A stretch of 64,000 nucleotides of DNA from Rubripirellula sp. (GCA_965216875.1 OZ244207.1:8000001-8064000), one strand, 5' to 3'. Shown: positions 1 through 64,000, counted from the stretch's first letter. The notes: generated from the letters alone by a model not told the origin. Translations and numbers: made by a program.

Positions 1-77
1 CTAGGCTTGATACCAGTGGAGAGGGGGCGCGGCCAAAAAAACGCCCGCTCAGCAGGCAATTCAGGGTGAAACGGATC

Positions 78-1262
78 TCATGTCGTGTATTCGGAATTAA
101 ACCGAACATATTCGACAGTCAGGTCGCTGGACCAGAACGATGCCGTGCCAGCGTCGTCGCCAACGATCAACTCGACTTTGACCTTTGCAGAAGCCTTCAT
201 GGTTTTGCTTAATGCGGCCGCGTCGAATTCGAGAGGTGTCCCGTTTTCGTAGATGGGCACGTCACAAATCTTGAGCGAAGTTCGTTGGGGATTGATCTTT
301 GCCGCCGCGTATCCAGCTGCTGAAACGATCCGCCCCCAATTCGGATCGCCGCCGGTAATGGCCGTTTTGACAAGCGGACTCGCGGCTACGGTACGTGCAA
401 TCAGTTCCGCCGCATCGTCGTCTTGAGCCCCCACGACATCGATTGACATGTAGTGCGAGGCGCCTTCTCCGTCAGCAACAAGTTCTTTGGCTAGCTCGAT
501 GGAAAGCTCATCAAGTGATTCGCCGAAACGATCGAGGTCTTCCCCAGCGAGCGGTTCGCCTTTTCCGCTGCACAACAGAAGTAGCGTGTCATTGGTACTT
601 GTGTGCCCGTCCACGCTGCAGCGATTGAATGACACATTGGTTGCGTTGACCAAGAGTCTTTGGGCATCCTCGGCGGTCAGGCAAGCGTCGGTGCAAACGA
701 CGGCCAACATGGTTGCCATATTCGGTGCGATCATGCCTGCACCTTTTGCCATTGCTGCGAGTCGAATCGTTTCGGCACCATGGGGGATGCTTCGAAACGC
801 AATCTTTCGCGATGCATCGGTGGTCAAGATCGCATCTGCGGCGTCAAGGAAATTGGATTCGCTGCTGGCTGTTTTCGACGTCGCTTCGTCAATGCCTTTT
901 CGAATTGCGTCCATCGGCAGTAAGGTTCCAATCACACCGGTGCTCATCACCAACACATCTTCGGGAGCACAGCCGATTGCCTCGGCAACGCGTTGGCACA
1001 TCTCTTGAGCATCGCTTTCTCCTTGGGCGCCGGTGCAGGCGTTGGCATTGCCGCTGTTGGTGACGATAGCGCGGATGGAGGTCGATGGCGTGCGCTGCCG
1101 GCAAAGCGTCACGGGCGCAGCGACCACCTGGTTTTGGGTGTAGACCCCTGAAGCGACGACGGGGGCGTCGCAAACGATCAACGAAAGGTCCGGTTTTCCG
1201 CTTGGCTTGATTCCACATGCCAGGCCAGCGAATTGAAAACCGGCGGGCAGCTTGTCGTTCAT
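78..1262 (-). CDS. argJ: Bifunctional glutamate N-acetyltransferase/amino-acid acetyltransferase ArgJ
   Basis: Motifs NSGNANA, STGVIG, KGAGMIAPNMATML (autocleavage Thr), DGEGA, GDPNWGRI, C-terminal DLTxEYVxxNxEYTT. Confidence 0.97.
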   Translation of the reverse strand: MNDKLPAGFQFAGLACGIKPSGKPDLSLIVCDAPVVASGVYTQNQVVAAPVTLCRQRTPSTSIRAIVTNSGNANACTGAQGESDAQEMCQRVAEAIGCAPEDVLVMSTGVIGTLLPMDAIRKGIDEATSKTASSESNFLDAADAILTTDASRKIAFRSIPHGAETIRLAAMAKGAGMIAPNMATMLAVVCTDACLTAEDAQRLLVNATNVSFNRCSVDGHTSTNDTLLLLCSGKGEPLAGEDLDRFGESLDELSIELAKELVADGEGASHYMSIDVVGAQDDDAAELIARTVAASPLVKTAITGGDPNWGRIVSAAGYAAAKINPQRTSLKICDVPIYENGTPLEFDAAALSKTMKASAKVKVELIVGDDAGTASFWSSDLTVEYVRFNSEYTT

Positions 1263-1534
1263 CTAAGTTGACCTTGAGGCGATGATTTGTTCGTGCATGG
1301 TTGTGCTCGCGGCCGTTTCGCGGTTCTTTCCACGAGGGAAAAACTCGGTGCAGTGAGCAAAGCAGTCGAGTGGGCGAAAAAGAGGCCCGATTGGCGAGCG
1401 ACGATAATGTTGTAGGTTTGACCGGCGTGAACAATCCCCATTCGTGGTGCGAACCAGTAGACAGGTCGCGATTTTTGTCGCGAGAACCTGCCTCCGTTAC
1501 GGGCTTCGAGACGATCGACAAGAGTCATGGCGCC

Positions 1535-2503
1535 GTGAGCAATGTCGCTGAAGAACAACGAGACGAGGCCGCAGCCCAGCTAGCTGGCGAGCCGTCCGAT
1601 GCTGGCGTGGTCGTCCAAACCGCGGGTCTGAGCAAACGCTACGGCGATGTCGACGCATTAAGTGATTGTTCGGTTCAGGTCTTTTCTGGCGAAGTTTTTG
1701 GACTGCTAGGACCCAACGGGGCGGGCAAGACGACGCTGATCCGATTGTTGCTCGGTTTTCTGCAACCGACCGCGGGAAGGTCTCTGATCGGCGGTGTCTC
1801 GCCCCAAGAGGACGGAATCGCGGTGCGGCGACAAGTCGCATACCTGCCAGGCGATGCTCGCTTGCCTCGCCACATGCGCGGCAGAGGCGTGCTGCAGTTC
1901 TTCGCCGACATGCATCCCCAAGGTTCGCTCGAGCGCAGTTTGGCGGTCGCTGATCGGCTTGAGTTGGATTTGCGGCGGCGCGTCGCATTCATGTCGACCG
2001 GAATGCGACAGAAACTTGCACTCGCCGTGGTCCTCGGAGTCGATACGCCGCTGCTGATTTTGGACGAGCCGACCGCGAATCTTGATCCGACCATTCGCGG
2101 CGCCGTGCTCGACTTTGTCCTCGAAGCAAAGCAGGCCGGTCGCACGGTCATCTTTTCGTCGCATGTACTTAGCGAGATCGAAGAGACGTGTGATCGCGTT
2201 GCTTTTTTGCGGGGCGGGCGTTTGGCACATCAGCTCTCGATGAGCGACCTCTTTCAAAGACATCGCATCACCGCTTCGTTGTCATCGCAACCGATCGAAG
2301 TGCCCGAACGATTATGCAACTGTGCAAGTGTGTCTGAAGTGGGGATCGGGAATGCGAAGCACTTGCGGATTGATACGGCGGGCGATCTTGCACCACTGTT
2401 GTCGTGGCTTGATTCTCTGTCACTCGAAAAAGTCCGCATCGAACCGCTTGGCCTGAGAGCCGTCTATGACGCGGTGCATCAAGGAGCCGATATCGATGTT
2501 TGA
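1535..2503 (+). CDS. ABC-2 type exporter ATP-binding subunit
   Basis: Walker A GPNGAGKTT, signature STGMRQ, Walker B LILDEP, SSH switch. Start taken at in-frame GTG 1535; the ORF is open from 1301. Confidence 0.92.
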   Translation: MSNVAEEQRDEAAAQLAGEPSDAGVVVQTAGLSKRYGDVDALSDCSVQVFSGEVFGLLGPNGAGKTTLIRLLLGFLQPTAGRSLIGGVSPQEDGIAVRRQVAYLPGDARLPRHMRGRGVLQFFADMHPQGSLERSLAVADRLELDLRRRVAFMSTGMRQKLALAVVLGVDTPLLILDEPTANLDPTIRGAVLDFVLEAKQAGRTVIFSSHVLSEIEETCDRVAFLRGGRLAHQLSMSDLFQRHRITASLSSQPIEVPERLCNCASVSEVGIGNAKHLRIDTAGDLAPLLSWLDSLSLEKVRIEPLGLRAVYDAVHQGADIDV

Positions 2504-2532
2504 CCTGCGAACCGCTTGCAAGAGGTGTCGCC

Positions 2533-3498
2533 GTGATTGACCGCGTGCTTGTCAAAAAATACATCGGTCAATCGATGTTGTTGTTCTTTGCATGCGCCGC
2601 GACGCTTTTTGCATTTGCATGGGTACGTGTGTGGGTCGTGAGCTTGTTGGACATGGGGCAATTCAAAACGATTCTGGATCAGTTCCGCGAGTACGAACGG
2701 TTTGCCCCGATCGATTTTGATTCGATGTTTACCTATCCAGGTCGTGTGGGCATGACCTTCGATGAACCGATCGTGATCCTTTGCACCGTGATTTGGTGCT
2801 TTGCTCGCGGCAGCGACGTCGTCAGTGGCGAACTGGGACGTGGCACGCTCGAGATGTTGCTTGCTCAACCGATCAAGCGACGCACGCTGTTGGTATCGCA
2901 TGCAACGGTGTCGATCGTTGGTTTGGCGTTGCTTTGCCTGGCCGTTTGGGCGGGGATCGGCGTGGGCGTTCAAGCGACGACCGTCGAAGAGACGGTGCCG
3001 CCGCCGTCGGTACCGATTCCGTTTTTGAATTTGAACGTTCCCCTCAGCAATGCGCCACCAGAGATCGAGGTCTCGCCCTTGTCGGACCACGTCGACACCC
3101 AGACTTATGCGGCGTCGACGTTCCACCTTTTCTGCTTCGGATTCTTCCTGCTCGGGTTGTCGACAATGTTCAGCTGCTTTGACCGTTATCGTTGGCGGAC
3201 GATCGGTTGCGTGGTGGGTGTCTACATCCTGCAGTTGGTGATGTTTGGACTGGGAAAGGCTGCCGAGTCGCTCGATTGGCTACTCTCGCTGACGTTCTTT
3301 ACCTGCTACAAGCCACAAAAGATGACGTCGCTGGTCTCGGACGACGGCCTCGCGGCGCCCTGGGATTTGACGGCCGTGATGGATGGTGGCAGCTTACCCC
3401 CAATGGTCTACCCGCTGATCCTGGTCGCTCTGGGGGCGATCTGCTACGCCGTCGCCGATTGGAGATTCAGCCGCCGTGATCTGCCCGCTCCACTGTAG
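2533..3498 (+). CDS. ABC-2 transporter permease
   Basis: Several hydrophobic segments, GELGRGTLEMLLAQP motif, C-terminal FSRRDL, follows the ATPase. GTG start after AGAGGT. Confidence 0.9.
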   Translation: MIDRVLVKKYIGQSMLLFFACAATLFAFAWVRVWVVSLLDMGQFKTILDQFREYERFAPIDFDSMFTYPGRVGMTFDEPIVILCTVIWCFARGSDVVSGELGRGTLEMLLAQPIKRRTLLVSHATVSIVGLALLCLAVWAGIGVGVQATTVEETVPPPSVPIPFLNLNVPLSNAPPEIEVSPLSDHVDTQTYAASTFHLFCFGFFLLGLSTMFSCFDRYRWRTIGCVVGVYILQLVMFGLGKAAESLDWLLSLTFFTCYKPQKMTSLVSDDGLAAPWDLTAVMDGGSLPPMVYPLILVALGAICYAVADWRFSRRDLPAPL

Positions 3499-3588
3499 GC
3501 CTGATCAAGGATGTAGGCTGGATCATGGATGAAGGTTGGATCATGGATGTAGGTTGGATCAAGGAGCGACAGCGACGCAGATCCGGCA
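3494..3588 (+). repeat. GTAG-type REP with four tandem 18-bp copies of its 5' part
   Basis: TGTAGGYYGGATCAWGGA-like units at 3494, 3512, 3530 and 3548, then GCGACAGCGACGCAGATCCGGCA. A full copy lies on the minus strand at 20115-20155. Confidence 0.85.
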
Positions 3589-3859
3589 TGATCCCCGCGT
3601 TGCCATCTCGCCATCGGGTGGTCGTTTTTTCCGCCCTCTAAGCCCGAAAAGCCCAAGGATCCCGGGCGAAAGCCCGCGGCGACGAGCTTGCCCCCGAACC
3701 CCATCACCGAGCCATTCGTCCTTTTTCGAGGGTGAGGGCAGGCAAAAAGACCGGCAAAAGGGCCAGTGTGCCTTGCTGACCCAGGGGGCAAACGCTACAT
3801 TCGTGCCTCCAAAATCAACCAAAAATCCATTTCCAATAGTCCAATCCTGAGCAGATCTG

Positions 3860-4105
3860 ATGGCACATAAGAAAGGTCAGGGCTCCAGCCGCAACGGTCG
3901 CGATTCGAACGCCCAACGCCGCGGAGTCAAGAAATTTGGCGGCGAAAGCGTACGAGCTGGCAACATCTTGGTCCGCCAGGTAGGCACCAAGTTCCACCCT
4001 GGAAAAGGCGTCGGAGTCGGCAACGATTACACGTTGTTCGCTTTGGTCGATGGCCAAGTCATGTTCGACCAAAAAGGTCGTCGCGTGAACGTTGTTGCTT
4101 GCTAA
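3860..4105 (+). CDS. rpmA: 50S ribosomal protein L27
   Basis: [16 protein letters not shown]...GNILVRQ...[10 protein letters not shown]. Confidence 0.98.
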
Positions 4106-4130
4106 GCAGCCGCTCGCAGAAAAATCAAAC

Positions 4131-4165
4131 CAAAAACGCTCCGACTCAAATCGGGGCGTTTTTTG
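4131..4165 (+). terminator. Rho-independent terminator after rpmA (possibly bidirectional)
   Basis: AAAAACGCTCCGA-CTCAAA-TCGGGGCGTTTTTT hairpin with A and T tracts. Confidence 0.75.
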
Positions 4166-4189
4166 TTGCGCCCCGCCCTACTACCTGAC

Positions 4190-4268
4190 CGTAGCTACCT
4201 TCGCCAGAGGTGGGATGCGCGACGAGACCGGTCTCCACTGTCTCCACGCTCTGGCGAGCGTAGCTACG
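4190..4268. repeat. Inverted REP pair (REPIN-like), GTAGCTAC family
   Basis: CGTAGCTACCTTCGCCAGAGGTGG...CCACGCTCTGGCGAGCGTAGCTACG; the same REP recurs near 41250 and 41353. Confidence 0.8.
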
Positions 4269-4302
4269 GAAGATTCAAGGCCCGGCGCTAGGCGCGTTCG
4301 GC

Positions 4303-4965
4303 TCACTGGGGCAGAGCGTCGCGTACTTGCGTGAGGGCAAATCCGAGTAAGTTCTGCCCACGCCACAAGTTTGGGTCGAGCGATTTTGGATTGTTCACAC
4401 CTAAACCGATTCCCCAGATCGTGTCCCTGCCGGCTGCTTCAACCAGGATCACGTCGGACGGCTGGTCGGGGCGAACGACTGAAAACGGAGCCGGTTCTTC
4501 TGCCACTGCACGGACGGGGCTCTCGCCGGTCGCAATCTCTTGTTGCGCCGGATGCGCTTTCCATGCGGTCGATCTCAAGAACTCTGCCATGTCCTCGTTC
4601 TGGCTGAACTTCTCGCTGTTTCCACGATAGACAATGTCGAATTTGTGTTGGTCCCAGACGGCAGGATCGAAGTGAATGACCTTGCGACCCAGAGCCTTGG
4701 CTTCGCGTGGCGTTTCACACGCCAGGATTCTTTCGAGTGACGCGGCATCGTCAAACAGTCGCGCCTTTTCGGCCATCATCCAATGCTCGGCCGTTGGATA
4801 GTTGTCGCCATCAATTTGGAAGTCACGCACAAACCACTGGCTAAGACACGAAGCATCGACGCCTACTTCCGGTGGCTTGTGTCCGTAGAAGAGAAAGAAC
4901 CGAAATCGTTCGCCGCCCGACCAACGTTCAACCAAGTCCGATCGTCTCGTGGGTAGGTGCGTCAT
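4303..4965 (-). CDS. NADAR (YbiA-like) family protein
   Basis: CLSQWF, YPTAEHWMMAEKARLF, KALGRKV, KFSQN, LVEA..D.IWGIG, WRGQNLLGFAL. Confidence 0.92.
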   Translation of the reverse strand: MTHLPTRRSDLVERWSGGERFRFFLFYGHKPPEVGVDASCLSQWFVRDFQIDGDNYPTAEHWMMAEKARLFDDAASLERILACETPREAKALGRKVIHFDPAVWDQHKFDIVYRGNSEKFSQNEDMAEFLRSTAWKAHPAQQEIATGESPVRAVAEEPAPFSVVRPDQPSDVILVEAAGRDTIWGIGLGVNNPKSLDPNLWRGQNLLGFALTQVRDALPQ

Positions 4966-5068
4966 TTCGAATCTTTCGTTTTCGCGGAATCAACGTTCTT
5001 CGTTTGCCGCTGTAGGACGATTCACCACTCATTCGAGTTCGCAGGGACTGTGAAAGATTTGAGTTTTT

Positions 5069-8000
5069 TTAGCTGCCGAAGTTGGTGCGGAAGGCAGCGA
5101 AGTCGAACAAGTTCACGGCAGCGACGCCTTCTGCATTGAAGTGTTCGAGGTAGCCATCCATCCCCGCCTCTTTTCCATAGGTCGATCGGAACGAGGCAAA
5201 GTCAAACAGGTCAACGGTGCCGTTGCCATTGCCATCGCCGTAACGACGGAAAAAATCGTCGTTGGCGTGTGTTCCAAACTCCAGGTCGGATTCCATTGCT
5301 ACCGAGTGATCAACGGTTGTGATTTGTGACGCAACGATATCCAAGATGTAATCACCATCGGCCAGCGTGTGTCCGTCGTTTGTCCGCGTCACAACGCCAG
5401 TTCCCGGTAGGAAAGTCATCACCGAGACCGTGTTTCCATCGACCAACGACGAACTGACCGCGAGGTGTTCGACGAGCTGTCCGTTGTCGGCGCGTCGGAT
5501 CGCGAAGGCGCCCGGACCAACATCGACTTGAGAGTCAAAAGCAACCGCAACCTGAGTCAAACTTGACCGTTGGTCGTTGCCGTCGTTGATCACGATCTGG
5601 GCAACATTGGGGCGTGGGCCGAGAATTTGAACACGATAGTCCTCGACTTCACCGTCCCAGGCCAAGCCGTGTGAGCCGAGCCCGCCAGCGGTACTGACAC
5701 GCACACGTGCGTACGTTTCTCCCACAACCGCTCCGCTTGGTACCGCGAAGTTGAGTGTTTGGAGACCGGCCACCAGTGGCGCGGAATCCAAAATTCGCTC
5801 ATTCGCTGAGAACTGGCCATCCGCGTTGAAGTCGATCCAAGCGTCGACTTTGGCGGCGCCGGCGCCTTGCAAATCGACGTTCACGCCAGCCAAGGCATTG
5901 CCAGCGTGGATTTCGCCAAACATCACGCCGTCGTCGTCACTTCCGTCTCCGTCGGCCAACAAGGTGGGTTGACCATCGACCTCTGCGTCGCGACTTGCGC
6001 CCAACTGCGGGCCAGATGCAACGTGACGCGCACCGTTGGTCTGGTGGAGTGTCCGTAGCGAGTCGGGCGCATCGCCGTAGTCGAGCGATAGCGGCCCATC
6101 ATCGTCAACGATCGTGATCTCAAAATCTTGGTCGCCAATGGTGATGGTGGTTGTTCGCGGTCCGTCCACCTCATCGTTGTCGATCGCTTGAAACGTGATC
6201 GATCGTTCAATGTTCCAGTTGGAATGGTCAAACGTCAGTGAATTCGGAAAGACGTTAATCAGGGTTGGATCGTCAACGGCAACCTCAACGACAAATGCTT
6301 CGGACAAATCAAGGTTGTCGATCGCCAAATCGGTGATGCGGACATCAAACCGACCGAGGTCGTCCGATTCCAGGACGGTCAATTGATTTGGAACGGCATT
6401 CGAGCGCGCATTGTGTGGGTTTCGGTCGTTGTGCAGGATCAACTGTTTCAGCCGCTCAGGGTCTCGCCCGGCGCGTTCCCAAATCACAGCACCGTCAGCC
6501 CGCAAGGTATGGAAGCCTTCTCCGACGTTGCCAAGTGGTCCGTAGGGATCATGGCGATCAAAGAGAATGTCGTCCGGTTTCGTCCACAGGACGGCGGCGT
6601 CATCGCCTGATTCGGCAACCAGAATCGTGTTGGCAAGACCATCAAGGAAGTCACGGAACCTTGGTCCCAAGCCAGTTGATGAAAAGGGCGCTCCATTGCG
6701 AAAAAGAAACTCGGGTGTGCCACCATCAACGAACGTCTGCAGCCGCGTCGTCACACTGTCCCAAGAATCGCCAACGCTGCGGTAGACATCTGGCATCAGC
6801 GGAAGCAGCGACAAGTTGTGTGGGCTGTCCCAAGGTTCGTCGAGATGAAATTGCTCCCACAGTGCTTGTTGTTCCAAGAACGGCAAGAGGTAGACACGCC
6901 AGCTCAGCAGCGGGCGGCCGTCGTCGTCCAACATCGACTCATTGAGGATTGGCAGTCGCTTGTAGGCAGAATGGTAGTTATGAAACGCGAGGCCCACCTT
7001 TTTGAGATCATTGCTTTGGTCTCGCTGGGCGTCTGGTCGATTGAGATCCGAGTGTTTGCGTTTTAGCGTGTTGGTATCAAGCGGTTCGCGACCGCTTTTG
7101 GTCACCAGCGCTGCAAAGGTTTCAGGATTGACATCGGTGGGCAGGTTGATCTGTGAGCCATCGGAAAGCAACACGCGGAATGCATCGCCGAGTAAAGTGC
7201 CGAGTCCACCGAGTGGGTCGCTTGGGTCAAATTGAATTTCATCGGGTTTGGTCCAAGGAACTGCCGCATCGGGACCGGCTTCGACAGCCATGGCCGTGTT
7301 GGCGAGGCCATCGAGAATGTCGCGAAAACGTGGGATGCGGTCACTGCCGTCGGCGTTGTAGCCGTAGAGGGCGCCGTTGCCCCAAAACGTTCGAAACCGC
7401 GTCGTGTTGCTGTCGGCCGGGTCCCCTTCGCTTCGAAACACGTCGGGCATTTCATCCAACAGCGACAAATTGTGTGGGCTGTCCCAAGGTTCGTCGTAGT
7501 GGAACCGTTCCCACAGATTTGAGTAACCGAGGAACGGTAGCAAGTAGACCCGCCAGCTCAGTTGGTAGTTGCCGTTTTCGTCGCGACCAACCACGCCTTC
7601 GTTAGGGGGCAATTGTTTGTAGGCCGAGTGGTAATTGTGGAAGCCAAGCCCGATGCGTTTGAGGTTGATCGTTTGCCGTTCACCTCCGGCGTCCCAATCG
7701 CCGTACACGGGCTCCCAATCACCATCGTCGATCGTTTGGCGGAACAGCGTATGGGCATCGACGTAAGGCTCGTCCAGATATTCACTTCGCGTCGCCAGGC
7801 TTTTGAAAACGTCGGCCTGGATGTCAGCTGGCAAGACGGCGGTTTGGCCGTCGAACATCGAGACCAGGATTCCATCCGCTGAAACCTCACCCAGTGTGTT
7901 GAGCGGGTTTTCCGTGTCGAACATCTGATCTTGAGGAGCCGTCCATGGAACGGCGCGATCAGCGCCGGTTTGGATCATCATGATCGTCTGCGACAAACCG

Positions 8001-10837
8001 TCGAGCACATCGCGGAACCTGGTTGGTGTCCAATCGGCTCGGAAACCGGTGATGGCAATGTCGTCGCCCTCGGGCGGCCACTCGTGTCGCATCAGTTGAA
8101 TCCGAGTCATCAACGAACTGGTTCCCAAACCGTCGCCAAACAGGTCGGGCATTTTTGATGCGAGTGCAAAGTTGTGAGGGCTGTGCCAAGGTTCATCTAA
8201 GTTGAATTGGTCATACAGCCCTTGATAACCTAGGAACGGCAGCAGATGAACTCGCCAACTGAGATGTGGGATCCCGTTTTCGTCCTGGTATCCCGCCGTT
8301 GGAATCACGGGCAACTGCTTGTAGGCCGAGTGATAGTTGTGCATCCCTAAAGTGAGCGCATGCAAGTTTGCCAGCACCAAGTCGGTCGTGTTTGCATAGA
8401 CCTCAATTTGCGCGACGGCGGTGTCGGTCCTGAGCCCATCAAAGATGGAATACTCGAACGTGTCGGTGCCAACGAAACCCTCTTCGGGCACGTATTCGAA
8501 CGTGCCATCGGCGCTGAAGCTTAGACTTCCATTGAGAGGACCGCGCGTGAGTGATGCGGCGACGGGATGTTCGGGGCCCAGCTTTCCGACGCCGTCACGG
8601 TCAAACAAAGTGTTCTGAGAAAATCCATCGGCCGTGAGTGTTTGCCCCGGGCCAACGCGGTAGGGCAAGCTCGGTTGCACGTCCGCTTCATCGTTCCCGA
8701 TGATTTCTCGAACCGCGGGAGCGACGGTCGGGTTCTGGGCCAGCTGGTCAACGGCCGCGGCATCTTGGTGCAGGTTGCTGCCGAGCACCGTGACGGTCAC
8801 CGTTTCTTGCCACTGCTCGGAAGTCAGCGCATCGAAAAGCGTGTATTCGAATTGGTCTGTGCCAACGAACCACGACGGTGCGGTATACAAGACAACGCCG
8901 CCTGGTCCGACCGCCGCATCACCATACCGGGGCGGCGAGACTGACAGCACGGACACTGATGGCGACTGGCCGACTGAGTCGTTGGCAGAAACGTCCAGTT
9001 GAAGGTGGTACTGCTGCGTGCTTGCACTGGGTGTGATTGGGGCGAACGCTGGTTGGCTGACCGCAAACGATTCCAACACAACGAGATCGTCTTGTTGGAG
9101 ATTCGATTGGTTCAGCAGGCCCGCAGGGCGAATCGAAGCAGTCCCCGGCGGAAAGGCATTGAGTTGTCGATTGCCATTTTGCCAGAAGCCGCTGACGGGA
9201 TTCGAGGTCAAACGCGATCCGGCCACTGACAAGTTGCTGTCCGCAATGACTGCGGGTACGAGACTCGAGCCTGCCACGGCATTGCGCACCGCCGATCCCG
9301 CCAGCAACTCGGGGCCAGACCAAGGCTCGTTTAGCAGTAGCCGGTTTCCGACCACGCCGTCGATCGACCAAAGGCCGTGTACTGAATCACCAGCGGTGTT
9401 GCGGGTGTAGGTGAAGTCGCCATAGGTTGCGCCTGATTGACTCGAATAGCCATACCACGCAAGCGTCCGCGTGGCAGGTGCCGCGGTGCTCCAACCGGTA
9501 GCGTCGGCCAATTCGATGGTCAGGTCGCCGGGGCGCAGGTCCTGAGCCAGCACCGTGTCTGCTGCGCCTGCATGTTTTTCGACATGCTCGCTTTTTATGG
9601 GCAGGCCGTCGCTGTCGTAGGCGACATAGCCAAGGGAATGGGTTTCGACCGGGGTGGGGACGTCGTCGGTCGGCTGAACGGAGGCAAAGAGACTTAGTGT
9701 GTAGCTTTGAGTCGGATCGACGGTGATGGGTAAATCGGATTCGATCATTTGGATCGACCGATCCGCAACGAAACGAAGATTACCATCAAAGGTTGCCAGC
9801 GTCGGACCCGCTTCGGTCTCGTCACCCGCCGGTCTCATTCGGGCATCAACCAACAAAGTGGTGGAGCTAAGCTGGATCGAGGCAACGCCTGGAGGGATCG
9901 CAGGTTGAACACCTCGTTCGGCATCCCACGTGTGTCCGCCAAAGTCGGACCAGCCGCTTACCTTTTCGTAGCGGTACCACAATCGCGCGATGTCTTCGCG
10001 AAAGGCCGCGTCGTAGGTGCTTGTTGGGAACTGAAGCAGTCGCTGGTCACTGACGGCATTGCGAATCGCGGTGCCCGCCGGAACGGCATTGCCGCTCCAG
10101 GGCTGGTTCAACTCGATGCGATAACCCCCTACAGCTGGATCAAACGAGATGCCGCCCGCTCGCCAAGCTCCTGCATGTTCATCGCCCAAGACGTTGCGCG
10201 TGTAGGTGTAGTCGTCGTAAGTGGTTCCCAATGCATCTTGATATCCATACCAGGCAAGCGCTCGTGACCGGTTGGTTGCGGCGGGATCGTTACTCCAACC
10301 GGTGGCATCGTCAACAACGATCGTTTCGTCGCCAGGATTGATCGGAAGTGTTAGGAGTGTGTCCGAGGCACCAGGGAACTTGCGGACGTGAATCGGCGAG
10401 ACAAGTAAGCCGTCGGCATCGTAAGGGGCATACCCAAGTTCCCAGCCGACTTGATCGGGGACATGAAAGGTGGTCGCTTCGAATCGATACGCAATCGCAG
10501 GGTCGACCAGGACACGTTCGAGAACGTTGTCGCGCCAACCAACCGAATCAAACTCGAAACGATCGGAGCTTTGATCGGTCGTCAGTCGATGCGTTTGGTC
10601 ACCACTTGGATTGATCGACAAATCAATGAAGGCTTGTCCCGATCCGTTGATCGTCGCTTCGTGCCGCGACGCCTCGATCAACAAACCTCCCGCGCGGTAG
10701 TCAACGGTGTTGGCCGCGATCGTCACGTCATCGGGCGTCGTTGCCGAAAGCAGCAACCGCCCCTCGAGCTGTTCCAGCAGCGTTCTTCGTTGATGCGAAC
10801 GCTTCTTGCGTTGTCGTTTGGACATGATGCGAGTCAT
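5069..10837 (-). CDS. Large secreted/surface protein: planctomycete extracellular N-terminus, 2 unknown repeats, Ig-like repeats, 3 DUF1559, Calx-beta-like, GEVED, dockerin-like C-terminus
   Basis: LEQLEGRLLLSA; FVGTDxFEY Ig repeats; three copies of L..IGL.FHNYHSAYKxLP...SWRV.LLPFL...EPWDSPHN; DYGDAP...DGEVEDY; GDGNGNGTVDLFDF. Confidence 0.85.
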   Translation of the reverse strand: MTRIMSKRQRKKRSHQRRTLLEQLEGRLLLSATTPDDVTIAANTVDYRAGGLLIEASRHEATINGSGQAFIDLSINPSGDQTHRLTTDQSSDRFEFDSVGWRDNVLERVLVDPAIAYRFEATTFHVPDQVGWELGYAPYDADGLLVSPIHVRKFPGASDTLLTLPINPGDETIVVDDATGWSNDPAATNRSRALAWYGYQDALGTTYDDYTYTRNVLGDEHAGAWRAGGISFDPAVGGYRIELNQPWSGNAVPAGTAIRNAVSDQRLLQFPTSTYDAAFREDIARLWYRYEKVSGWSDFGGHTWDAERGVQPAIPPGVASIQLSSTTLLVDARMRPAGDETEAGPTLATFDGNLRFVADRSIQMIESDLPITVDPTQSYTLSLFASVQPTDDVPTPVETHSLGYVAYDSDGLPIKSEHVEKHAGAADTVLAQDLRPGDLTIELADATGWSTAAPATRTLAWYGYSSQSGATYGDFTYTRNTAGDSVHGLWSIDGVVGNRLLLNEPWSGPELLAGSAVRNAVAGSSLVPAVIADSNLSVAGSRLTSNPVSGFWQNGNRQLNAFPPGTASIRPAGLLNQSNLQQDDLVVLESFAVSQPAFAPITPSASTQQYHLQLDVSANDSVGQSPSVSVLSVSPPRYGDAAVGPGGVVLYTAPSWFVGTDQFEYTLFDALTSEQWQETVTVTVLGSNLHQDAAAVDQLAQNPTVAPAVREIIGNDEADVQPSLPYRVGPGQTLTADGFSQNTLFDRDGVGKLGPEHPVAASLTRGPLNGSLSFSADGTFEYVPEEGFVGTDTFEYSIFDGLRTDTAVAQIEVYANTTDLVLANLHALTLGMHNYHSAYKQLPVIPTAGYQDENGIPHLSWRVHLLPFLGYQGLYDQFNLDEPWHSPHNFALASKMPDLFGDGLGTSSLMTRIQLMRHEWPPEGDDIAITGFRADWTPTRFRDVLDGLSQTIMMIQTGADRAVPWTAPQDQMFDTENPLNTLGEVSADGILVSMFDGQTAVLPADIQADVFKSLATRSEYLDEPYVDAHTLFRQTIDDGDWEPVYGDWDAGGERQTINLKRIGLGFHNYHSAYKQLPPNEGVVGRDENGNYQLSWRVYLLPFLGYSNLWERFHYDEPWDSPHNLSLLDEMPDVFRSEGDPADSNTTRFRTFWGNGALYGYNADGSDRIPRFRDILDGLANTAMAVEAGPDAAVPWTKPDEIQFDPSDPLGGLGTLLGDAFRVLLSDGSQINLPTDVNPETFAALVTKSGREPLDTNTLKRKHSDLNRPDAQRDQSNDLKKVGLAFHNYHSAYKRLPILNESMLDDDGRPLLSWRVYLLPFLEQQALWEQFHLDEPWDSPHNLSLLPLMPDVYRSVGDSWDSVTTRLQTFVDGGTPEFLFRNGAPFSSTGLGPRFRDFLDGLANTILVAESGDDAAVLWTKPDDILFDRHDPYGPLGNVGEGFHTLRADGAVIWERAGRDPERLKQLILHNDRNPHNARSNAVPNQLTVLESDDLGRFDVRITDLAIDNLDLSEAFVVEVAVDDPTLINVFPNSLTFDHSNWNIERSITFQAIDNDEVDGPRTTTITIGDQDFEITIVDDDGPLSLDYGDAPDSLRTLHQTNGARHVASGPQLGASRDAEVDGQPTLLADGDGSDDDGVMFGEIHAGNALAGVNVDLQGAGAAKVDAWIDFNADGQFSANERILDSAPLVAGLQTLNFAVPSGAVVGETYARVRVSTAGGLGSHGLAWDGEVEDYRVQILGPRPNVAQIVINDGNDQRSSLTQVAVAFDSQVDVGPGAFAIRRADNGQLVEHLAVSSSLVDGNTVSVMTFLPGTGVVTRTNDGHTLADGDYILDIVASQITTVDHSVAMESDLEFGTHANDDFFRRYGDGNGNGTVDLFDFASFRSTYGKEAGMDGYLEHFNAEGVAAVNLFDFAAFRTNFGS

Positions 10838-11451
10838 TGCGCGGATCGCTTCGCCGAAGTTTCGGTCACGTCGCTAATGTAGGTCTGGCGGATCTTCGTG
10901 AGCTGTTCCCAGACAGGGTCTTTGCGATCGTTGGGGGACACGCAGGCGAAGAGGTACTGCAGCGTTCCGCGTTTCCAAATCGTTACCTCCAAATTCAGCA
11001 CTTGGGGCTTTTTCGTTGTGAATGGTTCGACCCACTCGAGCTTTCCACGATAACTTGAGTGGCCCTTAATCGGATTGGCGAGCGGGCCAAGTGTCAGGGC
11101 GAATTCGTTCGGATTGGTATCACCGAGATTTCGCCCCATGACAGCCTTGCATAGACCTCGGTAGTACTTCAGCAGCTCTGATTCGATGGTCGGTTTTTCG
11201 AGTGGCTTGCTGTCATCAAGGACAAAGACAAACGCATAGCTAAAGAAAGTGTCCGAATCTGCATCCATCATGCCCGGTGCGAAACGGATGTGCTCTGTGC
11301 CACGAAGTGACATGTCGCGCGCGAATCCGGGTGGCAATTTGATCGTTTCACCACCCCAGTTCGCTGGTGCCTTGAGCGGAGCGTCGCTCGACTCCTGGGC
11401 GAAGCCCAAGCCGTGGATTGCTGCAAACACGCATAGAAGGACAAGACGCAT
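10834..11451 (-). CDS. Hypothetical secreted protein
   Basis: Signal-peptide-like MRLVLLCVFAAIHGLGFA; stop overlaps the start of the next gene (ATGA). Confidence 0.7.
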   Translation of the reverse strand: MRLVLLCVFAAIHGLGFAQESSDAPLKAPANWGGETIKLPPGFARDMSLRGTEHIRFAPGMMDADSDTFFSYAFVFVLDDSKPLEKPTIESELLKYYRGLCKAVMGRNLGDTNPNEFALTLGPLANPIKGHSSYRGKLEWVEPFTTKKPQVLNLEVTIWKRGTLQYLFACVSPNDRKDPVWEQLTKIRQTYISDVTETSAKRSAQ

Positions 11452-11566
11452 TCCAACCTCGTGACCCAATTTTCCAACAGGTGAACCCCGCAAACCGAGG
11501 CGGCAGTATACCTCGAATGGGATGTCAAAGGGGCGAAACGGTCGATATCGCGAGCGATGTAACGGC

Positions 11567-12529
11567 CTAGCGTTTTAGCCGAGCGATCGATCCAAGCTTG
11601 CGGAATTGCCAGTACTTGATGGCGAGCCAACAGACGACGAAGACTCCCACGAAGATCATGACGGTGTAGTAGACCGGTTGCAGGTAGTTCTCGGACGCAT
11701 GTTCCATGATTGCACCGCCAGCATCCATGCTGCGTCCGGCCAAGCCTGGCTGCGAAACCACCACCGGGTTTCCATCGGCGTCATACACAATCTTGTCGCC
11801 ACCGAGGATGCGTTCGGGTTGGGCCAAGATCACCGTTGTCGCTGCGACTGAAAACAGCGTCGCTTTCGGATTCTCTTCAACAAACTTGCCAATGAACTTC
11901 ACCATGCGATCCGAATCGTTGCGGATCATCGCCAGCACACCGTCTCGTTGAGTCTTGGGAAGTTTCGCGATGTCGTCTGCGTGGCGTGCGACTTCAATTG
12001 CCTGTTTGTTGGAAAGCTGTACGGCAAGCTCGGCGCCGTCGTCGCCCAGACTGCGGACCAACAACATGCCCACGCCGGGATGCAGCACTTCGCTACGCAG
12101 TGCCGCGCCGCCATGCTTGGCAACCGTTTCGGCAAGCTCTCGCCCGGTCGTGCCAGCGGCCAAACGGGCAAGCGCATCCTTGACTTGCGTCTCAGGCAGT
12201 TCGTCGAGCGCTCGGAGCACGGGCATGATCGATGGTGCGTTGTCGAGTGCGGCAACGGCGTCCGGACCATATTTTCCAGTCAATTTTGCAACTTGCTCGA
12301 CCGCTTCGTCGCCACCTTGTTTGGCCGCAGCGCTCGAGACTCGTTCCAACATTTCCTTGCTGCCCTGCTTGGCAAGGTACTCGGAGGCCTCTTCCGCACC
12401 TTCTTTGCCAAAGAATTTCATCACCGCTTTGGCGAGCGATGATGAAACGGCTGGGGTTGGGGTGGCGGTTGTGGGATTCGCAACTGACAAGCAAACCAGA
12501 CTGACGATGACTAACGCAATCGTTCTCAT
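11567..12529 (-). CDS. Hypothetical membrane-anchored protein
   Basis: N-terminal signal peptide, Ala/Gly-rich helical body, C-terminal TM segment; coupled to the upstream gene. Confidence 0.75.
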   Translation of the reverse strand: MRTIALVIVSLVCLSVANPTTATPTPAVSSSLAKAVMKFFGKEGAEEASEYLAKQGSKEMLERVSSAAAKQGGDEAVEQVAKLTGKYGPDAVAALDNAPSIMPVLRALDELPETQVKDALARLAAGTTGRELAETVAKHGGAALRSEVLHPGVGMLLVRSLGDDGAELAVQLSNKQAIEVARHADDIAKLPKTQRDGVLAMIRNDSDRMVKFIGKFVEENPKATLFSVAATTVILAQPERILGGDKIVYDADGNPVVVSQPGLAGRSMDAGGAIMEHASENYLQPVYYTVMIFVGVFVVCWLAIKYWQFRKLGSIARLKR

Positions 12530-13674
12530 TGAACCGCTTCTCCCACCACAATTTGTTCGTAGAAATTCTCGCGATACGCTTCCTTCAAACCATCACACAA
12601 TCGCGGCAGGGCGATCGCCAATCCTGCACTCGACGTTTCGTGCGTTCGGTCGGGTTGCGAGCCTTGGATAATGGACGCTTCGAGTGACCTCATGTACGCC
12701 GTCATCTTTTCGGTCATCTCCGCTTCAAATCGTTCGGTCATCCACCAGTCGATCACCAAACCAACGGCGAGTCCCACGCCTAAGCCTACAATCGTTCCGG
12801 CAGGACCCAAAACGCTTCCGCCGCCAGCGCCCGCTGCTGCTCCGCCTGCTGTAGCGCCGGCACCAGCTGCCGTTGATACCGCGGCCGTCGTGCCGAACCG
12901 TGCCAAGAGTCCAGCGATCACCGAAACGGCGGCGTAACTTCCGGCTTCGCTGATCACAAGCACCACCACGGCGTTGTAGATGCTCGACGTTCCCTGATCC
13001 GCCGAGTAGCCCTTCATGCGCTGGGCGACCGACGCGAGGAACGAGTCGTAACGGTCAACGTCGACTTCAGGCAAGTCGGCAAGTTCAAGTGACGCTTTGA
13101 TCTCGACCAACATGCGTCGCTGGTTCGCGTCGACCTCATCGCGAAACCGTTGCAGGATCGCGGCGACATCGTCAACCAAACTCTTCTCACTAAAGAGGTG
13201 TTTTTCGAATTTGGCTTTGATGTAGTGTTCGATGCGTTTGTCATCATTCCACCAATCCGACGGCATGCGCCGCGCAATACCAAGCCGCGTTCGAATGCTG
13301 GTCAGGTCTTCGACGAAGGGCGATACGCCACGTCGATAACCTTGGAAGACGCCGCGCAATCGCCGCAAACAACGCTCGGTTGCTTCGCGGTTGAGCATGT
13401 CGGTTTGTTCGATCCGCTTGGTGACTTCTGCATCAAAGAAGGCGGCTCGCTGGACGACACGCTGAGCCGACGGCGGATCAAAAGCCACTGATTCACCAGC
13501 GGTTGATTCGGCAGGTACCATCACCGGCGGCTTGGGCACATCGAGTTCCGCCGGCCGTCGTTGTGTCATGACGACCATCGAAACGCTCGCCGCGATCACG
13601 GCGAGCCAAAGCGACGCGGCTGCAGGGTGTGCAGGCCCAACGTTCGTTGCCGGCGATGGTCTTTGAGGGAACAT
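12526..13674 (-). CDS. Hypothetical membrane protein with glycine-zipper hairpin
   Basis: N-terminal TM, helical region, AGAGATAGGAAAGAGGGSVLGPAGTIVGLGVGLAVG. Confidence 0.75.
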   Translation of the reverse strand: MFPQRPSPATNVGPAHPAAASLWLAVIAASVSMVVMTQRRPAELDVPKPPVMVPAESTAGESVAFDPPSAQRVVQRAAFFDAEVTKRIEQTDMLNREATERCLRRLRGVFQGYRRGVSPFVEDLTSIRTRLGIARRMPSDWWNDDKRIEHYIKAKFEKHLFSEKSLVDDVAAILQRFRDEVDANQRRMLVEIKASLELADLPEVDVDRYDSFLASVAQRMKGYSADQGTSSIYNAVVVLVISEAGSYAAVSVIAGLLARFGTTAAVSTAAGAGATAGGAAAGAGGGSVLGPAGTIVGLGVGLAVGLVIDWWMTERFEAEMTEKMTAYMRSLEASIIQGSQPDRTHETSSAGLAIALPRLCDGLKEAYRENFYEQIVVGEAVQ

Positions 13675-13989
13675 GTTATGTCATTGAAGTTTTTCGGATC
13701 GTATCCAACTTCGAATCCAACCTGCATTCTAAGGCCGTTTGAGCCGATGGACTACATCGTCCGATTTCACCCATGAGCCGCACGCGCTAGCGTCGGGCCC
13801 CATAGCAATCGACTCCATAGCAATCGGCACCAGAGCAATCAGCTTCCAAACACCGGCGAGGGTTTGCATCCAACACTCCCTCCCGGACTCTGCGCCCGAC
13901 CCTCCCACAAGCGAAAGGGGGATTGGCAAGCACAAGACGTGCGCAGAAACACTAGGCTCAGAAGGAGCCACCTCGGGGCGCCGCGATTC

Positions 13990-15372
13990 TCAAGACTCGA
14001 ATGACGAATCCGGCGATTGGGGCGGTTGCCGTTTGCGGTCTTCCCGTCGCGATCGCAAGTATTGCATGCCCACAAGCGTTGCCACCACGCCAACCGCTTG
14101 GGTGGAGCGGCCCGTGGCGCCGGAAAGATCGATTTGCGTTTCCTCTTCGGATCGCTCGGCATTCCCGACCGGCGGCATCGCCTCGGGAATGCGATCCTGT
14201 GCGGCAACCGATTGCGCCTGGTCAATGACGGAACCTTCAAAGGTGCGGAACAAGCCAATGCCATAAGACCATTGATCGGCTTGATCCAACCGAGCTGCGG
14301 AGTCGAGTTCATCGTCCGACCAGACATCGCCGCCAGTCTGTTGTCCCGATGCCAACAGTAACATTCCTTGGGCCGAATTCACCTTGCCCATTTGAATTGC
14401 TTCGCGTGCCGCGTTGGCTCGATGATAACGATCCAACAAGTCCGCCGCTTGAAATTCAATGCGGCTTCGGTCGTCGGCGATGGCGTCCAATGCGCTTTCA
14501 AACTCATTCAAAGCTTCGGCTTGTTGAGCGGTGCGCTGTAGCCATGAGTCGAGCAGCGAGTCGGCGGTCCCGAGTCCATATCGGACAGAAGAGCCACTCG
14601 TAGATTCAGCAGACGTTTCAAGGAATGAGATACCAGCCTGGTTGAGCAACCCAAGACTCGTCCGGTCACCGACGGCCGATTCACTGGCCGACAACGGCAC
14701 CGACAATGGCTGACGGAACGTCGGACTGTCCATTGATCGATCGCCACTCGCGCCGGCGTCCGCCTCGCTTCCCGTTGCATCCATCGCATCGCTCATGCTT
14801 GAGTCGACTGGAGAGGAATCCATCGAGGGCGTCGAGGCAGAGGGTGTGGGAGTTTCTGAGGGAATGAATTCGCCGCTCGGTACTCGCGACCCAATCAGCA
14901 GCGCCGGCATGTCGATCGCGGAAGCATCGGGTGTTTCCGTTAGCGAGGACCCCATCGATGAACCAATCTCGTCTCGGTCCATCGGGTCAGATCGTCGATC
15001 ACGGTCATGAGAACTCGAATGCTGGCCACTTCCGGAGCGTTGCTGGTGTTTTCCAATCGATTGATGTTGGGAGCGTTGTTCGTGAACCAGTTCCGCTTCC
15101 GGGACGCGAGACGAAGTCAAACGGAACGCGTCCTCTTGCCGAGCTTGTTGGAATTGCAACGCTTGCTGCAGTCGCATGCGCAACACACTTGGGCTGCCGC
15201 TCATCAAGATGGTGATTTGATCGGCTTGGGCCAATCGAGAATCGTTTGAGTGCACTTCGCCAATGAACGTGATCAAGCCCTGAGCGCTCAACATGGTCCG
15301 TGGCTCGAGACGCTGTGCGGCGAGTCGGCGAGCTGGTCGTGTTTTCGATCGTCGTTTCGTTTTTCGTTTCAT
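13990..15372 (-). CDS. Secreted protein with planctomycete extracellular-type N-terminus
   Basis: Basic N-terminus then AQRLEPRTMLSA; low-complexity S/D-rich middle; hydrophobic plus basic C-terminus; ATGA overlap with the kinase stop. Confidence 0.75.
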   Translation of the reverse strand: MKRKTKRRSKTRPARRLAAQRLEPRTMLSAQGLITFIGEVHSNDSRLAQADQITILMSGSPSVLRMRLQQALQFQQARQEDAFRLTSSRVPEAELVHEQRSQHQSIGKHQQRSGSGQHSSSHDRDRRSDPMDRDEIGSSMGSSLTETPDASAIDMPALLIGSRVPSGEFIPSETPTPSASTPSMDSSPVDSSMSDAMDATGSEADAGASGDRSMDSPTFRQPLSVPLSASESAVGDRTSLGLLNQAGISFLETSAESTSGSSVRYGLGTADSLLDSWLQRTAQQAEALNEFESALDAIADDRSRIEFQAADLLDRYHRANAAREAIQMGKVNSAQGMLLLASGQQTGGDVWSDDELDSAARLDQADQWSYGIGLFRTFEGSVIDQAQSVAAQDRIPEAMPPVGNAERSEEETQIDLSGATGRSTQAVGVVATLVGMQYLRSRREDRKRQPPQSPDSSFES

Positions 15373-18194
15373 TGGTTCACCACCCGAAGCAGTGTTTTCG
15401 AATCGGCAAACGACCGAAAGGGTGGTCGCGTCAAAATCGTTTTGTCCAAGGTGTGTCCAGCGTCGCGTGCCGATCCCAACGTCGCTGCAACGAGAGACGC
15501 CGATTGAGCTCGGCGATCGTCCGGTCCTGAACCGAACGATTCGGCGATGATTTCAGCCACTTGCATCAAGTGATTCGGGTCATCACCCGCAGCTTGTTGA
15601 AGGAGTTGCGATGTTTGCAGTGCACCGTCCCACTGTCCGCGAAGCACCTGCAGTCGTAGGAAACGCTGGAGATGATCGAGTTGCAGCCGGACGTATTGAT
15701 TGGCTTCTGCCGTGGTTGCGGCCATCGCGACCGCATTCTGCTGGGACTTGATCGCAACGCCAAAGTACTCCGCCGCGCGCCGATGATCGCCAGCGGAAAG
15801 AAAGACCACGCCCGCATTGGCATTCATGGCTCCATACTGACTCTGGATCGCTGCATCATCAGGGCGTCTTTCAAGGCAAGCCTTTTGTAACTCAATTGCT
15901 TCGGCGACAGCTTGTTGTGCTTGTTGCAGCTCTTGCGAAAGATGCAACGCTTTGGAAAGGTTGTTCAGCGATACCGCAAGCTCTCGGCGATGTGATGCAA
16001 TCCGGGGTGCTGATGCAACGAGCTTGCGTTGCAGCCCGATCGCCTGGTCAAAGGAAGCCCTCGCGGCGGTGAAGTCCCTGTCGTTGATTTCGGCGGAACC
16101 CAGGTTGTTGTAGGTCGTTGCAATTTCAACCGACGCTGCCAGCGGATTGGGGAGAACTTTGGCCGAAGCGAGCTGGAGGTCGAGAGCCTGGTTCAGCAGT
16201 GCACGTGCCTGGACCGGATCACGCTGTGTTTCGAGAGAGCTCAGATTCAAGCAGACTGCAGCGAGTCCGCGTTGTGCCGCTTGGTTAGGATTTTGCGCAA
16301 CGATTGGGGTGAGTTGATCGTGTGCCAGATTCCAACAAGCCGAAGCTTGCTCGTGTTGTCCAAGCTGGCGAAACAGAAGGCCTTGGTTATTGACGGTCAA
16401 CGCGTAAGCGACCACGTCTCGCTCGTCCGCATCTCCCACCGCAAGCTGTTTGTGTATGGCAATGGATTGTCGGAAAACACGATCAGCTTCTTCAAGTTTT
16501 CGGCACTCACCGAGTGTCAAACCGAGTTGATTCAAGTTCTCGGCGCGCTCGGCACGCAAACGCGGTTCAACCGTGACCAACCGCTGGTAGAGTTGTTCCG
16601 CTTTGCGGAAGTGCGGGACGGCTTGCTCGGGAGTCTCGAGCTGATTGACCAGGTTGCCAATCCGTGTGTGCGTGATCGCAAGGTCGGGTTGAAGCAGCGG
16701 GTCGTCCCCGGCCTGTTCGACAAACTGAGTGTGATATGAAAGCGTTTCTTGTAGCACGTCCCGCCGCAACTGCTCGGCACCCGGCATCAATGCAAGTTGT
16801 TGTGCGACGTCTCCGCCCAGTTGGTTGACCATTTCATGGGCGCTGCGAACGATGTTGTCCGTTCGCTCGGCATGTTCGGCGATCGAGGCACTTTTTTGGC
16901 GAATGATCCACGTACTAATGACAAGCCAAGTGGTGGCGACCACCATCACGATCGATGCCGCGGTGACCCAACGGCGATGGCGCAGTGCCGCGCGACTCGC
17001 TCGCGTCATTAGCGAGAGAGGTTTGGCCTTCGTTGCTTCGCCAGACAACACGCAGCGAAGGTCATCGGCAAACTCTTTAGCGGTCGAATAGCGATCGTCA
17101 CGAATCTTGGCCATCGCCTTGGACAGGACGACGTCCAGGTCGGTTGGCACGTCGCCGAGCACCTTCTTCACTCGCGGCGGCGTGTGAACGTCGAGTGATC
17201 GCAGAACGCCAGGGCCGTCTTCGCCCGGAACGGCACGCTGAAGCGTCAGCATTTCGTAGAGCGTGACCGCGAGGGAATAGATGTCGGTTCGTTGGTCCAC
17301 CAACTCGGCGACGCCACGAGCCTGTTCGGGGCTCATGTACCGCATGGTCCCCACAAGGTCACCGCTTCGCGTGAGCGACAAGTTGTTTTGGCAACGAGCT
17401 AACCCGAAGTCGGTGATCCAAATTCGCGGCGTCTCGGTGTTGTCTCGGTTTTCCGTTCGGTTGGATTCATCGACGATCAGGTTTGCGGGTTTGATGTCGC
17501 GATGGATGATCCCGCAGCCGTGTGCATAGTCGAGTGCATCGGCAACTTCAATGATCGCAGCGAGCACATCGCGCCATTTTGGTTTCGGCAATTCACCCCT
17601 ACGTTGACGCGCGATGACGGATTCAATCGAAGTGCCTTCGATCAACTGCATCGCGTAATAATGGATCCCGCGTTCGACCCCGACGCTATGAACGGGCACA
17701 ATGTTGGGATGCTGAAGTTGGCCAGCCGCATGGGACTCATTCTTGAATCGCGCGACCTGGCGTGAATCCAACAGCGACGCCATGGGGAGCAGCTTTAATG
17801 CAACGCGTCGGTCGAGCGGTTTTTGAGTCGCCTCAAAAACGATCCCCATTCCGCCGCGTCCGATTTCACGCACGATCGTGTAGTCGCCGAGCTGCATGTC
17901 GATCGGCGAATCGGCCTCGACCAAGTCACCCTGGAAACCCGCAGCGATGCCGTGCAGGTCACTGAGCTTGTCAAAGTAGCATTGCAGGACGTCGGCGATG
18001 TCTTCATTCGCAGCGATGACGTCGCAGACATTCACGCGATCGCCCGACTCGAGTTTGCAAAGGTAGTCGTCAAGGATCTTCGTGAGCCGTTCGACTTGCT
18101 CTTCGCTAAGCGATGCGAGCGCGGAATCGTCGTCACTTGCATCCGCAAGTGAATCGCACACGTTGTCGATCGTCGAGTCGACTCTAGTTGCCAC
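15369..18194 (-). CDS. Membrane Ser/Thr protein kinase with TPR repeats
   Basis: GRGGMG, VALK, HRDIKPAN, DFGLA, GTMRYMSPEQ, DIYSL; TM segment; TPR-like C-terminal half. Confidence 0.95.
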   Translation of the reverse strand: MATRVDSTIDNVCDSLADASDDDSALASLSEEQVERLTKILDDYLCKLESGDRVNVCDVIAANEDIADVLQCYFDKLSDLHGIAAGFQGDLVEADSPIDMQLGDYTIVREIGRGGMGIVFEATQKPLDRRVALKLLPMASLLDSRQVARFKNESHAAGQLQHPNIVPVHSVGVERGIHYYAMQLIEGTSIESVIARQRRGELPKPKWRDVLAAIIEVADALDYAHGCGIIHRDIKPANLIVDESNRTENRDNTETPRIWITDFGLARCQNNLSLTRSGDLVGTMRYMSPEQARGVAELVDQRTDIYSLAVTLYEMLTLQRAVPGEDGPGVLRSLDVHTPPRVKKVLGDVPTDLDVVLSKAMAKIRDDRYSTAKEFADDLRCVLSGEATKAKPLSLMTRASRAALRHRRWVTAASIVMVVATTWLVISTWIIRQKSASIAEHAERTDNIVRSAHEMVNQLGGDVAQQLALMPGAEQLRRDVLQETLSYHTQFVEQAGDDPLLQPDLAITHTRIGNLVNQLETPEQAVPHFRKAEQLYQRLVTVEPRLRAERAENLNQLGLTLGECRKLEEADRVFRQSIAIHKQLAVGDADERDVVAYALTVNNQGLLFRQLGQHEQASACWNLAHDQLTPIVAQNPNQAAQRGLAAVCLNLSSLETQRDPVQARALLNQALDLQLASAKVLPNPLAASVEIATTYNNLGSAEINDRDFTAARASFDQAIGLQRKLVASAPRIASHRRELAVSLNNLSKALHLSQELQQAQQAVAEAIELQKACLERRPDDAAIQSQYGAMNANAGVVFLSAGDHRRAAEYFGVAIKSQQNAVAMAATTAEANQYVRLQLDHLQRFLRLQVLRGQWDGALQTSQLLQQAAGDDPNHLMQVAEIIAESFGSGPDDRRAQSASLVAATLGSARDAGHTLDKTILTRPPFRSFADSKTLLRVVNQ

Positions 18195-18882
18195 TGGGGA
18201 TCTCGCAGCGTCGCTTGAACTGTTCTAACGCGCGTAGCCAAAGCATACGTACGGCGCCACCCGAGCGATCCATCCGTGTCGCGATCTCTTCAAACGTTAG
18301 ACCCTGCAAGACTCGGTAGATGATCACGTCGCGGTATTGGCTGCGCAGCTTGCTCAGCTCGTTGGCGAGTTCGACGGCGTTCTCGCGAGCTCGCAGCGGT
18401 GCACTTGGCGAGTCGGTCTTGCCTGGAATCAAACCTGCGAGATTGCACGCTGACTCTTCCAGTTGGCTTGAAATTTGGTCGATCGAAATCTCGCGTCGTA
18501 CATCCCGCTTTCCAGCTTTGACGTGCTTTGCAAAGGTGCGATGCAACGTGTTGATCAGGATCTGACGCAACCAGCCAAGCAACTCGGGCTGGCTCTCGCC
18601 GCGGAAGGCCCCAAAATCGCGATGTGCCGCGAGCATCGTTTCTTGCACGACATCCGAAGGACTCACGCGACGGCTCAGTCGACGGTCAAGCTGAGTGCCG
18701 GCGAGGATCGTCAGGTAGTTGGCATACCATTGCAGCAGTTCGCCACGCGCATGGTTGTCGCCCGCTTTGGCCTGGCAAAGCATGCGTTCGAACTCGAATT
18801 CGTCGGGCGTGCGAGTGGCCGCAGACTTCGGTTGGGAGGCTGCGACCGCCACAGAGGAGGAGTCGGTGACCATCAAAGGCAC
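18184..18882 (-). CDS. ECF sigma-70 factor, planctomycete-specific kinase-associated type
   Basis: RRVSPSDVVQET, WLRQIL, region 4 GLTFEEIATRMDRSGGAVRMLWLRAL; overlaps the kinase start. Confidence 0.93.
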   Translation of the reverse strand: MPLMVTDSSSVAVAASQPKSAATRTPDEFEFERMLCQAKAGDNHARGELLQWYANYLTILAGTQLDRRLSRRVSPSDVVQETMLAAHRDFGAFRGESQPELLGWLRQILINTLHRTFAKHVKAGKRDVRREISIDQISSQLEESACNLAGLIPGKTDSPSAPLRARENAVELANELSKLRSQYRDVIIYRVLQGLTFEEIATRMDRSGGAVRMLWLRALEQFKRRCEIPSGN

Positions 18883-19275
18883 CTCGGATCAGAGGAGGAG
18901 ACAAGGATTTCAATGTTAGGCACGATCTTGGGAAGTGGCAAATCCTTCGCTGCAAACGGCGTTTTTCTCCATGCTTCAAGCGTCCCAGGCATTGCTAGAA
19001 CGCGAGAATCGCCGTGTTGACCCGCCAGAATCGTCGAAAAACCCCCGCCGCGAGTTGCCTCGCTGTGTTGCTAAACGCGTTGGAAACGTGGGGATCCACC
19101 CGCCTCGCGCCTCAAGAAAAAGGCGAGTTGCGGTCTGCTCGCGACGGTACCGGCGTAACGGTCCAATCACTGAGGGAGTTTTCCAAACGCATTCGCCACA
19201 CTTCTGGAATGAGTTTTTGGCGAATTTTTACGACGCAAAAAAGTCGAAATTTGCCGTGAAGTGCGCTCCAACAAT

Positions 19276-19385
19276 CACCCTCCCGCTCGCGGGAGGGTCG
19301 GACGCAAAGTCCGGGGAGGGCACGATCTCTGCAAGTAACAGACCCTCTCCGGGCCTTAGAGCCCGACTCTCCCAAGGGAGAGTGT
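19276..19385. repeat. Inverted pair of CCCTCCC/GGGAGGG palindromic elements
   Basis: CACCCTCCCGCTCGCGGGAGGGTCGG...CCGGGGAGGG and the inverted copy CCCTCTCCGG...CCGACTCTCCCAAGGGAGAGTG. Confidence 0.7.
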
Positions 19386-19415
19386 TCTAGCGCGTTCGGC
19401 TCACGATACGGCGGC

Positions 19416-20012
19416 TCAGTCGCAGCGCCATTGAACTCGATCGCCAATGGGGCTTCGGCTGCTCGTTGGCCAATCCCCTGACGGATACCCCAAATAGAAG
19501 AGGCCGAAGGCTCGGTCCTTTTCCTCCAGGCCAAGGTAGTCTCGCATCTGGTCACTGACCGCGGCCACGTTGCTTGACCAGAACCCGCCGAGACCAAACG
19601 AAGCGGCCGAGAGATGAAGGTTTTGGACTGCACAGGCGACCGCTAACGCCTCGTCCAACTCGGTAATCTTTTCGGTTTTCTGCCGTTTCATGCCGATCGC
19701 GATCACGACCGGAGCGAGCATTGCGTTCTTGCTCATCCCTTCGTACTTGTTCGGCTTGAATTGCTCGGGAGTGGTGATCGCTTTGTAAGTCTCGGCCAAG
19801 AACGACGCCAAGCCCTGCCGGGCCTCGCCGGTGAAGACCGTGAAGTGCCAGGGTTGGGTCATGCCATGCGTCGGAGCCCAATTCGCATTCTCAAGCAACT
19901 CGTCAAGGATTTCCGGATCGATCGCGCGATCGGAAAACGCTTTAGGTTTGACAGTTCGGCGCGAACGAATGACCTGGGTGACGATCGACGATTCGGAGGT
20001 CGCGGTACTCAA
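19416..20012 (-). CDS. Nitroreductase family protein
   Basis: IRSRRTVK, ANWAPTHGMTQPWHF, CAVQNLHLSA..GLGGFW, FYLGYP. TTG start at 20012 assumed. Confidence 0.9.
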   Translation of the reverse strand: MSTATSESSIVTQVIRSRRTVKPKAFSDRAIDPEILDELLENANWAPTHGMTQPWHFTVFTGEARQGLASFLAETYKAITTPEQFKPNKYEGMSKNAMLAPVVIAIGMKRQKTEKITELDEALAVACAVQNLHLSAASFGLGGFWSSNVAAVSDQMRDYLGLEEKDRAFGLFYLGYPSGDWPTSSRSPIGDRVQWRCD

Positions 20013-20114
20013 AGGAACAGCTTTCGCGTTGGGCGTGGTGGACGGTGGGGCGAGTTCTAATATAGCCGCCTTCTGTGAGCCGCAAGAGTTGCGCGTGCGG
20101 CTCACTGGCGTGCT

Positions 20115-20155
20115 TGCCGGATCCGCGTCGCTGACGCTCCTTGATCCGGCCTACA
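20115..20155 (-). repeat. GTAG-type REP (same family as 3548-3588)
   Basis: Minus strand reads TGTAGGCCGGATCAAGGAGCGTCAGCGACGCGGATCCGGCA. Confidence 0.85.
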
Positions 20156-20163
20156 CATTCTCA

Positions 20164-21036
20164 CTAAGGGAAACCGTACTCGGAATTGGTGGGGTCGAAA
20201 TCCTGTTCACTCAGTCCCACGTTCGTTTTCACATCATGGTACGTGTACGACTCGATCAATGGAGGTTCCGCGCCTTCGGATTCTGGCCAACCGAAGCTTC
20301 GGAATTGCAGGATCAGCTGGCGCTCTGGATCAATCGAAATCTCAGCGAGCGAGAAATCGTCTTCGCGCTCCGAAGGCTTCGCACGTCGGACTTGAATTAG
20401 CTGAGTTGCCGTGTCTCCGATTGAATGCCCTTCGGTAAGCGAAACGGTGACGTCGGGATCATCAACATCCTCCTGGCCGCGTTCGATCAATTTCTCGACC
20501 AGCTTCACCAAGCCGATTTCGCTAATCGGATAACGTTGCCCCTGCATCGCGATCACGCCGTTGGGATCGAGCCAGATCGTTTTCAAGTTCAGCAAGAAGG
20601 TTGTTTCATGCACGGCCATTTGTCCGTCGTGCAAGTCCGCAGCCCAAATCACTTCGCGACCTGCGACCGATTCGGGCGAGTTGAACTTCAGATAGACACG
20701 CATTGGTGCATCGTCGCTCTCGTTCCGCAGCCGCGTCTGAACTTTCATCACCATCTCGCTCTCTTCAGCGAGCTTGCCCGACGCATCGACTTCTTGTTTG
20801 ACAAAACGCGCGGTGTAGTCATCGAGCGATGTCGCCATGTGCTCACGAGCGGCTCGTGCCATGTCGAGCACTTTTGCCATGGTCATTTTGTCGGCGGTGT
20901 CATCGGGTTCGACCTCGACAGGTTTGGCATCGGTCGTTGCCGCAGGACCACCCGCAATCATCTTGTATCCAACAAGTGACGCGGTGCCAAAGGCGACCAC
21001 GACGGCCGTGATGATGAAGCCCTTTTTGGATTTCAT
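20164..21036 (-). CDS. DUF1571-like protein
   Basis: DYTARFVKQE, VYLKF...GREVIW, RYPISEIG, ESYTY..VKTNVGL..DFDP.N.EYGF; N-terminal TM. Confidence 0.8.
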   Translation of the reverse strand: MKSKKGFIITAVVVAFGTASLVGYKMIAGGPAATTDAKPVEVEPDDTADKMTMAKVLDMARAAREHMATSLDDYTARFVKQEVDASGKLAEESEMVMKVQTRLRNESDDAPMRVYLKFNSPESVAGREVIWAADLHDGQMAVHETTFLLNLKTIWLDPNGVIAMQGQRYPISEIGLVKLVEKLIERGQEDVDDPDVTVSLTEGHSIGDTATQLIQVRRAKPSEREDDFSLAEISIDPERQLILQFRSFGWPESEGAEPPLIESYTYHDVKTNVGLSEQDFDPTNSEYGFP

Positions 21037-21069
21037 GGCTCTGTGATTCTTTTGGTGTCGGCGCAGTGG

Positions 21070-21093
21070 GGTACGTGCAAGCACACACCTTAC
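21070..21093 (-). repeat. Third REP family (GTAGGGTGTGTGCTYGCACGCACC-like)
   Basis: Near-identical copies at 25267-25290 and twice within 41215-41420. Confidence 0.75.
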
Positions 21094-21193
21094 GAAAGGA
21101 ACGTCCGGAAACAAACACGGCCAGGGCGACGTGATTGCCCTGGCCGTCGATCTTGCCACCAACCGAAGTTGGCGGCGACTTCTAATTGGCTGA

Positions 21194-22876
21194 TCAGAAT
21201 TGCTGCTGAGCGGCCTGTTGCGATTGTTGAATCGCGGCACCCACGGCTCGCAACAACCCCTCGCCGACCGAAACCTGGGACTTGGCACCGTTTTCGACAG
21301 ATTGCGAAACGATGGTCACGACACCTGGATCCGGCGCTGTCGACAACGCGTTGATCATGGCGCCGACCGCATCGTTGGTTTCGATCGATTGAGCGTATTG
21401 CAGGATCGGCAGCAGCGTGAATTTCAGCTGGCCGACAGGACGATTCGACGTGGTGTCCGAGTCACCTTGGTCGATCAGTTCCTTCAACAGATCCTCGCTT
21501 CCGTTGCCGAGAGCGACGAAGACGGCTTTATCACCGGTGCCAATGTGAACGCGGAGTGCATCGCCAAACATCTGTCGCGCTTCGTCTTTTCCAGGTGGAA
21601 TCTCCGATTCGACGACATGCATGTTCACGCCCTTGTAGCTGTCGACATCAAACTTGAATGTCGGAGCGCCAGGTTCGTTTTGAACTTTCTCGGCAAGGTC
21701 TTTGACGATCTGGGCCGCTTCGTTGCCGTCCGCTACGAATGAGCCGAAGACGAACCGGAAATCGTTTTGGTCAGCAAGCAACAGAGCACCGACGTCAGCC
21801 TTACCCTCTTCGATCGAAGCGAGCGCCAGGTCACTGATGCGTTCGATCATTTCCGAAAGCTCGGCACGTTGTTGTTCGTCCAAGCTGTCTTCGGCAGCGA
21901 GTTGGTTGTCGATGGCCTGAAGGTACATCTTCAACGTCGTGCGGGTTTGAGCGACAGCTTCAGGAGCAATCGATGCGGCTCCGTGATAGTAGGCTGCTGC
22001 ATCTTCGCGAATCACGGATGAGAATCGCGATGGGATTGCTTGTTGGCCGCCGTAAATCGCTGCAAGGTCCGAGCCTGGAACTGCAGTGAACGAGCCGTTG
22101 AATTGAACCTGCTTGACCGTTTGATTGACGTTGAAGCCAAAGCTCAGTTCGTCGGTTTCTTCAATCAGCTGCTCAAGTTGATCAAGCGAGCTCTCTGCCA
22201 TTTCACGTGCGGCTTCCGCGTCGCTGTTTTGTTGCTGAGCCATGGCTTGCTCATAGCCTTGGCGAATCTGGGCGGTCAGCAGTTCACGCATTTCGGTTGG
22301 AACTTGCTGCATCTGCAGGCGAACCGAAAGGTCGTAGTCGCCATCGATCCCTTCCAAGATTTCGGCGGGGTCGCTTGGTGCCAGATCGAGCAATTGCTTT
22401 TGTGGTGCAAGAACGGCCCACTTTTCAACTTCTCGAATAAAGACCGTGCTTGCACCCACGGCGATGACAAGCGTTCCGTCATCGAGTTCGTCGGCGGGAC
22501 CAATCTGTGGCTCCAAACGCTTGAGGAACATCTTCAAGTCGAGGACCGGGACGAGTGCGATCGGTTGCGGGGCTCCGTTAACCAGCGGCACGATCACCGC
22601 CGAAGGACGCGTGGTGTCCAAGCCCGAGGTGAACATGCCAGCCATCATCGAAAACATGCCGCCGACCTGAGCTTGCCCAACCGTGCCGGTCAGGTAGTTG
22701 ACATCTTGGGTCAACTTGTTGATCGGGCCAATTGCGACAGATACGACGGGGTCGGTTGCGGTGAGTTCGTCGCTTCCTTGAGCCATCACACGCGCCGGAA
22801 CGGCGGTCGCCATCGCCACCAAGGCCATGACCATTGCGGCCAAACGGCGGCGTACCGCGGGAGTCTTGAATGCCAT
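21194..22876 (-). CDS. Hypothetical secreted protein
   Basis: Long ORF with signal peptide RRRLAAMVMALVAMATAVPARVMA; no family recognised. Confidence 0.8.
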   Translation of the reverse strand: MAFKTPAVRRRLAAMVMALVAMATAVPARVMAQGSDELTATDPVVSVAIGPINKLTQDVNYLTGTVGQAQVGGMFSMMAGMFTSGLDTTRPSAVIVPLVNGAPQPIALVPVLDLKMFLKRLEPQIGPADELDDGTLVIAVGASTVFIREVEKWAVLAPQKQLLDLAPSDPAEILEGIDGDYDLSVRLQMQQVPTEMRELLTAQIRQGYEQAMAQQQNSDAEAAREMAESSLDQLEQLIEETDELSFGFNVNQTVKQVQFNGSFTAVPGSDLAAIYGGQQAIPSRFSSVIREDAAAYYHGAASIAPEAVAQTRTTLKMYLQAIDNQLAAEDSLDEQQRAELSEMIERISDLALASIEEGKADVGALLLADQNDFRFVFGSFVADGNEAAQIVKDLAEKVQNEPGAPTFKFDVDSYKGVNMHVVESEIPPGKDEARQMFGDALRVHIGTGDKAVFVALGNGSEDLLKELIDQGDSDTTSNRPVGQLKFTLLPILQYAQSIETNDAVGAMINALSTAPDPGVVTIVSQSVENGAKSQVSVGEGLLRAVGAAIQQSQQAAQQQF

Positions 22877-23561
22877 CTCTAAGTTCGTCCTTTTCGGAGT
22901 AAGCAGTTGCAAAGGGGCGGTGATCATCGAGACCACCGGATGGTAATGATTTGGCACGGACGCGGAAGATTCAATTCCCCTTCCAATGACGTCCTCCTTG
23001 GGAGCCGACAGTCCCCGAGGCGGAAACGGTCTCGCGGGGCTCTCTCAAAGGAGCAAATCACCGACCAGGGCTGATTGTTACCTAACGTGCAGATCGAGAC
23101 ATGCCCTCATGGGCTATGCCATCAAAAGGCCACACCACCAAAAGGCTTGTCCAAACGCCGATCGAGGCGCGACCGCCAAGCAATTTCTCGTGCCAGCGAT
23201 TCAAGCCTCGGTCTTTTCAAAACTTGAAGCCCTCGTTCTTTCTATACCCGAATCGACGGGGGCAGGTTTCGCGTCGTGCCTATTTCCGCCGATTGACGCG
23301 AGAGCAGAGCTGGAGTGCGGGGCTGAGGAGCGGGGGCCACCAAGGCTGGGCCCATTCATCAGGGCCAGCTTCCTCAGGGCCAGAGCTGGTTAGCGGCAAT
23401 CCGGTGGGCTTTGACGCGACGCCGCTGCTGTGACGATGCGTGATGAGGATGAAGCCGCGTTCACGCAAATTGGGGAAGCTTCGCTTCGAGTGGCGCAGCT
23501 TCAAAAACACGAGCCAGAAAGAGCGGCCGCTCGCGAGAAGATCGGGCAATTCGTCGGTCGT

Positions 23562-23783
23562 CTACCGTTCGCGATAGACGATGCGGCCCTTGGTGAGGTC
23601 GTAGGGTGATAGTTCGACACGCACTTTGTCACCCGGAACAATCCGGATAAAGTGCTTTCGCATGCGTCCTGCGACGTGCGCCATGACTTCAGAACCGGTC
23701 TCGAGCTGGACCCGGAATCGAGTGTTGGCGAGCGCCTGTGTTACGGTGCCTTCGACCTCGAAGGCCTCTTCTTTTTTTCCCAA
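23562..23783 (-). CDS. infA: Translation initiation factor IF-1
   Basis: [19 protein letters not shown]...[37 protein letters not shown] start. Confidence 0.97.
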
Positions 23784-24130
23784 GTGACAAAATCTCCGGT
23801 GAAGTTGAATTGGATGCCTAGCCGTTGTCAGCGGCGTCGGTGTCTGGGGCGTCGGCTGCACCGATGCACGAAACGCTGAACGCCAACAGATTCCAGGGAG
23901 CGATCAGGGCGACAGGAGTCGCGGCCGTGGCAACGGTTGAGGGCAAAGTGTACCCTAATCGCCCAAAATGAAAGATGGCGACAGTGGCCTCGTGAGGGCA
24001 TCGGTGTCGCGATTTCAGCATGAAAGATCATGCGGGCGGGGCGAAGCTGGCTACCCAAACCCGCCAGCTCCTGCTGCGTTTTATAGCAGGAACTGGGCTT
24101 GGCGTCACCAGAAATGAAGAAAAGAGCGAA

Positions 24131-24544
24131 TTAACGTTTGCTGAACTGAACGCCGCGACGTGCACCGCGAAGACCAGGTTTCTTACGCTCTTTCATACGC
24201 GAGTCGCGGGTCAAGTAACCGCCATCGCGAAGGGCTTCATGAAGTGATTCGTCGTAGCTGACCAAGGCACGAGCAAGGCCCATGCGAACCGCACCACTTT
24301 GGCCAGTCATGCCACCGCCGCTGACGCGGACCATGACATCCACCTTGTCGCCAAATTCAACGGCCTCGAGTGTGCTCGTGATCCACTTTTGATCTTGGTC
24401 GTTGACGAAATACTCTTCCAACGGACGCTTGTTGACGGTGACCTTGCCACTGCCAGCTCGCACGCGAACGCGAGCAACGCTGCTTTTACGACGCCCTGTA
24501 CCGAGGGCGTCTCCGTTGATTTTGTCCTTTTTGACCGCGACCAT
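24131..24544 (-). CDS. rpsI: 30S ribosomal protein S9
   Basis: GTGRRKSSVARV, GGGMTGQSGAVR, ERKKPGLRGARRGVQFSKR. Confidence 0.98.
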   Translation of the reverse strand: MVAVKKDKINGDALGTGRRKSSVARVRVRAGSGKVTVNKRPLEEYFVNDQDQKWITSTLEAVEFGDKVDVMVRVSGGGMTGQSGAVRMGLARALVSYDESLHEALRDGGYLTRDSRMKERKKPGLRGARRGVQFSKR

Positions 24545-24613
24545 TAGGAATCAAATGCTGTTATGAGTGAATCGTGCGTGATTTGCGAATAAGACTGCTG
24601 GGCTCAGCGGGTC

Positions 24614-25066
24614 TCAGTGTGTTTTCTTGCTCTTGCGTTCCATCGGCTGCGGTTGTTGAGCCGCATGCGGATGATCTGGACCGCAGTAGATCTTGAGTTT
24701 CTTGATCATTTGGTACGCCAGCTTGTTCTTTGGAAGCATTCGGCGAACCGCGTGGTAGATCAGGTCTTCTGGCTTGCGTTCTTGGCGATCACCGTAGCTT
24801 TCCAGACGAAGTCCGGGGTAGCCGGTGTACCACGTGTAGTGGCGATCATCCATCTTCTTGCCGGTCATTTTGACCTTTTCGGCATTCACCACGATCACAA
24901 AATCCCCGCAATCGACGTGCGGAGTGTATTGCGGGCGGTGCTTGCCCATCAAATGAACCGCGATGTCTCGCGCCAGACGTCCGAGAACCTCGTCGCTTGC
25001 ATCGACAATCAGCCACTGTTGTTCGACTTGGCCGGGCTTTGCCATGAAGGTCGGTTGTGCAACCAC
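24614..25066 (-). CDS. rplM: 50S ribosomal protein L13
   Basis: VLGRLA...LMGKH.P.YTPHVDCGDFVIVVNAEK, TGYPG, AVRRMLPKNKL. Confidence 0.98.
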   Translation of the reverse strand: MVAQPTFMAKPGQVEQQWLIVDASDEVLGRLARDIAVHLMGKHRPQYTPHVDCGDFVIVVNAEKVKMTGKKMDDRHYTWYTGYPGLRLESYGDRQERKPEDLIYHAVRRMLPKNKLAYQMIKKLKIYCGPDHPHAAQQPQPMERKSKKTH

Positions 25067-25266
25067 GAGATCAACTAGTCCACAAAGTAAAGGAATTGAC
25101 GTTCAAACGGAGAATCCCCACGCCAGTTGCGGGGAATCGAGGAATTTATAGGCCGCGTTCCATCTCAGCAAGGCCTTTCGGGCATTTTCCCGGCAAAGAG
25201 TCGAAGCTGCACGCACCTGGAACGACAACACTTGGTTTTCTTCGGATCTGGGGTTTCTCGGGATCT

Positions 25267-25290
25267 GGTGCGTGCGAGCACACACCCTAC
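25267..25290 (-). repeat. REP copy (GTAGGGTGTGTGCTCGCACGCACC)
   Basis: Matches 21070-21093 and the copies in 41215-41420. Confidence 0.75.
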
Positions 25291-25304
25291 GGGAAGGCGG
25301 GCAC

Positions 25305-26795
25305 TCACCCCAGGTTGAGTGGCCCGAAACGTTGCAGATAGTCCCCCAGTTTCAGCTTTTTTCGGGTGCTGTCACTGGTCATGTACCGGACGCTCCCGAA
25401 AACGGGCCGCTTCGGCCCCCAGGCCCGGTCATATCGCCCCAGGACCCAAAAGATTCCGCTGTACGAATTCGGGTCACGACCGTCGAGGGCGTATTTGTTG
25501 TTCAGGTGGATCATGGTCGCCAACGCTTCTTGGGGCGTCGCTGACCAATGCAGGATCTTTTTGCCCCACAGCATCCGCAAGTAGTTGTGCATCACCCCAG
25601 TCGACCCAAGCTGCCGTTGGGCCGCATTCCAGAGTTCGTCGTGGGTCTCGGCCCGCTCGAATTGATCGAGGTCGTACAGATACGGTCGCGGGTCGCTGGC
25701 ATGTTCGGCGAGCGTTGCCAGAGCCCAATCGGGCAGCGAATCGAATTGGTCGTACTGGCCGGGGCGCCGGTGGGTCTGGTTGAAACCCATTTCGCGCCAG
25801 GTGAGCACTTGGTCCAAGAATGCTTCCGCCGCGGGGGATGCATTCCAGAATCCGTGGTTCTTTCCGTTTGGCTTGGACGCTTGGTCGGGCGTCCACTCTT
25901 GTTGGTCCAGCAGGTCACACACAACCTGGTGTGCCGAAATGTGCCCGAAGTGATAGTACGGACTCAATCCCGACGTCCCCGCCAACGCGGGATGATTGCG
26001 ATCGTCGTCGTAGCCAGCCAAGGCCGATCCCAAAAAGGAACGCCACCGACGTTGGGCCTCGACTTGTCCCCCTTCGATCGGCGCCGGCCCGACGCCGTGA
26101 TCGATCGGTATCGCGGCCAAGCCATCATCGCCGAGAAGGGTTGCGAAATCAGCAGGCTTCCAGCGACGGGTGATCGATGCTGGAAGCTTGTCGAGTTTTG
26201 GCAATTTGACGCGCGCGGCAGGATCGGCTTTGGGTGTTTCCAGGAGGACATCAAGGATGTTCTTTTGCATCCAGCGCCGATAGCTGTGGGCGACCGTGAA
26301 GGTTCGATCGGGCAGACGCAAAGGAACCAGTCCGTTACCGTCGACCAATTCGAGGTGGGCGGGCAGTCGATGCCGCACCGCCTCGATCATGTCTGGCAAA
26401 AAGAAACAGGGGTATTCATCGGTCACCACTGTGCAGGCGCGTTTTGCAAGCTGCGAAAGAAGCGGTGTCCCCCGCCCCGGTTCCGGTTCGACGTAGGGGA
26501 AGTAGCTGACCGAGGTCTTTGCAAACGCCGCGGCGTTGTCTCGCATCCCTTCGATCACAAATCGGTGCATCCGGTCGCTCGCCCAGCGATAACGCGTTCG
26601 AAGCGGCTCGAACACAAGCAGCGGCTTGCCGAGTGATTTCGCGCGGTCGACCGCGTGCTGGAGTGCGAAATTGAATCGCGTTCGCCGCTGGGCAATCATC
26701 CAGTAGAGGACGTAGTCGCCAGAGTCACGAATGGCGACGTCGTTGGCAGCGGTTAATCGAGAGAGTGGGATTCCCATTGCGTCGCTGCGAACCAT
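25305..26795 (-). CDS. phr: Class II CPD photolyase
   Basis: VLYWM, SGLSPYYHFGHIS, MHNYLRMLWGKKILHWS, NNKYALDGRDPNSY. Confidence 0.92.
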   Translation of the reverse strand: MVRSDAMGIPLSRLTAANDVAIRDSGDYVLYWMIAQRRTRFNFALQHAVDRAKSLGKPLLVFEPLRTRYRWASDRMHRFVIEGMRDNAAAFAKTSVSYFPYVEPEPGRGTPLLSQLAKRACTVVTDEYPCFFLPDMIEAVRHRLPAHLELVDGNGLVPLRLPDRTFTVAHSYRRWMQKNILDVLLETPKADPAARVKLPKLDKLPASITRRWKPADFATLLGDDGLAAIPIDHGVGPAPIEGGQVEAQRRWRSFLGSALAGYDDDRNHPALAGTSGLSPYYHFGHISAHQVVCDLLDQQEWTPDQASKPNGKNHGFWNASPAAEAFLDQVLTWREMGFNQTHRRPGQYDQFDSLPDWALATLAEHASDPRPYLYDLDQFERAETHDELWNAAQRQLGSTGVMHNYLRMLWGKKILHWSATPQEALATMIHLNNKYALDGRDPNSYSGIFWVLGRYDRAWGPKRPVFGSVRYMTSDSTRKKLKLGDYLQRFGPLNLG

Positions 26796-26830
26796 TCCAT
26801 GCGTTTAGTCAAGCTTTCGACGCGGGATTA

Positions 26831-27733
26831 TCACTCGGCGTCAACCATTTTGCGTTTGACCATCGTGATCTCGTTGCCCACTTTATTGTGCTTGACCTCG
26901 TCCATGAACGCGTTGATCAGTAACAATCCTCGTCCACCCGCCTTTTCGAGATTCTCGGGGTCGGTCGGGTCGACAAGTGACGAGGGATCGAAGCCTGGGC
27001 CTTCATCGCGAACGACAAAGGTTGCTTCGTTGGTGGTGGCGTGCAGCCGCACAAAGACGCGGCGATCACAATACGGCTTTTCCGTTTTGCGTTTTGCGAT
27101 TAGATCGACGTAGGGTTTGCCATCGTCGGTTTGGCGCAGATCCGACGAAACTTCCAGGTTGCCATGCACCATCGCATTGACCAAAGATTCATCGAGTGCC
27201 ATGGCGATTTGCATCCGTTCACCTTCGTCGAACAGCTCCAACTCGACCAAGGGTTGTTCGAGCCGGGTGATCACCTTGGGGACCATTGTCTCGTCGTTGC
27301 TCAGGTTCAGTTCGACCATGTTGGCCACCGCGAACTTGGCGACCGCCTTTGCCGATTGAGCCGCTTCGACCACCGACAGGACTTGCCGTACGGTGGGGGC
27401 AAGCGTTGACATCATGTCGCGTTTGGGGACGTAGCTGGCTGCGCCCTTTTGCAATGCCTCGGCGGCGATCTCTTCGCTTCCCTGGCTCGTCGTCAAGATG
27501 ACGGGGATCGTGGGAGCGTTTTGGTTGACGGCAGCAACCAAGTCGAGCCCATTCATGCCTGGCATCTGTAGGTCGGTGACGACGGCACTCGGCGGATCAG
27601 CCAGGATTTGTTCGTAGGCGACTTGGCCATCGTCGGCCGTCTTGACCTCGTAGCCATCCTTTTCCAGCACCAACTGCAACTGACGCAGCTGGGTGGGACT
27701 GTCATCGACAACAAGGATGTGGTTTAGAGACAT
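26831..27733 (-). CDS. Response regulator receiver fused to RsbW-like HATPase (anti-sigma kinase)
   Basis: ILVVDD, TDLQMPGMNG, YVPK; ESLVNAMVHGN, DEGPGFD, GRGLLLI. Confidence 0.9.
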   Translation of the reverse strand: MSLNHILVVDDSPTQLRQLQLVLEKDGYEVKTADDGQVAYEQILADPPSAVVTDLQMPGMNGLDLVAAVNQNAPTIPVILTTSQGSEEIAAEALQKGAASYVPKRDMMSTLAPTVRQVLSVVEAAQSAKAVAKFAVANMVELNLSNDETMVPKVITRLEQPLVELELFDEGERMQIAMALDESLVNAMVHGNLEVSSDLRQTDDGKPYVDLIAKRKTEKPYCDRRVFVRLHATTNEATFVVRDEGPGFDPSSLVDPTDPENLEKAGGRGLLLINAFMDEVKHNKVGNEITMVKRKMVDAE

Positions 27734-27968
27734 AAGTTGGGGCTAGTGTTTTGTCCGATCCAGCAAGTCAAATGGAAAACGCTGAAAATCCGGCCATCGC
27801 GTTGGTTGGCGTTTTGACCGCAGGCAATTTGGGCATAGATCATAACGGGCGGCGATCACGAATGCGCGGGCACCAAACGCCAGCACCAAAACGCGATCAC
27901 GGAGGTGCGATCACACAGGCGCGGGTCGCGGGGGCCCATGAGACCTTACGGGTGGTGGGCACGCCTCA

Positions 27969-28023
27969 CGACGCCCATCGGACCTCGACGGCCCATCGGA
28001 TCTCGACGGCCCGTCGGACCTCG
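27969..28023 (+). repeat. Intergenic tandem repeat, 3 x ~18 bp (CGACGGCCCATCGGACCT)
   Basis: Visible directly in the sequence. Confidence 0.7.
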
Positions 28024-28254
28024 GGGAAGTCCAGTGGTGCGAAGGGCGTTTTTTCAACGGCTCTTCCCATTCGCACCGCTTTTGATTCTAACGTGTCAAA
28101 GCGACCGATGCGCCGCCAGCGTCCTGTATTGGGGCCACGTTCGCACTGTCTGGCCGCAGCCACGCCTGACAATCGCGACAATGCGACTATCCTCGATCGC
28201 ATTGCAACGCCTGACGTTTGACCAAGCCCGACTGTTCGCTTCGAGACTGCTGAA

Positions 28255-29541
28255 TTGCCCCGTTGGCGACGCCGAAATCGAATCCGTCTGTTTTTGGTGA
28301 TCTTTACGATCGCCATGACGATGGTTGCCTATGTCTTTGGGCTCTCATTCCTGCAATCAGCCGGGATTTCGTACCTCAAGCCGCAGCAGCTCTTCATTCC
28401 GCGGTTGATGGACGTGGTCAACGTGGTCTGGTTGTTTTTTGTTAGTAGCGCGATTGGCAGTTTCTTGAATGTGGTTGCTTGGCGCATGCCTCGGGGCGAA
28501 AGCGTCAATGGACGTTCCTATTGCCCGCGTTGTCAGACCCAGCTCAAAGCACGAGACAACTTCCCCGTTTTCGGCTGGCTTGCTCTCGGGGGACGGTGCC
28601 GCACCTGCCGATTGCCGATTTCGCCGCGATATCCCATCGTCGAAGCGGTCGTTGGCATCACGCTGACCGTGGTGGGTGTCTTTGAACTCTATCGCCTCGC
28701 GTTGCCGAATCAGTTGGTCTTTTGGCATGGCGGGCCACTTTGGACGCCACACATTGATCAGCAATTACTGTTCACCGTGACTTACCACATCGTGGTCCTC
28801 AGTTTCGCTTGGGCCTTTGGTTTGATTCGCATGGATGGCAAGCCGCTTCCAGCAAAACTGGTCGCAACCGCAATGGCGGTGCTCGTCATTCCAATGCTTG
28901 CCCTGCCAATGTTGATGGTCGTGCCGTGGCAGACTGTCTATCCGGTTGATCCCCAAGACTGGGATCCGAGTGGACTTTATATCGACGCATTGATGCGCGT
29001 GATCACGTCGGTTGCGATTGCCGTTGTCATCGGGCGTTTCCTGGGACGCAGTCTCTGTCCTGGTGCCGACCCAAAACTCGATCCACTGGGGTGGCGCACA
29101 CGGCGGTTGCTCGATCTGATCGCCATCCTTTGCGTGCCTGCCATCTTGCTGGGCTGGCATGCGACGGCAGCCATCACCGTGGTGGCCGCGCTGTTTGCAG
29201 CGATCTCAAAACGATGCGTTCCCGATTCATGTGACTCGCTCGGCCGACTCGCTGTGGCGATGCCGATCGCAACCGCACTTGCGTTGTGCCTGTGGCGATT
29301 CCTTGAACAGGTGCCGTTTTGGCCCGGAGTCGGCAAGTCACCCTGGACGATCCTGGTTTGGTTTGCCCTCCTGTTCATTGTGCCGATATGGCTCAAGGAT
29401 CCCGCAGACGCGAATCTCAATCCTGCTCCAACGCCATTCAGTGGCGCAGAAGATGACGAGGATGAAGAAGAGGATGATGAGGGCGACGACGAAGAGTTCG
29501 GTGAAGAACGAGCCGACCGTGATTCACCCGAAGTGGTTTGA
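28255..29541 (+). CDS. Prepilin peptidase A24-like membrane protein
   Basis: GSFLNVVAWRMP, SYCPRC...GRCRTCRLPISPRYP double CxxC domain, many TM segments, acidic tail. Confidence 0.85.
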   Translation: MPRWRRRNRIRLFLVIFTIAMTMVAYVFGLSFLQSAGISYLKPQQLFIPRLMDVVNVVWLFFVSSAIGSFLNVVAWRMPRGESVNGRSYCPRCQTQLKARDNFPVFGWLALGGRCRTCRLPISPRYPIVEAVVGITLTVVGVFELYRLALPNQLVFWHGGPLWTPHIDQQLLFTVTYHIVVLSFAWAFGLIRMDGKPLPAKLVATAMAVLVIPMLALPMLMVVPWQTVYPVDPQDWDPSGLYIDALMRVITSVAIAVVIGRFLGRSLCPGADPKLDPLGWRTRRLLDLIAILCVPAILLGWHATAAITVVAALFAAISKRCVPDSCDSLGRLAVAMPIATALALCLWRFLEQVPFWPGVGKSPWTILVWFALLFIVPIWLKDPADANLNPAPTPFSGAEDDEDEEEDDEGDDEEFGEERADRDSPEVV

Positions 29542-29574
29542 TCGGATGAGCCGTGTCACTGAGTTGTCAGTTCG

Positions 29575-30072
29575 TCACTGGGTCGGTCGAGGACGCAACT
29601 GACAGAAGAGGGCTTTCTTTTGGTCGGGTAACGAGAAATCGAAACCGCAGCCCTGTAAAAAGTTCTCCGACGAGCTGATCGCCATCACTTCCATGACGCC
29701 AAGGCTTCGAGCCCGTTCGACGCATTCGGAAACGAGTGCTCGGCCGATCCCGCTGCTTTGACAATGCTTGGCGACCGCGAGGCATTGCAGTTCGGCAAGT
29801 TTGGCACTGTAGACTTCGATCGCCGCGAAACCGACGATTTTCAAGGGCCCAGCATTCTTGCCGGTTTCGTCCGCCACCGGTTGTTCCGCTACAAAACCGT
29901 GCCGGGTCAATTCGATCACTTCGGCTTCGGTACGTGAGAGCAACAGTCGCTGCATCACGTAGGGGCGCATCAATGCATGGATGGCAGCAGCGTCTGCGGG
30001 CGCAGCTTGGCGAATCACCGTTCCATCAGGTAACTGCGTCAGCGAACTGTCGGCGGAACGTGAATCGCTCAA
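29575..30072 (-). CDS. GNAT acetyltransferase, short ArgA-like
   Basis: LLLSR, AELQCLAV, QSSGIGRALV acetyl-CoA motif. Confidence 0.75.
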   Translation of the reverse strand: MSDSRSADSSLTQLPDGTVIRQAAPADAAAIHALMRPYVMQRLLLSRTEAEVIELTRHGFVAEQPVADETGKNAGPLKIVGFAAIEVYSAKLAELQCLAVAKHCQSSGIGRALVSECVERARSLGVMEVMAISSSENFLQGCGFDFSLPDQKKALFCQLRPRPTQ

Positions 30073-31559
30073 TTCAATTGGACGGGGTTGGTAGCTTGCT
30101 TGACCGTGTCACGCATCAATCCGGTGGGCGCCTCGCGTCCGGTGAAGAGTTTGAATTGGTAGGCGGCTTGTCGAACGAACATGTCGACACCCGTAATGAT
30201 GCGTGCCTTGGCTTGTTTGGCTTGTTTGATCAAGAGCGTGTTTTCGGGATTGTAGACCGTGTCGAATACAACCATGTATTCGTTCAGCGCCGTCGAGTTG
30301 TAGGGGCTACTGTCGACATCGGGATGCATGCCCACCGGGGTGCCGTTGACCAACAGGTGAGGCCGGAACTCGTGTCGGAGTTCCCATTCGACCGCCCGGC
30401 AACCGATTTGGGAGGCGAGCAATTGCGATCGTTCCATATTCCGCGAAGTGATGGTCACTTCGCAGTGGCGTTGTCGCAGTCCCCAAGCGATGGCTCGCGA
30501 AACACCGCCAGCACCAAGCACGAGCGCTTTCTTGCCTTGCATCGGTCGTTCAACGTTCTTGTCGATCTTGAACGACTCTTCGATGCAATCCATCGCAGCG
30601 CGATAGTCGGTGTTGTATCCCAATACATCGTCGCCATGGACCACCATTGTATTGATCGCACCGATCCCGGTCGCGCTCGATTCGGCCTGAGTGCAATAGT
30701 CTACGGCCGCCTCTTTGTGCGGGATTGTGATGCTAATCCCGTGCACACCTAACTCACCACAAGAATCCATGAAGTGATGCAGGTCATCTTTCGGGACACG
30801 GAACGGAAGGTAGCAGGCGTTGAGACCTTCTTTTTGGAATGCCGTGTTGTGGATCAGCGGGCTGTAGCTGTGAGCGACGGGGTCGGCGATCACACCAAAC
30901 AACTCGGTCGATGCGTCGATCTTTTCGTAGTTGTAGAGATTGGCCATCTCTTTCCAGTCAAGTTGGCCAGGTGCGATCTTCTTGCCGCTTCCGTAGGTTG
31001 CGTAAGTGAATGGCGAACCGACGCGATTGGCCAAGATGCGCGTCAACATTCCCATCTCGCCCATGCAGATACCGATTGTTGGCACCCTCGCATTTTGGCA
31101 AAGCTTGATCATGCGAATGTTGTCTTTGAAGGTGTTTGCCATCGTCGCAATCTTGACGATATCGGCATCCTCTTCAGCCATCGCTTCGTGCAGCTCTTCC
31201 AGATTGTCAGGCGTTCCTGAGAAGTCGTGGAAGCTGATGATTCGTTTTGTGGTTCCGTAACGAGGAATCTGTGCAGCGACGTCGGCTTCAATGTCGACGT
31301 ATTCGACACCTGTTGCGATCGCGCTGCGCAGAAGCATCATCCGTTCCTGCTCGGTCTTCATCCATCGCCCGCCATCGTTGCGGCGACGGACGGTGATCAC
31401 GGCAGGGGTCGGGCGTTCGTCTAATAGGCGTCCAAGATTGACCGCACGACCGATGTAGTCCAGACGCAGCTCGACGAGCTTGACACCCTGTTCAGCAAGG
31501 AATTTGTGTTCGGCGATCATCCGCTTGTGGCGGGCGCGGCCAAGGCTAACGCAAATCAT
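30069..31559 (-). CDS. aroDE: Fused type I 3-dehydroquinate dehydratase/shikimate dehydrogenase
   Basis: VELRLD, IISFHDF, DIVKIA, APGQL; HSYSPLIHN, ITIPHK, GAINT, NTD, GAGG, DTVYNP, MFVRQA. Confidence 0.95.
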   Translation of the reverse strand: MICVSLGRARHKRMIAEHKFLAEQGVKLVELRLDYIGRAVNLGRLLDERPTPAVITVRRRNDGGRWMKTEQERMMLLRSAIATGVEYVDIEADVAAQIPRYGTTKRIISFHDFSGTPDNLEELHEAMAEEDADIVKIATMANTFKDNIRMIKLCQNARVPTIGICMGEMGMLTRILANRVGSPFTYATYGSGKKIAPGQLDWKEMANLYNYEKIDASTELFGVIADPVAHSYSPLIHNTAFQKEGLNACYLPFRVPKDDLHHFMDSCGELGVHGISITIPHKEAAVDYCTQAESSATGIGAINTMVVHGDDVLGYNTDYRAAMDCIEESFKIDKNVERPMQGKKALVLGAGGVSRAIAWGLRQRHCEVTITSRNMERSQLLASQIGCRAVEWELRHEFRPHLLVNGTPVGMHPDVDSSPYNSTALNEYMVVFDTVYNPENTLLIKQAKQAKARIITGVDMFVRQAAYQFKLFTGREAPTGLMRDTVKQATNPVQLN

Positions 31560-31954
31560 GAAGTAAGAAACAGTCGATGAAGATGGGTCGGTCGTGAATT
31601 CAATAGGGCCAGCGGTCCGATTCGGCCCCCAAGACGATCAAAGCTCAGCCCAGTCGATCGAGACTCGGCAAGTGGATCAAGGTTGGGCGGTACCGTGGTG
31701 AACACCTCGGGATGCTGCCAAAAATGCAAAGCCTATAATAGATGCGGTCCGGGCATCGAGCGGGGGTGTTTACACATTCCTGCGAGGACACATTGCAAAC
31801 CTCGGCATTTGGGCCAGTTTCAAGCCGCAAAACCGCCTTATTCGTCATGAGTCTTCCATTTCACCTAGTCAATAAAGCTGAACCGGTTTCCGAAAGTCGG
31901 GCTGCCCAGAATTGGGCTACCAAGAATCGACGATTCGCCCGTTTGGCTGCATTG

Positions 31955-33076
31955 ATGACACCTTTCCACGTCACCCCGTTCGCTTTGGCGTCCGTTTTGG
32001 GCCTGTTCGCTGTCGGGCCGATCGCCCTCGCCGATTGGCCACTCCCCAGAGGGAATGCCCAGTCAACCGGGTACACCGACCAGACGTTGCCCGAAACACT
32101 CGAAGTTGCCTGGGAGTACAAAGCGGAAGAGGCGATCGAAACGACGCCCGTTGTTGCTCAGGGACGCGTCTTCTTGAGCGATGTGATGGGACGTTTGTAT
32201 GCCGTCAATGAATCGGATGGCTCGGAGATCTGGAAAAAGAACTACGACACCGGCTTCATTGCATCGCCTGCGGTCAACGGAAAACTCTTGGTGATCGGTG
32301 ATATCGAAGGGAATCTTTACGGTCTCGATGTCGCAACCGGCAATGAAACTTGGAAGGCAATGACCGATGGTGAAATCAACGGCGCGGCGGCCTTTTACAA
32401 AGACAACGTGTTGGTCACCAGCCAGGACGGCAAGCTTTATTGCTTTCGACAAAAAGACGGTTCACCCGTTTGGACCTACGCCACCGACGACCAGATCCGC
32501 TGCAGCCCAGCCCTTGCCGGCGATCGTACTTTCCTTGGTGGCTGTGACGGGCGATTGCATATCGTTGATCTAAAGACCGGCAAAGCGGCGACAGAACCGC
32601 TTCCACTGGGGGGACCGACCGGCAGTACTCCGGCCGTGCGCGACAACAAAGCCTTTCTGCCAATCATGGATGGAGCGATCTTTGCCTTCGATTGGTCCAA
32701 GCCAGCAGAGCTTTGGCGATACGAAGACGACGAACGCAACCAGGAATACCGAGGAAGCGCCGCGATCTCCGAAGACTTGGTGATTGTGAGCAGTCAATTC
32801 AAACAGGTTGACGCGATTTCGATCGAGACCGGAAAACGTAAATGGCGTCACACGCTGCGACGGCGCGCTGATGCTTCGCCCCTGGTCGCCGGTGATGATG
32901 TCTGGATCGCCGCGACGGACGGACGGCTGATTCGCCTTGCTCTCAAGGACGGAACGGAAAAGTGGCAATATGAAGTTCGCGGGGCGTTCATCGGCGCCCC
33001 GGCGATTTCCAACGGAAAACTCTTCATTGCCGACGACGACGGTGTGTTGCGGTGTTTTGCAGCACCCGCGAACTAG
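31955..33076 (+). CDS. PQQ-like beta-propeller repeat protein (BamB-like)
   Basis: Signal peptide then ADWP..RGN; repeated SP.V...G..DG.LY.....G...W blades. Confidence 0.88.
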   Translation: MTPFHVTPFALASVLGLFAVGPIALADWPLPRGNAQSTGYTDQTLPETLEVAWEYKAEEAIETTPVVAQGRVFLSDVMGRLYAVNESDGSEIWKKNYDTGFIASPAVNGKLLVIGDIEGNLYGLDVATGNETWKAMTDGEINGAAAFYKDNVLVTSQDGKLYCFRQKDGSPVWTYATDDQIRCSPALAGDRTFLGGCDGRLHIVDLKTGKAATEPLPLGGPTGSTPAVRDNKAFLPIMDGAIFAFDWSKPAELWRYEDDERNQEYRGSAAISEDLVIVSSQFKQVDAISIETGKRKWRHTLRRRADASPLVAGDDVWIAATDGRLIRLALKDGTEKWQYEVRGAFIGAPAISNGKLFIADDDGVLRCFAAPAN

Positions 33077-33195
33077 CGACCGAAACATTCGCTTGTCGAA
33101 CGTGTGGGGAGCAAACGCCGCGCTTCGCGTTTTGGGCGTAGGTACTACAATGGGTCGTCGCCCCTTTCACGAATCACCAGCCCCCACGAGATTGC

Positions 33196-34509
33196 ATGTC
33201 TGCCGCGAGCGATAAAAAGACCGAAGTCGGCAACTACTTCATCTCAAACTATCCACCCTACAGCACGTGGAAAAAGGATGAACTCGCCGCGGTCCGCGAG
33301 GCGCTGAACAATCCGCCGCGACAGGACACGCCACTTGGGCTTTACTTGCACATCCCGTTTTGTCGCAAACGTTGCAAGTTCTGTTACTTCAAGGTCTTTA
33401 CCGACGTCAACGCGGCGGAAGTTCAACGCTACGTCGACGCCCTCTGTGCCGAAATCTCGATGGTCAGCGAGTTGGCGGTGATGGGCGATCGCCCCTTCCG
33501 ATTCGTCTATTTCGGTGGTGGCACGCCAAGCTTTCTGTCGCCGAAACAACTCACCAAACTTGCCGGTCGACTTCGCGAGCACATTACATGGGATGGCGCC
33601 GAAGAGGTCACGTTTGAATGCGAGCCAGGAACTCTGAGCGAAACGAAGGTCAAAACGCTCCGCGAAGAACTTGGTGTGACGCGACTGAGTCTTGGTGTCG
33701 AGAATTTTTCGGACGCCATTCTCGAAGAGAACGGACGTGCTCATCTTTCAAAGCAAGTCTTCAACGCTTGGGAATGGATCGCCGCGGCCGACTTTCCCAA
33801 TGTCAACATTGACTTGATTTCAGGCATGGTGGGCGAAACGTGGGACAACTGGCGCGAGAATGTTCGCAGGACACTCGAGCTCTCGCCGGAAAGTGTCACG
33901 ATCTACCAAATGGAACTGCCCTTCAATACGGTCATCAGCAAGGACTTGATTGGCACCGGCGCCGAAAGTCCAGTTGCCGATTGGGATACCAAACGCGCTT
34001 GGGTTCAGTACGCATTCGATGAATTCAAGCAAGCGGGCTACAGCGTCAGCAGCGCCTACACGGTTGTCAAAGACCCAAGCAAAGTGAATTTCTCGTACCG
34101 TGATAATCTCTTCAGCGGTGCCGATCTGTTAGCGACGGGGATCGCAAGTTTTGGGCATGCCAGCGGCGTGCACTACCAAAACCTCCCTGACCTCGAAAAG
34201 TATCTCGGCACGATCGAATCAGGGGCGTTGCCGCTTGGTCGCGGTTTTGTGCCGACGGATGATCAACGCTTGATTCGTGAACTCATCCTGCTGCTCAAGC
34301 TTGGCAAACTGGATGCTGGCTACTTTCGCGACAAGTTCGATGTTGATGTTGTCGAGCGTTGGAAAAAAGAGTGGGACGGTCACGTTCAAGACGGGTACGC
34401 GACGATCGAAGGCGACAACATTCGCTTGACCGATGCTGGATTGCTTCGAGTGGACGGGTTGTTGCCCGTTTTCTTTGAACCGGAACACAGGCAGATTCGA
34501 TACACGTGA
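33196..34509 (+). CDS. HemN/HemW-like radical SAM protein
   Basis: LYLHIPFCRKRCKFCYF (CxxxCxxC), YFGGGTPS, RLSLGVE, NIDLI.G. Confidence 0.9.
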   Translation: MSAASDKKTEVGNYFISNYPPYSTWKKDELAAVREALNNPPRQDTPLGLYLHIPFCRKRCKFCYFKVFTDVNAAEVQRYVDALCAEISMVSELAVMGDRPFRFVYFGGGTPSFLSPKQLTKLAGRLREHITWDGAEEVTFECEPGTLSETKVKTLREELGVTRLSLGVENFSDAILEENGRAHLSKQVFNAWEWIAAADFPNVNIDLISGMVGETWDNWRENVRRTLELSPESVTIYQMELPFNTVISKDLIGTGAESPVADWDTKRAWVQYAFDEFKQAGYSVSSAYTVVKDPSKVNFSYRDNLFSGADLLATGIASFGHASGVHYQNLPDLEKYLGTIESGALPLGRGFVPTDDQRLIRELILLLKLGKLDAGYFRDKFDVDVVERWKKEWDGHVQDGYATIEGDNIRLTDAGLLRVDGLLPVFFEPEHRQIRYT

Positions 34510-35009
34510 GCGACAATCAAACATCGAGTCCTGGTTCCGAGGGCGGCGAGGATTCGTTCACGTTTGCAATGGGCGAATTCGAGGCGCACTTTCCGCGCGA
34601 CCGATCCTACGTCACCAACCACATGTGGGGCAAAGAGATTGGCGGCGGGCGTTGGCGGTTCGGATTGACGGCTTATGCGGTGCGTCTGCTTCAGGATGTT
34701 TACTTCCTGGATTGGATCGTTGATCCGCCCCAAGCCATCGAGTTGCGCGCCCAAATCGGTTCGATCGAGAGCAAGAAAGCCGAGAGCGACTTGTTTGCAC
34801 CGATCGCTGGGACGTTTGCATCGATCAACGACGCGACCATCGACGACCCTTCGTTGATCAACGCCGATGCTTATGAACAAGGCTGGTTGATCGAGATCGA
34901 TGCGGGGGCCGTGACCCCGAAACTGTTGTCACCCGACGAGTATGCGGACCATCTTAACGAAGCGTGGGAAGTGGCTCAGCGAACGATCAAAGGCCAGGTC
35001 AATCAGTAG
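34506..35009 (+). CDS. Glycine cleavage H-like lipoyl carrier protein
   Basis: Y..NH.W, GLTAYA, GSIESKKAESDLFAP..G, LINAD.Y..GWL; GTGA overlap with the radical SAM gene. Confidence 0.85.
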   Translation: MSDNQTSSPGSEGGEDSFTFAMGEFEAHFPRDRSYVTNHMWGKEIGGGRWRFGLTAYAVRLLQDVYFLDWIVDPPQAIELRAQIGSIESKKAESDLFAPIAGTFASINDATIDDPSLINADAYEQGWLIEIDAGAVTPKLLSPDEYADHLNEAWEVAQRTIKGQVNQ

Positions 35010-35025
35010 CGTTTGAAACACGCAA

Positions 35026-35523
35026 TCAATCGTCGTATGGAGGCGACGGTGGAGGCGGAGGTCCGCCAGGCGATGAAGCTGCCATCGCTCCCGCCATTTC
35101 TGCGGCGGCGCGTTCGGCCAACATGCGTGTTCGCCCCGTCATGGTGCCATTGAAATAGAGTGGCGAGATCCACGAGTTGCCCGACATCGGCACGCTGATG
35201 TCGACCTGAACGATCTCTGTTTCGTCTGTGATCGGGTCAGGCGTGATCGAGACCGTTGCACCAGTGATCGAGAATTGAGTCAAGTGATCTTGAGCGTGTT
35301 GCTCGATGGCGGTGGTGTCGGCGCCCACGATGATTCCCTTGCGAGCGGCGAGGTACGAGGCGTGGTCAATCGCGTGCTCCATCATGTTCAATCGAACAAA
35401 CTCGATGGAAGCGAACACGATGGTGATCAAGATCGAAATGGAGATCGCAAACTCGACCGCTGCCGCCCCCTGTCGCTTACATGACCGCTGGTGGCGTTTG
35501 ATTACCTTGTTCATGATTAGCAA
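35026..35523 (-). CDS. TadE-like minor pilin
   Basis: RQGAAAVEFAI followed by a hydrophobic helix, A...AAR. Confidence 0.85.
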   Translation of the reverse strand: MLIMNKVIKRHQRSCKRQGAAAVEFAISISILITIVFASIEFVRLNMMEHAIDHASYLAARKGIIVGADTTAIEQHAQDHLTQFSITGATVSITPDPITDETEIVQVDISVPMSGNSWISPLYFNGTMTGRTRMLAERAAAEMAGAMAASSPGGPPPPPSPPYDD

Positions 35524-36630
35524 CTACTGGGTGAGAATCGATGGCAAGCGACGTGCGATGTCGCGAAACGCTTGGTTCAATTGAGATGCGTCGACGGCGT
35601 GATAGTGTGTACCGCCTGTCGCGTCGGCGATGTTCTGCATGAGCGTCTGGTCAGCCCCATCGCTGAAACTGACGGTGTAGATCGGGATCTCGGCAGCGAC
35701 CGCATCGTTGGCGATATCAAGCGGATTGGGCCCTTTGGTATTGTTCCCGTCACTCATCAACACCATCGCCTTGTTTGCCCAGGGACGAGAGTAGCCAGAT
35801 GCGTTGACGGTCTCGATGCCTTCAGTGATTCCGTCACCGATGTTCGTGCCGCCACCCTTGAATGATTGCGAGATCAAGTCGAGTTCATCGGAGATTTCTT
35901 GGTAGGTTGTGGTCAGGTCTGCCAAGCGTGTTGCGGTTGACGAATACCCAACCAAACCAATCTTCTCGACCTTTCCGGTCGCATCGAGTTCCGCGCAGAA
36001 GTTGTCGACCGAAACGACAAGGTCGAGCCAGCGACTATTCGGTGGAACCGGATCCCCGTAGGACCAACCGGGCGGAGCAGCCGCCGGTGTACCGCTGACT
36101 GATTCATCCGAGGCAAATGACATCGAGCCGCTCGTGTCAACGACTACGACCACGTCGAGGGTCGTTTGTGCATGCGAGGCCTGCGAGCGCGGCCGAATGT
36201 CAAAGTTCGTGCCCATGATTGGAAAAAAGGGCTGAACGGCATCGCCTGCGCCATCAGCAAAGGCGTTTGTGGTCAAGCGGACTGAGTTTCCGTTCGTCCC
36301 CGCAACAAACGTGTAGGGAGCATCGGAGGACGCGCGTTCACTCAACCCAAACTCGAGGTCGTTCGCCTCGATTGCCATGATCTTCGCTTCAACCGGGTTC
36401 AATTGAGCCAGCTGTTGTGCCGCAGCGAGTGCCAAATCTTCATCGCCGGTTGCAACGTACTCAACACCCGCTGCGCGCGTTGCCGCGTCGGTGACGATTT
36501 GCAATTTCGTGTTCACGAATTGGATGTACGCCAAGTTGACAGCGAGTGCTGCCAACGCAAAGAGAACGGGCAACAGGATCACCATGGTGATCATTGTTGC
36601 AGCGCGTCGTTTCTTCGCTCGTCTTGTCAT
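35524..36630 (-). CDS. TadG-like protein with vWA domain
   Basis: N-terminal TM, LQIVTDAA; MIDAS DTSGSM, GGTNIGDG, MSDG. Confidence 0.88.
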   Translation of the reverse strand: MTRRAKKRRAATMITMVILLPVLFALAALAVNLAYIQFVNTKLQIVTDAATRAAGVEYVATGDEDLALAAAQQLAQLNPVEAKIMAIEANDLEFGLSERASSDAPYTFVAGTNGNSVRLTTNAFADGAGDAVQPFFPIMGTNFDIRPRSQASHAQTTLDVVVVVDTSGSMSFASDESVSGTPAAAPPGWSYGDPVPPNSRWLDLVVSVDNFCAELDATGKVEKIGLVGYSSTATRLADLTTTYQEISDELDLISQSFKGGGTNIGDGITEGIETVNASGYSRPWANKAMVLMSDGNNTKGPNPLDIANDAVAAEIPIYTVSFSDGADQTLMQNIADATGGTHYHAVDASQLNQAFRDIARRLPSILTQ

Positions 36631-36690
36631 ATCTCTTTCATCCATCCATATAGGAACGGCGTTTGGTCCCAGCAAACGGGTGCCGGTTGG

Positions 36691-37179
36691 TCACTCAGTT
36701 CGCATGATGACCGTTTCGGAAAGCGTTTGGCCCTCGTAAAAGATCGCGCCGAGCACCGAGTTCTGTTCGCAATCGGCCGCGACGGTCACCGTCAATAAGT
36801 CACCCACTTCGGTCGTGGTTGGATCGGGACTAATCGTGATGTTGTAGGCCTCGATTCCACGATCATCCAAAATCAGTTGGCACTGAGTTTGAACTGCGGA
36901 CTCGTCCGTTCCAGGCAAGATCCCAATGCGAGCGCCTTCGTAGGCTGTCACCGCCAGGTTCTGCTTCAGCTGCAGCATTACGCAGGCCTCGATGGTTGCC
37001 AGCAAGATCACCACCAAGACTGGCAGGCAAATCGCGAGCTCGACAACCGCAACGCCAGCAGGATGACGCGATTGCGTTTTGCCAACACACCGAGAGGGAC
37101 GCTTTCTCGAAAGCACTGATTTGTTCCGCGCGAGAATGGGGCTCCAGACAGCACAGTTCCCGTTGTGACCCCTGCGCAT
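36691..37179 (-). CDS. TadE-like minor pilin (start uncertain)
   Basis: GVAVVELAICLPVL..., AYEGAR. Confidence 0.82.
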   Translation of the reverse strand: MRRGHNGNCAVWSPILARNKSVLSRKRPSRCVGKTQSRHPAGVAVVELAICLPVLVVILLATIEACVMLQLKQNLAVTAYEGARIGILPGTDESAVQTQCQLILDDRGIEAYNITISPDPTTTEVGDLLTVTVAADCEQNSVLGAIFYEGQTLSETVIMRTE

Positions 37180-37310
37180 GCTGTCTGATCAATTGCAGCA
37201 AGGGCCGTCATTGGGAACGATAGTGCGCTCCATGACCGCTTGGGCCCGCATGTTCGACCCGATGGGTGTTGGAATGCCCCATCGCTAGTAGGCATTGACG
37301 ACCGTAGCGG

Positions 37311-38102
37311 TTATGCCGAATGTCGATGCCGATGGATGAACGCCGCAGCCACTTTCGCGACAAATTCGAGATCGTCGGCATTGTTGGAAAGCAGGTGATC
37401 CGCCTCGGCGATTGACACCAAACTGACGGCAGTCTCGGCCGCGGAGGATCCCTTGATCAGGCCCATGATCCTGAGCGCATGATCGAACCCAACCGTTTCA
37501 TCAACGGGAGAATGCAGCAGAAGTGTTGGGGTTTGGACGGTCGCGAGCTGTTTCGGTACATCGTGAACTCGAAAGTCGTCAAGCATCGCTTTGCGTATCG
37601 AGTACTCGCGTCCGCCGATCGTGACTTGGCCGATTCCCTCACTGGCAATCCGCGGATCCATTCGCTCAAGCAGGGTTGCCAAGTGTTGCGTGTCACTGGG
37701 GGCGGCCAAGGTGACGACCGATCCCAATTCGGATCTCTTCGCCGCGGTTGCCAACGACGCGACGCCGCCGAAGCTGTGACCAATCAATGATGACACGGGA
37801 CCCAGGTTGGTCTCGGCAAACGCGATCGCTTCGCCGAGGTCAGCCAAGTTGGTGGTGAAGTTTGTGCGTGAAAAATCACCTTGGCTGCCACCGAGGCCGG
37901 TCATGTCGTAGCGAAGGACGGTGATGCCATGGTCGGCCAAAGCACGCGAAATGCGCACGATCGCTTTCAGGTCTTTGTTGCAAGTAAAGCAATGGCTAAA
38001 GACAGCGACCGGCGCGTCATCGCTCGACGATTCGTCAACGATTCCGGCAAGCTCGAAACCGCTTCCGCCGGGAAATGAAACTCGATAAGACCTACGACGC
38101 AC
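37311..38102 (-). CDS. Alpha/beta hydrolase (resembles the N-domain of OsmC-fused hydrolases)
   Basis: HCFTCNKD, DMTGLG.S.G, GHSFGG nucleophile elbow, HSPVD, ADHLL. Confidence 0.88.
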   Translation of the reverse strand: MRRRSYRVSFPGGSGFELAGIVDESSSDDAPVAVFSHCFTCNKDLKAIVRISRALADHGITVLRYDMTGLGGSQGDFSRTNFTTNLADLGEAIAFAETNLGPVSSLIGHSFGGVASLATAAKRSELGSVVTLAAPSDTQHLATLLERMDPRIASEGIGQVTIGGREYSIRKAMLDDFRVHDVPKQLATVQTPTLLLHSPVDETVGFDHALRIMGLIKGSSAAETAVSLVSIAEADHLLSNNADDLEFVAKVAAAFIHRHRHSA

Positions 38103-38139
38103 GATGAATCAAGCGGTCCAACGCCGCAAACGAATGATC

Positions 38140-39156
38140 TTAGTTTTGGCTTCCGTCGGTTCCGATGCGTCCCGCTTGGAACGCTTCGGCCATCGCCATG
38201 GGCACCTCGGCTTCGGCCAGCACCAACTGGGCGCGATTTTCGGCGACGCGGGCTTTCATCTGTTGCTCTTCGGCGATCGCCTCGGCACGTCGACGTTCCG
38301 CTTGAGCACGGGCAACACGTGTGTCAGCTTCAGCTTGGTCGCTTTGCAAACGAGCGCCGATGTTTTCGCCAACATCGATGTCACCGATGTCGATCGAGAC
38401 AATTTCAAACGCGGTCTGGGCATCAAGTCCACGCGACAGAACGACTCGGGTGATCATGTCGGGATTTTCCAACACATCAAAATGACTGTCGGCCGAACCG
38501 ATCGAGCTAATGATTGCTTCGCCGACACGTGCGATGACGGTGTCTTCGGTCGCACCACCGATCAATTGTTCGATGCTGGTTCGAACCGTAACGCGGGCGC
38601 GGACACGAAGTTCAATGCCATTCTTGGTGATCGCGCTGAGCGTCGTTTTTCCACTTCGCGATGGATCGGGGCAATCAATCACTTTCGGGTAGACGCTCGT
38701 TTGCACCGCATCAAGCACATCGCGGCCAGCCAAGTCAATCGCAGCGGCTTGGTCAAAGTCGAGAGGGATCTCGGCACGGTGTGCCGCGATGATGGCGTGA
38801 ATCACATTCATCACGTTGCCGCCGGCCAAATAATGGGCTTCCAATCGCTTCGTACTGATCCCGGTGTTGCGATCAATGTTCAAACCGGCCTGCGCCGACA
38901 TGACCTTTGCCTGAACGACCACTTGCGGGTTCACTTTGGTGAAGTGCATGCGGATCAAGTTGGAAAGCTTCACGTCGGCCGTCGACATGTACGCTTGAAA
39001 CCAAAGCTTGAAATACTTGGCAAAGAAGAAGAGCAGGATGGCGCCGACAAAGGCAGCAAAAAAGCCGCCAATGATCCCCGCGATTTGCCAGGGGGTCAGC
39101 TGGATGGCGGGCGGTACTAGGAATGCAAAGACTGGTACAGTCATTGGTGTCGTCAT
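38140..39156 (-). CDS. floA: Flotillin-like protein FloA (YqfA)
   Basis: [66 protein letters not shown]. Confidence 0.93.
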
Positions 39157-39247
39157 GATGTCTCGTCCACAAACGGAATCTTGCTGCGGTCCCTAAAATG
39201 ATAGGGGGGCTGGACACCCGTGCAAAGTCACCGTCGCAAGGCACGCC

Positions 39248-39357
39248 CCTGCCCATCGCAACACAGGCTCCTGCCCGTCGCAACACAGGCTCCTGCCCGT
39301 CGCAACACAGGCTCCTGCCCACCACGATGCAAGCTCCTGCCCATTGCAGCGTCGGCC
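39248..39357 (+). repeat. Intergenic tandem repeat, ~5 x 22 bp (CCTGCCCGTCGCAACACAGGCT)
   Basis: CCTGCCC recurs at 39248, 39270, 39292, 39314 and 39336. Confidence 0.85.
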
Positions 39358-39394
39358 CGTGCATTGACTCAAAACGCCCGACGCCGTTTCAGCG

Positions 39395-39649
39395 TCAAAC
39401 GAACTTTTTCAGCACTTCGGCAACCTTGGCCGGGTCGTCCGATTCGACCAAGTGTTTGATCTGGTCTTCTGGTAGGCCCATTTTTTCGAGATGACTGGCG
39501 AGCCTTTTCCAGACGGTGGCTCTTTTTTTTCCTTCAGCCAAATACAGGTCAGTCACCGCTTCTTGGGCCTTTTGCAGTCCAATGGCATCGCGGTTTTGGT
39601 AATAGTTCTTGATGATTTTTTCTTGGTGTCGGCTGCGTTGTTGGCTCAT
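39395..39649 (-). CDS. Small hypothetical protein
   Basis: 84-aa helical ORF with AAGGA upstream. Confidence 0.7.
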   Translation of the reverse strand: MSQQRSRHQEKIIKNYYQNRDAIGLQKAQEAVTDLYLAEGKKRATVWKRLASHLEKMGLPEDQIKHLVESDDPAKVAEVLKKFV

Positions 39650-39860
39650 GGGGCGAATCCTTCCTTTGTTGGCTCGAGAGTGCGTCCACTGTCGGCGAGA
39701 CCGAGACAGTGAGCGGGGGATCGATCAGGCCGGGCGTTCGGCCTGATTGGACCGGGAATATCGTATTTGGGCTACATGTTTTATAGTAGGCTCTTTCAGT
39801 GCCTAGCCTAGGCACTGGAAGCCCGACGAAATTGACTCGAACGACCGAAAGTGACTGGGA

Positions 39861-40286
39861 ATGACTGTTTGCCGTGGTGTCCGCGGGGCAACAACCGTTG
39901 AGGCGGATGATCGCGAACAAATCCTTTGTGCGACGCGCCACCTTCTGGGGTTGATGATCCGTCGCAACAACATCGAATCAGAAGATGTGTGCAGTGTGAT
40001 GTTTACGGTCACACAGGACTTGAGCGCCGAATTCCCAGCTCTCGCCGCACGCCAATTGCGGTGGCTCGACGTGCCGCTCATCTGCAGCTACGAAATCGCC
40101 GTCCAAGGTTCGCTCGAAAAGTGCATTCGCATCTTGGTCCACTGGAACACCGACAAGCCACAGTCCGAGATCGAGCACGTCTACTTGCACGGGGCCGAAA
40201 AGTTGCGGCCCGATTTGTCAGATTTGCCACCGGTCGACTTTGACGAGTTGGAACAGTGGATCAGCGCACACCTTTCACAGGAGTGA
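39861..40286 (+). CDS. aroH: Chorismate mutase, AroH type
   Basis: [48 protein letters not shown]. Confidence 0.95.
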
Positions 40287-40290
40287 GCTG

Positions 40291-41208
40291 GTGGCAAGGC
40301 CTGTCAATGTTCGCTGGCTGGCTCGACCCGAACTGAGTGTGGTGCAGGCGGCCTATGTGGTCGCCTCGGGCACTCCCTGTGTCGATGCCAAGACCGAACA
40401 GATGTTGATTGAACCGGTAACGGCGATCAATACGCGCTTGATTTCGTCCTCGGTCGATGTGTCCACGTTTTGGCAGCGGTATCGCACCGAAATCTCGGCC
40501 GACGAAAACCATCAACGCGCATGCAACGCGGCGCTGATCACCGCTGGCTGCAGCGAACTGCAAGTCGAGCAGACCGGCAAAGCGATCTCGAGTCTGCTTA
40601 GCGAATGTCGAATGAGATTCCAGAGTCGATTTCCAAAGCTGACCGAACAGCTGCAGTTGCGACTCAAACCACTCCAGGACCGCTGGGATACCGCCGGCCC
40701 CGGACTCCTCCGCGCTGTTCAGATTCAAACCGGTTGCAAAGCGTTTCCCAGTCGTGTCGAAGGGTTGCTCGTTCAACCGATGCGCGGCGGCGATGGCGGC
40801 ACTGAATCAGAAAAGCGGTTTTGGATCGAGGCGGTCCTTACCGACATTGACCCGATGTTGCCGGAATACTTGCGCGTCGCCTGGTTGATCGCCAAAGCAC
40901 ATTTGACCAAACAGTTTTGCTCGGATGAGGATTCCGACGAAGACTTAAGGGAAGCTTGGTCGCTCGCTGCGGCAATGCTGGTTCTCGAGGCTGCCTCGCA
41001 GCTGCAACTGCTCATGCGTGATGAACTGCCCGTAGGTCCGGCCGTGCAACATTGGCGCCTCGGAAGTTCGCCTTTGGCCGAACGACTCGACACGTGGTGG
41101 AAAGCGATGAAGGAGTCGGGTAGTGAAATCAACGTCGCGGTGGAGCAGCTGCGTCAGCAGATCAAACCAGCCCCCGAGGCTGACGTTGATTTTGATACCG
41201 ATATTTAA
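40291..41208 (+). CDS. Hypothetical protein
   Basis: ~305-aa ORF directly after aroH; no family recognised. Confidence 0.7.
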   Translation: MARPVNVRWLARPELSVVQAAYVVASGTPCVDAKTEQMLIEPVTAINTRLISSSVDVSTFWQRYRTEISADENHQRACNAALITAGCSELQVEQTGKAISSLLSECRMRFQSRFPKLTEQLQLRLKPLQDRWDTAGPGLLRAVQIQTGCKAFPSRVEGLLVQPMRGGDGGTESEKRFWIEAVLTDIDPMLPEYLRVAWLIAKAHLTKQFCSDEDSDEDLREAWSLAAAMLVLEAASQLQLLMRDELPVGPAVQHWRLGSSPLAERLDTWWKAMKESGSEINVAVEQLRQQIKPAPEADVDFDTDI

Positions 41209-41214
41209 GAAGCC

Positions 41215-41420
41215 TTCGTTCGTCGTACCGCCTTTAGGCGGCGACTTTCCGTAGCTACCTTCGCCAGAAGGTGGTGCGAATTGTTCGAGGTGCGTGCAAG
41301 CACACACCCTACTTTCTTTCGTTCGTCGTACCGCCTTTAGGCGGCGACTTTCCGTAGCTACCTTCGCCAGAAGGTGGTGCAAATTGTTCGAGGTGCGTGC
41401 GAGCACACACCCTACTTTTC
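41215..41420 (+). repeat. Tandem 2 x 103-bp composite REP mosaic (BIME-like)
   Basis: Near-identical units start at 41215 and 41318; each holds CCGCCTTTAGGCGG, the GTAGCTAC REP and the GTAGGGTGTGTG REP. Confidence 0.9.
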
Positions 41421-41915
41421 TCGCGTCATTTCAACCGCGGGGCCTTGGTGGGTTTTTCCGTTGGTGGTGATGCTCCAGGTCTGTTTGATTTTATTTTCAC
41501 TGACAAACTCGATCTTCAGCCCCGACATGTAGGTGCTCCCTTTTTCGACACCTGAATTCTCGGCGAGCTTGAATGCCACCGCGTCATCGGAAGCACCGGC
41601 CAGTTGCATGTGCGGTTGATTGCCGAGCATGCAGTAGTGCGTCAATTCAAGCTTGCCCCCGCGATCGTGATAGACCGTCACCATTTCCATCGGCGAGCCA
41701 GGATTGAAGGTCTCGATCACCGCACTCCCCCCTGCGGTCACACGATAGACAAGCGTCACTTTCTGGGGCCCATGCCCGTGATCCGCTTTGCCAGTCCAGG
41801 TACCGACGAGCCCTTTGATCTGTTTCAACGCGTCCGAACCCTCGTGTTTGGGCAGCTCCTGGCCGGACAGCGAAGTCGAGATCAAGCAGAGGGAAAGTAG
41901 TGCCACGAATCGCAT
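41412..41915 (-). CDS. Hypothetical secreted beta-rich protein
   Basis: Signal peptide; LVGTW.G, EMVTVYH, LTHYC..GNQP. Confidence 0.75.
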   Translation of the reverse strand: MRFVALLSLCLISTSLSGQELPKHEGSDALKQIKGLVGTWTGKADHGHGPQKVTLVYRVTAGGSAVIETFNPGSPMEMVTVYHDRGGKLELTHYCMLGNQPHMQLAGASDDAVAFKLAENSGVEKGSTYMSGLKIEFVSENKIKQTWSITTNGKTHQGPAVEMTREK

Positions 41916-42103
41916 CGGATGTCTCCATTGAGAGGGAATTCGGCAATTCTACACCAACAATCGGCTGATTTTTTCAGGTTGTTGCGTGCGATCGGAATGG
42001 CCGCGCCTTAAAATGAGACACGTCGTGGGCGGCATTTTGCGGGCACCTTTTTGCCCCACCGACCTGAAAACCTGTTCATTTATCAACACCTCCTGAACGA
42101 CTC

Positions 42104-43924
42104 ATGGTGGCGTACCTTTCGGTTCGAAGCGGCCCGGAAAAAGGCAAACAATTCCTGCTCGATCCTAATCGTCCGATGCATGTCGGTCGGGGCACAACGT
42201 GTGAAATCATGCTGACCGATCCGGTCAGTTCTCGGTTCCATGCCGTCGTCTATTTCGAAGACGGCAACTGGCATTTGCGTGACACGAGCAGCCGCAATGG
42301 GACGCTGGTCAATGGCCAGAAGACCGATCACGCGCGGCTCCTTGATCAGACGATCGTCAAGGTGGGCAGCACGGAGATGCAGTTGCTTGAGCCGGGGTCA
42401 GAAGATGGCGAGAGCTTGCTGACGCAAACGGTCTACGAAGACATCACGTCGATCGAGCGAAGCTGGAAACCGGAACACGAAGACCCGCTTGCCGTCGTCG
42501 CCACGACAGGTCACCTGCTTGACCTGTACACGCTGAGCTTGACTTTGTTGCAAAGCGACAACCCAGACGAAGTGATCGACACGGTGATCGAGTTGCTTCG
42601 TGATCGTACGCGCGCCGACGTGGTTGGGCTGTCTTTCGATTCAGGTGACGGACGGCTTCGACCCCAACGTGTTGTTCCGCCTGACCAATCGGATGCGGTG
42701 ACGATTGGCAAAGGCTTGATCCGCCGCGTCGTTCGCGAGGGCGAAGCGATTTGGATCAACGAGCATTCCACCAGCGAAATCAATCCGAACGTTTCGGACG
42801 ATTGGTCCGATGTGATCTACGTGCCGCTCGATAGCGGCAACGACAACATGGGCGTGCTTCACCTGTACCGCGCGGCGCCGACGTTCGAAGAATCGCACTT
42901 TGAACTTGCGGTCGCTGCTGGCCGATTGCTGACCGTCGGGCTTTCGCGTGCCTTTGAACGTGATTCGTTGCGTGCCGAAAAACGACGTATCGCTGATCGA
43001 AACGCCGACAACGACGAACTGCTCGGCAAGAGCCCCGTCATGATGAAGTTGAAGGCCAAGATTCAACGTGTCGGGCAAGCGACCGGCAGCGTCTTGATTC
43101 GGGGCGAAAGTGGTGCCGGAAAAGAGCTTGTCGCCCGAGCCGTTCATCGTGAGAGTCCGCGGAACCGGCGCCCGATGTTGACCGTCAACTGTGCTGCGAT
43201 TCCACGGGACTTGATCGAAAGCCAACTGTTCGGACACCGCAAAGGGGCGTTCACCGGCGCCGATAACGATCACATCGGTTGGTTCCAGCAATCGCATACC
43301 GGAACCTTGTTCCTTGATGAGATCGGTGAGCTGACGCTCGAAGGCCAAGCGAAATTGCTTCGCATTCTAGAAGGGCATCCCTTCTTGCCCGTCGGCGCGA
43401 CGGAAGAAGTCTTGGTCGACGTCCGAGTGATCGCGGCGACCAATCGCGACCTCGCCGAGTTTGTGCGCGAGAAACGATTCCGCGAAGACTTGTTCTATCG
43501 GTTGAGTGTTTTTGAGTTGATCGTTCCGCCACTTCGCGATCGAGACGATGACCTCGACATGTTGATCGATCACTTCCTTGATCACTTCCGTCGGCAGCAT
43601 GGTCGGGCTGAACTCGAGATTTCCGAAGCGGCGCGCGAACGACTCACCACCTATCCGTGGCCAGGGAACGTGCGCCAGCTCCGCAATGTGATCGACAGCG
43701 CCGTCGTGATGGCCGACGATCCACGGATCGAGGCCGAGGACCTTGGTTTGCGTGACGCAGGGCTGAGTCGGATGGACACCCTGCGCATCGACGAGTGGGA
43801 AAGGCGTCTGATTCGTAAGGCGCTTGAACGCGCCGGCGGAAGCGTTCCTGAAGCAGCCAAAATGTTGGGCATCAGTCGTGCGACCGCCTATCGCAAGATC
43901 ACCGAGTACGACATCCAACGCTAG
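42104..43924 (+). CDS. Sigma54-dependent activator with FHA and GAF-like domains
   Basis: FHA GR...SRFHA...D..SRNGT.VNG; GESGAGKE, GAFTGA, FLDEIG, WPGNVRQL, C-terminal HTH. Confidence 0.95.
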   Translation: MVAYLSVRSGPEKGKQFLLDPNRPMHVGRGTTCEIMLTDPVSSRFHAVVYFEDGNWHLRDTSSRNGTLVNGQKTDHARLLDQTIVKVGSTEMQLLEPGSEDGESLLTQTVYEDITSIERSWKPEHEDPLAVVATTGHLLDLYTLSLTLLQSDNPDEVIDTVIELLRDRTRADVVGLSFDSGDGRLRPQRVVPPDQSDAVTIGKGLIRRVVREGEAIWINEHSTSEINPNVSDDWSDVIYVPLDSGNDNMGVLHLYRAAPTFEESHFELAVAAGRLLTVGLSRAFERDSLRAEKRRIADRNADNDELLGKSPVMMKLKAKIQRVGQATGSVLIRGESGAGKELVARAVHRESPRNRRPMLTVNCAAIPRDLIESQLFGHRKGAFTGADNDHIGWFQQSHTGTLFLDEIGELTLEGQAKLLRILEGHPFLPVGATEEVLVDVRVIAATNRDLAEFVREKRFREDLFYRLSVFELIVPPLRDRDDDLDMLIDHFLDHFRRQHGRAELEISEAARERLTTYPWPGNVRQLRNVIDSAVVMADDPRIEAEDLGLRDAGLSRMDTLRIDEWERRLIRKALERAGGSVPEAAKMLGISRATAYRKITEYDIQR

Positions 43925-45177
43925 TGATGCGAGCGATACTTTCGGCTCCCGGCTCCCGTGGCGACGTCAATCCGATGATTGCGATCGGACGTGCGCTCAA
44001 AACGATCGGCTTCGAAGTTGTGATTTCGTTGGCCGAGCCTTATGCCGAGATCGCCCAGCACGCTGGCCTCGACGTGGAACCGGTCGTTTCGTCCGACGCG
44101 TTTCATCAAATGGTCGGCGACCCGAATGTTTGGAAACCGATTCGGGGACCGCGAGCGTTGATGCGCGGCGTCGCCTCCGAATTCCTTGCCGCCCACTACG
44201 AAGTGATTCGCAGGCACCATCGGCCCGGCGAAACCGTTTTGGTCTCGCATCCACTCGACCTTGCTTCACGTGTGCACCGCGATTTCGATTCAAACACTCC
44301 GCTGGTGGATGTCCACTTGGCTCCGTCGATTCTGAGAACAAGCAAAGATCGGCCGCGTCTTTCTCCTTGGTGGTTCGAAACATGGATGCCCAACGCGGCG
44401 ATGTCGGCGACCTATTGGTTTGCCGATTGCTTCTTGATCGACCCACTCATCTGCAAGACGCTCAATCCATTTCGAAAGCAACTTGGTTTGCCGCCTGTGC
44501 GTCGTGTGCTTGATCGTTGGTGGCTCTCACCCGACAGGATCCTGGCGATGTATCCCGAGTGGTTCGCGCCGGCGACAGCGGAGTACTCGCCGCGTTTGAA
44601 ACATGTTGGTTTCCCGTTGGACGATGCCGACGATCGACCCTGCGAAGTCGTCAGCGATCGTCCCGTTGTCTTTACGGGCGGGACCGCACACCATCACAGT
44701 CTCGCATTTTTCCAGCGGGCAATCGATGCTTGTGTCGAGCTCGACCAGCCCGGTTTGTTGGTCTCGACCCATGAAGAGAACTTCCCGCTTTCGATTCCGT
44801 CGCTCGTCAAAACGGCGTCCTACGTTTCGTTTTCAAACTTGCTACCACAAGCCAGCATGCTCGTGCACCACGGCGGGATTGGAAGCACTTCCCAAGCCAT
44901 GTCAGCGGGTATTCCCCAGGTTGTCCGCCCAATGGCGTTTGACCAATTCGATAACGCAACGCGAGTCGAACACCTCGGCTGTGGTCGATGGCTCAAACGG
45001 GACAAAGATCTCGCCCAAACGATTCGACAGCTTCTCGATTCGAAAGACATCGCCAGTAGCTGCGGGCGCACCGCCAAGCAAATGAACGCCACCAACGAAA
45101 CCGCCGCCGCCAAAGCGGCAGCCGAGATCGCTGCAGTCTTGCAGAGGTCGGCAAAAAGATGGCGGGCAGAAGAATGA
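43924..45177 (+). CDS. GT1/GT28-type glycosyltransferase (RhlB-like)
   Basis: GSRGDVNP, HHGGIGST, P.AFDQFDNA. The last ~9 codons run into the AG-rich repeat. Confidence 0.9.
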   Translation: MMRAILSAPGSRGDVNPMIAIGRALKTIGFEVVISLAEPYAEIAQHAGLDVEPVVSSDAFHQMVGDPNVWKPIRGPRALMRGVASEFLAAHYEVIRRHHRPGETVLVSHPLDLASRVHRDFDSNTPLVDVHLAPSILRTSKDRPRLSPWWFETWMPNAAMSATYWFADCFLIDPLICKTLNPFRKQLGLPPVRRVLDRWWLSPDRILAMYPEWFAPATAEYSPRLKHVGFPLDDADDRPCEVVSDRPVVFTGGTAHHHSLAFFQRAIDACVELDQPGLLVSTHEENFPLSIPSLVKTASYVSFSNLLPQASMLVHHGGIGSTSQAMSAGIPQVVRPMAFDQFDNATRVEHLGCGRWLKRDKDLAQTIRQLLDSKDIASSCGRTAKQMNATNETAAAKAAAEIAAVLQRSAKRWRAEE

Positions 45178-45690
45178 AGAGGGAGAGGACAGAAAGATAG
45201 GAGACAGAAAAATGAATGCCGATCACGTGACTCCCGTCCCCTTTTCTCCATCGTCCCCGTGTTACTTGCTCTTAGGCCGGAGGCCGGCATATTTCTGCCG
45301 GTGGCGTGAGCCACCGGACTACGTCCCCTTTTCTTCCCCGCCAAGCAAATGAACGCTTCCAACGAAACCGCCGCCGCCAAAGCGGCAGCCGAGATCGCTG
45401 CAGTCTTGCAGAGTTAGGCAAAAAGATGGCGGGCAGAAGAATGAAGAGGAAGGGACAGAAAGATAGGAGACAGAAAAATGAATGCCGATCGCCTGATGAC
45501 CTATCTCTCTGTTTTTTTGCCCACCATTTTTCTGTCGCTCTTTCCCCGTACTCTCGGCCTTTTTTCTCCTTCCGCTGTCGAATTAGCGATATCTGAGATT
45601 GCCGCAGTCATACTGAGGTAGGCAAAAACATGGCGGGCAGATAAATGAAGAGGCAAAGGGACGCAACAAAGAGGCCTGACCCCTTTGATA
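45150..45690 (+). repeat. Left cluster of the AG-rich repeat (copies at 45150, 45417, 45621) with extra glycosyltransferase 3'-end copies and GTCCCC junction motifs
   Basis: GGCAAAAAGATGGCGGGCAGAARAATGAAGAGG...GACAGAAAGATAGGAGACAGAAAAATGAATGCCGATC; gene-end copy at ~45338-45413. Confidence 0.9.
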
Positions 45691-45701
45691 TTTCGATTGC
45701 G

Positions 45702-45980
45702 TTAAAGGTCACCTAACCCTGCAAGACTCTTTTCAACGGACTGGTTTGAAGGAAGCTCGATAACTTCTCCAATCTCTTTTCGGACCAAGAGCGGCCCATT
45801 CCCAGCCAACGCATGGCTGAAGTCTCGCGTTTCCCAATACGCCTTCGTATTGTAGAAAAAAACGAATCCAACATCGTGTTCCTCAACAACCTCTGGATTG
45901 AAAGCAAGTTCTAAACCGGTATTTCTTTCAATCGCCGCAAGGTACTGATCAGCGATCACTTGAGCTTCTTCTTGATTCAT
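45702..45980 (-). CDS. YrhB/Imm35-like immunity protein (orphan)
   Basis: EA..IA..YL, EH..G.VFFYNT..YWET.D...ALAGNGPLLV.K..GEV; GGGGAGG RBS; lower GC. Confidence 0.8.
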   Translation of the reverse strand: MNQEEAQVIADQYLAAIERNTGLELAFNPEVVEEHDVGFVFFYNTKAYWETRDFSHALAGNGPLLVRKEIGEVIELPSNQSVEKSLAGLGDL

Positions 45981-46050
45981 TCTAGGGCCTCCCCGGCGAA
46001 GCCTTTTCCCAATCATTCGCTTCGCTCAAGTCGTTTGTCGCGGCGATTCT

Positions 46051-46446
46051 TCATGGCCACGGAAGTTCCTCAATTGCCACCGGACATTCAACCGGTGGCT
46101 GAAAATTCCTCTCTTCAAGATGAGTGAGAAAACTGGGTGGCAAAGAAACATTGTGTTGGTCCACATAATGAGCCAAGTCATCTGGCCATAGCCAGCAGCC
46201 ATCAGATCGGTATGCGCTGCTACCACAAAGCTCTTCGCAGAGTAAACACTTTGAATTCGGTCCTGATGCAACAACGACAAGTGGGGCATTCAGAAGATAA
46301 GAAACGACCTTTTTCTGCTCGAAGCCTGACCAGTCCGCATCTGCAACAGCTTCCACTTGCGGAAGATCAAGTTCACCATCGTCTGACCGCCAGAATCCGT
46401 ACCACTGATGAGACCAGTTTGCCACAATAGAATCGACCGGTAGCAT
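46051..46446 (-). CDS. Putative immunity protein (DGxWxWPxxLxHYV family)
   Basis: CLLC...SDGCWLWPDDLAHYVDQHNV.LP..F..H; starts 12 bp after the toxin-tip stop. Confidence 0.65.
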   Translation of the reverse strand: MLPVDSIVANWSHQWYGFWRSDDGELDLPQVEAVADADWSGFEQKKVVSYLLNAPLVVVASGPNSKCLLCEELCGSSAYRSDGCWLWPDDLAHYVDQHNVSLPPSFLTHLEERNFQPPVECPVAIEELPWP

Positions 46447-46457
46447 ACGAAATTCCT

Positions 46458-46668
46458 TTACGGAGACGTTCGAGGAGTAAACGTTGTGAACTCACCTGGG
46501 TCACGGAAGTTCGGAACAGTGCGACCACCAACACGCCGACCACCGCTTATGAAGTGACTGCCGTTCTCGGTTGCAAAAATAAACTTGTTGGGCGCAGAAA
46601 CCGGCACGTTGAGTTTATTGGCAAGATTCTGTGCAAACCCAGTTGCACATTGACCTGTGTTGCAAGAT
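46458..46668 (-). pseudogene. Truncated orphan toxin C-terminal domain (SCxTG...FAQxLA type, caspase/C80-like Cys peptidase)
   Basis: SCNTG...FAQNLANKLNVPVSAP; the reading frame runs into the RAYT left-end repeats. Confidence 0.6.
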
Positions 46669-48180
46669 GGAACGACATGGAACGACGTGGGGACTGGAAC
46701 GACGTGGGGACAGAGCATTAAGTGTAGCGACGCGGGGACAGAGCAGGCAGGCGACGCGGAGACAGAGCACGATTCTATTTGATGTTATTGACGTGGCGAA
46801 TTTACGAGCGTTAAATGGAATCGGTCGAGATCGAAGAACGGTCCAATCGGCTTTCGCAAACTGGCTCTTCAAGACGCGGCTCCAGTTGCCGACCTTTGTC
46901 TTGGGGCTCTTCGATGGCTAGGTCTTCTCGCCGTGATGTGTTTGATCCTGTCGATGTAAACGTCGCTCACGTCATCAACCGCACCGTACGCAGGTGCTTT
47001 CTCTTCGGCCAAGATGAATTAACTGGCAAGAACTTTGACCACCGAAAAGTGTGGATCGAAGAGCTGCTCGAACACTTTGCGGCACATTTCGGCATCGATC
47101 TGCTCTGCTTTGCCGTCCTCTCGAATCACTATCACCTCATCCTGAGGACTCGGCCCGACGTGGTCGCAACTTGGGACGACACCGAAGTGGCTCGCCACTG
47201 GCTGATGATCTGTCCGCATCGAAAGGTCGACGGTAAACCGGCCCAGCCGAGCGAATCGGAATTGAACATGATTCGTAAATGCCCGGTCAAACTCGCCGAG
47301 ATTCGCAAACGACTGTCCGATATCTCGTGGTGGATGCGGCTGCTCAACCAACGTGTTGCCCAACGAGCCAATCGTGAGGAGGAAGAATCAGGCCGGTTCT
47401 GGCAGGATCGTTACAAAGCGATTCGCATTGTCGATGAAGAATCACTATTGGCCTGTGCCGCCTACGTTGACCTGAATCCGATCCGAGCCGCGACCGCCGA
47501 GACGCTCGAGGGAAGTGACCATACGTCGGTTCAGCGCCGGATCAACTCCGAACTCGTCAAACATTCGAAGTTGCCGACCGAGACTAGACGCACGCAGCTT
47601 GCTGAGTTCCTTGCGCCATTAACGCTTGACGAACGTTCGGGCGAAGTGGGGCCGATGCCGAGCGAAACCGATTTCCGGTGCAGCGACAAAGGGTTTTTAG
47701 CGATTGATTTCGAAGGCTACATCGAACTACTCGATTGGACTGCTCGCCAGGAAGTCAAAGGTAAACAAGGCAAGACGCCGACGTCGATGCCTCCGATCCT
47801 TCAGCGTCTCGGAATCGAAGCGAGTAGCTGGCTCGAATTAGTGCACTCCTTCGGCAAGACCTTCCGCATGGTCGCGGGACGTTGCGACCGGGTGGATTGC
47901 ATACGAGGTCATGAAACCGGTCGCCGGTTTCGATTGACACCTACAGCGAGGCGTCTCTTGCCTTCCCGGCTGACGGCGTAGCAGCCTTTCTCCCGTGCAA
48001 GCTAACCGCACCGATCAGCTAGCGGTACGCGCGGCCGTTAAGAAAACGGCCGAAAACTTGCAGCCCCAGACCTAAGTGACCCGATCGAAGCCAGAAGAAA
48101 GTTTCGCATCAACACGATGGTCTCGCGCCAACTCATCGCTAGTGGTCTGTCCCCATGTGCCGCTCCCCATGTGCCGTTCG
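46667..48180 (+). mobile_element. RAYT element bounded by inverted TGGGGACAGA motifs
   Basis: Left: GGAACGACGTGGGGAC twice and GCGACGCGGRGACAGAGCA copies. Right: TCTGTCCCCATGTGCCG followed by a CCCCATGTGCCG duplicate. Confidence 0.75.
46914..47981 (+). CDS. REP-associated tyrosine transposase (RAYT, HUH Y1)
   Basis: HVINR, FAVLSNHYHLIL (HUH), GRFWQDRYK, YVDLNPIRA (catalytic Tyr). Confidence 0.9.
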   Translation: MARSSRRDVFDPVDVNVAHVINRTVRRCFLFGQDELTGKNFDHRKVWIEELLEHFAAHFGIDLLCFAVLSNHYHLILRTRPDVVATWDDTEVARHWLMICPHRKVDGKPAQPSESELNMIRKCPVKLAEIRKRLSDISWWMRLLNQRVAQRANREEEESGRFWQDRYKAIRIVDEESLLACAAYVDLNPIRAATAETLEGSDHTSVQRRINSELVKHSKLPTETRRTQLAEFLAPLTLDERSGEVGPMPSETDFRCSDKGFLAIDFEGYIELLDWTARQEVKGKQGKTPTSMPPILQRLGIEASSWLELVHSFGKTFRMVAGRCDRVDCIRGHETGRRFRLTPTARRLLPSRLTA

Positions 48181-48532
48181 ACTGCCATCCAGGCACCACG
48201 GCCTGTCATTCGGCGATCGTCCATGCTCGCCGTGTCTGCGACGCTTTCCCATGCTCGGTTCCAGCGCGGCGGCATCGTGCCGAAGATTGCGACGGCCATC
48301 GTGGCCGTCGCTTGTTGCGCTCGAAGTTGCGCGGACTCGGCATCCAGCCGAAGAAGTTGCGGGGCATCGTGCCCCGCCGGGCTTAGCGCCGTCCAATTGC
48401 GCGCGGGTAAGCCAAGCGGCGCAGTGGTTCCGACGGCTTGCAAGTGCGTCCAGATGGAAAGTCGTTTGGCCGTCGGTTTCAGTTGGAACATCAACCGAGG
48501 TTTCGCCGCGACTGGTCAATCGTTCGCTTCGG

Positions 48533-48844
48533 TCACGTCGTTTGTCGCGGCACTTGTGCGTGAAACGCCTCTTCTGCTTCGCAGACAAGCTTGCCAAGTT
48601 CTGATTCGTAAGGCCACCCGTCCGCAACAGCCATGCCCATGTACCTGTTGGGAATTTCAGCATTCAAAGGATCAGCAAGTGCCGATCGCATTTGCAGAAG
48701 CGTTTGCAGAAAACGTTTAACCTGCGGGTTCATGTAATCAGGGAGGCTTGTGTCGCGATCCCCTGCAACGTGTCTCTCCGCACGTTCAATTGCATTCTCG
48801 ACTCGGTCAACGGCAGTTTCTCGGTTCATTGTCTTAGCCTTCAT
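48533..48844 (-). CDS. Cognate immunity protein of the Rhs toxin, Tsi6-like helical protein
   Basis: ATGA overlap with the Rhs stop; ~100 aa, all-helical pattern resembling Tsi6 by eye. Confidence 0.7.
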   Translation of the reverse strand: MKAKTMNRETAVDRVENAIERAERHVAGDRDTSLPDYMNPQVKRFLQTLLQMRSALADPLNAEIPNRYMGMAVADGWPYESELGKLVCEAEEAFHAQVPRQTT

Positions 48845-51800
48845 GGGGCGATCAGATTGTCGAGGTCCGCGATGTACTTCTGAATCTGACCGCCGGGATA
48901 GAAGCCCTGACGAGCTGCTGGACCTTCAAAGATTGTCGTGCCAGGACGAATCTGGAACTGACGGAAATGAGTCATCTGATTCCAATCCGTCGGAAGTGCC
49001 AACGAATTGCGAGTCGCGGGGAATTCTTCAAACAGATAGCGACCTTTAGGCCATGCGTTTACGTTGTCAAAGTAACGAATGCCGTACTCAGCATCCCCAG
49101 CTACTCGGACTTGCATCGCCTTTCGATCGAACGATTCGAGTACTTGCTTCCGGATATGACGCGGAACACCGGCGTCTCGCAACTGCTGTGACGCCTGCCG
49201 AACTCCTGCATACGCTTCCGGCGTTGCGTGCCTGACCGTCGCTGTTGGACTTGGGGCACGTAGTAGTGACCTGCCAGATCCTAACAAGCTAACGGGCGCT
49301 CCTGCAACCGCATTGATCGATTCAGCCGCTAGTTCTCCGGCAACTCCTCGTAGTCCAGCGGTCGCCGCGGCGCGGAAGAGTCCGGCACCGAGGCCCGCCG
49401 CGTAAAACTCTGGTTGAATCGACGTGATTCCCGCGTCTTCGAGGCCGACGGGAATCGATCGTAACGATCGAAGACGCGTGATGATACCTCCGGTTTCGCT
49501 CTCAAAACCAAATGCGTCCGCTCCATGCAACGGCCCTAGGTTGATTGGTAAATTATCCAATCCCTCCGCCCTGAATTGATTCCACAGGTCGCCTTGCAGT
49601 TCCCTCAACGCCATCCGTTCACTGATTGATAACGCGTCCGACCCTCCGGTCGCGTAGAGGTAGTCGGAGCGCTGGCCAGCTGCCTCGTAGGTGAACATCA
49701 TGTCCAAGGCGCGGATTTGTTGGGGGGTATACTTATTATCGAGGAATCCCATCGCTTGGTCCGCGCGGAGATGCTGCAAGCCGTACCGCTCACCGTAGTG
49801 CAGGCGATTAGCGGCATACTGCGTCTGTACGATACTACTTGCGGCACTCGTGAAACCTCCTACGGCACTACTCAGCTGACTGCTAACTGCTCCTAGGTTG
49901 CCGACGCTGATATTGCCTATCGCTGAGCCGACACCTTGCGCGAAATTCGAAACCGATTCCCAACCACTCGGCGTGGGTTGGGAATTTGCGTAATAGCCAG
50001 CAAGGCTTCCCACAACGCTACTGGCGGTAGAGTTGACCGCTGTCCCAATGCTGCTACCCAGCGCGACGAGCGGGTGCCCACTCAAAACAAGTCCGCTTGG
50101 ATCTCGGAAGTTGACCGGATCGCCGGCGGCATAGCTGTAAAGATTGACTCCTCCAGCGTGCCCGATCGGGTCTTCGCTGATGAACCGACCTTGGCCGCCG
50201 TCGTACCAGCGGGCGCGATTGTTGTAGAGCCCGACATCGCTGTCCCAGCTGCGCCCTGCAAAGGCCGCATCGACGGCAAGGGCATCAAGCGCGACCGACG
50301 ACTCGGTGTCATCAAATACGCCGGTGATGTCGCCAAAAGCGTCGTATTCGAGATGCTGTACCAGCAGCTCGTCGGCACCGATCAGAACATCCCGAACGCT
50401 GCCATTGTGGTCGGTTGCTGTCCAATAGGGACCGCTTTGCGTCCCGCCGTGAATAAGCGGATCGACGTATTCTTGCTCGTAGATTGGCGTGTCGGTCGCC
50501 GGTCCACTAAGCACGCGCCGCTTGTAGCTGCCATCAGTCGTGGTGGTATCGTCCGCGCCGGTCTGGTCGGTCCAGTTGCCTTGCAAAACCGCAACCAGCT
50601 GATCGCCTTGATAGACATAGTGTTCGACATCACTGATGTCCCAGTCGCCACCGCCGTTTTGCGTCTCGACGATTTTTCGCACCAACAGATTGCCGTTGCT
50701 GTAGGTCAAGCGAACACGATCCGTTGCCGAGCCCACAGCCGATGGCTTTTGACGCACCTCGACCAGTCGGTTGCGATGGTCCCAGACGTATTCCACGTAG
50801 TCGCCAGGACCGTTGTCACGTCCGGTGAGATTGCCTTCATTGTCATAGGTGTAGGCTGGGCCCGACCCGCCGTCGGTCGTGATGCGGTTGAAATCGCCGA
50901 CGACTTGGTTTGCGACTTCAACGCCATTGTCAAGGACGCGATCACGATTTCCGGCACTATCAAGTTCGAAGACGCGATCGACGCTCGCACTCAAATCGGT
51001 CGCCGAGACGTGGTTGTCAACCAGATCGTAGTCCCAACTGGCCAACCGCCCCGCGTCGTCAAATCCGGCGACCTCGGTGCGGCTTACATCGAGAGTTGGC
51101 CATGAGCTCGTCGAGTCGACCTGGGTGATCCGCGATGCGTTGTCGTAGAGGTAGTCATACGTGGCAAACGGCGAAGCTGACTCACTGTCGCGGCGGTGGG
51201 CAATCTGTTCCAGCCGACCGGAGGGATCGTATGCAAACTGCGATCCAAAGTAGAAATCGAATCCGTTCGTTCCCGTCTGCGGATCATTGTCGGTGTCAGC
51301 GTGACGGGTGATCGACGTGGTACGCCCCGCATCGTCGTAACCAAAGGCAACCGACTTCTCTCCCTGACCTTGCGCGGCCGCTTCGTTGATTAGGATCTGT
51401 CGTCCCAGCGAATCGAATTCAATCACCGCGTCCACGTAGGTGATGTTGTCATCGGGAATCGATTGATTGATCGGCTCGAACGTCTGCTTGTATTGGTAAG
51501 CGTTCAGTCCCGTGCCGGAGTAGTTCGTTAGGTCGTCGTGTTGGTAGGTCTGTAATAGTTGGGGGTTGCCGCGACTGGCGCCTGACGCGTCATCGGAATT
51601 CAACTGTTGGACAAGCCGACCAAGAGCGTCATACTCGAACGTGTCGGTGTAGACCTGCTGTTGGCTGTACGCGTCATCTAGGAAGTAGGAACGCGTTAGC
51701 CGTCCGAGCTTGTCGTACTCCCAAGCCAGTGTTTGTTCGGCAGTGGAGCCGTTGAGGAACGTCTCGCTCGTTTTGCGATCGAGTCCGTCGTAGTCATAGT

Positions 51801-54800
51801 CGGTCACTCGGCCGTTTCGATCGGTCATTGAATCGAGGTTGCCGCGGTTGTCGAATTGATAAGTTCGCGTATTCGTCCCCGTTTCGGTCGTACCTTGGAT
51901 TTCTTTAGTGACGCGATTGAGATTGTCGTAAACGAACGTTGTCTGGTTGCCGTTGGGGTCGGTCAACGCCGTCATGTTGCCACGTTCGTCGAACGCAAAA
52001 ACCGTCTCAAGGTCGGATGCAGTGGGCATCACTGTGGTTTGCGAGACAATATTGCCAAAGGAATCGTGCAGGTAATCGGTCTGGTTGCCTTCGCCATTGG
52101 TGTGTGAGACAAGGTTTCCGCTTGCGTCATAGCGAAAGTGCTCGACCAGGTCCGAGACAAGGCCATCGGTTGGCGTGGGATCAGGGTGAACCACTTTCAC
52201 TTGGCGATTCAAAGCGTCGTATTCGAATGTGGTGGCGATGCCCGTCGCATCGACTCGTTTCACAACGTTGCCGACACGGTCGTAGCCCGTCGTTGCGGTT
52301 GCATCGATCCCGCCTGAATCGGATGTGACACCAATCGGTCGATTGGCATCATCGTAGGCGTAGCTCGTCGTCACCGAAGCTTCACCTGTTCCGGTGTAGC
52401 TGGTGATCGTGAAGGTTTCGTCAATCAAGTTCCCAGCCGCATCGTAGAAAAACTCCGTACGATGGCGACCCAGATCGGACTGATTCGGTGCGTCCATCCG
52501 CTGAACCGTCATCCGGTTAAGCAGGTCGTATTCGTAGCGGTTGACGACATTGACGTTCGGATCCGAGGAGTTCACAGCGGAAAAGGACGCGACCCGGTTG
52601 CCCACGGCATCGTATTGCCATTCATTTCGGACAAAATCGTTGTCAAGACTTAACGCGGTGGAATTCAGTGTTTCGGCGGTAAGGCGATTCCGCGAGTCGT
52701 ATTCAAATCGATCGACGCGGGTCGGGACGCCCGGCGCCGACTCGGATGTTTCGCGGACGTTTCCATACCCGTCGATCTGGTAGTCGATTACAAGGCTTGC
52801 CAAAGGATTGGACGAGCTTCCGGCAACGTCATCAGGATCAGGAAGTGTCTGCTGAACCAGTCGATTCAGTTCGTCGTAGTCGGTCGTCGTGATGTAGCCA
52901 GGAAAATCGCCGAGTGCGACTTCCGTTGTCGTTAAATTACCGTTGCCATCGTAGCCGAACCGTGTGACGGCATCGTCTGATGGTGCGAGCGTAGTAACGA
53001 CTCCGTTGACCAAAGCCGATCGTTGGGCACGTTCCTCGACCAGTCGGTTGAGTTCGTCATAAACGAACGTCGTCTCGTAACCCAATGGATCGACAGAACT
53101 GACGAGGTTTCCAGCGTCGTCGTAGGAGCTAAGCGAGACGGGCGGAGCTGTGGCGCTGGTGCCGTCAGGATGGGCACCACTTTGACGGACCACACGCCCG
53201 CGGGAATCGTACTGCGACGCAATGGCGTGTCCCAAAGCGTTGACGGAGGCGACAAGTTGGCCTGCAGTGTCATAGACCCACTCGCTGCGGTTACCAACCG
53301 CATCGGTGATTTGAACTGGCCGATCAAGCGCGTCGTAGACCGTTTGCTGGACGTGCCCATTGGCATCTGTCATCGCGACTCGATTACCTGCCGCGTCGAA
53401 CTCGTGCGTAACGATTGGGCTAAGTTGACTAAGCGAGCCGTCGGGATCCGGCAGGATGGATTGATTCAATCGGCCGAACGCATCAAACACATTCTCCGAC
53501 CTTGCTCCGCGTTCGTTTTCCTCAAAACGAACGCGACCTGCAGCATCGTATTCGACAAGACGCTGTGTCCCATCCGCGTGAATCGTCTGCGAGAGTCGCC
53601 CAAGTGAATCGAAGGTAAAGTGGATGGATTGCACCACGTTTTTGCCGAGCGTACCGTTGACGGCCGTCAATCCAGTTTCAACCCGTTGATGCAAGTCATC
53701 GGCTAATAAGTCGGACGTCGCAATTCGATCATCTGCCAGCAGTGTGTCGTAGACAATTCGCACGACCGCGTTGCCCGCTGAATCAAACCCGGTCGTCTCG
53801 ACATAGATAGGCCGTTGGTTTGCCGTCGTTCGGGCGCTGGTTGACGGATCGGCGTTTGCAGCATCTGCGGCGGCAAGAACCATTGTCTTGACGATGCGGC
53901 CGAGATCATCGTGGAAGTATTGTGTGACGTTTCCACGAGCGTCAATGGACTCAATCAAATCGCCAAAGTGGTCGTACTTGTTGGCAACTTGAGTTTCGAC
54001 GGAGCTGTCCTTTGCGGCCAGCGCAGCGGTCACTTGGCCGCGTGGATTGTACGTGACTTCGCTTTTGCGCTGCAACTCATCAACGGTGGAAACGACGCGT
54101 CCCAATCCATCGTAGGAGGTATGGTTGGTCGAGCCATCTGCAAGGTTGGTTTGGATGACACGGTCACGGTTGTCATACACGAGTTCGGTAACACGGCCGA
54201 TCGGGTCGGTCGTCGAGACTGGGTTACCTTTCGCGTCGTAGGTGGTTACCCACTTCGATCCGCTCGCATCGACGCGTGAAACGATGTTTCCGCGATAGTC
54301 ATATTCGATCGTTGTGCCACGTCCAAGCGGATCAATCGATTGGATGATCCTTCCACGGCGATCGTATTCAAATTCAGAGACCAGATCGTCGTCGGTGGTA
54401 AGCGGGTCGCCTAGGTTGACCGACTTCGTTAGTCTGCCGACGTCATCGTAACTCGACGCGACGGATCGACCCGTGCCGTCGGTAAGCAGCTCAGGTGCGC
54501 CGGTATGATGGTACTGAGACGTTTGAATCAGTAAGCCGCTGTCGGAAACCGTTGAAACGCCCTGGCGTAATTCCGTAACATTCCCCGCTGCATCATAGGT
54601 AAACGTTTTTGTGAAAGCGTTGTAGTGGTCGCCAGCGGACGGATCGACTGTTTGATCCACGACCGACTCGACATACGATCCTGAGGTGTCGGGGCCATCG
54701 TAGATGCGGTACGCCGCTGTCGAGTCCGCTCCCGCGACGGTCGTCCAGGTGGTCGCGATGCGATAAAAGCCCGGGACTAGGTTGCTAAACGACCAGGTTG

Positions 54801-57800
54801 CGTGGTTCTGTTGCCCAACCAGAAGCGACGTGAGTTTGATCGCGTCGCCGTGGTATTGATTGAGGCCCGTACCACTTACGGGGCCTGTGTCACCTCCCGT
54901 GGTGTACATCGCGAAGGTCCCCGTGGGACCACTGAAATTGTCGTCGCTGATTCGAATCAATTGCCCCAGGCCGTCCTGGTCGATTCGTTCGATTCGAATC
55001 GCATCAGCGACAACGGCCCCCTCGCCAGCGACCGACTCGAGGCGGATGGTCAGCGAATCTCCGGTGACTTGGAATCGAGATCGTTGTTCTTCGGTTGGCT
55101 GGGTTTCGTCGCGGAGGACTCGCCAAACGACCGCTTCGTTCTCTTCGGTATCGGTTGAGTCGAAGTGACCTCGAGCAGATGTCTCCGACGCAAGCATCCC
55201 AACGTTGACGCCACTGGAGTGGTAGGTGAACGTTGTTACGTTGTCTTCGCCGTCCGTCAGGCTTGTGAGACGACCGGCGCCATCATATTGCATCGACGTG
55301 GAGCGTTCGTTCGCCGTGCCAACATCGCGATGGATGCTGGATTGGCTAACAATATGCTCGCTGCCAATGTCCGTGGCTTGCACGTAGTTGAACTCAGTGA
55401 CAGTTCCCAGTGGATCAGTTGCCCGGTAGAGGCGTCGATTCTTGAAGTCTTGCGTGTTGTAGTACTCAAATACCTCGGTTGCCCCGACCTCATCGGAACG
55501 ATCACGCATCAAGTATTCCGTTCCATCGACAATGCCACCGCTGCCATCCTCGACACCCCAATGAGTGATCACTCGAGAACGATCGTCATGAACGTGGCGT
55601 AGGAGTCGACCACTTTCCTCGTGCACGTAGGTGGTCACATTGCCGTTTTCATCAGTGAATTCGGTGGTGTTTGTGAAGAGGTTGTAATTGAAGCTATGCG
55701 ATGACTTTGGAACAAAGCTCTGGCCTTCGACAACTCCCTCGGTGACGCGAAACGCGCGTTTGTTGGCGTAGTACTCGTAGTCGTGGTAGGTGTCGTCGGC
55801 CTCGATGATTCGAGACATCAGGCCTGTGCTAGGTCCAGCGGCATGGTACTCATATTCAACCTTGTCAAATTCCGGGTTCGTTGCACTGGTGAGCCGAGTT
55901 CCCGCTGGATCGTACTGGTACGTCCAGGTGGCCTCGACAATGCCATCAACAACCTTCTCGACTTCGTGAATCGTTGTGGTCGAGTCATAGTCAAAACGTA
56001 GTGCACGCGAAGTTGTGGCGATATCGTGTACGGCTTCAAGCTCAAACTGTCGAAACCAGTGGTAGTCCAATTGAACACCGTGGCCGTCGCGATCAACGAC
56101 CGAGGAGAGTCGAGCGACATAGTCCAATTCTGTATCGGCAGCGACGGCTGTCACGTTGCCATTGAAGTGATGCTCCAACCCAGTGTCAGATCGATAAACA
56201 AAATTCCCGCTCGTCTCTGTTAGTACGCCGAAGAGTTCTACGGGCGTTTGCCATTGATTGCCAACTTTGGTGAAGGTGTGACGGACACCCGCGGAAGTGA
56301 ACCAGATCATTTCGTCCGGTTTGGTTGGGTCTTGCATCAAGCGATCCCCAAAACTGTGCGTCCAGCCAACGCCCAATCCGACATCAAATTCGGACTGAGA
56401 GTCGTAGTGTCTAGCAAAGTTCAGCGCGACTCCCTTGTTGGGCATAACAACGTCAACATCATCGCGGAACATGTTCCCGTTGAGAACGTTGACTGGATCG
56501 CCGACGTAATTTACGAAATGGGTGGCGGCAGCCTTGATGGTGTCTAGCGTTTGCGCGACCGCGTTGCCTGAGAATCCACCGTTCATTGTCGTGCCGCCAA
56601 GCTGCTGGATCGCATATTGAGCGACGCTGACGCTTGCAGAAAGAGATTTATCTAGAACATAAACTCCTCCCTCCCAATACGACGTGTCATCCCCGGCATA
56701 GCTGTGTGCCTCTGGGATCACCGCTGTCGCCGTATCCACCACATTAGTGGTCAGCTTAATCCAGACTTCATCGAGGATCGCAGGATCTTGGTTGGGCAGT
56801 AGCGATTTGAGATCGGCGCTCGATGTCGCGACGAGGTTCGTACGATTTGCTTGGAATGGGTAATGGTTGGGGCCTTCGCTGGCTCGTTCGCCGAGTTCTC
56901 CACGTACATAGACCGTGCGCCCACCGGGCTCGTCGATGCTATCGATGACCCAGACCGAATTCAAATCCGCGCCGGTGATCGCCGGATCTCCGATGTAAGC
57001 ATCCCGCAGCCCGCGAATCGTCGATACGCTTTCGGTGTTGATCGTTTCCTCGATCACACCACTTTCAAGTGCTGATGCGTTGTAGCCGGTAAGTTGGAAG
57101 AGTTCTTCGTTGCCGAGGTCTGTACTTGATTCGTCCAAGCGAATGTCAATTGAACCGAACGAGCCACCCGGAAGATCGACACCCAAATTGCGAGGTACGA
57201 TGGGACTCTGCAGATGGCTGAAATCACCTGAAAGCAATATGTCATCTGCTAGCACAAGCCCCGCTTGGACATCTCGGTCGTACGGCACATGGTGCATTAA
57301 CGCTTGAGCATGCCTAGCGAACCGCCTTTGGTCATACCAGTATTTTGACGACACATACTGAGTGACATATTCGATGTCAGCGATTGTGGGAGTGTCACCC
57401 GCAGAAATGATCGCTTCACGCCGACGAATCAGGGCGTCATTGGAGTACTGGTCTGCATCAATCGATACGTGGTAATGTCGTCCGAAATCGACGTCGTTGA
57501 TTTGGAATTGCAACGGATTACCGATCGGCACCGAAACGCCCGGCCGAGCTCGATGAATCTGCAAGGTGTTGGTGCCCGCTGGCAACTGAACGGAAGAGCC
57601 GACAGTGTTGCCATCCACAGTAAAGGTCAGCTGGTTGTTTGCATCGACAAACACAGTCATCGCGTCGAGTGCAGCATCGGGCACGATCACATCATGCGAC
57701 CAAGTGTTGGCGACTAGGCGGACCCGATGAGTGTGGTTCAGGGCGAGTGTGGGATTGGCAACCACGTCGCTGAAACTGCCAAGGATTGTTATGCCAGTCG

Positions 57801-60789
57801 CATTTGCATAGCGACCGTCGGTATGAATGGGCTGATCAGCAAGCCGCTTTTGAATGATGGGGCCGTCATAGGGTATCTGCGAGATCGACGCACTCATGCC
57901 ACTGCTGTGAAGCTCTTCGGCGAGCCGGTCTTCAAAGTATTCGATCGGCAGTTGGTCGGACGTCGCGATGTAATCAAACTCATCAAATTCGCCGTTCGGA
58001 CCCGTGAGGGTCAATTCGATTCCGCTTTGGCGGTTCTTCAACTTGAACGACGGGTCGATATCAATCCACTGAAGGCCTTCGTCGGTAGGGACCTTTGCTC
58101 TGACCCACGCGTGAGTGATCTCGGTAATTCCATTTCCAAGGTTCGTAACACCACTACCCGAGAGTGCGTTGAAAAGAAGCAATCGTGCTGCGTGGTGCTC
58201 GCGGGTGCCCAGCCAATCTTGGAGTTCGTCATCGCCAAACTGGACGTCGCCGGTGACGATTTCCGCTTCGATGCCGATCTCGGCGAGCTTGTTAACAAGT
58301 AAAGCGGACTGGTCCCATGGATTCCCTCGTTGAGTCTCCTCTGTCGCCTGAGGTCCCTTCATAAAGCCTGGGTAGAGCTGCATCTCGACGTTGTTGTAGA
58401 CGTCCAAGAAGGCGTTGGTGGTCGCTTGGTAAGGCCCGTCACCATCCACCGGCTCTTGGCCAAGTGATTCGCTGTAGAAGCCGTCGAACCAATCGCCCCA
58501 GTCGGAGTCAACGGTGTCGAATGTCAGGTTCCCACTGGATGAATCGATATGAGAGGTGCTGACATGCCAAGCCGGAGCTGCCGCATTGTCTTGGCTGGGC
58601 GATGTATCGTTGGCAAGCGACGGATTGGTCGAGGCAACGAGGTCGTCGCGTCCGTCGCGATTGACGTCCACAACGAAAAGGTTGCCTCGAAATGCATTGG
58701 ATTGGTGTTCGTGCGACAGCCCTGCCGTAAGCAGTTGCGGTGTTCCGGTTGCTCCGAGTCCGAGTACCCGCCATCGACTATCGTCGACGGATCCATCATT
58801 GGTGATGCTGTCTTTGCGACCGATCAACTCTTCTCTGCCGTCACCATCAAAATCACCAACGAGTACTTCCTCGTCATGCCAGTCGGGACTGAGACTGGTC
58901 GAATAGGGGACGAAGCTCGTTGTGTCTGAAATCGCGATCGTCCATTGCCCCGTCGGATCGCGATACGCAAGATCATCGCGGCCGTCACCATTAAAGTCTG
59001 CGGCACGCCAGGTTTCGGCCGCCGCCGCTAGGCTTAGTACTCTAACACCATCGCTAGAAACAACGTCAAGTGTCGATGCTTTGTAGGACAGCGACTCTAT
59101 CCTGCCGTCTCCGTCAAAGTCGCCCTCCACGGCAAGTTCGTGTTCGTCAAGCTTGTCGGGCGCGATGCCAGACGCGAGCTTTGCGATGGCATTAGCGGAA
59201 AGTGGAACGCCAAAAATTGCGAAATCGTCAATGTACCCGTCGCCACCTGCACCCAAGTGGCCGCCCACAAACAGGGCTGTAAAGTCGGTTGGCAGCAGTG
59301 CCGCGGTGGTATCCGAAGCAACAAGGTGCCCATCGATCCAAATCGACTTGTCCGAACCATCTTGAACAAAGGCAAAGTGCCGCCATTGACCCGGCAAATC
59401 GACTGGGCTGTCGAGGCTCAGGCTCTGGCCCGGGTTTTGGAATCCTGCCGTATCGAAGTAGAGTCGGTTGTCACCGTAAGGTGCTCTGATCGCCAAGCCA
59501 ATGCCAGAGTCGCCAGAAGGAGCTTCGCCAAATACGGTTACAGCATCTCCAAGGGAGTCGATTTGCTGCCAGTACGAGATTGTGAGCCCGTTTGTCAAAC
59601 CAGTATTCAAGAAGCTAGCGTCATTGATCACGCTGTAGCCAGATCGGGTGTTCAGAGCATAATCACCGACCTTGCCAGATCTTCCCCCAGTGTTGTGAGA
59701 GTGTTCGGCTCCGACAAAGTCAGCGGTTGCGTTGTTGTATGTGCTTCGAGCACTGTCAGCCGAGCTGGCGTCGTTGTAGTCGAAATAGGCAATCAGCTCG
59801 AAATCTGTCTTGACTGACACTTTGGCAGGCGTGTGGAGCGTGCCGTCCGTTACCCATACATAGAACTCGTCGTCCCCTTCGAAACCGGAGTTGGGTGTGT
59901 AGGAGAACGACCCGTCCGTTGCGACAGTGCCTGGCTGAAGCGTGCCGTTCGCTGGCGGCGTATTACTGAGAACCGACAACGCCAACCCCAATGGATGCGA
60001 GTCGTTTGTGAGCACGCCGTCAGATGAAGCAATCGTGATCTGATTACCATGAGTGCCGTATGCGTCGTCTACGGACGTTGGCGCATCCTCAGGCGAGCTG
60101 GCGGAAGTGCCGTAATTTGGCTGGAACTGGGCATAGTCGAATAAGTTGACGACGCCATTGCCCTCATAGTCAAAGACGGGGTTAAAGTTGGGGTGCGAGG
60201 AAACGTAACCGTAGGTGGATCGGAACGCGGCGAAGTCAAACAGGCTAACAATCCCGTCACCATCGCTATCCCCGAACAGCCTGAATAGCTGATGTTGCGA
60301 TTTGGTGCCGTAGATGAAGTCATCACCTCCAACACCATCGCCATTGCCGTCCAACGCGATTCCGTCGGCAGTAACCAATGAAGAATTGATTCGAAGCTGA
60401 TAAATACCATCGGTCAGTGAAGCGGGAGATGTCCCGCGGTCTTGCACGCTCGGCCCAGGCTGGAATGTTAGCGATACGACGGTTTTTCCATCGACGACAC
60501 TCGAGGATGTAACATCGGTCGCGAACTCTGCCGTGTTCATATTAGCGACAACAAATGCGTCGCCGCCGCTGATTGACACCTCGGAATCGAATACGACAGA
60601 AATCTCGGTCAGATGCGACCGATGTGTGTCGCCTCCATTGATTTCGACCAGTTCAATTTGCGGTGCAATGTTTGCGGCAAGTAGCGAGCGTGACTCCAGT
60701 CGCTCCAAGAACGCTTTGCGTTTCTTTCGGTTTTTGCGTGCTGTAAGTGCATATTTTGACCGCAGAAGTCCGTTTCGTGGTTTGCGCAT
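48841..60789 (-). CDS. Giant Rhs/YD-repeat polymorphic toxin (3982 aa)
   Basis: LERLESRSLLAA N-terminus; dockerin-like, Ig, LamG, FG-GAP (GDFDGDGR), transglutaminase-like, DUF6531 (GDPVNVLNGN), many YD repeats, core ARWYD...GRFISEDP...NLYSY...DPSG, ~415-aa C-terminal extension. Confidence 0.95.
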   Translation of the reverse strand: MRKPRNGLLRSKYALTARKNRKKRKAFLERLESRSLLAANIAPQIELVEINGGDTHRSHLTEISVVFDSEVSISGGDAFVVANMNTAEFATDVTSSSVVDGKTVVSLTFQPGPSVQDRGTSPASLTDGIYQLRINSSLVTADGIALDGNGDGVGGDDFIYGTKSQHQLFRLFGDSDGDGIVSLFDFAAFRSTYGYVSSHPNFNPVFDYEGNGVVNLFDYAQFQPNYGTSASSPEDAPTSVDDAYGTHGNQITIASSDGVLTNDSHPLGLALSVLSNTPPANGTLQPGTVATDGSFSYTPNSGFEGDDEFYVWVTDGTLHTPAKVSVKTDFELIAYFDYNDASSADSARSTYNNATADFVGAEHSHNTGGRSGKVGDYALNTRSGYSVINDASFLNTGLTNGLTISYWQQIDSLGDAVTVFGEAPSGDSGIGLAIRAPYGDNRLYFDTAGFQNPGQSLSLDSPVDLPGQWRHFAFVQDGSDKSIWIDGHLVASDTTAALLPTDFTALFVGGHLGAGGDGYIDDFAIFGVPLSANAIAKLASGIAPDKLDEHELAVEGDFDGDGRIESLSYKASTLDVVSSDGVRVLSLAAAAETWRAADFNGDGRDDLAYRDPTGQWTIAISDTTSFVPYSTSLSPDWHDEEVLVGDFDGDGREELIGRKDSITNDGSVDDSRWRVLGLGATGTPQLLTAGLSHEHQSNAFRGNLFVVDVNRDGRDDLVASTNPSLANDTSPSQDNAAAPAWHVSTSHIDSSSGNLTFDTVDSDWGDWFDGFYSESLGQEPVDGDGPYQATTNAFLDVYNNVEMQLYPGFMKGPQATEETQRGNPWDQSALLVNKLAEIGIEAEIVTGDVQFGDDELQDWLGTREHHAARLLLFNALSGSGVTNLGNGITEITHAWVRAKVPTDEGLQWIDIDPSFKLKNRQSGIELTLTGPNGEFDEFDYIATSDQLPIEYFEDRLAEELHSSGMSASISQIPYDGPIIQKRLADQPIHTDGRYANATGITILGSFSDVVANPTLALNHTHRVRLVANTWSHDVIVPDAALDAMTVFVDANNQLTFTVDGNTVGSSVQLPAGTNTLQIHRARPGVSVPIGNPLQFQINDVDFGRHYHVSIDADQYSNDALIRRREAIISAGDTPTIADIEYVTQYVSSKYWYDQRRFARHAQALMHHVPYDRDVQAGLVLADDILLSGDFSHLQSPIVPRNLGVDLPGGSFGSIDIRLDESSTDLGNEELFQLTGYNASALESGVIEETINTESVSTIRGLRDAYIGDPAITGADLNSVWVIDSIDEPGGRTVYVRGELGERASEGPNHYPFQANRTNLVATSSADLKSLLPNQDPAILDEVWIKLTTNVVDTATAVIPEAHSYAGDDTSYWEGGVYVLDKSLSASVSVAQYAIQQLGGTTMNGGFSGNAVAQTLDTIKAAATHFVNYVGDPVNVLNGNMFRDDVDVVMPNKGVALNFARHYDSQSEFDVGLGVGWTHSFGDRLMQDPTKPDEMIWFTSAGVRHTFTKVGNQWQTPVELFGVLTETSGNFVYRSDTGLEHHFNGNVTAVAADTELDYVARLSSVVDRDGHGVQLDYHWFRQFELEAVHDIATTSRALRFDYDSTTTIHEVEKVVDGIVEATWTYQYDPAGTRLTSATNPEFDKVEYEYHAAGPSTGLMSRIIEADDTYHDYEYYANKRAFRVTEGVVEGQSFVPKSSHSFNYNLFTNTTEFTDENGNVTTYVHEESGRLLRHVHDDRSRVITHWGVEDGSGGIVDGTEYLMRDRSDEVGATEVFEYYNTQDFKNRRLYRATDPLGTVTEFNYVQATDIGSEHIVSQSSIHRDVGTANERSTSMQYDGAGRLTSLTDGEDNVTTFTYHSSGVNVGMLASETSARGHFDSTDTEENEAVVWRVLRDETQPTEEQRSRFQVTGDSLTIRLESVAGEGAVVADAIRIERIDQDGLGQLIRISDDNFSGPTGTFAMYTTGGDTGPVSGTGLNQYHGDAIKLTSLLVGQQNHATWSFSNLVPGFYRIATTWTTVAGADSTAAYRIYDGPDTSGSYVESVVDQTVDPSAGDHYNAFTKTFTYDAAGNVTELRQGVSTVSDSGLLIQTSQYHHTGAPELLTDGTGRSVASSYDDVGRLTKSVNLGDPLTTDDDLVSEFEYDRRGRIIQSIDPLGRGTTIEYDYRGNIVSRVDASGSKWVTTYDAKGNPVSTTDPIGRVTELVYDNRDRVIQTNLADGSTNHTSYDGLGRVVSTVDELQRKSEVTYNPRGQVTAALAAKDSSVETQVANKYDHFGDLIESIDARGNVTQYFHDDLGRIVKTMVLAAADAANADPSTSARTTANQRPIYVETTGFDSAGNAVVRIVYDTLLADDRIATSDLLADDLHQRVETGLTAVNGTLGKNVVQSIHFTFDSLGRLSQTIHADGTQRLVEYDAAGRVRFEENERGARSENVFDAFGRLNQSILPDPDGSLSQLSPIVTHEFDAAGNRVAMTDANGHVQQTVYDALDRPVQITDAVGNRSEWVYDTAGQLVASVNALGHAIASQYDSRGRVVRQSGAHPDGTSATAPPVSLSSYDDAGNLVSSVDPLGYETTFVYDELNRLVEERAQRSALVNGVVTTLAPSDDAVTRFGYDGNGNLTTTEVALGDFPGYITTTDYDELNRLVQQTLPDPDDVAGSSSNPLASLVIDYQIDGYGNVRETSESAPGVPTRVDRFEYDSRNRLTAETLNSTALSLDNDFVRNEWQYDAVGNRVASFSAVNSSDPNVNVVNRYEYDLLNRMTVQRMDAPNQSDLGRHRTEFFYDAAGNLIDETFTITSYTGTGEASVTTSYAYDDANRPIGVTSDSGGIDATATTGYDRVGNVVKRVDATGIATTFEYDALNRQVKVVHPDPTPTDGLVSDLVEHFRYDASGNLVSHTNGEGNQTDYLHDSFGNIVSQTTVMPTASDLETVFAFDERGNMTALTDPNGNQTTFVYDNLNRVTKEIQGTTETGTNTRTYQFDNRGNLDSMTDRNGRVTDYDYDGLDRKTSETFLNGSTAEQTLAWEYDKLGRLTRSYFLDDAYSQQQVYTDTFEYDALGRLVQQLNSDDASGASRGNPQLLQTYQHDDLTNYSGTGLNAYQYKQTFEPINQSIPDDNITYVDAVIEFDSLGRQILINEAAAQGQGEKSVAFGYDDAGRTTSITRHADTDNDPQTGTNGFDFYFGSQFAYDPSGRLEQIAHRRDSESASPFATYDYLYDNASRITQVDSTSSWPTLDVSRTEVAGFDDAGRLASWDYDLVDNHVSATDLSASVDRVFELDSAGNRDRVLDNGVEVANQVVGDFNRITTDGGSGPAYTYDNEGNLTGRDNGPGDYVEYVWDHRNRLVEVRQKPSAVGSATDRVRLTYSNGNLLVRKIVETQNGGGDWDISDVEHYVYQGDQLVAVLQGNWTDQTGADDTTTTDGSYKRRVLSGPATDTPIYEQEYVDPLIHGGTQSGPYWTATDHNGSVRDVLIGADELLVQHLEYDAFGDITGVFDDTESSVALDALAVDAAFAGRSWDSDVGLYNNRARWYDGGQGRFISEDPIGHAGGVNLYSYAAGDPVNFRDPSGLVLSGHPLVALGSSIGTAVNSTASSVVGSLAGYYANSQPTPSGWESVSNFAQGVGSAIGNISVGNLGAVSSQLSSAVGGFTSAASSIVQTQYAANRLHYGERYGLQHLRADQAMGFLDNKYTPQQIRALDMMFTYEAAGQRSDYLYATGGSDALSISERMALRELQGDLWNQFRAEGLDNLPINLGPLHGADAFGFESETGGIITRLRSLRSIPVGLEDAGITSIQPEFYAAGLGAGLFRAAATAGLRGVAGELAAESINAVAGAPVSLLGSGRSLLRAPSPTATVRHATPEAYAGVRQASQQLRDAGVPRHIRKQVLESFDRKAMQVRVAGDAEYGIRYFDNVNAWPKGRYLFEEFPATRNSLALPTDWNQMTHFRQFQIRPGTTIFEGPAARQGFYPGGQIQKYIADLDNLIAP

Positions 60790-61169
60790 CCTGAGCTCAA
60801 ATGATATGTGCCATGGCCGATGCGACGGCCGGTTCAGTAACTGCCTTTACCAGCACCGACATGCAGCCGGCGAGAGTTATTCTCACGATACAGGTCGTGA
60901 GCGGTCTTTGCGATAGGGCAATCGCAAAAATAAATGGCATCGACAACCCTTAATATTTAAAGGTGAAGCGACGAACTCTCTGCTCAATCCTTCCATGATG
61001 CGGAGCCGCGACAGCCGTATTCTTCCAAAAGGATTTGGTGTCGAACACCGTTATCGGATGATGAAGAACGAGATAGCAAAATGATGGACGGAAAAAACAA
61101 GAGCTGATCGCAGTCCATGTTTCTCTCCCTCTTTCCGCAGCCATTTGACGGTGTGGGCTAGGGCCCTCT

Positions 61170-61293
61170 TCGGTTGTTGCTGACAGGTTGGTTTTGGACG
61201 ACCTGGGCGCAATGCGTGTGCGGAGACTTGATCGAGATTTCCAATCGGTCTGACTTGCCAATGCATCGGCGACGTGGCGGCTGATCGTCTCGA
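61170..61293 (-). pseudogene. Diverged, frameshifted copy of the 3' end of the CobW-like GTPase gene
   Basis: Aligns to 63216-63343; encodes ETI.R.V.DALASQT.W then DQVSAHALRPGRP in another frame. Confidence 0.85.
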
Positions 61294-61344
61294 ACCGACC
61301 GGGAACTGTGGTGCAAGAAAAGACCTCCGTCCCCTGTTTTCCTC

Positions 61345-61813
61345 TGCTCGTGCACCACGGCGGGATTGGAAGCACTTCGCAAGCCATGTCAGCGGGGATT
61401 CCCCAAGTCGTTCGCCCGATGGCGTTTGACCAATTCGATAACGCAACGCGAGTCGAACACCTCGGCTGTGGTCGATGGCTCAAACGGGACAAAGATCTCA
61501 CCCAAACGATTCGACAGCTTCTCGATTCGGATGACGTCGCCAGCAACTGCGGGCGCACCGCCAAGCAAATGAACGCCACCAACGAAACCGCCGCCGCCAA
61601 AGCGGCAGCCGAGATCGCTGCAGTCTTGCTGAGGTAGGCAAAAAGATGGCGGGCAGAAAAATGAAGAGGAAGAGGGACAGAAAGATAGGAGACAGAAAAA
61701 TGAATGCCGATCGCGTGACCCCCGTCCCCTTTTCTCCATCGTCCCCAAGTGTTACTTGCTCTTAGGCCGGAGGCCGGCATATTTCTGCCGGTGGCGTGAG
61801 CCACCGGACTACG
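61345..61813 (+). repeat. ~470-bp direct duplicate of 44858-45323 (glycosyltransferase 3' end plus downstream repeats)
   Basis: Encodes LVHHGGIGST...EIAAVLLR*; near-identical to the end of the intact gene. Confidence 0.95.
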
Positions 61814-61838
61814 AGATCGCTGCAGTCTTGCAGCGTTA

Positions 61839-61985
61839 GGCAAAAAGATGGCGGGCAGGAAAAGGAAGAGGAAGAGGGACAGAAAGATAGGAGACAGAAA
61901 AATGAATGCCGATCGCTTGAAGACCAATCTCTTCGTTTTTTTGCCCATCATTTTTCTGTCGCTCTTTCCCCCGTACTCTCGGCCT
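61839..61985 (+). repeat. AG-rich repeat copy 5 with inverted arm
   Basis: Matches 45417-45560. Confidence 0.88.
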
Positions 61986-62118
61986 GCGCAGCACCGGTTT
62001 TCACCACTCGCTCCGTCCACAATTCCCCGGCTGTTTCGAATGGTATTTGCGTCGTTGGCAAACTCAGCGATAATCGGGCCGAAGTTCTAGGTCTTCCACC
62101 GTCTTTCCATTCGAACGC

Positions 62119-62352
62119 ATGAAGTTCACTACACATGAGCAGGCGCAAGCCGATGAGCAGCAGTACTGGCGCTCGAGAACGCCGGAAGAACGCATCCAAC
62201 AAGTCTTTCGGTTGCTGAGACTGAATTATGGCGATGCAGTTGACCGAAGACTGGAAAGAGTTCTTACGATTACTCGAATCCCACAAAGTGGACTACATGA
62301 TCGTCGGGGGGATTGCGGTGGCGTTTCACGGTTACCCGAGAGCGACCGGTGA
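62119..62352 (+). CDS. Small protein of the YWxSRTPEER type preceding the nucleotidyltransferase
   Basis: QYWRSRTPEERI...RRLERV; overlaps the NTase gene in another frame. Confidence 0.6.
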   Translation: MKFTTHEQAQADEQQYWRSRTPEERIQQVFRLLRLNYGDAVDRRLERVLTITRIPQSGLHDRRGDCGGVSRLPESDR

Positions 62353-62662
62353 CCTAGACATTTTCTACGCCTCTTCGTCTTCGGAACAGTTGGCAGCAGC
62401 GGTGAAAGCGTTTGGGTTTCCCGTCGATCCAAATCAGTTGGCGAAAGAACGAGTGTTAGCGCAACTTGGAAAAGAGCCGTTCAAGATCGAGTTGATGAAT
62501 TTCATTTCCGGAGTTCGTTTCGAAGAGGCAACGACGGTTCGAGGCCAAATCGACGGCGTAGCCGCAACCTTCATCTCCAAAGAATCGCTTTTGAAAAACA
62601 AAGCAAGCACCAACCACAGCGAACGCCCTCGAGACGCAGACGATCTAAACCGTTTGCAATAG
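62228..62662 (+). CDS. Nucleotidyltransferase (DUF6036/AbiEii-like)
   Basis: YMIVGGIAVAFHGYPRATGDLDIF, LLKNK.S...RP.D.DD. Confidence 0.85.
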   Translation: MAMQLTEDWKEFLRLLESHKVDYMIVGGIAVAFHGYPRATGDLDIFYASSSSEQLAAAVKAFGFPVDPNQLAKERVLAQLGKEPFKIELMNFISGVRFEEATTVRGQIDGVAATFISKESLLKNKASTNHSERPRDADDLNRLQ

Positions 62663-62695
62663 CAACTTCTTGAACCGGAAAAAACTAAACGGGCA

Positions 62696-63210
62696 TGCTG
62701 AGGTAGGCAAAAAGATGGCGGCAGAAAAATGAAGGGAAGAGGGACAGAAAGATAGGAGACAGAAAGATGAATGCCGATCGCTTGATCACCTATCTCTTTG
62801 TTTCTCGCCCACCGTTTTTCTGTCCCTCATTCCCCGTGCTCTCGGCCTGCCGAATAAGCGACAGCTGAGATTGCCGCAGTCATGGTGAGGTAGGCAAAAA
62901 GATGGCGGGCAGAAAAATGAAGAGGAAGAGGGACAGAAAGATAAGAGAGCGAAAAATGAATGCCGATCGCCTGAAGACCTATCTCTTGTTTTTTTGCCCA
63001 CCATTTTCTGTCCCGCTTTCCTCGTGCTCTCGGCCTGCCGAATAAGCGACAGCTGAGATCGCTGCGGTCATGGTGAGGTCGGCAAAAAGATGGCGGGCAG
63101 AAAATGAACAGGAAGAGGGACAGAAAGATAGGAGACAGAAAAATGAATGCCGATCGCGTAAAGACCTATCTCTATTTTTCTGCCCACCATTTTTCTGTCC
63201 CTCTTTCCCC
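62696..63210 (+). repeat. Three tandem ~187-bp units (AG-rich repeat copies at 62706, 62893, 63081), each preceded by a glycosyltransferase-end remnant
   Basis: Period 187-188 bp; GCGACAGCTGAGATYGCYGCRGTCATGGTGAGGT precedes copies 7 and 8. Confidence 0.9.
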
Positions 63211-63215
63211 AGACC

Positions 63216-64000
63216 TCAGTTGTTCGTGACTCGGTGGGTTGGCGTTGGACGGCCTGGGCGTAATGCGTGTGCGGAGACTTGATCGACGTTCCAATTGGTC
63301 TGACTTGCCAGTGCATCGATCACGTTGCGGCAGATCGTCTCGAGTTGATCGGGATCCATCGCGACTCTCGCGTTGATGGTGACCTGCATCTTTCCTGCGA
63401 CGCTGCGGCCTGCTTTGAGTCCGATGTCGATGACGCCATCGTTGGAAACGACGTTCGCGACCGCCTGTGTGTCGCCTGCCAACACGGACGTCTTTAGGTG
63501 AGCGATTTGACCGCCTGAGTCAATGACTTTAGTCGCTGCACTTGAAACGATGGTCGAGGCAACGTCGTCCAAATCGAGTTGGCTCGAGCCCGTCAGGATT
63601 GCGGAGAGATTGACCCAGCCAAGTTCGGCTTCCCCATCGGCGTAGGTGTCGTAGTCGATCGCAAGCAGGCGCCGCCCCGCTTCCATTGGCGAATCAATGT
63701 GCGTCATCACCGCATCGACACCTTCGCCTGACACAGGACTGACCGCGACCACCGGAACACCTTCGGCCACCGACGAGAGCTGACTCGAAAGCTCCTGGAT
63801 CTGCTCGGCGTCAAGCTGGTCCTTGCGGCCGATCATCACATAATCGGCCTCTTCAAGTTGTTTGCGGAAGATGTATTCCGCTTGAGGCGAAAAGCCGCTC
63901 CGTTTTCCGCTCGCTTCTCCCGCCAAGATCTTCTTGCCGTGCGAAGGTTTAAGGATCACTCCGAACGGTGCGAGTTCAAATCGATCGCCGAGCAATTGCT
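63216..64000 (-). CDS. CobW/G3E-family GTPase, C-terminal part (5' end outside the window)
   Basis: YIFRKQLEEAD, VSPVSGEGVD, DYDTYADGEAELGWVN, IAHLK. Confidence 0.7.
   Translation of the reverse strand, partial: QLLGDRFELAPFGVILKPSHGKKILAGEASGKRSGFSPQAEYIFRKQLEEADYVMIGRKDQLDAEQIQELSSQLSSVAEGVPVVAVSPVSGEGVDAVMTHIDSPMEAGRRLLAIDYDTYADGEAELGWVNLSAILTGSSQLDLDDVASTIVSSAATKVIDSGGQIAHLKTSVLAGDTQAVANVVSNDGVIDIGLKAGRSVAGKMQVTINARVAMDPDQLETICRNVIDALASQTNWNVDQVSAHALRPGRPTPTHRVTNN

What the first reader, a model, noticed from the sequence alone, without database searches (positions are those of the whole stretch)
44858..63343. Integrase-free cargo locus built from duplicated 3' ends of both flanking genes, with a RAYT-type GGGGAC motif at the junctions
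Seen: the order is glycosyltransferase -> [toxin cargo] <- GTPase 3' copy (61170-61293) | GACCTCCGTCCCCTGTTTT | glycosyltransferase 3' copy (61345) -> [NTase cargo] <- GTPase. Several new segments start right after a G(T/A)CCCCT(T/G)T motif: at ~45229, ~45317 (followed by a gene-end copy), ~45672 (followed by toxin cargo), ~61322 (followed by a gene-end copy) and ~61717. The same GGGGAC core bounds the RAYT inside the island. No tyrosine or serine integrase is present. Established: RAYTs are HUH nucleases that cut at REP sequences. Inference: segments spanning gene end - cargo - gene end are cut and joined at GGGGAC motifs, possibly as circles, and re-enter by single crossover, stacking cargo in tandem. 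This would be a RAYT/REP-driven gene-capture platform for toxin modules.
Basis: partly seen in the sequence, partly recalled or inferred. Interest (0 to 1): 0.9.

Follow-up and report, generated by a model that had tools for sequence, protein, structure and literature searches.

The report
Rhs toxin island between duplicated gene-ends
A 16.5-kb bacterial toxin island sits beside a small second cargo segment, each bounded by its own copy of the ends of the same two neighbouring genes, which points to DNA from a related strain being added next to the resident version rather than replacing it; a transposase-linked repeat sits exactly at the joint.

Summary
GT 3' end 44858-45157 recurs at 61345-61644 (95.3%), colinear to 45560/61987. 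The CobW-like GTPase 3' end 63237-63354 recurs at 61186-61304 (84.9%, one frameshift). A unique 40-bp filler (61305-61344) joins them. Isolate contigs bridge the joint, and no integrase lies in the window.

The two GT ends differ mostly at synonymous sites (pN/pS 0.22), so they look like alleles from different lineages. A related strain in an independent metagenome run carries the c2-type GT end, the NTase segment and the GTPase.

Best reading (0.5): an allelic segment GT3'-repeats-Rhs island-GTPase3' was added beside the resident GT3'-NTase-GTPase. The route was homology-anchored illegitimate recombination or single-crossover entry of a circle.

GACCCCCGTCCCCTTTTCT occurs letter for letter in 45 stretches of public genomes, nearly all planctomycete. 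In five loci inverted copies, exact or partial, bracket a Y1 (IS200/RAYT-like) transposase gene, the known TIRYT kind. Four of about six copies in this genome lie in this locus, and two abut GT fragments at join points.

The unbroken genes have no such motif at the breakpoints, and no intact cognate transposase was found in this genome. Cut-and-join by a RAYT is therefore unproven (0.22). Partly supported; new variant of a known kind.

The parts
42104..43924 (+). sigma-54 activator (FHA-GAF-AAA-HTH), conserved left neighbour of GT
   Evidence: Pfam. The pair with GT is kept in G001 and in 12 of the 12 best metagenome loci.
43924..45177 (+). intact GT1-family glycosyltransferase. Its last ~15 codons run into the local repeat.
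   Evidence: Pfam EryCIII-like_C 7.5e-20. The tail is homologous to the left end of the repeat unit.
44858..45560 (+). copy 1 of the duplicated left block: GT codons 312-417, repeat arm, S element, hairpin REP, second GT tail, full repeat
45229..45247 (+). S element copy (GACTCCCGTCCCCTTTTCT, 1 mismatch to the 19-mer)
45259..45323 (+). hairpin REP. The minus strand reads GTAG + stem CCGGTGGC/GCCACCGG. It belongs to a dispersed family that flanks the canonical RAYT at genome position 5390647.
   Evidence: 32 genome hits; Rfam Acido-Lenti-1 31.1 bits, below gathering score 37; Y1_Tnp 87.9 bits at 5390647
45316..45339 (+). partial S element (CGTCCCCTTTTCTTCCCC) abutting an 87-nt GT tail copy that starts at codon 384
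45668..45688 (+). 21-mer AAAGAGGCCTGACCCCTTTGA at the left edge of the toxin cargo. It is identical in L167, a Planctomycetaceae MAG, where it lies 22 nt before an S copy.
45702..46016 (-). Imm35 immunity gene (orphan module)
   Evidence: Pfam 1.6e-12
46051..46718 (-). 131-aa and 86-aa ORFs with no family match. They are possibly an orphan immunity gene and a toxin tail; the 86-aa ORF's 5' end runs into the GGGGACAGAGCA cluster.
46678..46790 (+). cluster of GGGGAC(A/T)G... repeats upstream of the RAYT-like gene
   Evidence: (D16)
46815..47981 (+). 388-aa RAYT/TIRYT-like Y1 HUH gene (NHYHLIL block and ...YVDLNPIRA block)
   Evidence: Paralogues at 8120930, 5871639 and 6117953.
48533..48844 (-). 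103-aa ORF directly after the Rhs gene; likely immunity gene (inferred from position only)
   Evidence: no family match
48841..60789 (-). 3982-aa Rhs polymorphic toxin (RHS repeats, Rhs core with one DPxGL site at residue 3562, ~415-aa C-terminal domain without a family)
61186..61304 (-). displaced GTPase 3' fragment (84.9% to 63237-63354, frameshifted)
61305..61344 (+). join-point filler. 61322-61340 is a diverged S element (3 mismatches), and the pyrimidine run after it abuts GT codon 312.
   Evidence: Bridged by isolate contigs.
61345..61987 (+). copy 2 of the left block (GT codons 312 to end with an early TAG, repeat arm, exact S at 61717, hairpin REP 61749-61813, repeat)
62228..62662 (+). 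DUF2204 nucleotidyltransferase (second cargo)
   Evidence: Pfam 5.1e-09
62690..63208 (+). about 2.75 tandem ~188-bp imperfect hairpin repeat units built of CAGAAA(A/G)ATG boxes
   Evidence: Fold -27.1 kcal/mol, z -1.86. Strain X1 has two units fewer (joint 62798->63175).
63216..64000 (-). intact CobW-like G3E GTPase. The open frame runs to 64460; the 372-aa protein used here starts at 64334.

Best explanation
The locus is the product of additive, integrase-free recombination between two allelic versions of one intergenic hotspot.

One version, GT - repeats - NTase - repeats - GTPase, is the resident one. The other, GT - repeats - Rhs toxin/immunity island - repeats - GTPase, came from a diverged lineage.

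The incoming segment ran from inside GT (codon 312 or further upstream) to inside the GTPase (about 40 codons before its stop). It was anchored by homology in GT and its flanking repeats.

Its other end had only 119 nt of 85% homology, with a longest identical run of 25 nt. That end was joined illegitimately, through a 40-nt filler, to GT codon 312 of the resident copy. The same product arises if the segment first closed into a circle at that joint and entered by one crossover in the ~700-bp GT3'/repeat homology.

The result is one working GT that ends in the imported copy 1, the Rhs island, a dead GTPase end, the joint, the displaced resident GT end (copy 2), the NTase and the working GTPase.

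Shown: the topology, the allelic nature of the two GT ends, and a related strain with the copy-2 type end. Inferred: the direction of the event, the route by which the DNA entered, and the kind of joining.

The repeat-rich spacer (hairpin REP, S elements, 188-bp units) is where the local rearrangements have their edges. An S element sits at the joint; its role is left open here.
For: 1. Two-sided duplication with a unique joint. Isolate contigs cross the joint with 0 differences in X2, X3 and X4.

2. GT copies 1 and 2 over codons 313-406: 7 synonymous and 5 non-synonymous differences, pN/pS 0.22, binomial P = 0.011. In the first 51 of these codons (the conserved block) there are 6 synonymous and 0 non-synonymous differences, P = 1.8e-4. 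This is the pattern of two alleles that each evolved as a working gene, not of a dead copy decaying in place.

3. Run X1 comes from an algae metagenome in another study. It holds contigs 96-99.5% alike on GT 44203-44915, on copy 2 and the NTase segment (61410-62914), and on the GTPase (63175-64000), at similar depths of 17-38. Its GT 3' contig differs from copy 2 at 9 of 249 places. 7 of the 9 are private to X1, so it is copy-2-like at 8 or more of the 10 places that tell copy 1 from copy 2. Its divergence from our GT 5' part (24/713) matches its divergence from copy 2 (9/249). That fits GT 5' plus copy 2 being the original gene.

4. The right-hand homology is short and poor (101 of 119 columns identical, longest run 25), while the left block has runs of 83. 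This fits one homologous side and one illegitimate side.

5. The site is a hotspot. G002 has the sigma-54 activator convergent on the GTPase with 171 bp between them and no GT. G001 has the activator, GT, then the next gene, with no GTPase. No orthologue of this Rhs protein was found in the 25 relatives searched; only its ~200-aa N-terminal module matches.

6. No recombinase lies in the window.

7. The same logic is in print for toxin/immunity arrays. Homology-facilitated illegitimate recombination is proposed there to add a new effector-immunity module and push the old one downstream (PMC5361080; passages read).
Against: - The direction is not proven. The mirror model, in which the NTase segment came in anchored in the GTPase, gives the same map. 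X1 is 98.7-99.5% like our NTase/GTPase part but only 96.6% like GT, which could also mean the right part is the recent import.
- No donor with copy 1 plus the Rhs island was found.
- Allelic differences between the GT copies could also arise if an in-place duplication was later overwritten by ordinary allelic replacement.
- Illegitimate joints are expected at random places. Yet both this joint and an older nested one (the 148-bp GT-tail duplication at 45079-45496) carry the same rare S element with its end abutting a GT fragment. This model does not predict that.
- Competence, conjugation or any other route of DNA entry was not examined in this organism.
- X1 data are contigs, not reads, from a single run.
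Confidence: 0.5

Rival explanations
1. A Y1 HUH (RAYT/TIRYT-type) enzyme made the joints. It cut single-stranded DNA at S-type (GGGGAC-core) ends and joined an S end to DNA inside GT. This produced gene-end-flanked segments or circles that then entered by homologous recombination. It is the first reader's model, with S rather than the bare GGGGAC core as the site.
For: - S (GACCCCCGTCCCCTTTTCT) is a conserved element. It has 45 exact stretches in public genomes, nearly all titled Planctomycetota of several families, against about 4 expected by chance from my own estimate.
- 21 of 49 instances are inverted pairs.
- In 5 loci inverted copies bracket a 225-242-aa gene. Both copies are exact in L159 and L135; one side is only an 8-nt core in L142, L155 and L162. 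All 5 genes match Y1_Tnp at 47-55 bits.
- 9 of 45 loci have a RAYT-like tblastn hit within 1.5 kb.
- In this 8.26-Mb genome only 6 places match S with 3 or fewer mismatches, one of which looks like chance. Three of them, plus a 4-mismatch copy, lie in this locus.
- Two independent GT fragments (from codon 312 and from codon 384) directly abut the T-rich outer end of an S copy. Both nested tandem structures therefore have S at the join.
- The 68-bp indel between the two blocks starts at the CTAC/GTAG tag of the hairpin REP. That tag is where E. coli RAYT is reported to cut (PMC3733652, discussion passage).
- A second Rhs locus (genome 5619-5625 kb) has an exact S and RAYT remnants just downstream.
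Against: - There is no motif within 60 nt either side of the breakpoints in the unbroken GT and GTPase genes, so the segment was not excised between two pre-existing sites.
- The left edge of the filler (GTPase3'|ACTGTGG...) lies about 17 nt inside, not at an S end.
- The S at the joint is diverged (3 mismatches).
- No intact cognate MPRQKR-type Y1 gene was found in this genome, only fragments at 6182408 and 5624874.
- The island's own RAYT-like gene is tied to a different repeat, GGGGACAGAGCA (48 copies).
- Y1 transposases of the IS200/IS605 kind are not known to duplicate or capture flanking DNA (recalled, not checked).
- S copies are common solo intergenic elements in the phylum (28 of 49 are solo), so one at a joint inside a repeat-rich spacer may be a bystander.
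Confidence: 0.22
2. There was an in-place tandem duplication of GT3' - spacer - GTPase3' in one genome. The join point formed in the repeat-rich spacer. Later the Rhs island was inserted or swapped in, and ordinary allelic replacement overwrote one GT end.
For: - The map is formally a tandem duplication.
- A smaller nested tandem duplication, the GT tail plus repeat arm, is present in both blocks and is therefore older.
- The copy number of the 188-bp units differs between strains.
- Tandem duplications with REP sequences at the join point are a known class. I recall the 1990 paper of that title; I saw its title only in the reference lists of 7 papers in a search listing and did not read it.
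Against: - It needs at least three events where one suffices.
- The divergence is uneven: 95% on the left and 85% on the right.
- The GT copies differ with a synonymous bias.
- The two units carry quite different cargo.
- REP-by-REP recombination would need S copies inside both genes, and they are not there.
Confidence: 0.13
3. This is a classical genomic island that integrated site-specifically into the GT 3' end. It carries a replacement gene end, and its integrase has been lost or acts from elsewhere.
For: - Direct repeats of a gene 3' end at both island edges, with a restored gene, are the usual footprint of such islands (established knowledge).
- The first 34 nt of the two copies are identical, a length that would suit an attachment core.
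Against: - There is no tyrosine or serine recombinase in the window, and the nearest in the genome are megabases away.
- The homology is 700 bp long, not a short core.
- The island's far end carries a fragment of the other flanking gene, which site-specific integration does not explain.
Confidence: 0.05
4. The duplications are an assembly artefact.
For: The region is repeat-rich, and short-read contigs break at every repeat.
Against: - Contigs from three isolate runs cross the unique joint with no differences.
- Copy-1-specific (X4, 44932-45121) and copy-2-specific (X2, 61345-61608) contigs both exist.
- The genome is a single 8.26-Mb contig.
- These runs may be the data the genome was built from, so the support is not independent.
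Confidence: 0.02

Closest known systems
Additive displacement of toxin/immunity modules by homology-facilitated illegitimate recombination (V. cholerae T6SS arrays, PMC5361080, passages read; Rhs and CDI orphan arrays are cited there but I did not read those papers)
   Same: A new toxin module arrives with a homologous anchor on one side. It is added rather than exchanged, the old sequence is pushed downstream and kept as a fragment, and no integrase is involved.
   Different: Here the anchor and the displaced fragments are the ends of two unrelated housekeeping-type genes that flank the cargo, not the conserved part of the toxin gene itself. Both flanks are duplicated, so the whole unit has the form of a tandem repeat that could loop out.
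TIRYT / TIRtron and RAYT / REP systems (Di Nocera et al. 2013, PMC3733652; abstract and passages read)
   Same: Y1 HUH genes are bracketed by inverted repeats that also occur as dispersed solo or paired copies. A GGGG(A/T)(C/G)A(C/G) motif is reported in such repeats, and R. baltica is named as rich in these genes. The island's gene with its GGGGACAG... repeats, and the S-bracketed genes in other planctomycetes, fit this description.
   Different: Those elements are described as self-contained repeats. No role in joining host gene fragments or carrying cargo is reported in the passages I read. I did not see that paper's figures or supplements, so I cannot say whether the 19-mer S itself is listed there.
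Tandem chromosomal duplications with REP sequences at the join point (1990 Salmonella work; recalled, with the title seen only in reference lists)
   Same: A repeat of the REP class lies at the novel joint of a tandem duplication.
   Different: There the joint arises by exchange between two REP copies that already flank the duplicated segment. Here the breakpoints lie inside two genes that have no such repeat.
Integrase-borne genomic islands in the 3' ends of genes
   Same: The island is bounded by direct repeats of a gene end, and the target gene is restored by an island-borne copy.
   Different: There is no integrase, the homology is long, and a fragment of the opposite flanking gene sits at the far end.
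Integron cassette arrays
   Same: Cargo is stacked at one site. The same genome has an integron-like array of immunity-type genes with a tyrosine recombinase at genome 1.788-1.816 Mb.
   Different: This locus has no recombinase and no attC-like sites, and only two units.

Membership tests
RAYT / TIRYT (Y1 HUH transposase with flanking repeats): island gene 46815-47981 | HUH motif and the RAYT-type C-terminal block (Y..NP.RA) | tested here: met
   NHYHLIL aligns with NHWHLVL, and ...AAYVDLNPIRA aligns with ...RYVERNPLRA, of an S-bracketed Y1_Tnp protein. Which tyrosine is catalytic is recalled, not tested.
RAYT / TIRYT: island gene 46815-47981 | score over the curated family cut-off | tested here: inconclusive
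   Pfam Y1_Tnp 25.3 bits against cut-off 23, but only over profile positions 27-63. NCBIfam REP_Tyr_transpos 42.3 bits against cut-off 80. A ~77-aa insert separates the two blocks.
RAYT / TIRYT: island gene 46815-47981 | gene flanked by inverted copies of a repeat that is also dispersed in the genome | tested here: met
   GGGGACAGAGCA occurs 48 times in the genome against 0.4 expected. For the paralogue at 5871639 there are 4 upstream copies on + and 5 downstream on -. For the island gene there are 2 exact copies plus variants upstream, and one GGGGACAGACC-type inverted copy downstream.
TIRYT TIR family: S element (19-mer) | inverted copies bracket a Y1 transposase gene | tested here: met
   L159 and L135 have exact copies on both sides. 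L142, L155 and L162 have one exact side and one 8-nt core. 5 of 5 genes match Y1_Tnp at 47-55 bits. This was seen in other genomes, not in this one.
TIRYT TIR family: S element (19-mer) | published TIR motif GGGGWSAS | tested here: inconclusive
   S reads GGGGACGG, matching 7 of 8. GGGGACAG of the island repeat matches 8 of 8. The motif is taken from passages of PMC3733652.
RAYT-driven cut-and-join at this locus | recognition motif present at the breakpoints in the unbroken donor/target genes | tested here: not met
   No GGGGAC, GTCCCC, GACCCC or GGGGTC within 60 nt either side of 44858 or 63354.
RAYT-driven cut-and-join at this locus | enzyme cuts and joins the motif | not testable with these tools
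   Needs protein and single-stranded DNA substrates.
Rhs polymorphic toxin | RHS repeats, Rhs-associated core ending in DPxGL, variable C-terminal domain, downstream small gene | tested here: met
   RHS_repeat 2.8e-107 with 11 stretches. Rhs_assc_core 78.6 bits against cut-off 32.5. One DPxGL site at residue 3562. The C-terminal 419 aa have no family. A 103-aa ORF follows; its immunity role is inferred.
Product of homology-facilitated illegitimate recombination / Campbell-type addition | one long homologous side, one non-homologous joint, foreign allele on the added side | tested here: met
   The left block is ~700 bp at about 94-95% with identical runs up to 83 nt. The right block is 119 nt at 85%. 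The filler is 40 nt. The substitution pattern is allelic, and X1 is copy-2-like.
Product of homology-facilitated illegitimate recombination / Campbell-type addition | a donor configuration exists in nature | tested here: not met
   Copy 1 plus the Rhs island was not found elsewhere. An exact 41-mer of the GT 3' end gave 0 hits in genome contigs. The best metagenome GT relatives are 59% identical or less. There is no Rhs orthologue in the 25 relatives searched.
Integrase-mediated genomic island | tyrosine or serine recombinase in or beside the island | tested here: not met

The most novel reading that the evidence does not exclude
S-type ends of planctomycete Y1 (TIRYT) transposons act as join points that weld pieces of host genes to neighbouring cargo. 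This makes units of the form gene end - cargo - gene end. Such a unit can loop out through its own duplicated flanks and re-enter any strain that has the two flanking genes by plain homologous recombination. It would be an integrase-free, homology-addressed cassette system that stacks toxin and other accessory modules at convergent-gene spacers. The two nested joins here would be two independent products of it: S | GT codon 384 and S | GT codon 312.
Probability: 0.2. Interest if true: 0.85.

Novelty: new variant of a known kind. Interest (0 to 1): 0.55.

Why it matters
Polymorphic toxin loci are known to grow by adding modules and keeping displaced pieces. Here the displaced pieces are the ends of both flanking genes. 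The 16.5-kb Rhs island is therefore an exact tandem unit with ~700-bp direct repeats, and it can be lost or gained by ordinary recombination without any dedicated recombinase. That gives a simple, testable route for toxin islands to move between strains of one species.

The second point is the 19-nt S element. It is kept letter for letter across planctomycete families, it brackets Y1 transposase genes, and it sits at both nested join points in this locus. If that is more than coincidence, it links the little-understood RAYT/TIRYT enzymes to host genome rearrangement.

Tried and rejected
- Breakpoints in relatives. The genus relatives G001 and G002 are only 60-74% identical in these proteins and lack either the GTPase or GT at the site. 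An exact 41-mer of the GT end gave 0 matches in genome contigs. The metagenome scan with GT gave 73 loci, the best 59% identical; the top 12 keep the activator-GT pair, but none shows the GTPase downstream within the DNA held. Fine breakpoints could not be compared.
- Cover of X1 over the island. No X1 contig at 88% likeness or better was laid on most of 45522-61385; 19 of the 24 bins there have zero depth, and the rest are small repeat hits. By the tool's own caution a hole proves nothing, and no contig joins across it. I therefore do not count this as absence of the Rhs island in that strain.
- X1 'joints' 45168->63179 and 45322->48139, and X3 joints 47955->48020 and 47988->61717. These trace to paralogous repeat loci (genome 8070.8 kb; 5624.6 kb), not to this locus.
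- Circles or deletion forms. They cannot be told from the tandem joint in contig data, and no raw reads were on offer.
- Rfam. There is nothing at gathering score. The hairpin REP is a near-miss to Acido-Lenti-1. The 188-bp units match only plant microRNA hairpin models by shape. S palindromes match no family.
- The 188-bp unit as a strong hairpin. The fold is only modest, z -1.86.
- The 188-bp unit as a genome-wide MITE. It is local: 8 copies here and only short box matches elsewhere.
- Genome-wide search for other two-sided gene-end duplications. Of 114 short-range direct repeat pairs none that I inspected repeats this pattern. The two longest and best (1.79 and 1.80-1.81 Mb) are cassette duplicates in an integron-like array. 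Most of the 114 were not inspected.
- RAYT-toxin link. The genome has three Rhs loci. Ours and one other have RAYT-like sequence nearby. The two intact paralogues of the island gene whose neighbours were scanned (8120930, 5871639) sit among sulfatase, HEAT, VWA, kinase/pyrophosphorylase and dockerin genes. The numbers are too small to call.
- Toxin domain naming. The C-terminal 419 aa of the Rhs protein and the small ORFs have no Pfam or NCBIfam family.
- Earlier notes of this scan. Two look-ups gave nothing on this locus.

Full report
WHAT IS THERE

The window lies at 8,000,001-8,064,000 of a single-contig 8.26-Mb genome with GC 0.563. From left to right the gene order is as follows.
- A sigma-54 activator (42104-43924).
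- A GT1-family glycosyltransferase, 'GT' (43924-45177).
- A repeat-rich spacer.
- On the minus strand, an Imm35 immunity gene and two small ORFs.
- A cluster of GGGGAC-core repeats.
- A 388-aa RAYT-like gene on the plus strand (46815-47981).
- A 103-aa ORF and a 3982-aa Rhs protein on the minus strand (48841-60789).
- A fragment of a GTPase 3' end.
- A 40-nt filler.
- A second GT 3' end, followed by more repeats.
- A DUF2204 nucleotidyltransferase (62228-62662).
- About 2.75 tandem ~188-bp units.
- The intact CobW-like GTPase on the minus strand, with its stop at 63216.

These assignments rest.

GT 44858-45157 recurs at 61345-61644 at 95.3%. The two blocks stay colinear to 45560/61987, apart from one 68-bp indel. 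GTPase 63237-63354 recurs at 61186-61304 at 84.9% with a 1-nt indel. The 40 nt between them (61305-61344) are unique in the genome.

Two of the five are the same site in the two blocks.

None of the genome's 8 tyrosine-recombinase and 4 resolvase matches lies in the window.

Contigs of three runs of the isolate cross the joint without a difference, and copy-specific contigs exist for both GT ends. These runs may be the genome's own data.

THE TWO GT ENDS ARE ALLELES, NOT A GENE AND ITS DECAYING COPY

Over codons 313-406 the copies differ at 7 synonymous and 5 non-synonymous sites (pN/pS 0.22, P = 0.011). In the first 51 of these codons, the conserved block, the count is 6 to 0 (P = 1.8e-4).

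Run X1, an algae metagenome from another study, holds contigs of a related strain on four parts:
- the GT 5' part, with 24 differences in 713 nt;
- the copy-2 end, with 9 differences in 249 nt;
- the NTase segment, with 4 differences in about 856 nt;
- the GTPase, with 11 differences in 826 nt.

Seven of the nine differences on the copy-2 end are private to X1. That strain therefore has the copy-2 letter at 8 or more of the 10 places where copy 1 and copy 2 differ. So copy 2, now a displaced fragment, is the kind of GT end found in a relative together with the NTase and the GTPase. Copy 1, which now completes the working gene, is the odd one out and is linked to the Rhs island.

THE SITE IS A HOTSPOT

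In the genus relative G002 the activator and the GTPase are convergent neighbours 171 bp apart, with no GT. In G001 the activator and GT are followed directly by the gene that lies beyond the GTPase in our genome.

The activator-GT pair is kept in the 12 best metagenome loci, and synteny ends after GT in all of them. The Rhs protein has no orthologue in the 25 relatives searched.

MOST LIKELY HISTORY (confidence 0.5)

A segment from a diverged lineage, GT3'(copy 1)-repeats-Rhs island-repeats-GTPase3', was added beside the resident GT3'(copy 2)-repeats-NTase-repeats-GTPase.

The left side has about 700 bp of 94-95% homology with identical runs of up to 83 nt. The right side has only 119 nt at 85% with a longest run of 25 nt. 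One homologous exchange plus one illegitimate joint gives exactly this map. So does closure of the segment into a circle followed by a single crossover.

This is the logic proposed for additive growth of T6SS effector-immunity arrays and Rhs orphan strings (PMC5361080; passages read). The variation here is that the duplicated anchors are the ends of both flanking genes.

The direction of the event is inferred, not shown. So is the alternative that the NTase unit is the newcomer, and so is the route by which the DNA entered.

Three repeat systems meet in this spacer.

(a) The 65-nt element at 45259-45323 and 61749-61813 (identical copies) is a classical tagged hairpin REP. Its minus strand reads GTAG followed by the stem CCGGTGGC/GCCACCGG. 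It has 32 relatives in the genome, including four that flank the canonical RAYT at 5390647 (Y1_Tnp, 87.9 bits).

(b) GGGGACAGAGCA occurs 48 times in the genome where 0.4 are expected. It clusters on both sides of the 388-aa RAYT-like gene's paralogues at 5871639 and 8120930, and upstream of the island gene itself. This fits the published TIRYT/TIRtron class, whose inverted repeats share GGGGWSAS (PMC3733652; passages read).

(c) The junction motif is a third element, S = GACCCCCGTCCCCTTTTCT. A scan of one genome per prokaryote species found it letter for letter in 45 stretches. Nearly all are titled Planctomycetota, from the Pirellulaceae, Isosphaeraceae and Planctomycetaceae and including Blastopirellula, Rhodopirellula and Rubripirellula.
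- 21 of 49 instances are inverted pairs of the form AAAAGGGGACGGGGGTC-loop-S.
- In five loci inverted copies bracket a 225-242-aa gene, and each of the five genes matches Y1_Tnp over the cut-off.
- 9 of the 45 loci hold a RAYT-like match within 1.5 kb.

In our genome only five convincing S copies exist at 3 or fewer mismatches. Three of them, plus a 4-mismatch partial copy, are in this locus. A 21-mer at the left edge of the toxin cargo (45668-45688) is identical to one that lies 22 nt before an S copy in a MAG of another family.

WHERE S SITS

The 40-nt filler is largely a diverged S preceded by its usual A-rich stretch (AAGAAAA). The pyrimidine run at its outer end abuts GT codon 312.

An older, nested structure is shared by both blocks. 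The GT tail plus the left repeat arm (148 nt) is duplicated, with S, the hairpin REP and a second partial S between the copies. In block 1 that second S abuts GT codon 384.

So two tandem structures of very different size each have an S-type sequence at the join, with a GT fragment against its outer end. The 68-bp indel between the blocks begins at the CTAC/GTAG tag of the hairpin REP.

Four things speak against the idea.
- The unbroken GT and GTPase genes have no GGGGAC-type motif within 60 nt of the breakpoints.
- The left edge of the filler is not at an S end.
- The cognate MPRQKR-type Y1 gene is present only as fragments in this genome.
- Solo S copies are common in intergenic DNA of the phylum (28 of 49).

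OTHER RIVALS

In-place duplication followed by cargo swap and allelic overwrite needs more events, and it does not explain 95% identity on one side against 85% on the other (0.13). An integrase-borne island fails on the missing recombinase and on the GTPase fragment at its far end (0.05). An assembly artefact is unlikely (0.02).

LIMITS

- X1 is contig data from one run. Holes in its cover cannot be read as absence.
- No donor configuration was found.
- The figures and supplements of PMC3733652 were not seen, so S itself may already be listed there.
- The 1990 REP join-point paper is recalled. Only its title was seen, in reference lists.

VERDICT

The locus is a new variant of a known kind: additive growth of a polymorphic-toxin locus, here through duplicated ends of both flanking genes, in a spacer filled with RAYT/TIRYT-type repeats. 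The S element at both join points is the unexplained part that is worth a bench test.

Noticed in passing
genome G000:C1:1788000-1816000 (L040, L041): About 45 small ORFs lie on one strand, among them SUKH-3, SMI1_KNR4, DUF4240 and DUF7674 (immunity-type) proteins. The array ends at a divergent tyrosine recombinase (Phage_int_SAM_4 + Phage_integrase). It looks like a chromosomal integron-like array of immunity cassettes. Internal direct repeats are 484 bp at 99.4% and 553 bp at 97%.
   Followed up: partly
L125-L169 (public planctomycete genomes); window 45229, 61322, 61717: The 19-mer GACCCCCGTCCCCTTTTCT is conserved letter for letter across planctomycete families. It is often an inverted pair with a 10-12-nt loop, flanked by an A-run and a T-run (terminator-like in shape). 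It is sometimes followed by tandem GTCCCCTTTTCT-type units, for example in L133, L134 and L159.
   Followed up: partly
genome G000:C1:5390245-5391376: A canonical RAYT (Y1_Tnp 87.9 bits) is flanked on both sides by hairpin REPs of the family to which window 45259-45323 belongs.
   Followed up: partly
genome G000:C1:5619000-5625200 (L044): A second Rhs locus. It holds an exact S copy (5624457, minus), a rearranged remnant of the island-type RAYT gene and its downstream region (5624658-5625111), and a C-terminal fragment of the MPRQKR-type Y1 gene just after the toxin.
   Followed up: partly
genome 300372-301145, 791790-792138, 2537800-2538090, 5843167-5843868, 8070634-8071005; window 45205-45525, 61654-61949, 62722-63188: Eight clusters of short boxes, CAGAAA(A/G)ATG with GGGAC or GGC in front, are arranged in tandem and inverted arrays in spacers. 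One cluster is mixed with GGGGACAGAGCA. Their function is unknown.
   Followed up: no
window 45134-45177: The last ~15 codons and the stop of the working GT gene lie inside the local repeat unit. Copy 2 stops 9 codons earlier at a TAG. The G001 orthologue aligns only to residue 406 of 417.
   Followed up: partly
window 62119-62352: A 77-aa ORF overlaps the start of the NTase gene in another frame and has no family match. It may be a small partner gene or a broken N-terminus.
   Followed up: no
window 48076-48720: A GC-rich stretch (0.62) has long open frames on both strands (214 aa on +, 174 aa on -) and no family match. Its first part is the conserved region downstream of the RAYT-like gene.
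   Followed up: no
L036 15390-15560 (G002): The orthologous spacer in the genus relative G002 is filled with its own, unrelated ~55-nt hairpin repeats (GTCTGTCGGCCGGTT...GACTTTGGAAAAGTC). The hotspot is therefore repeat-rich in both species, but with different repeats.
   Followed up: no
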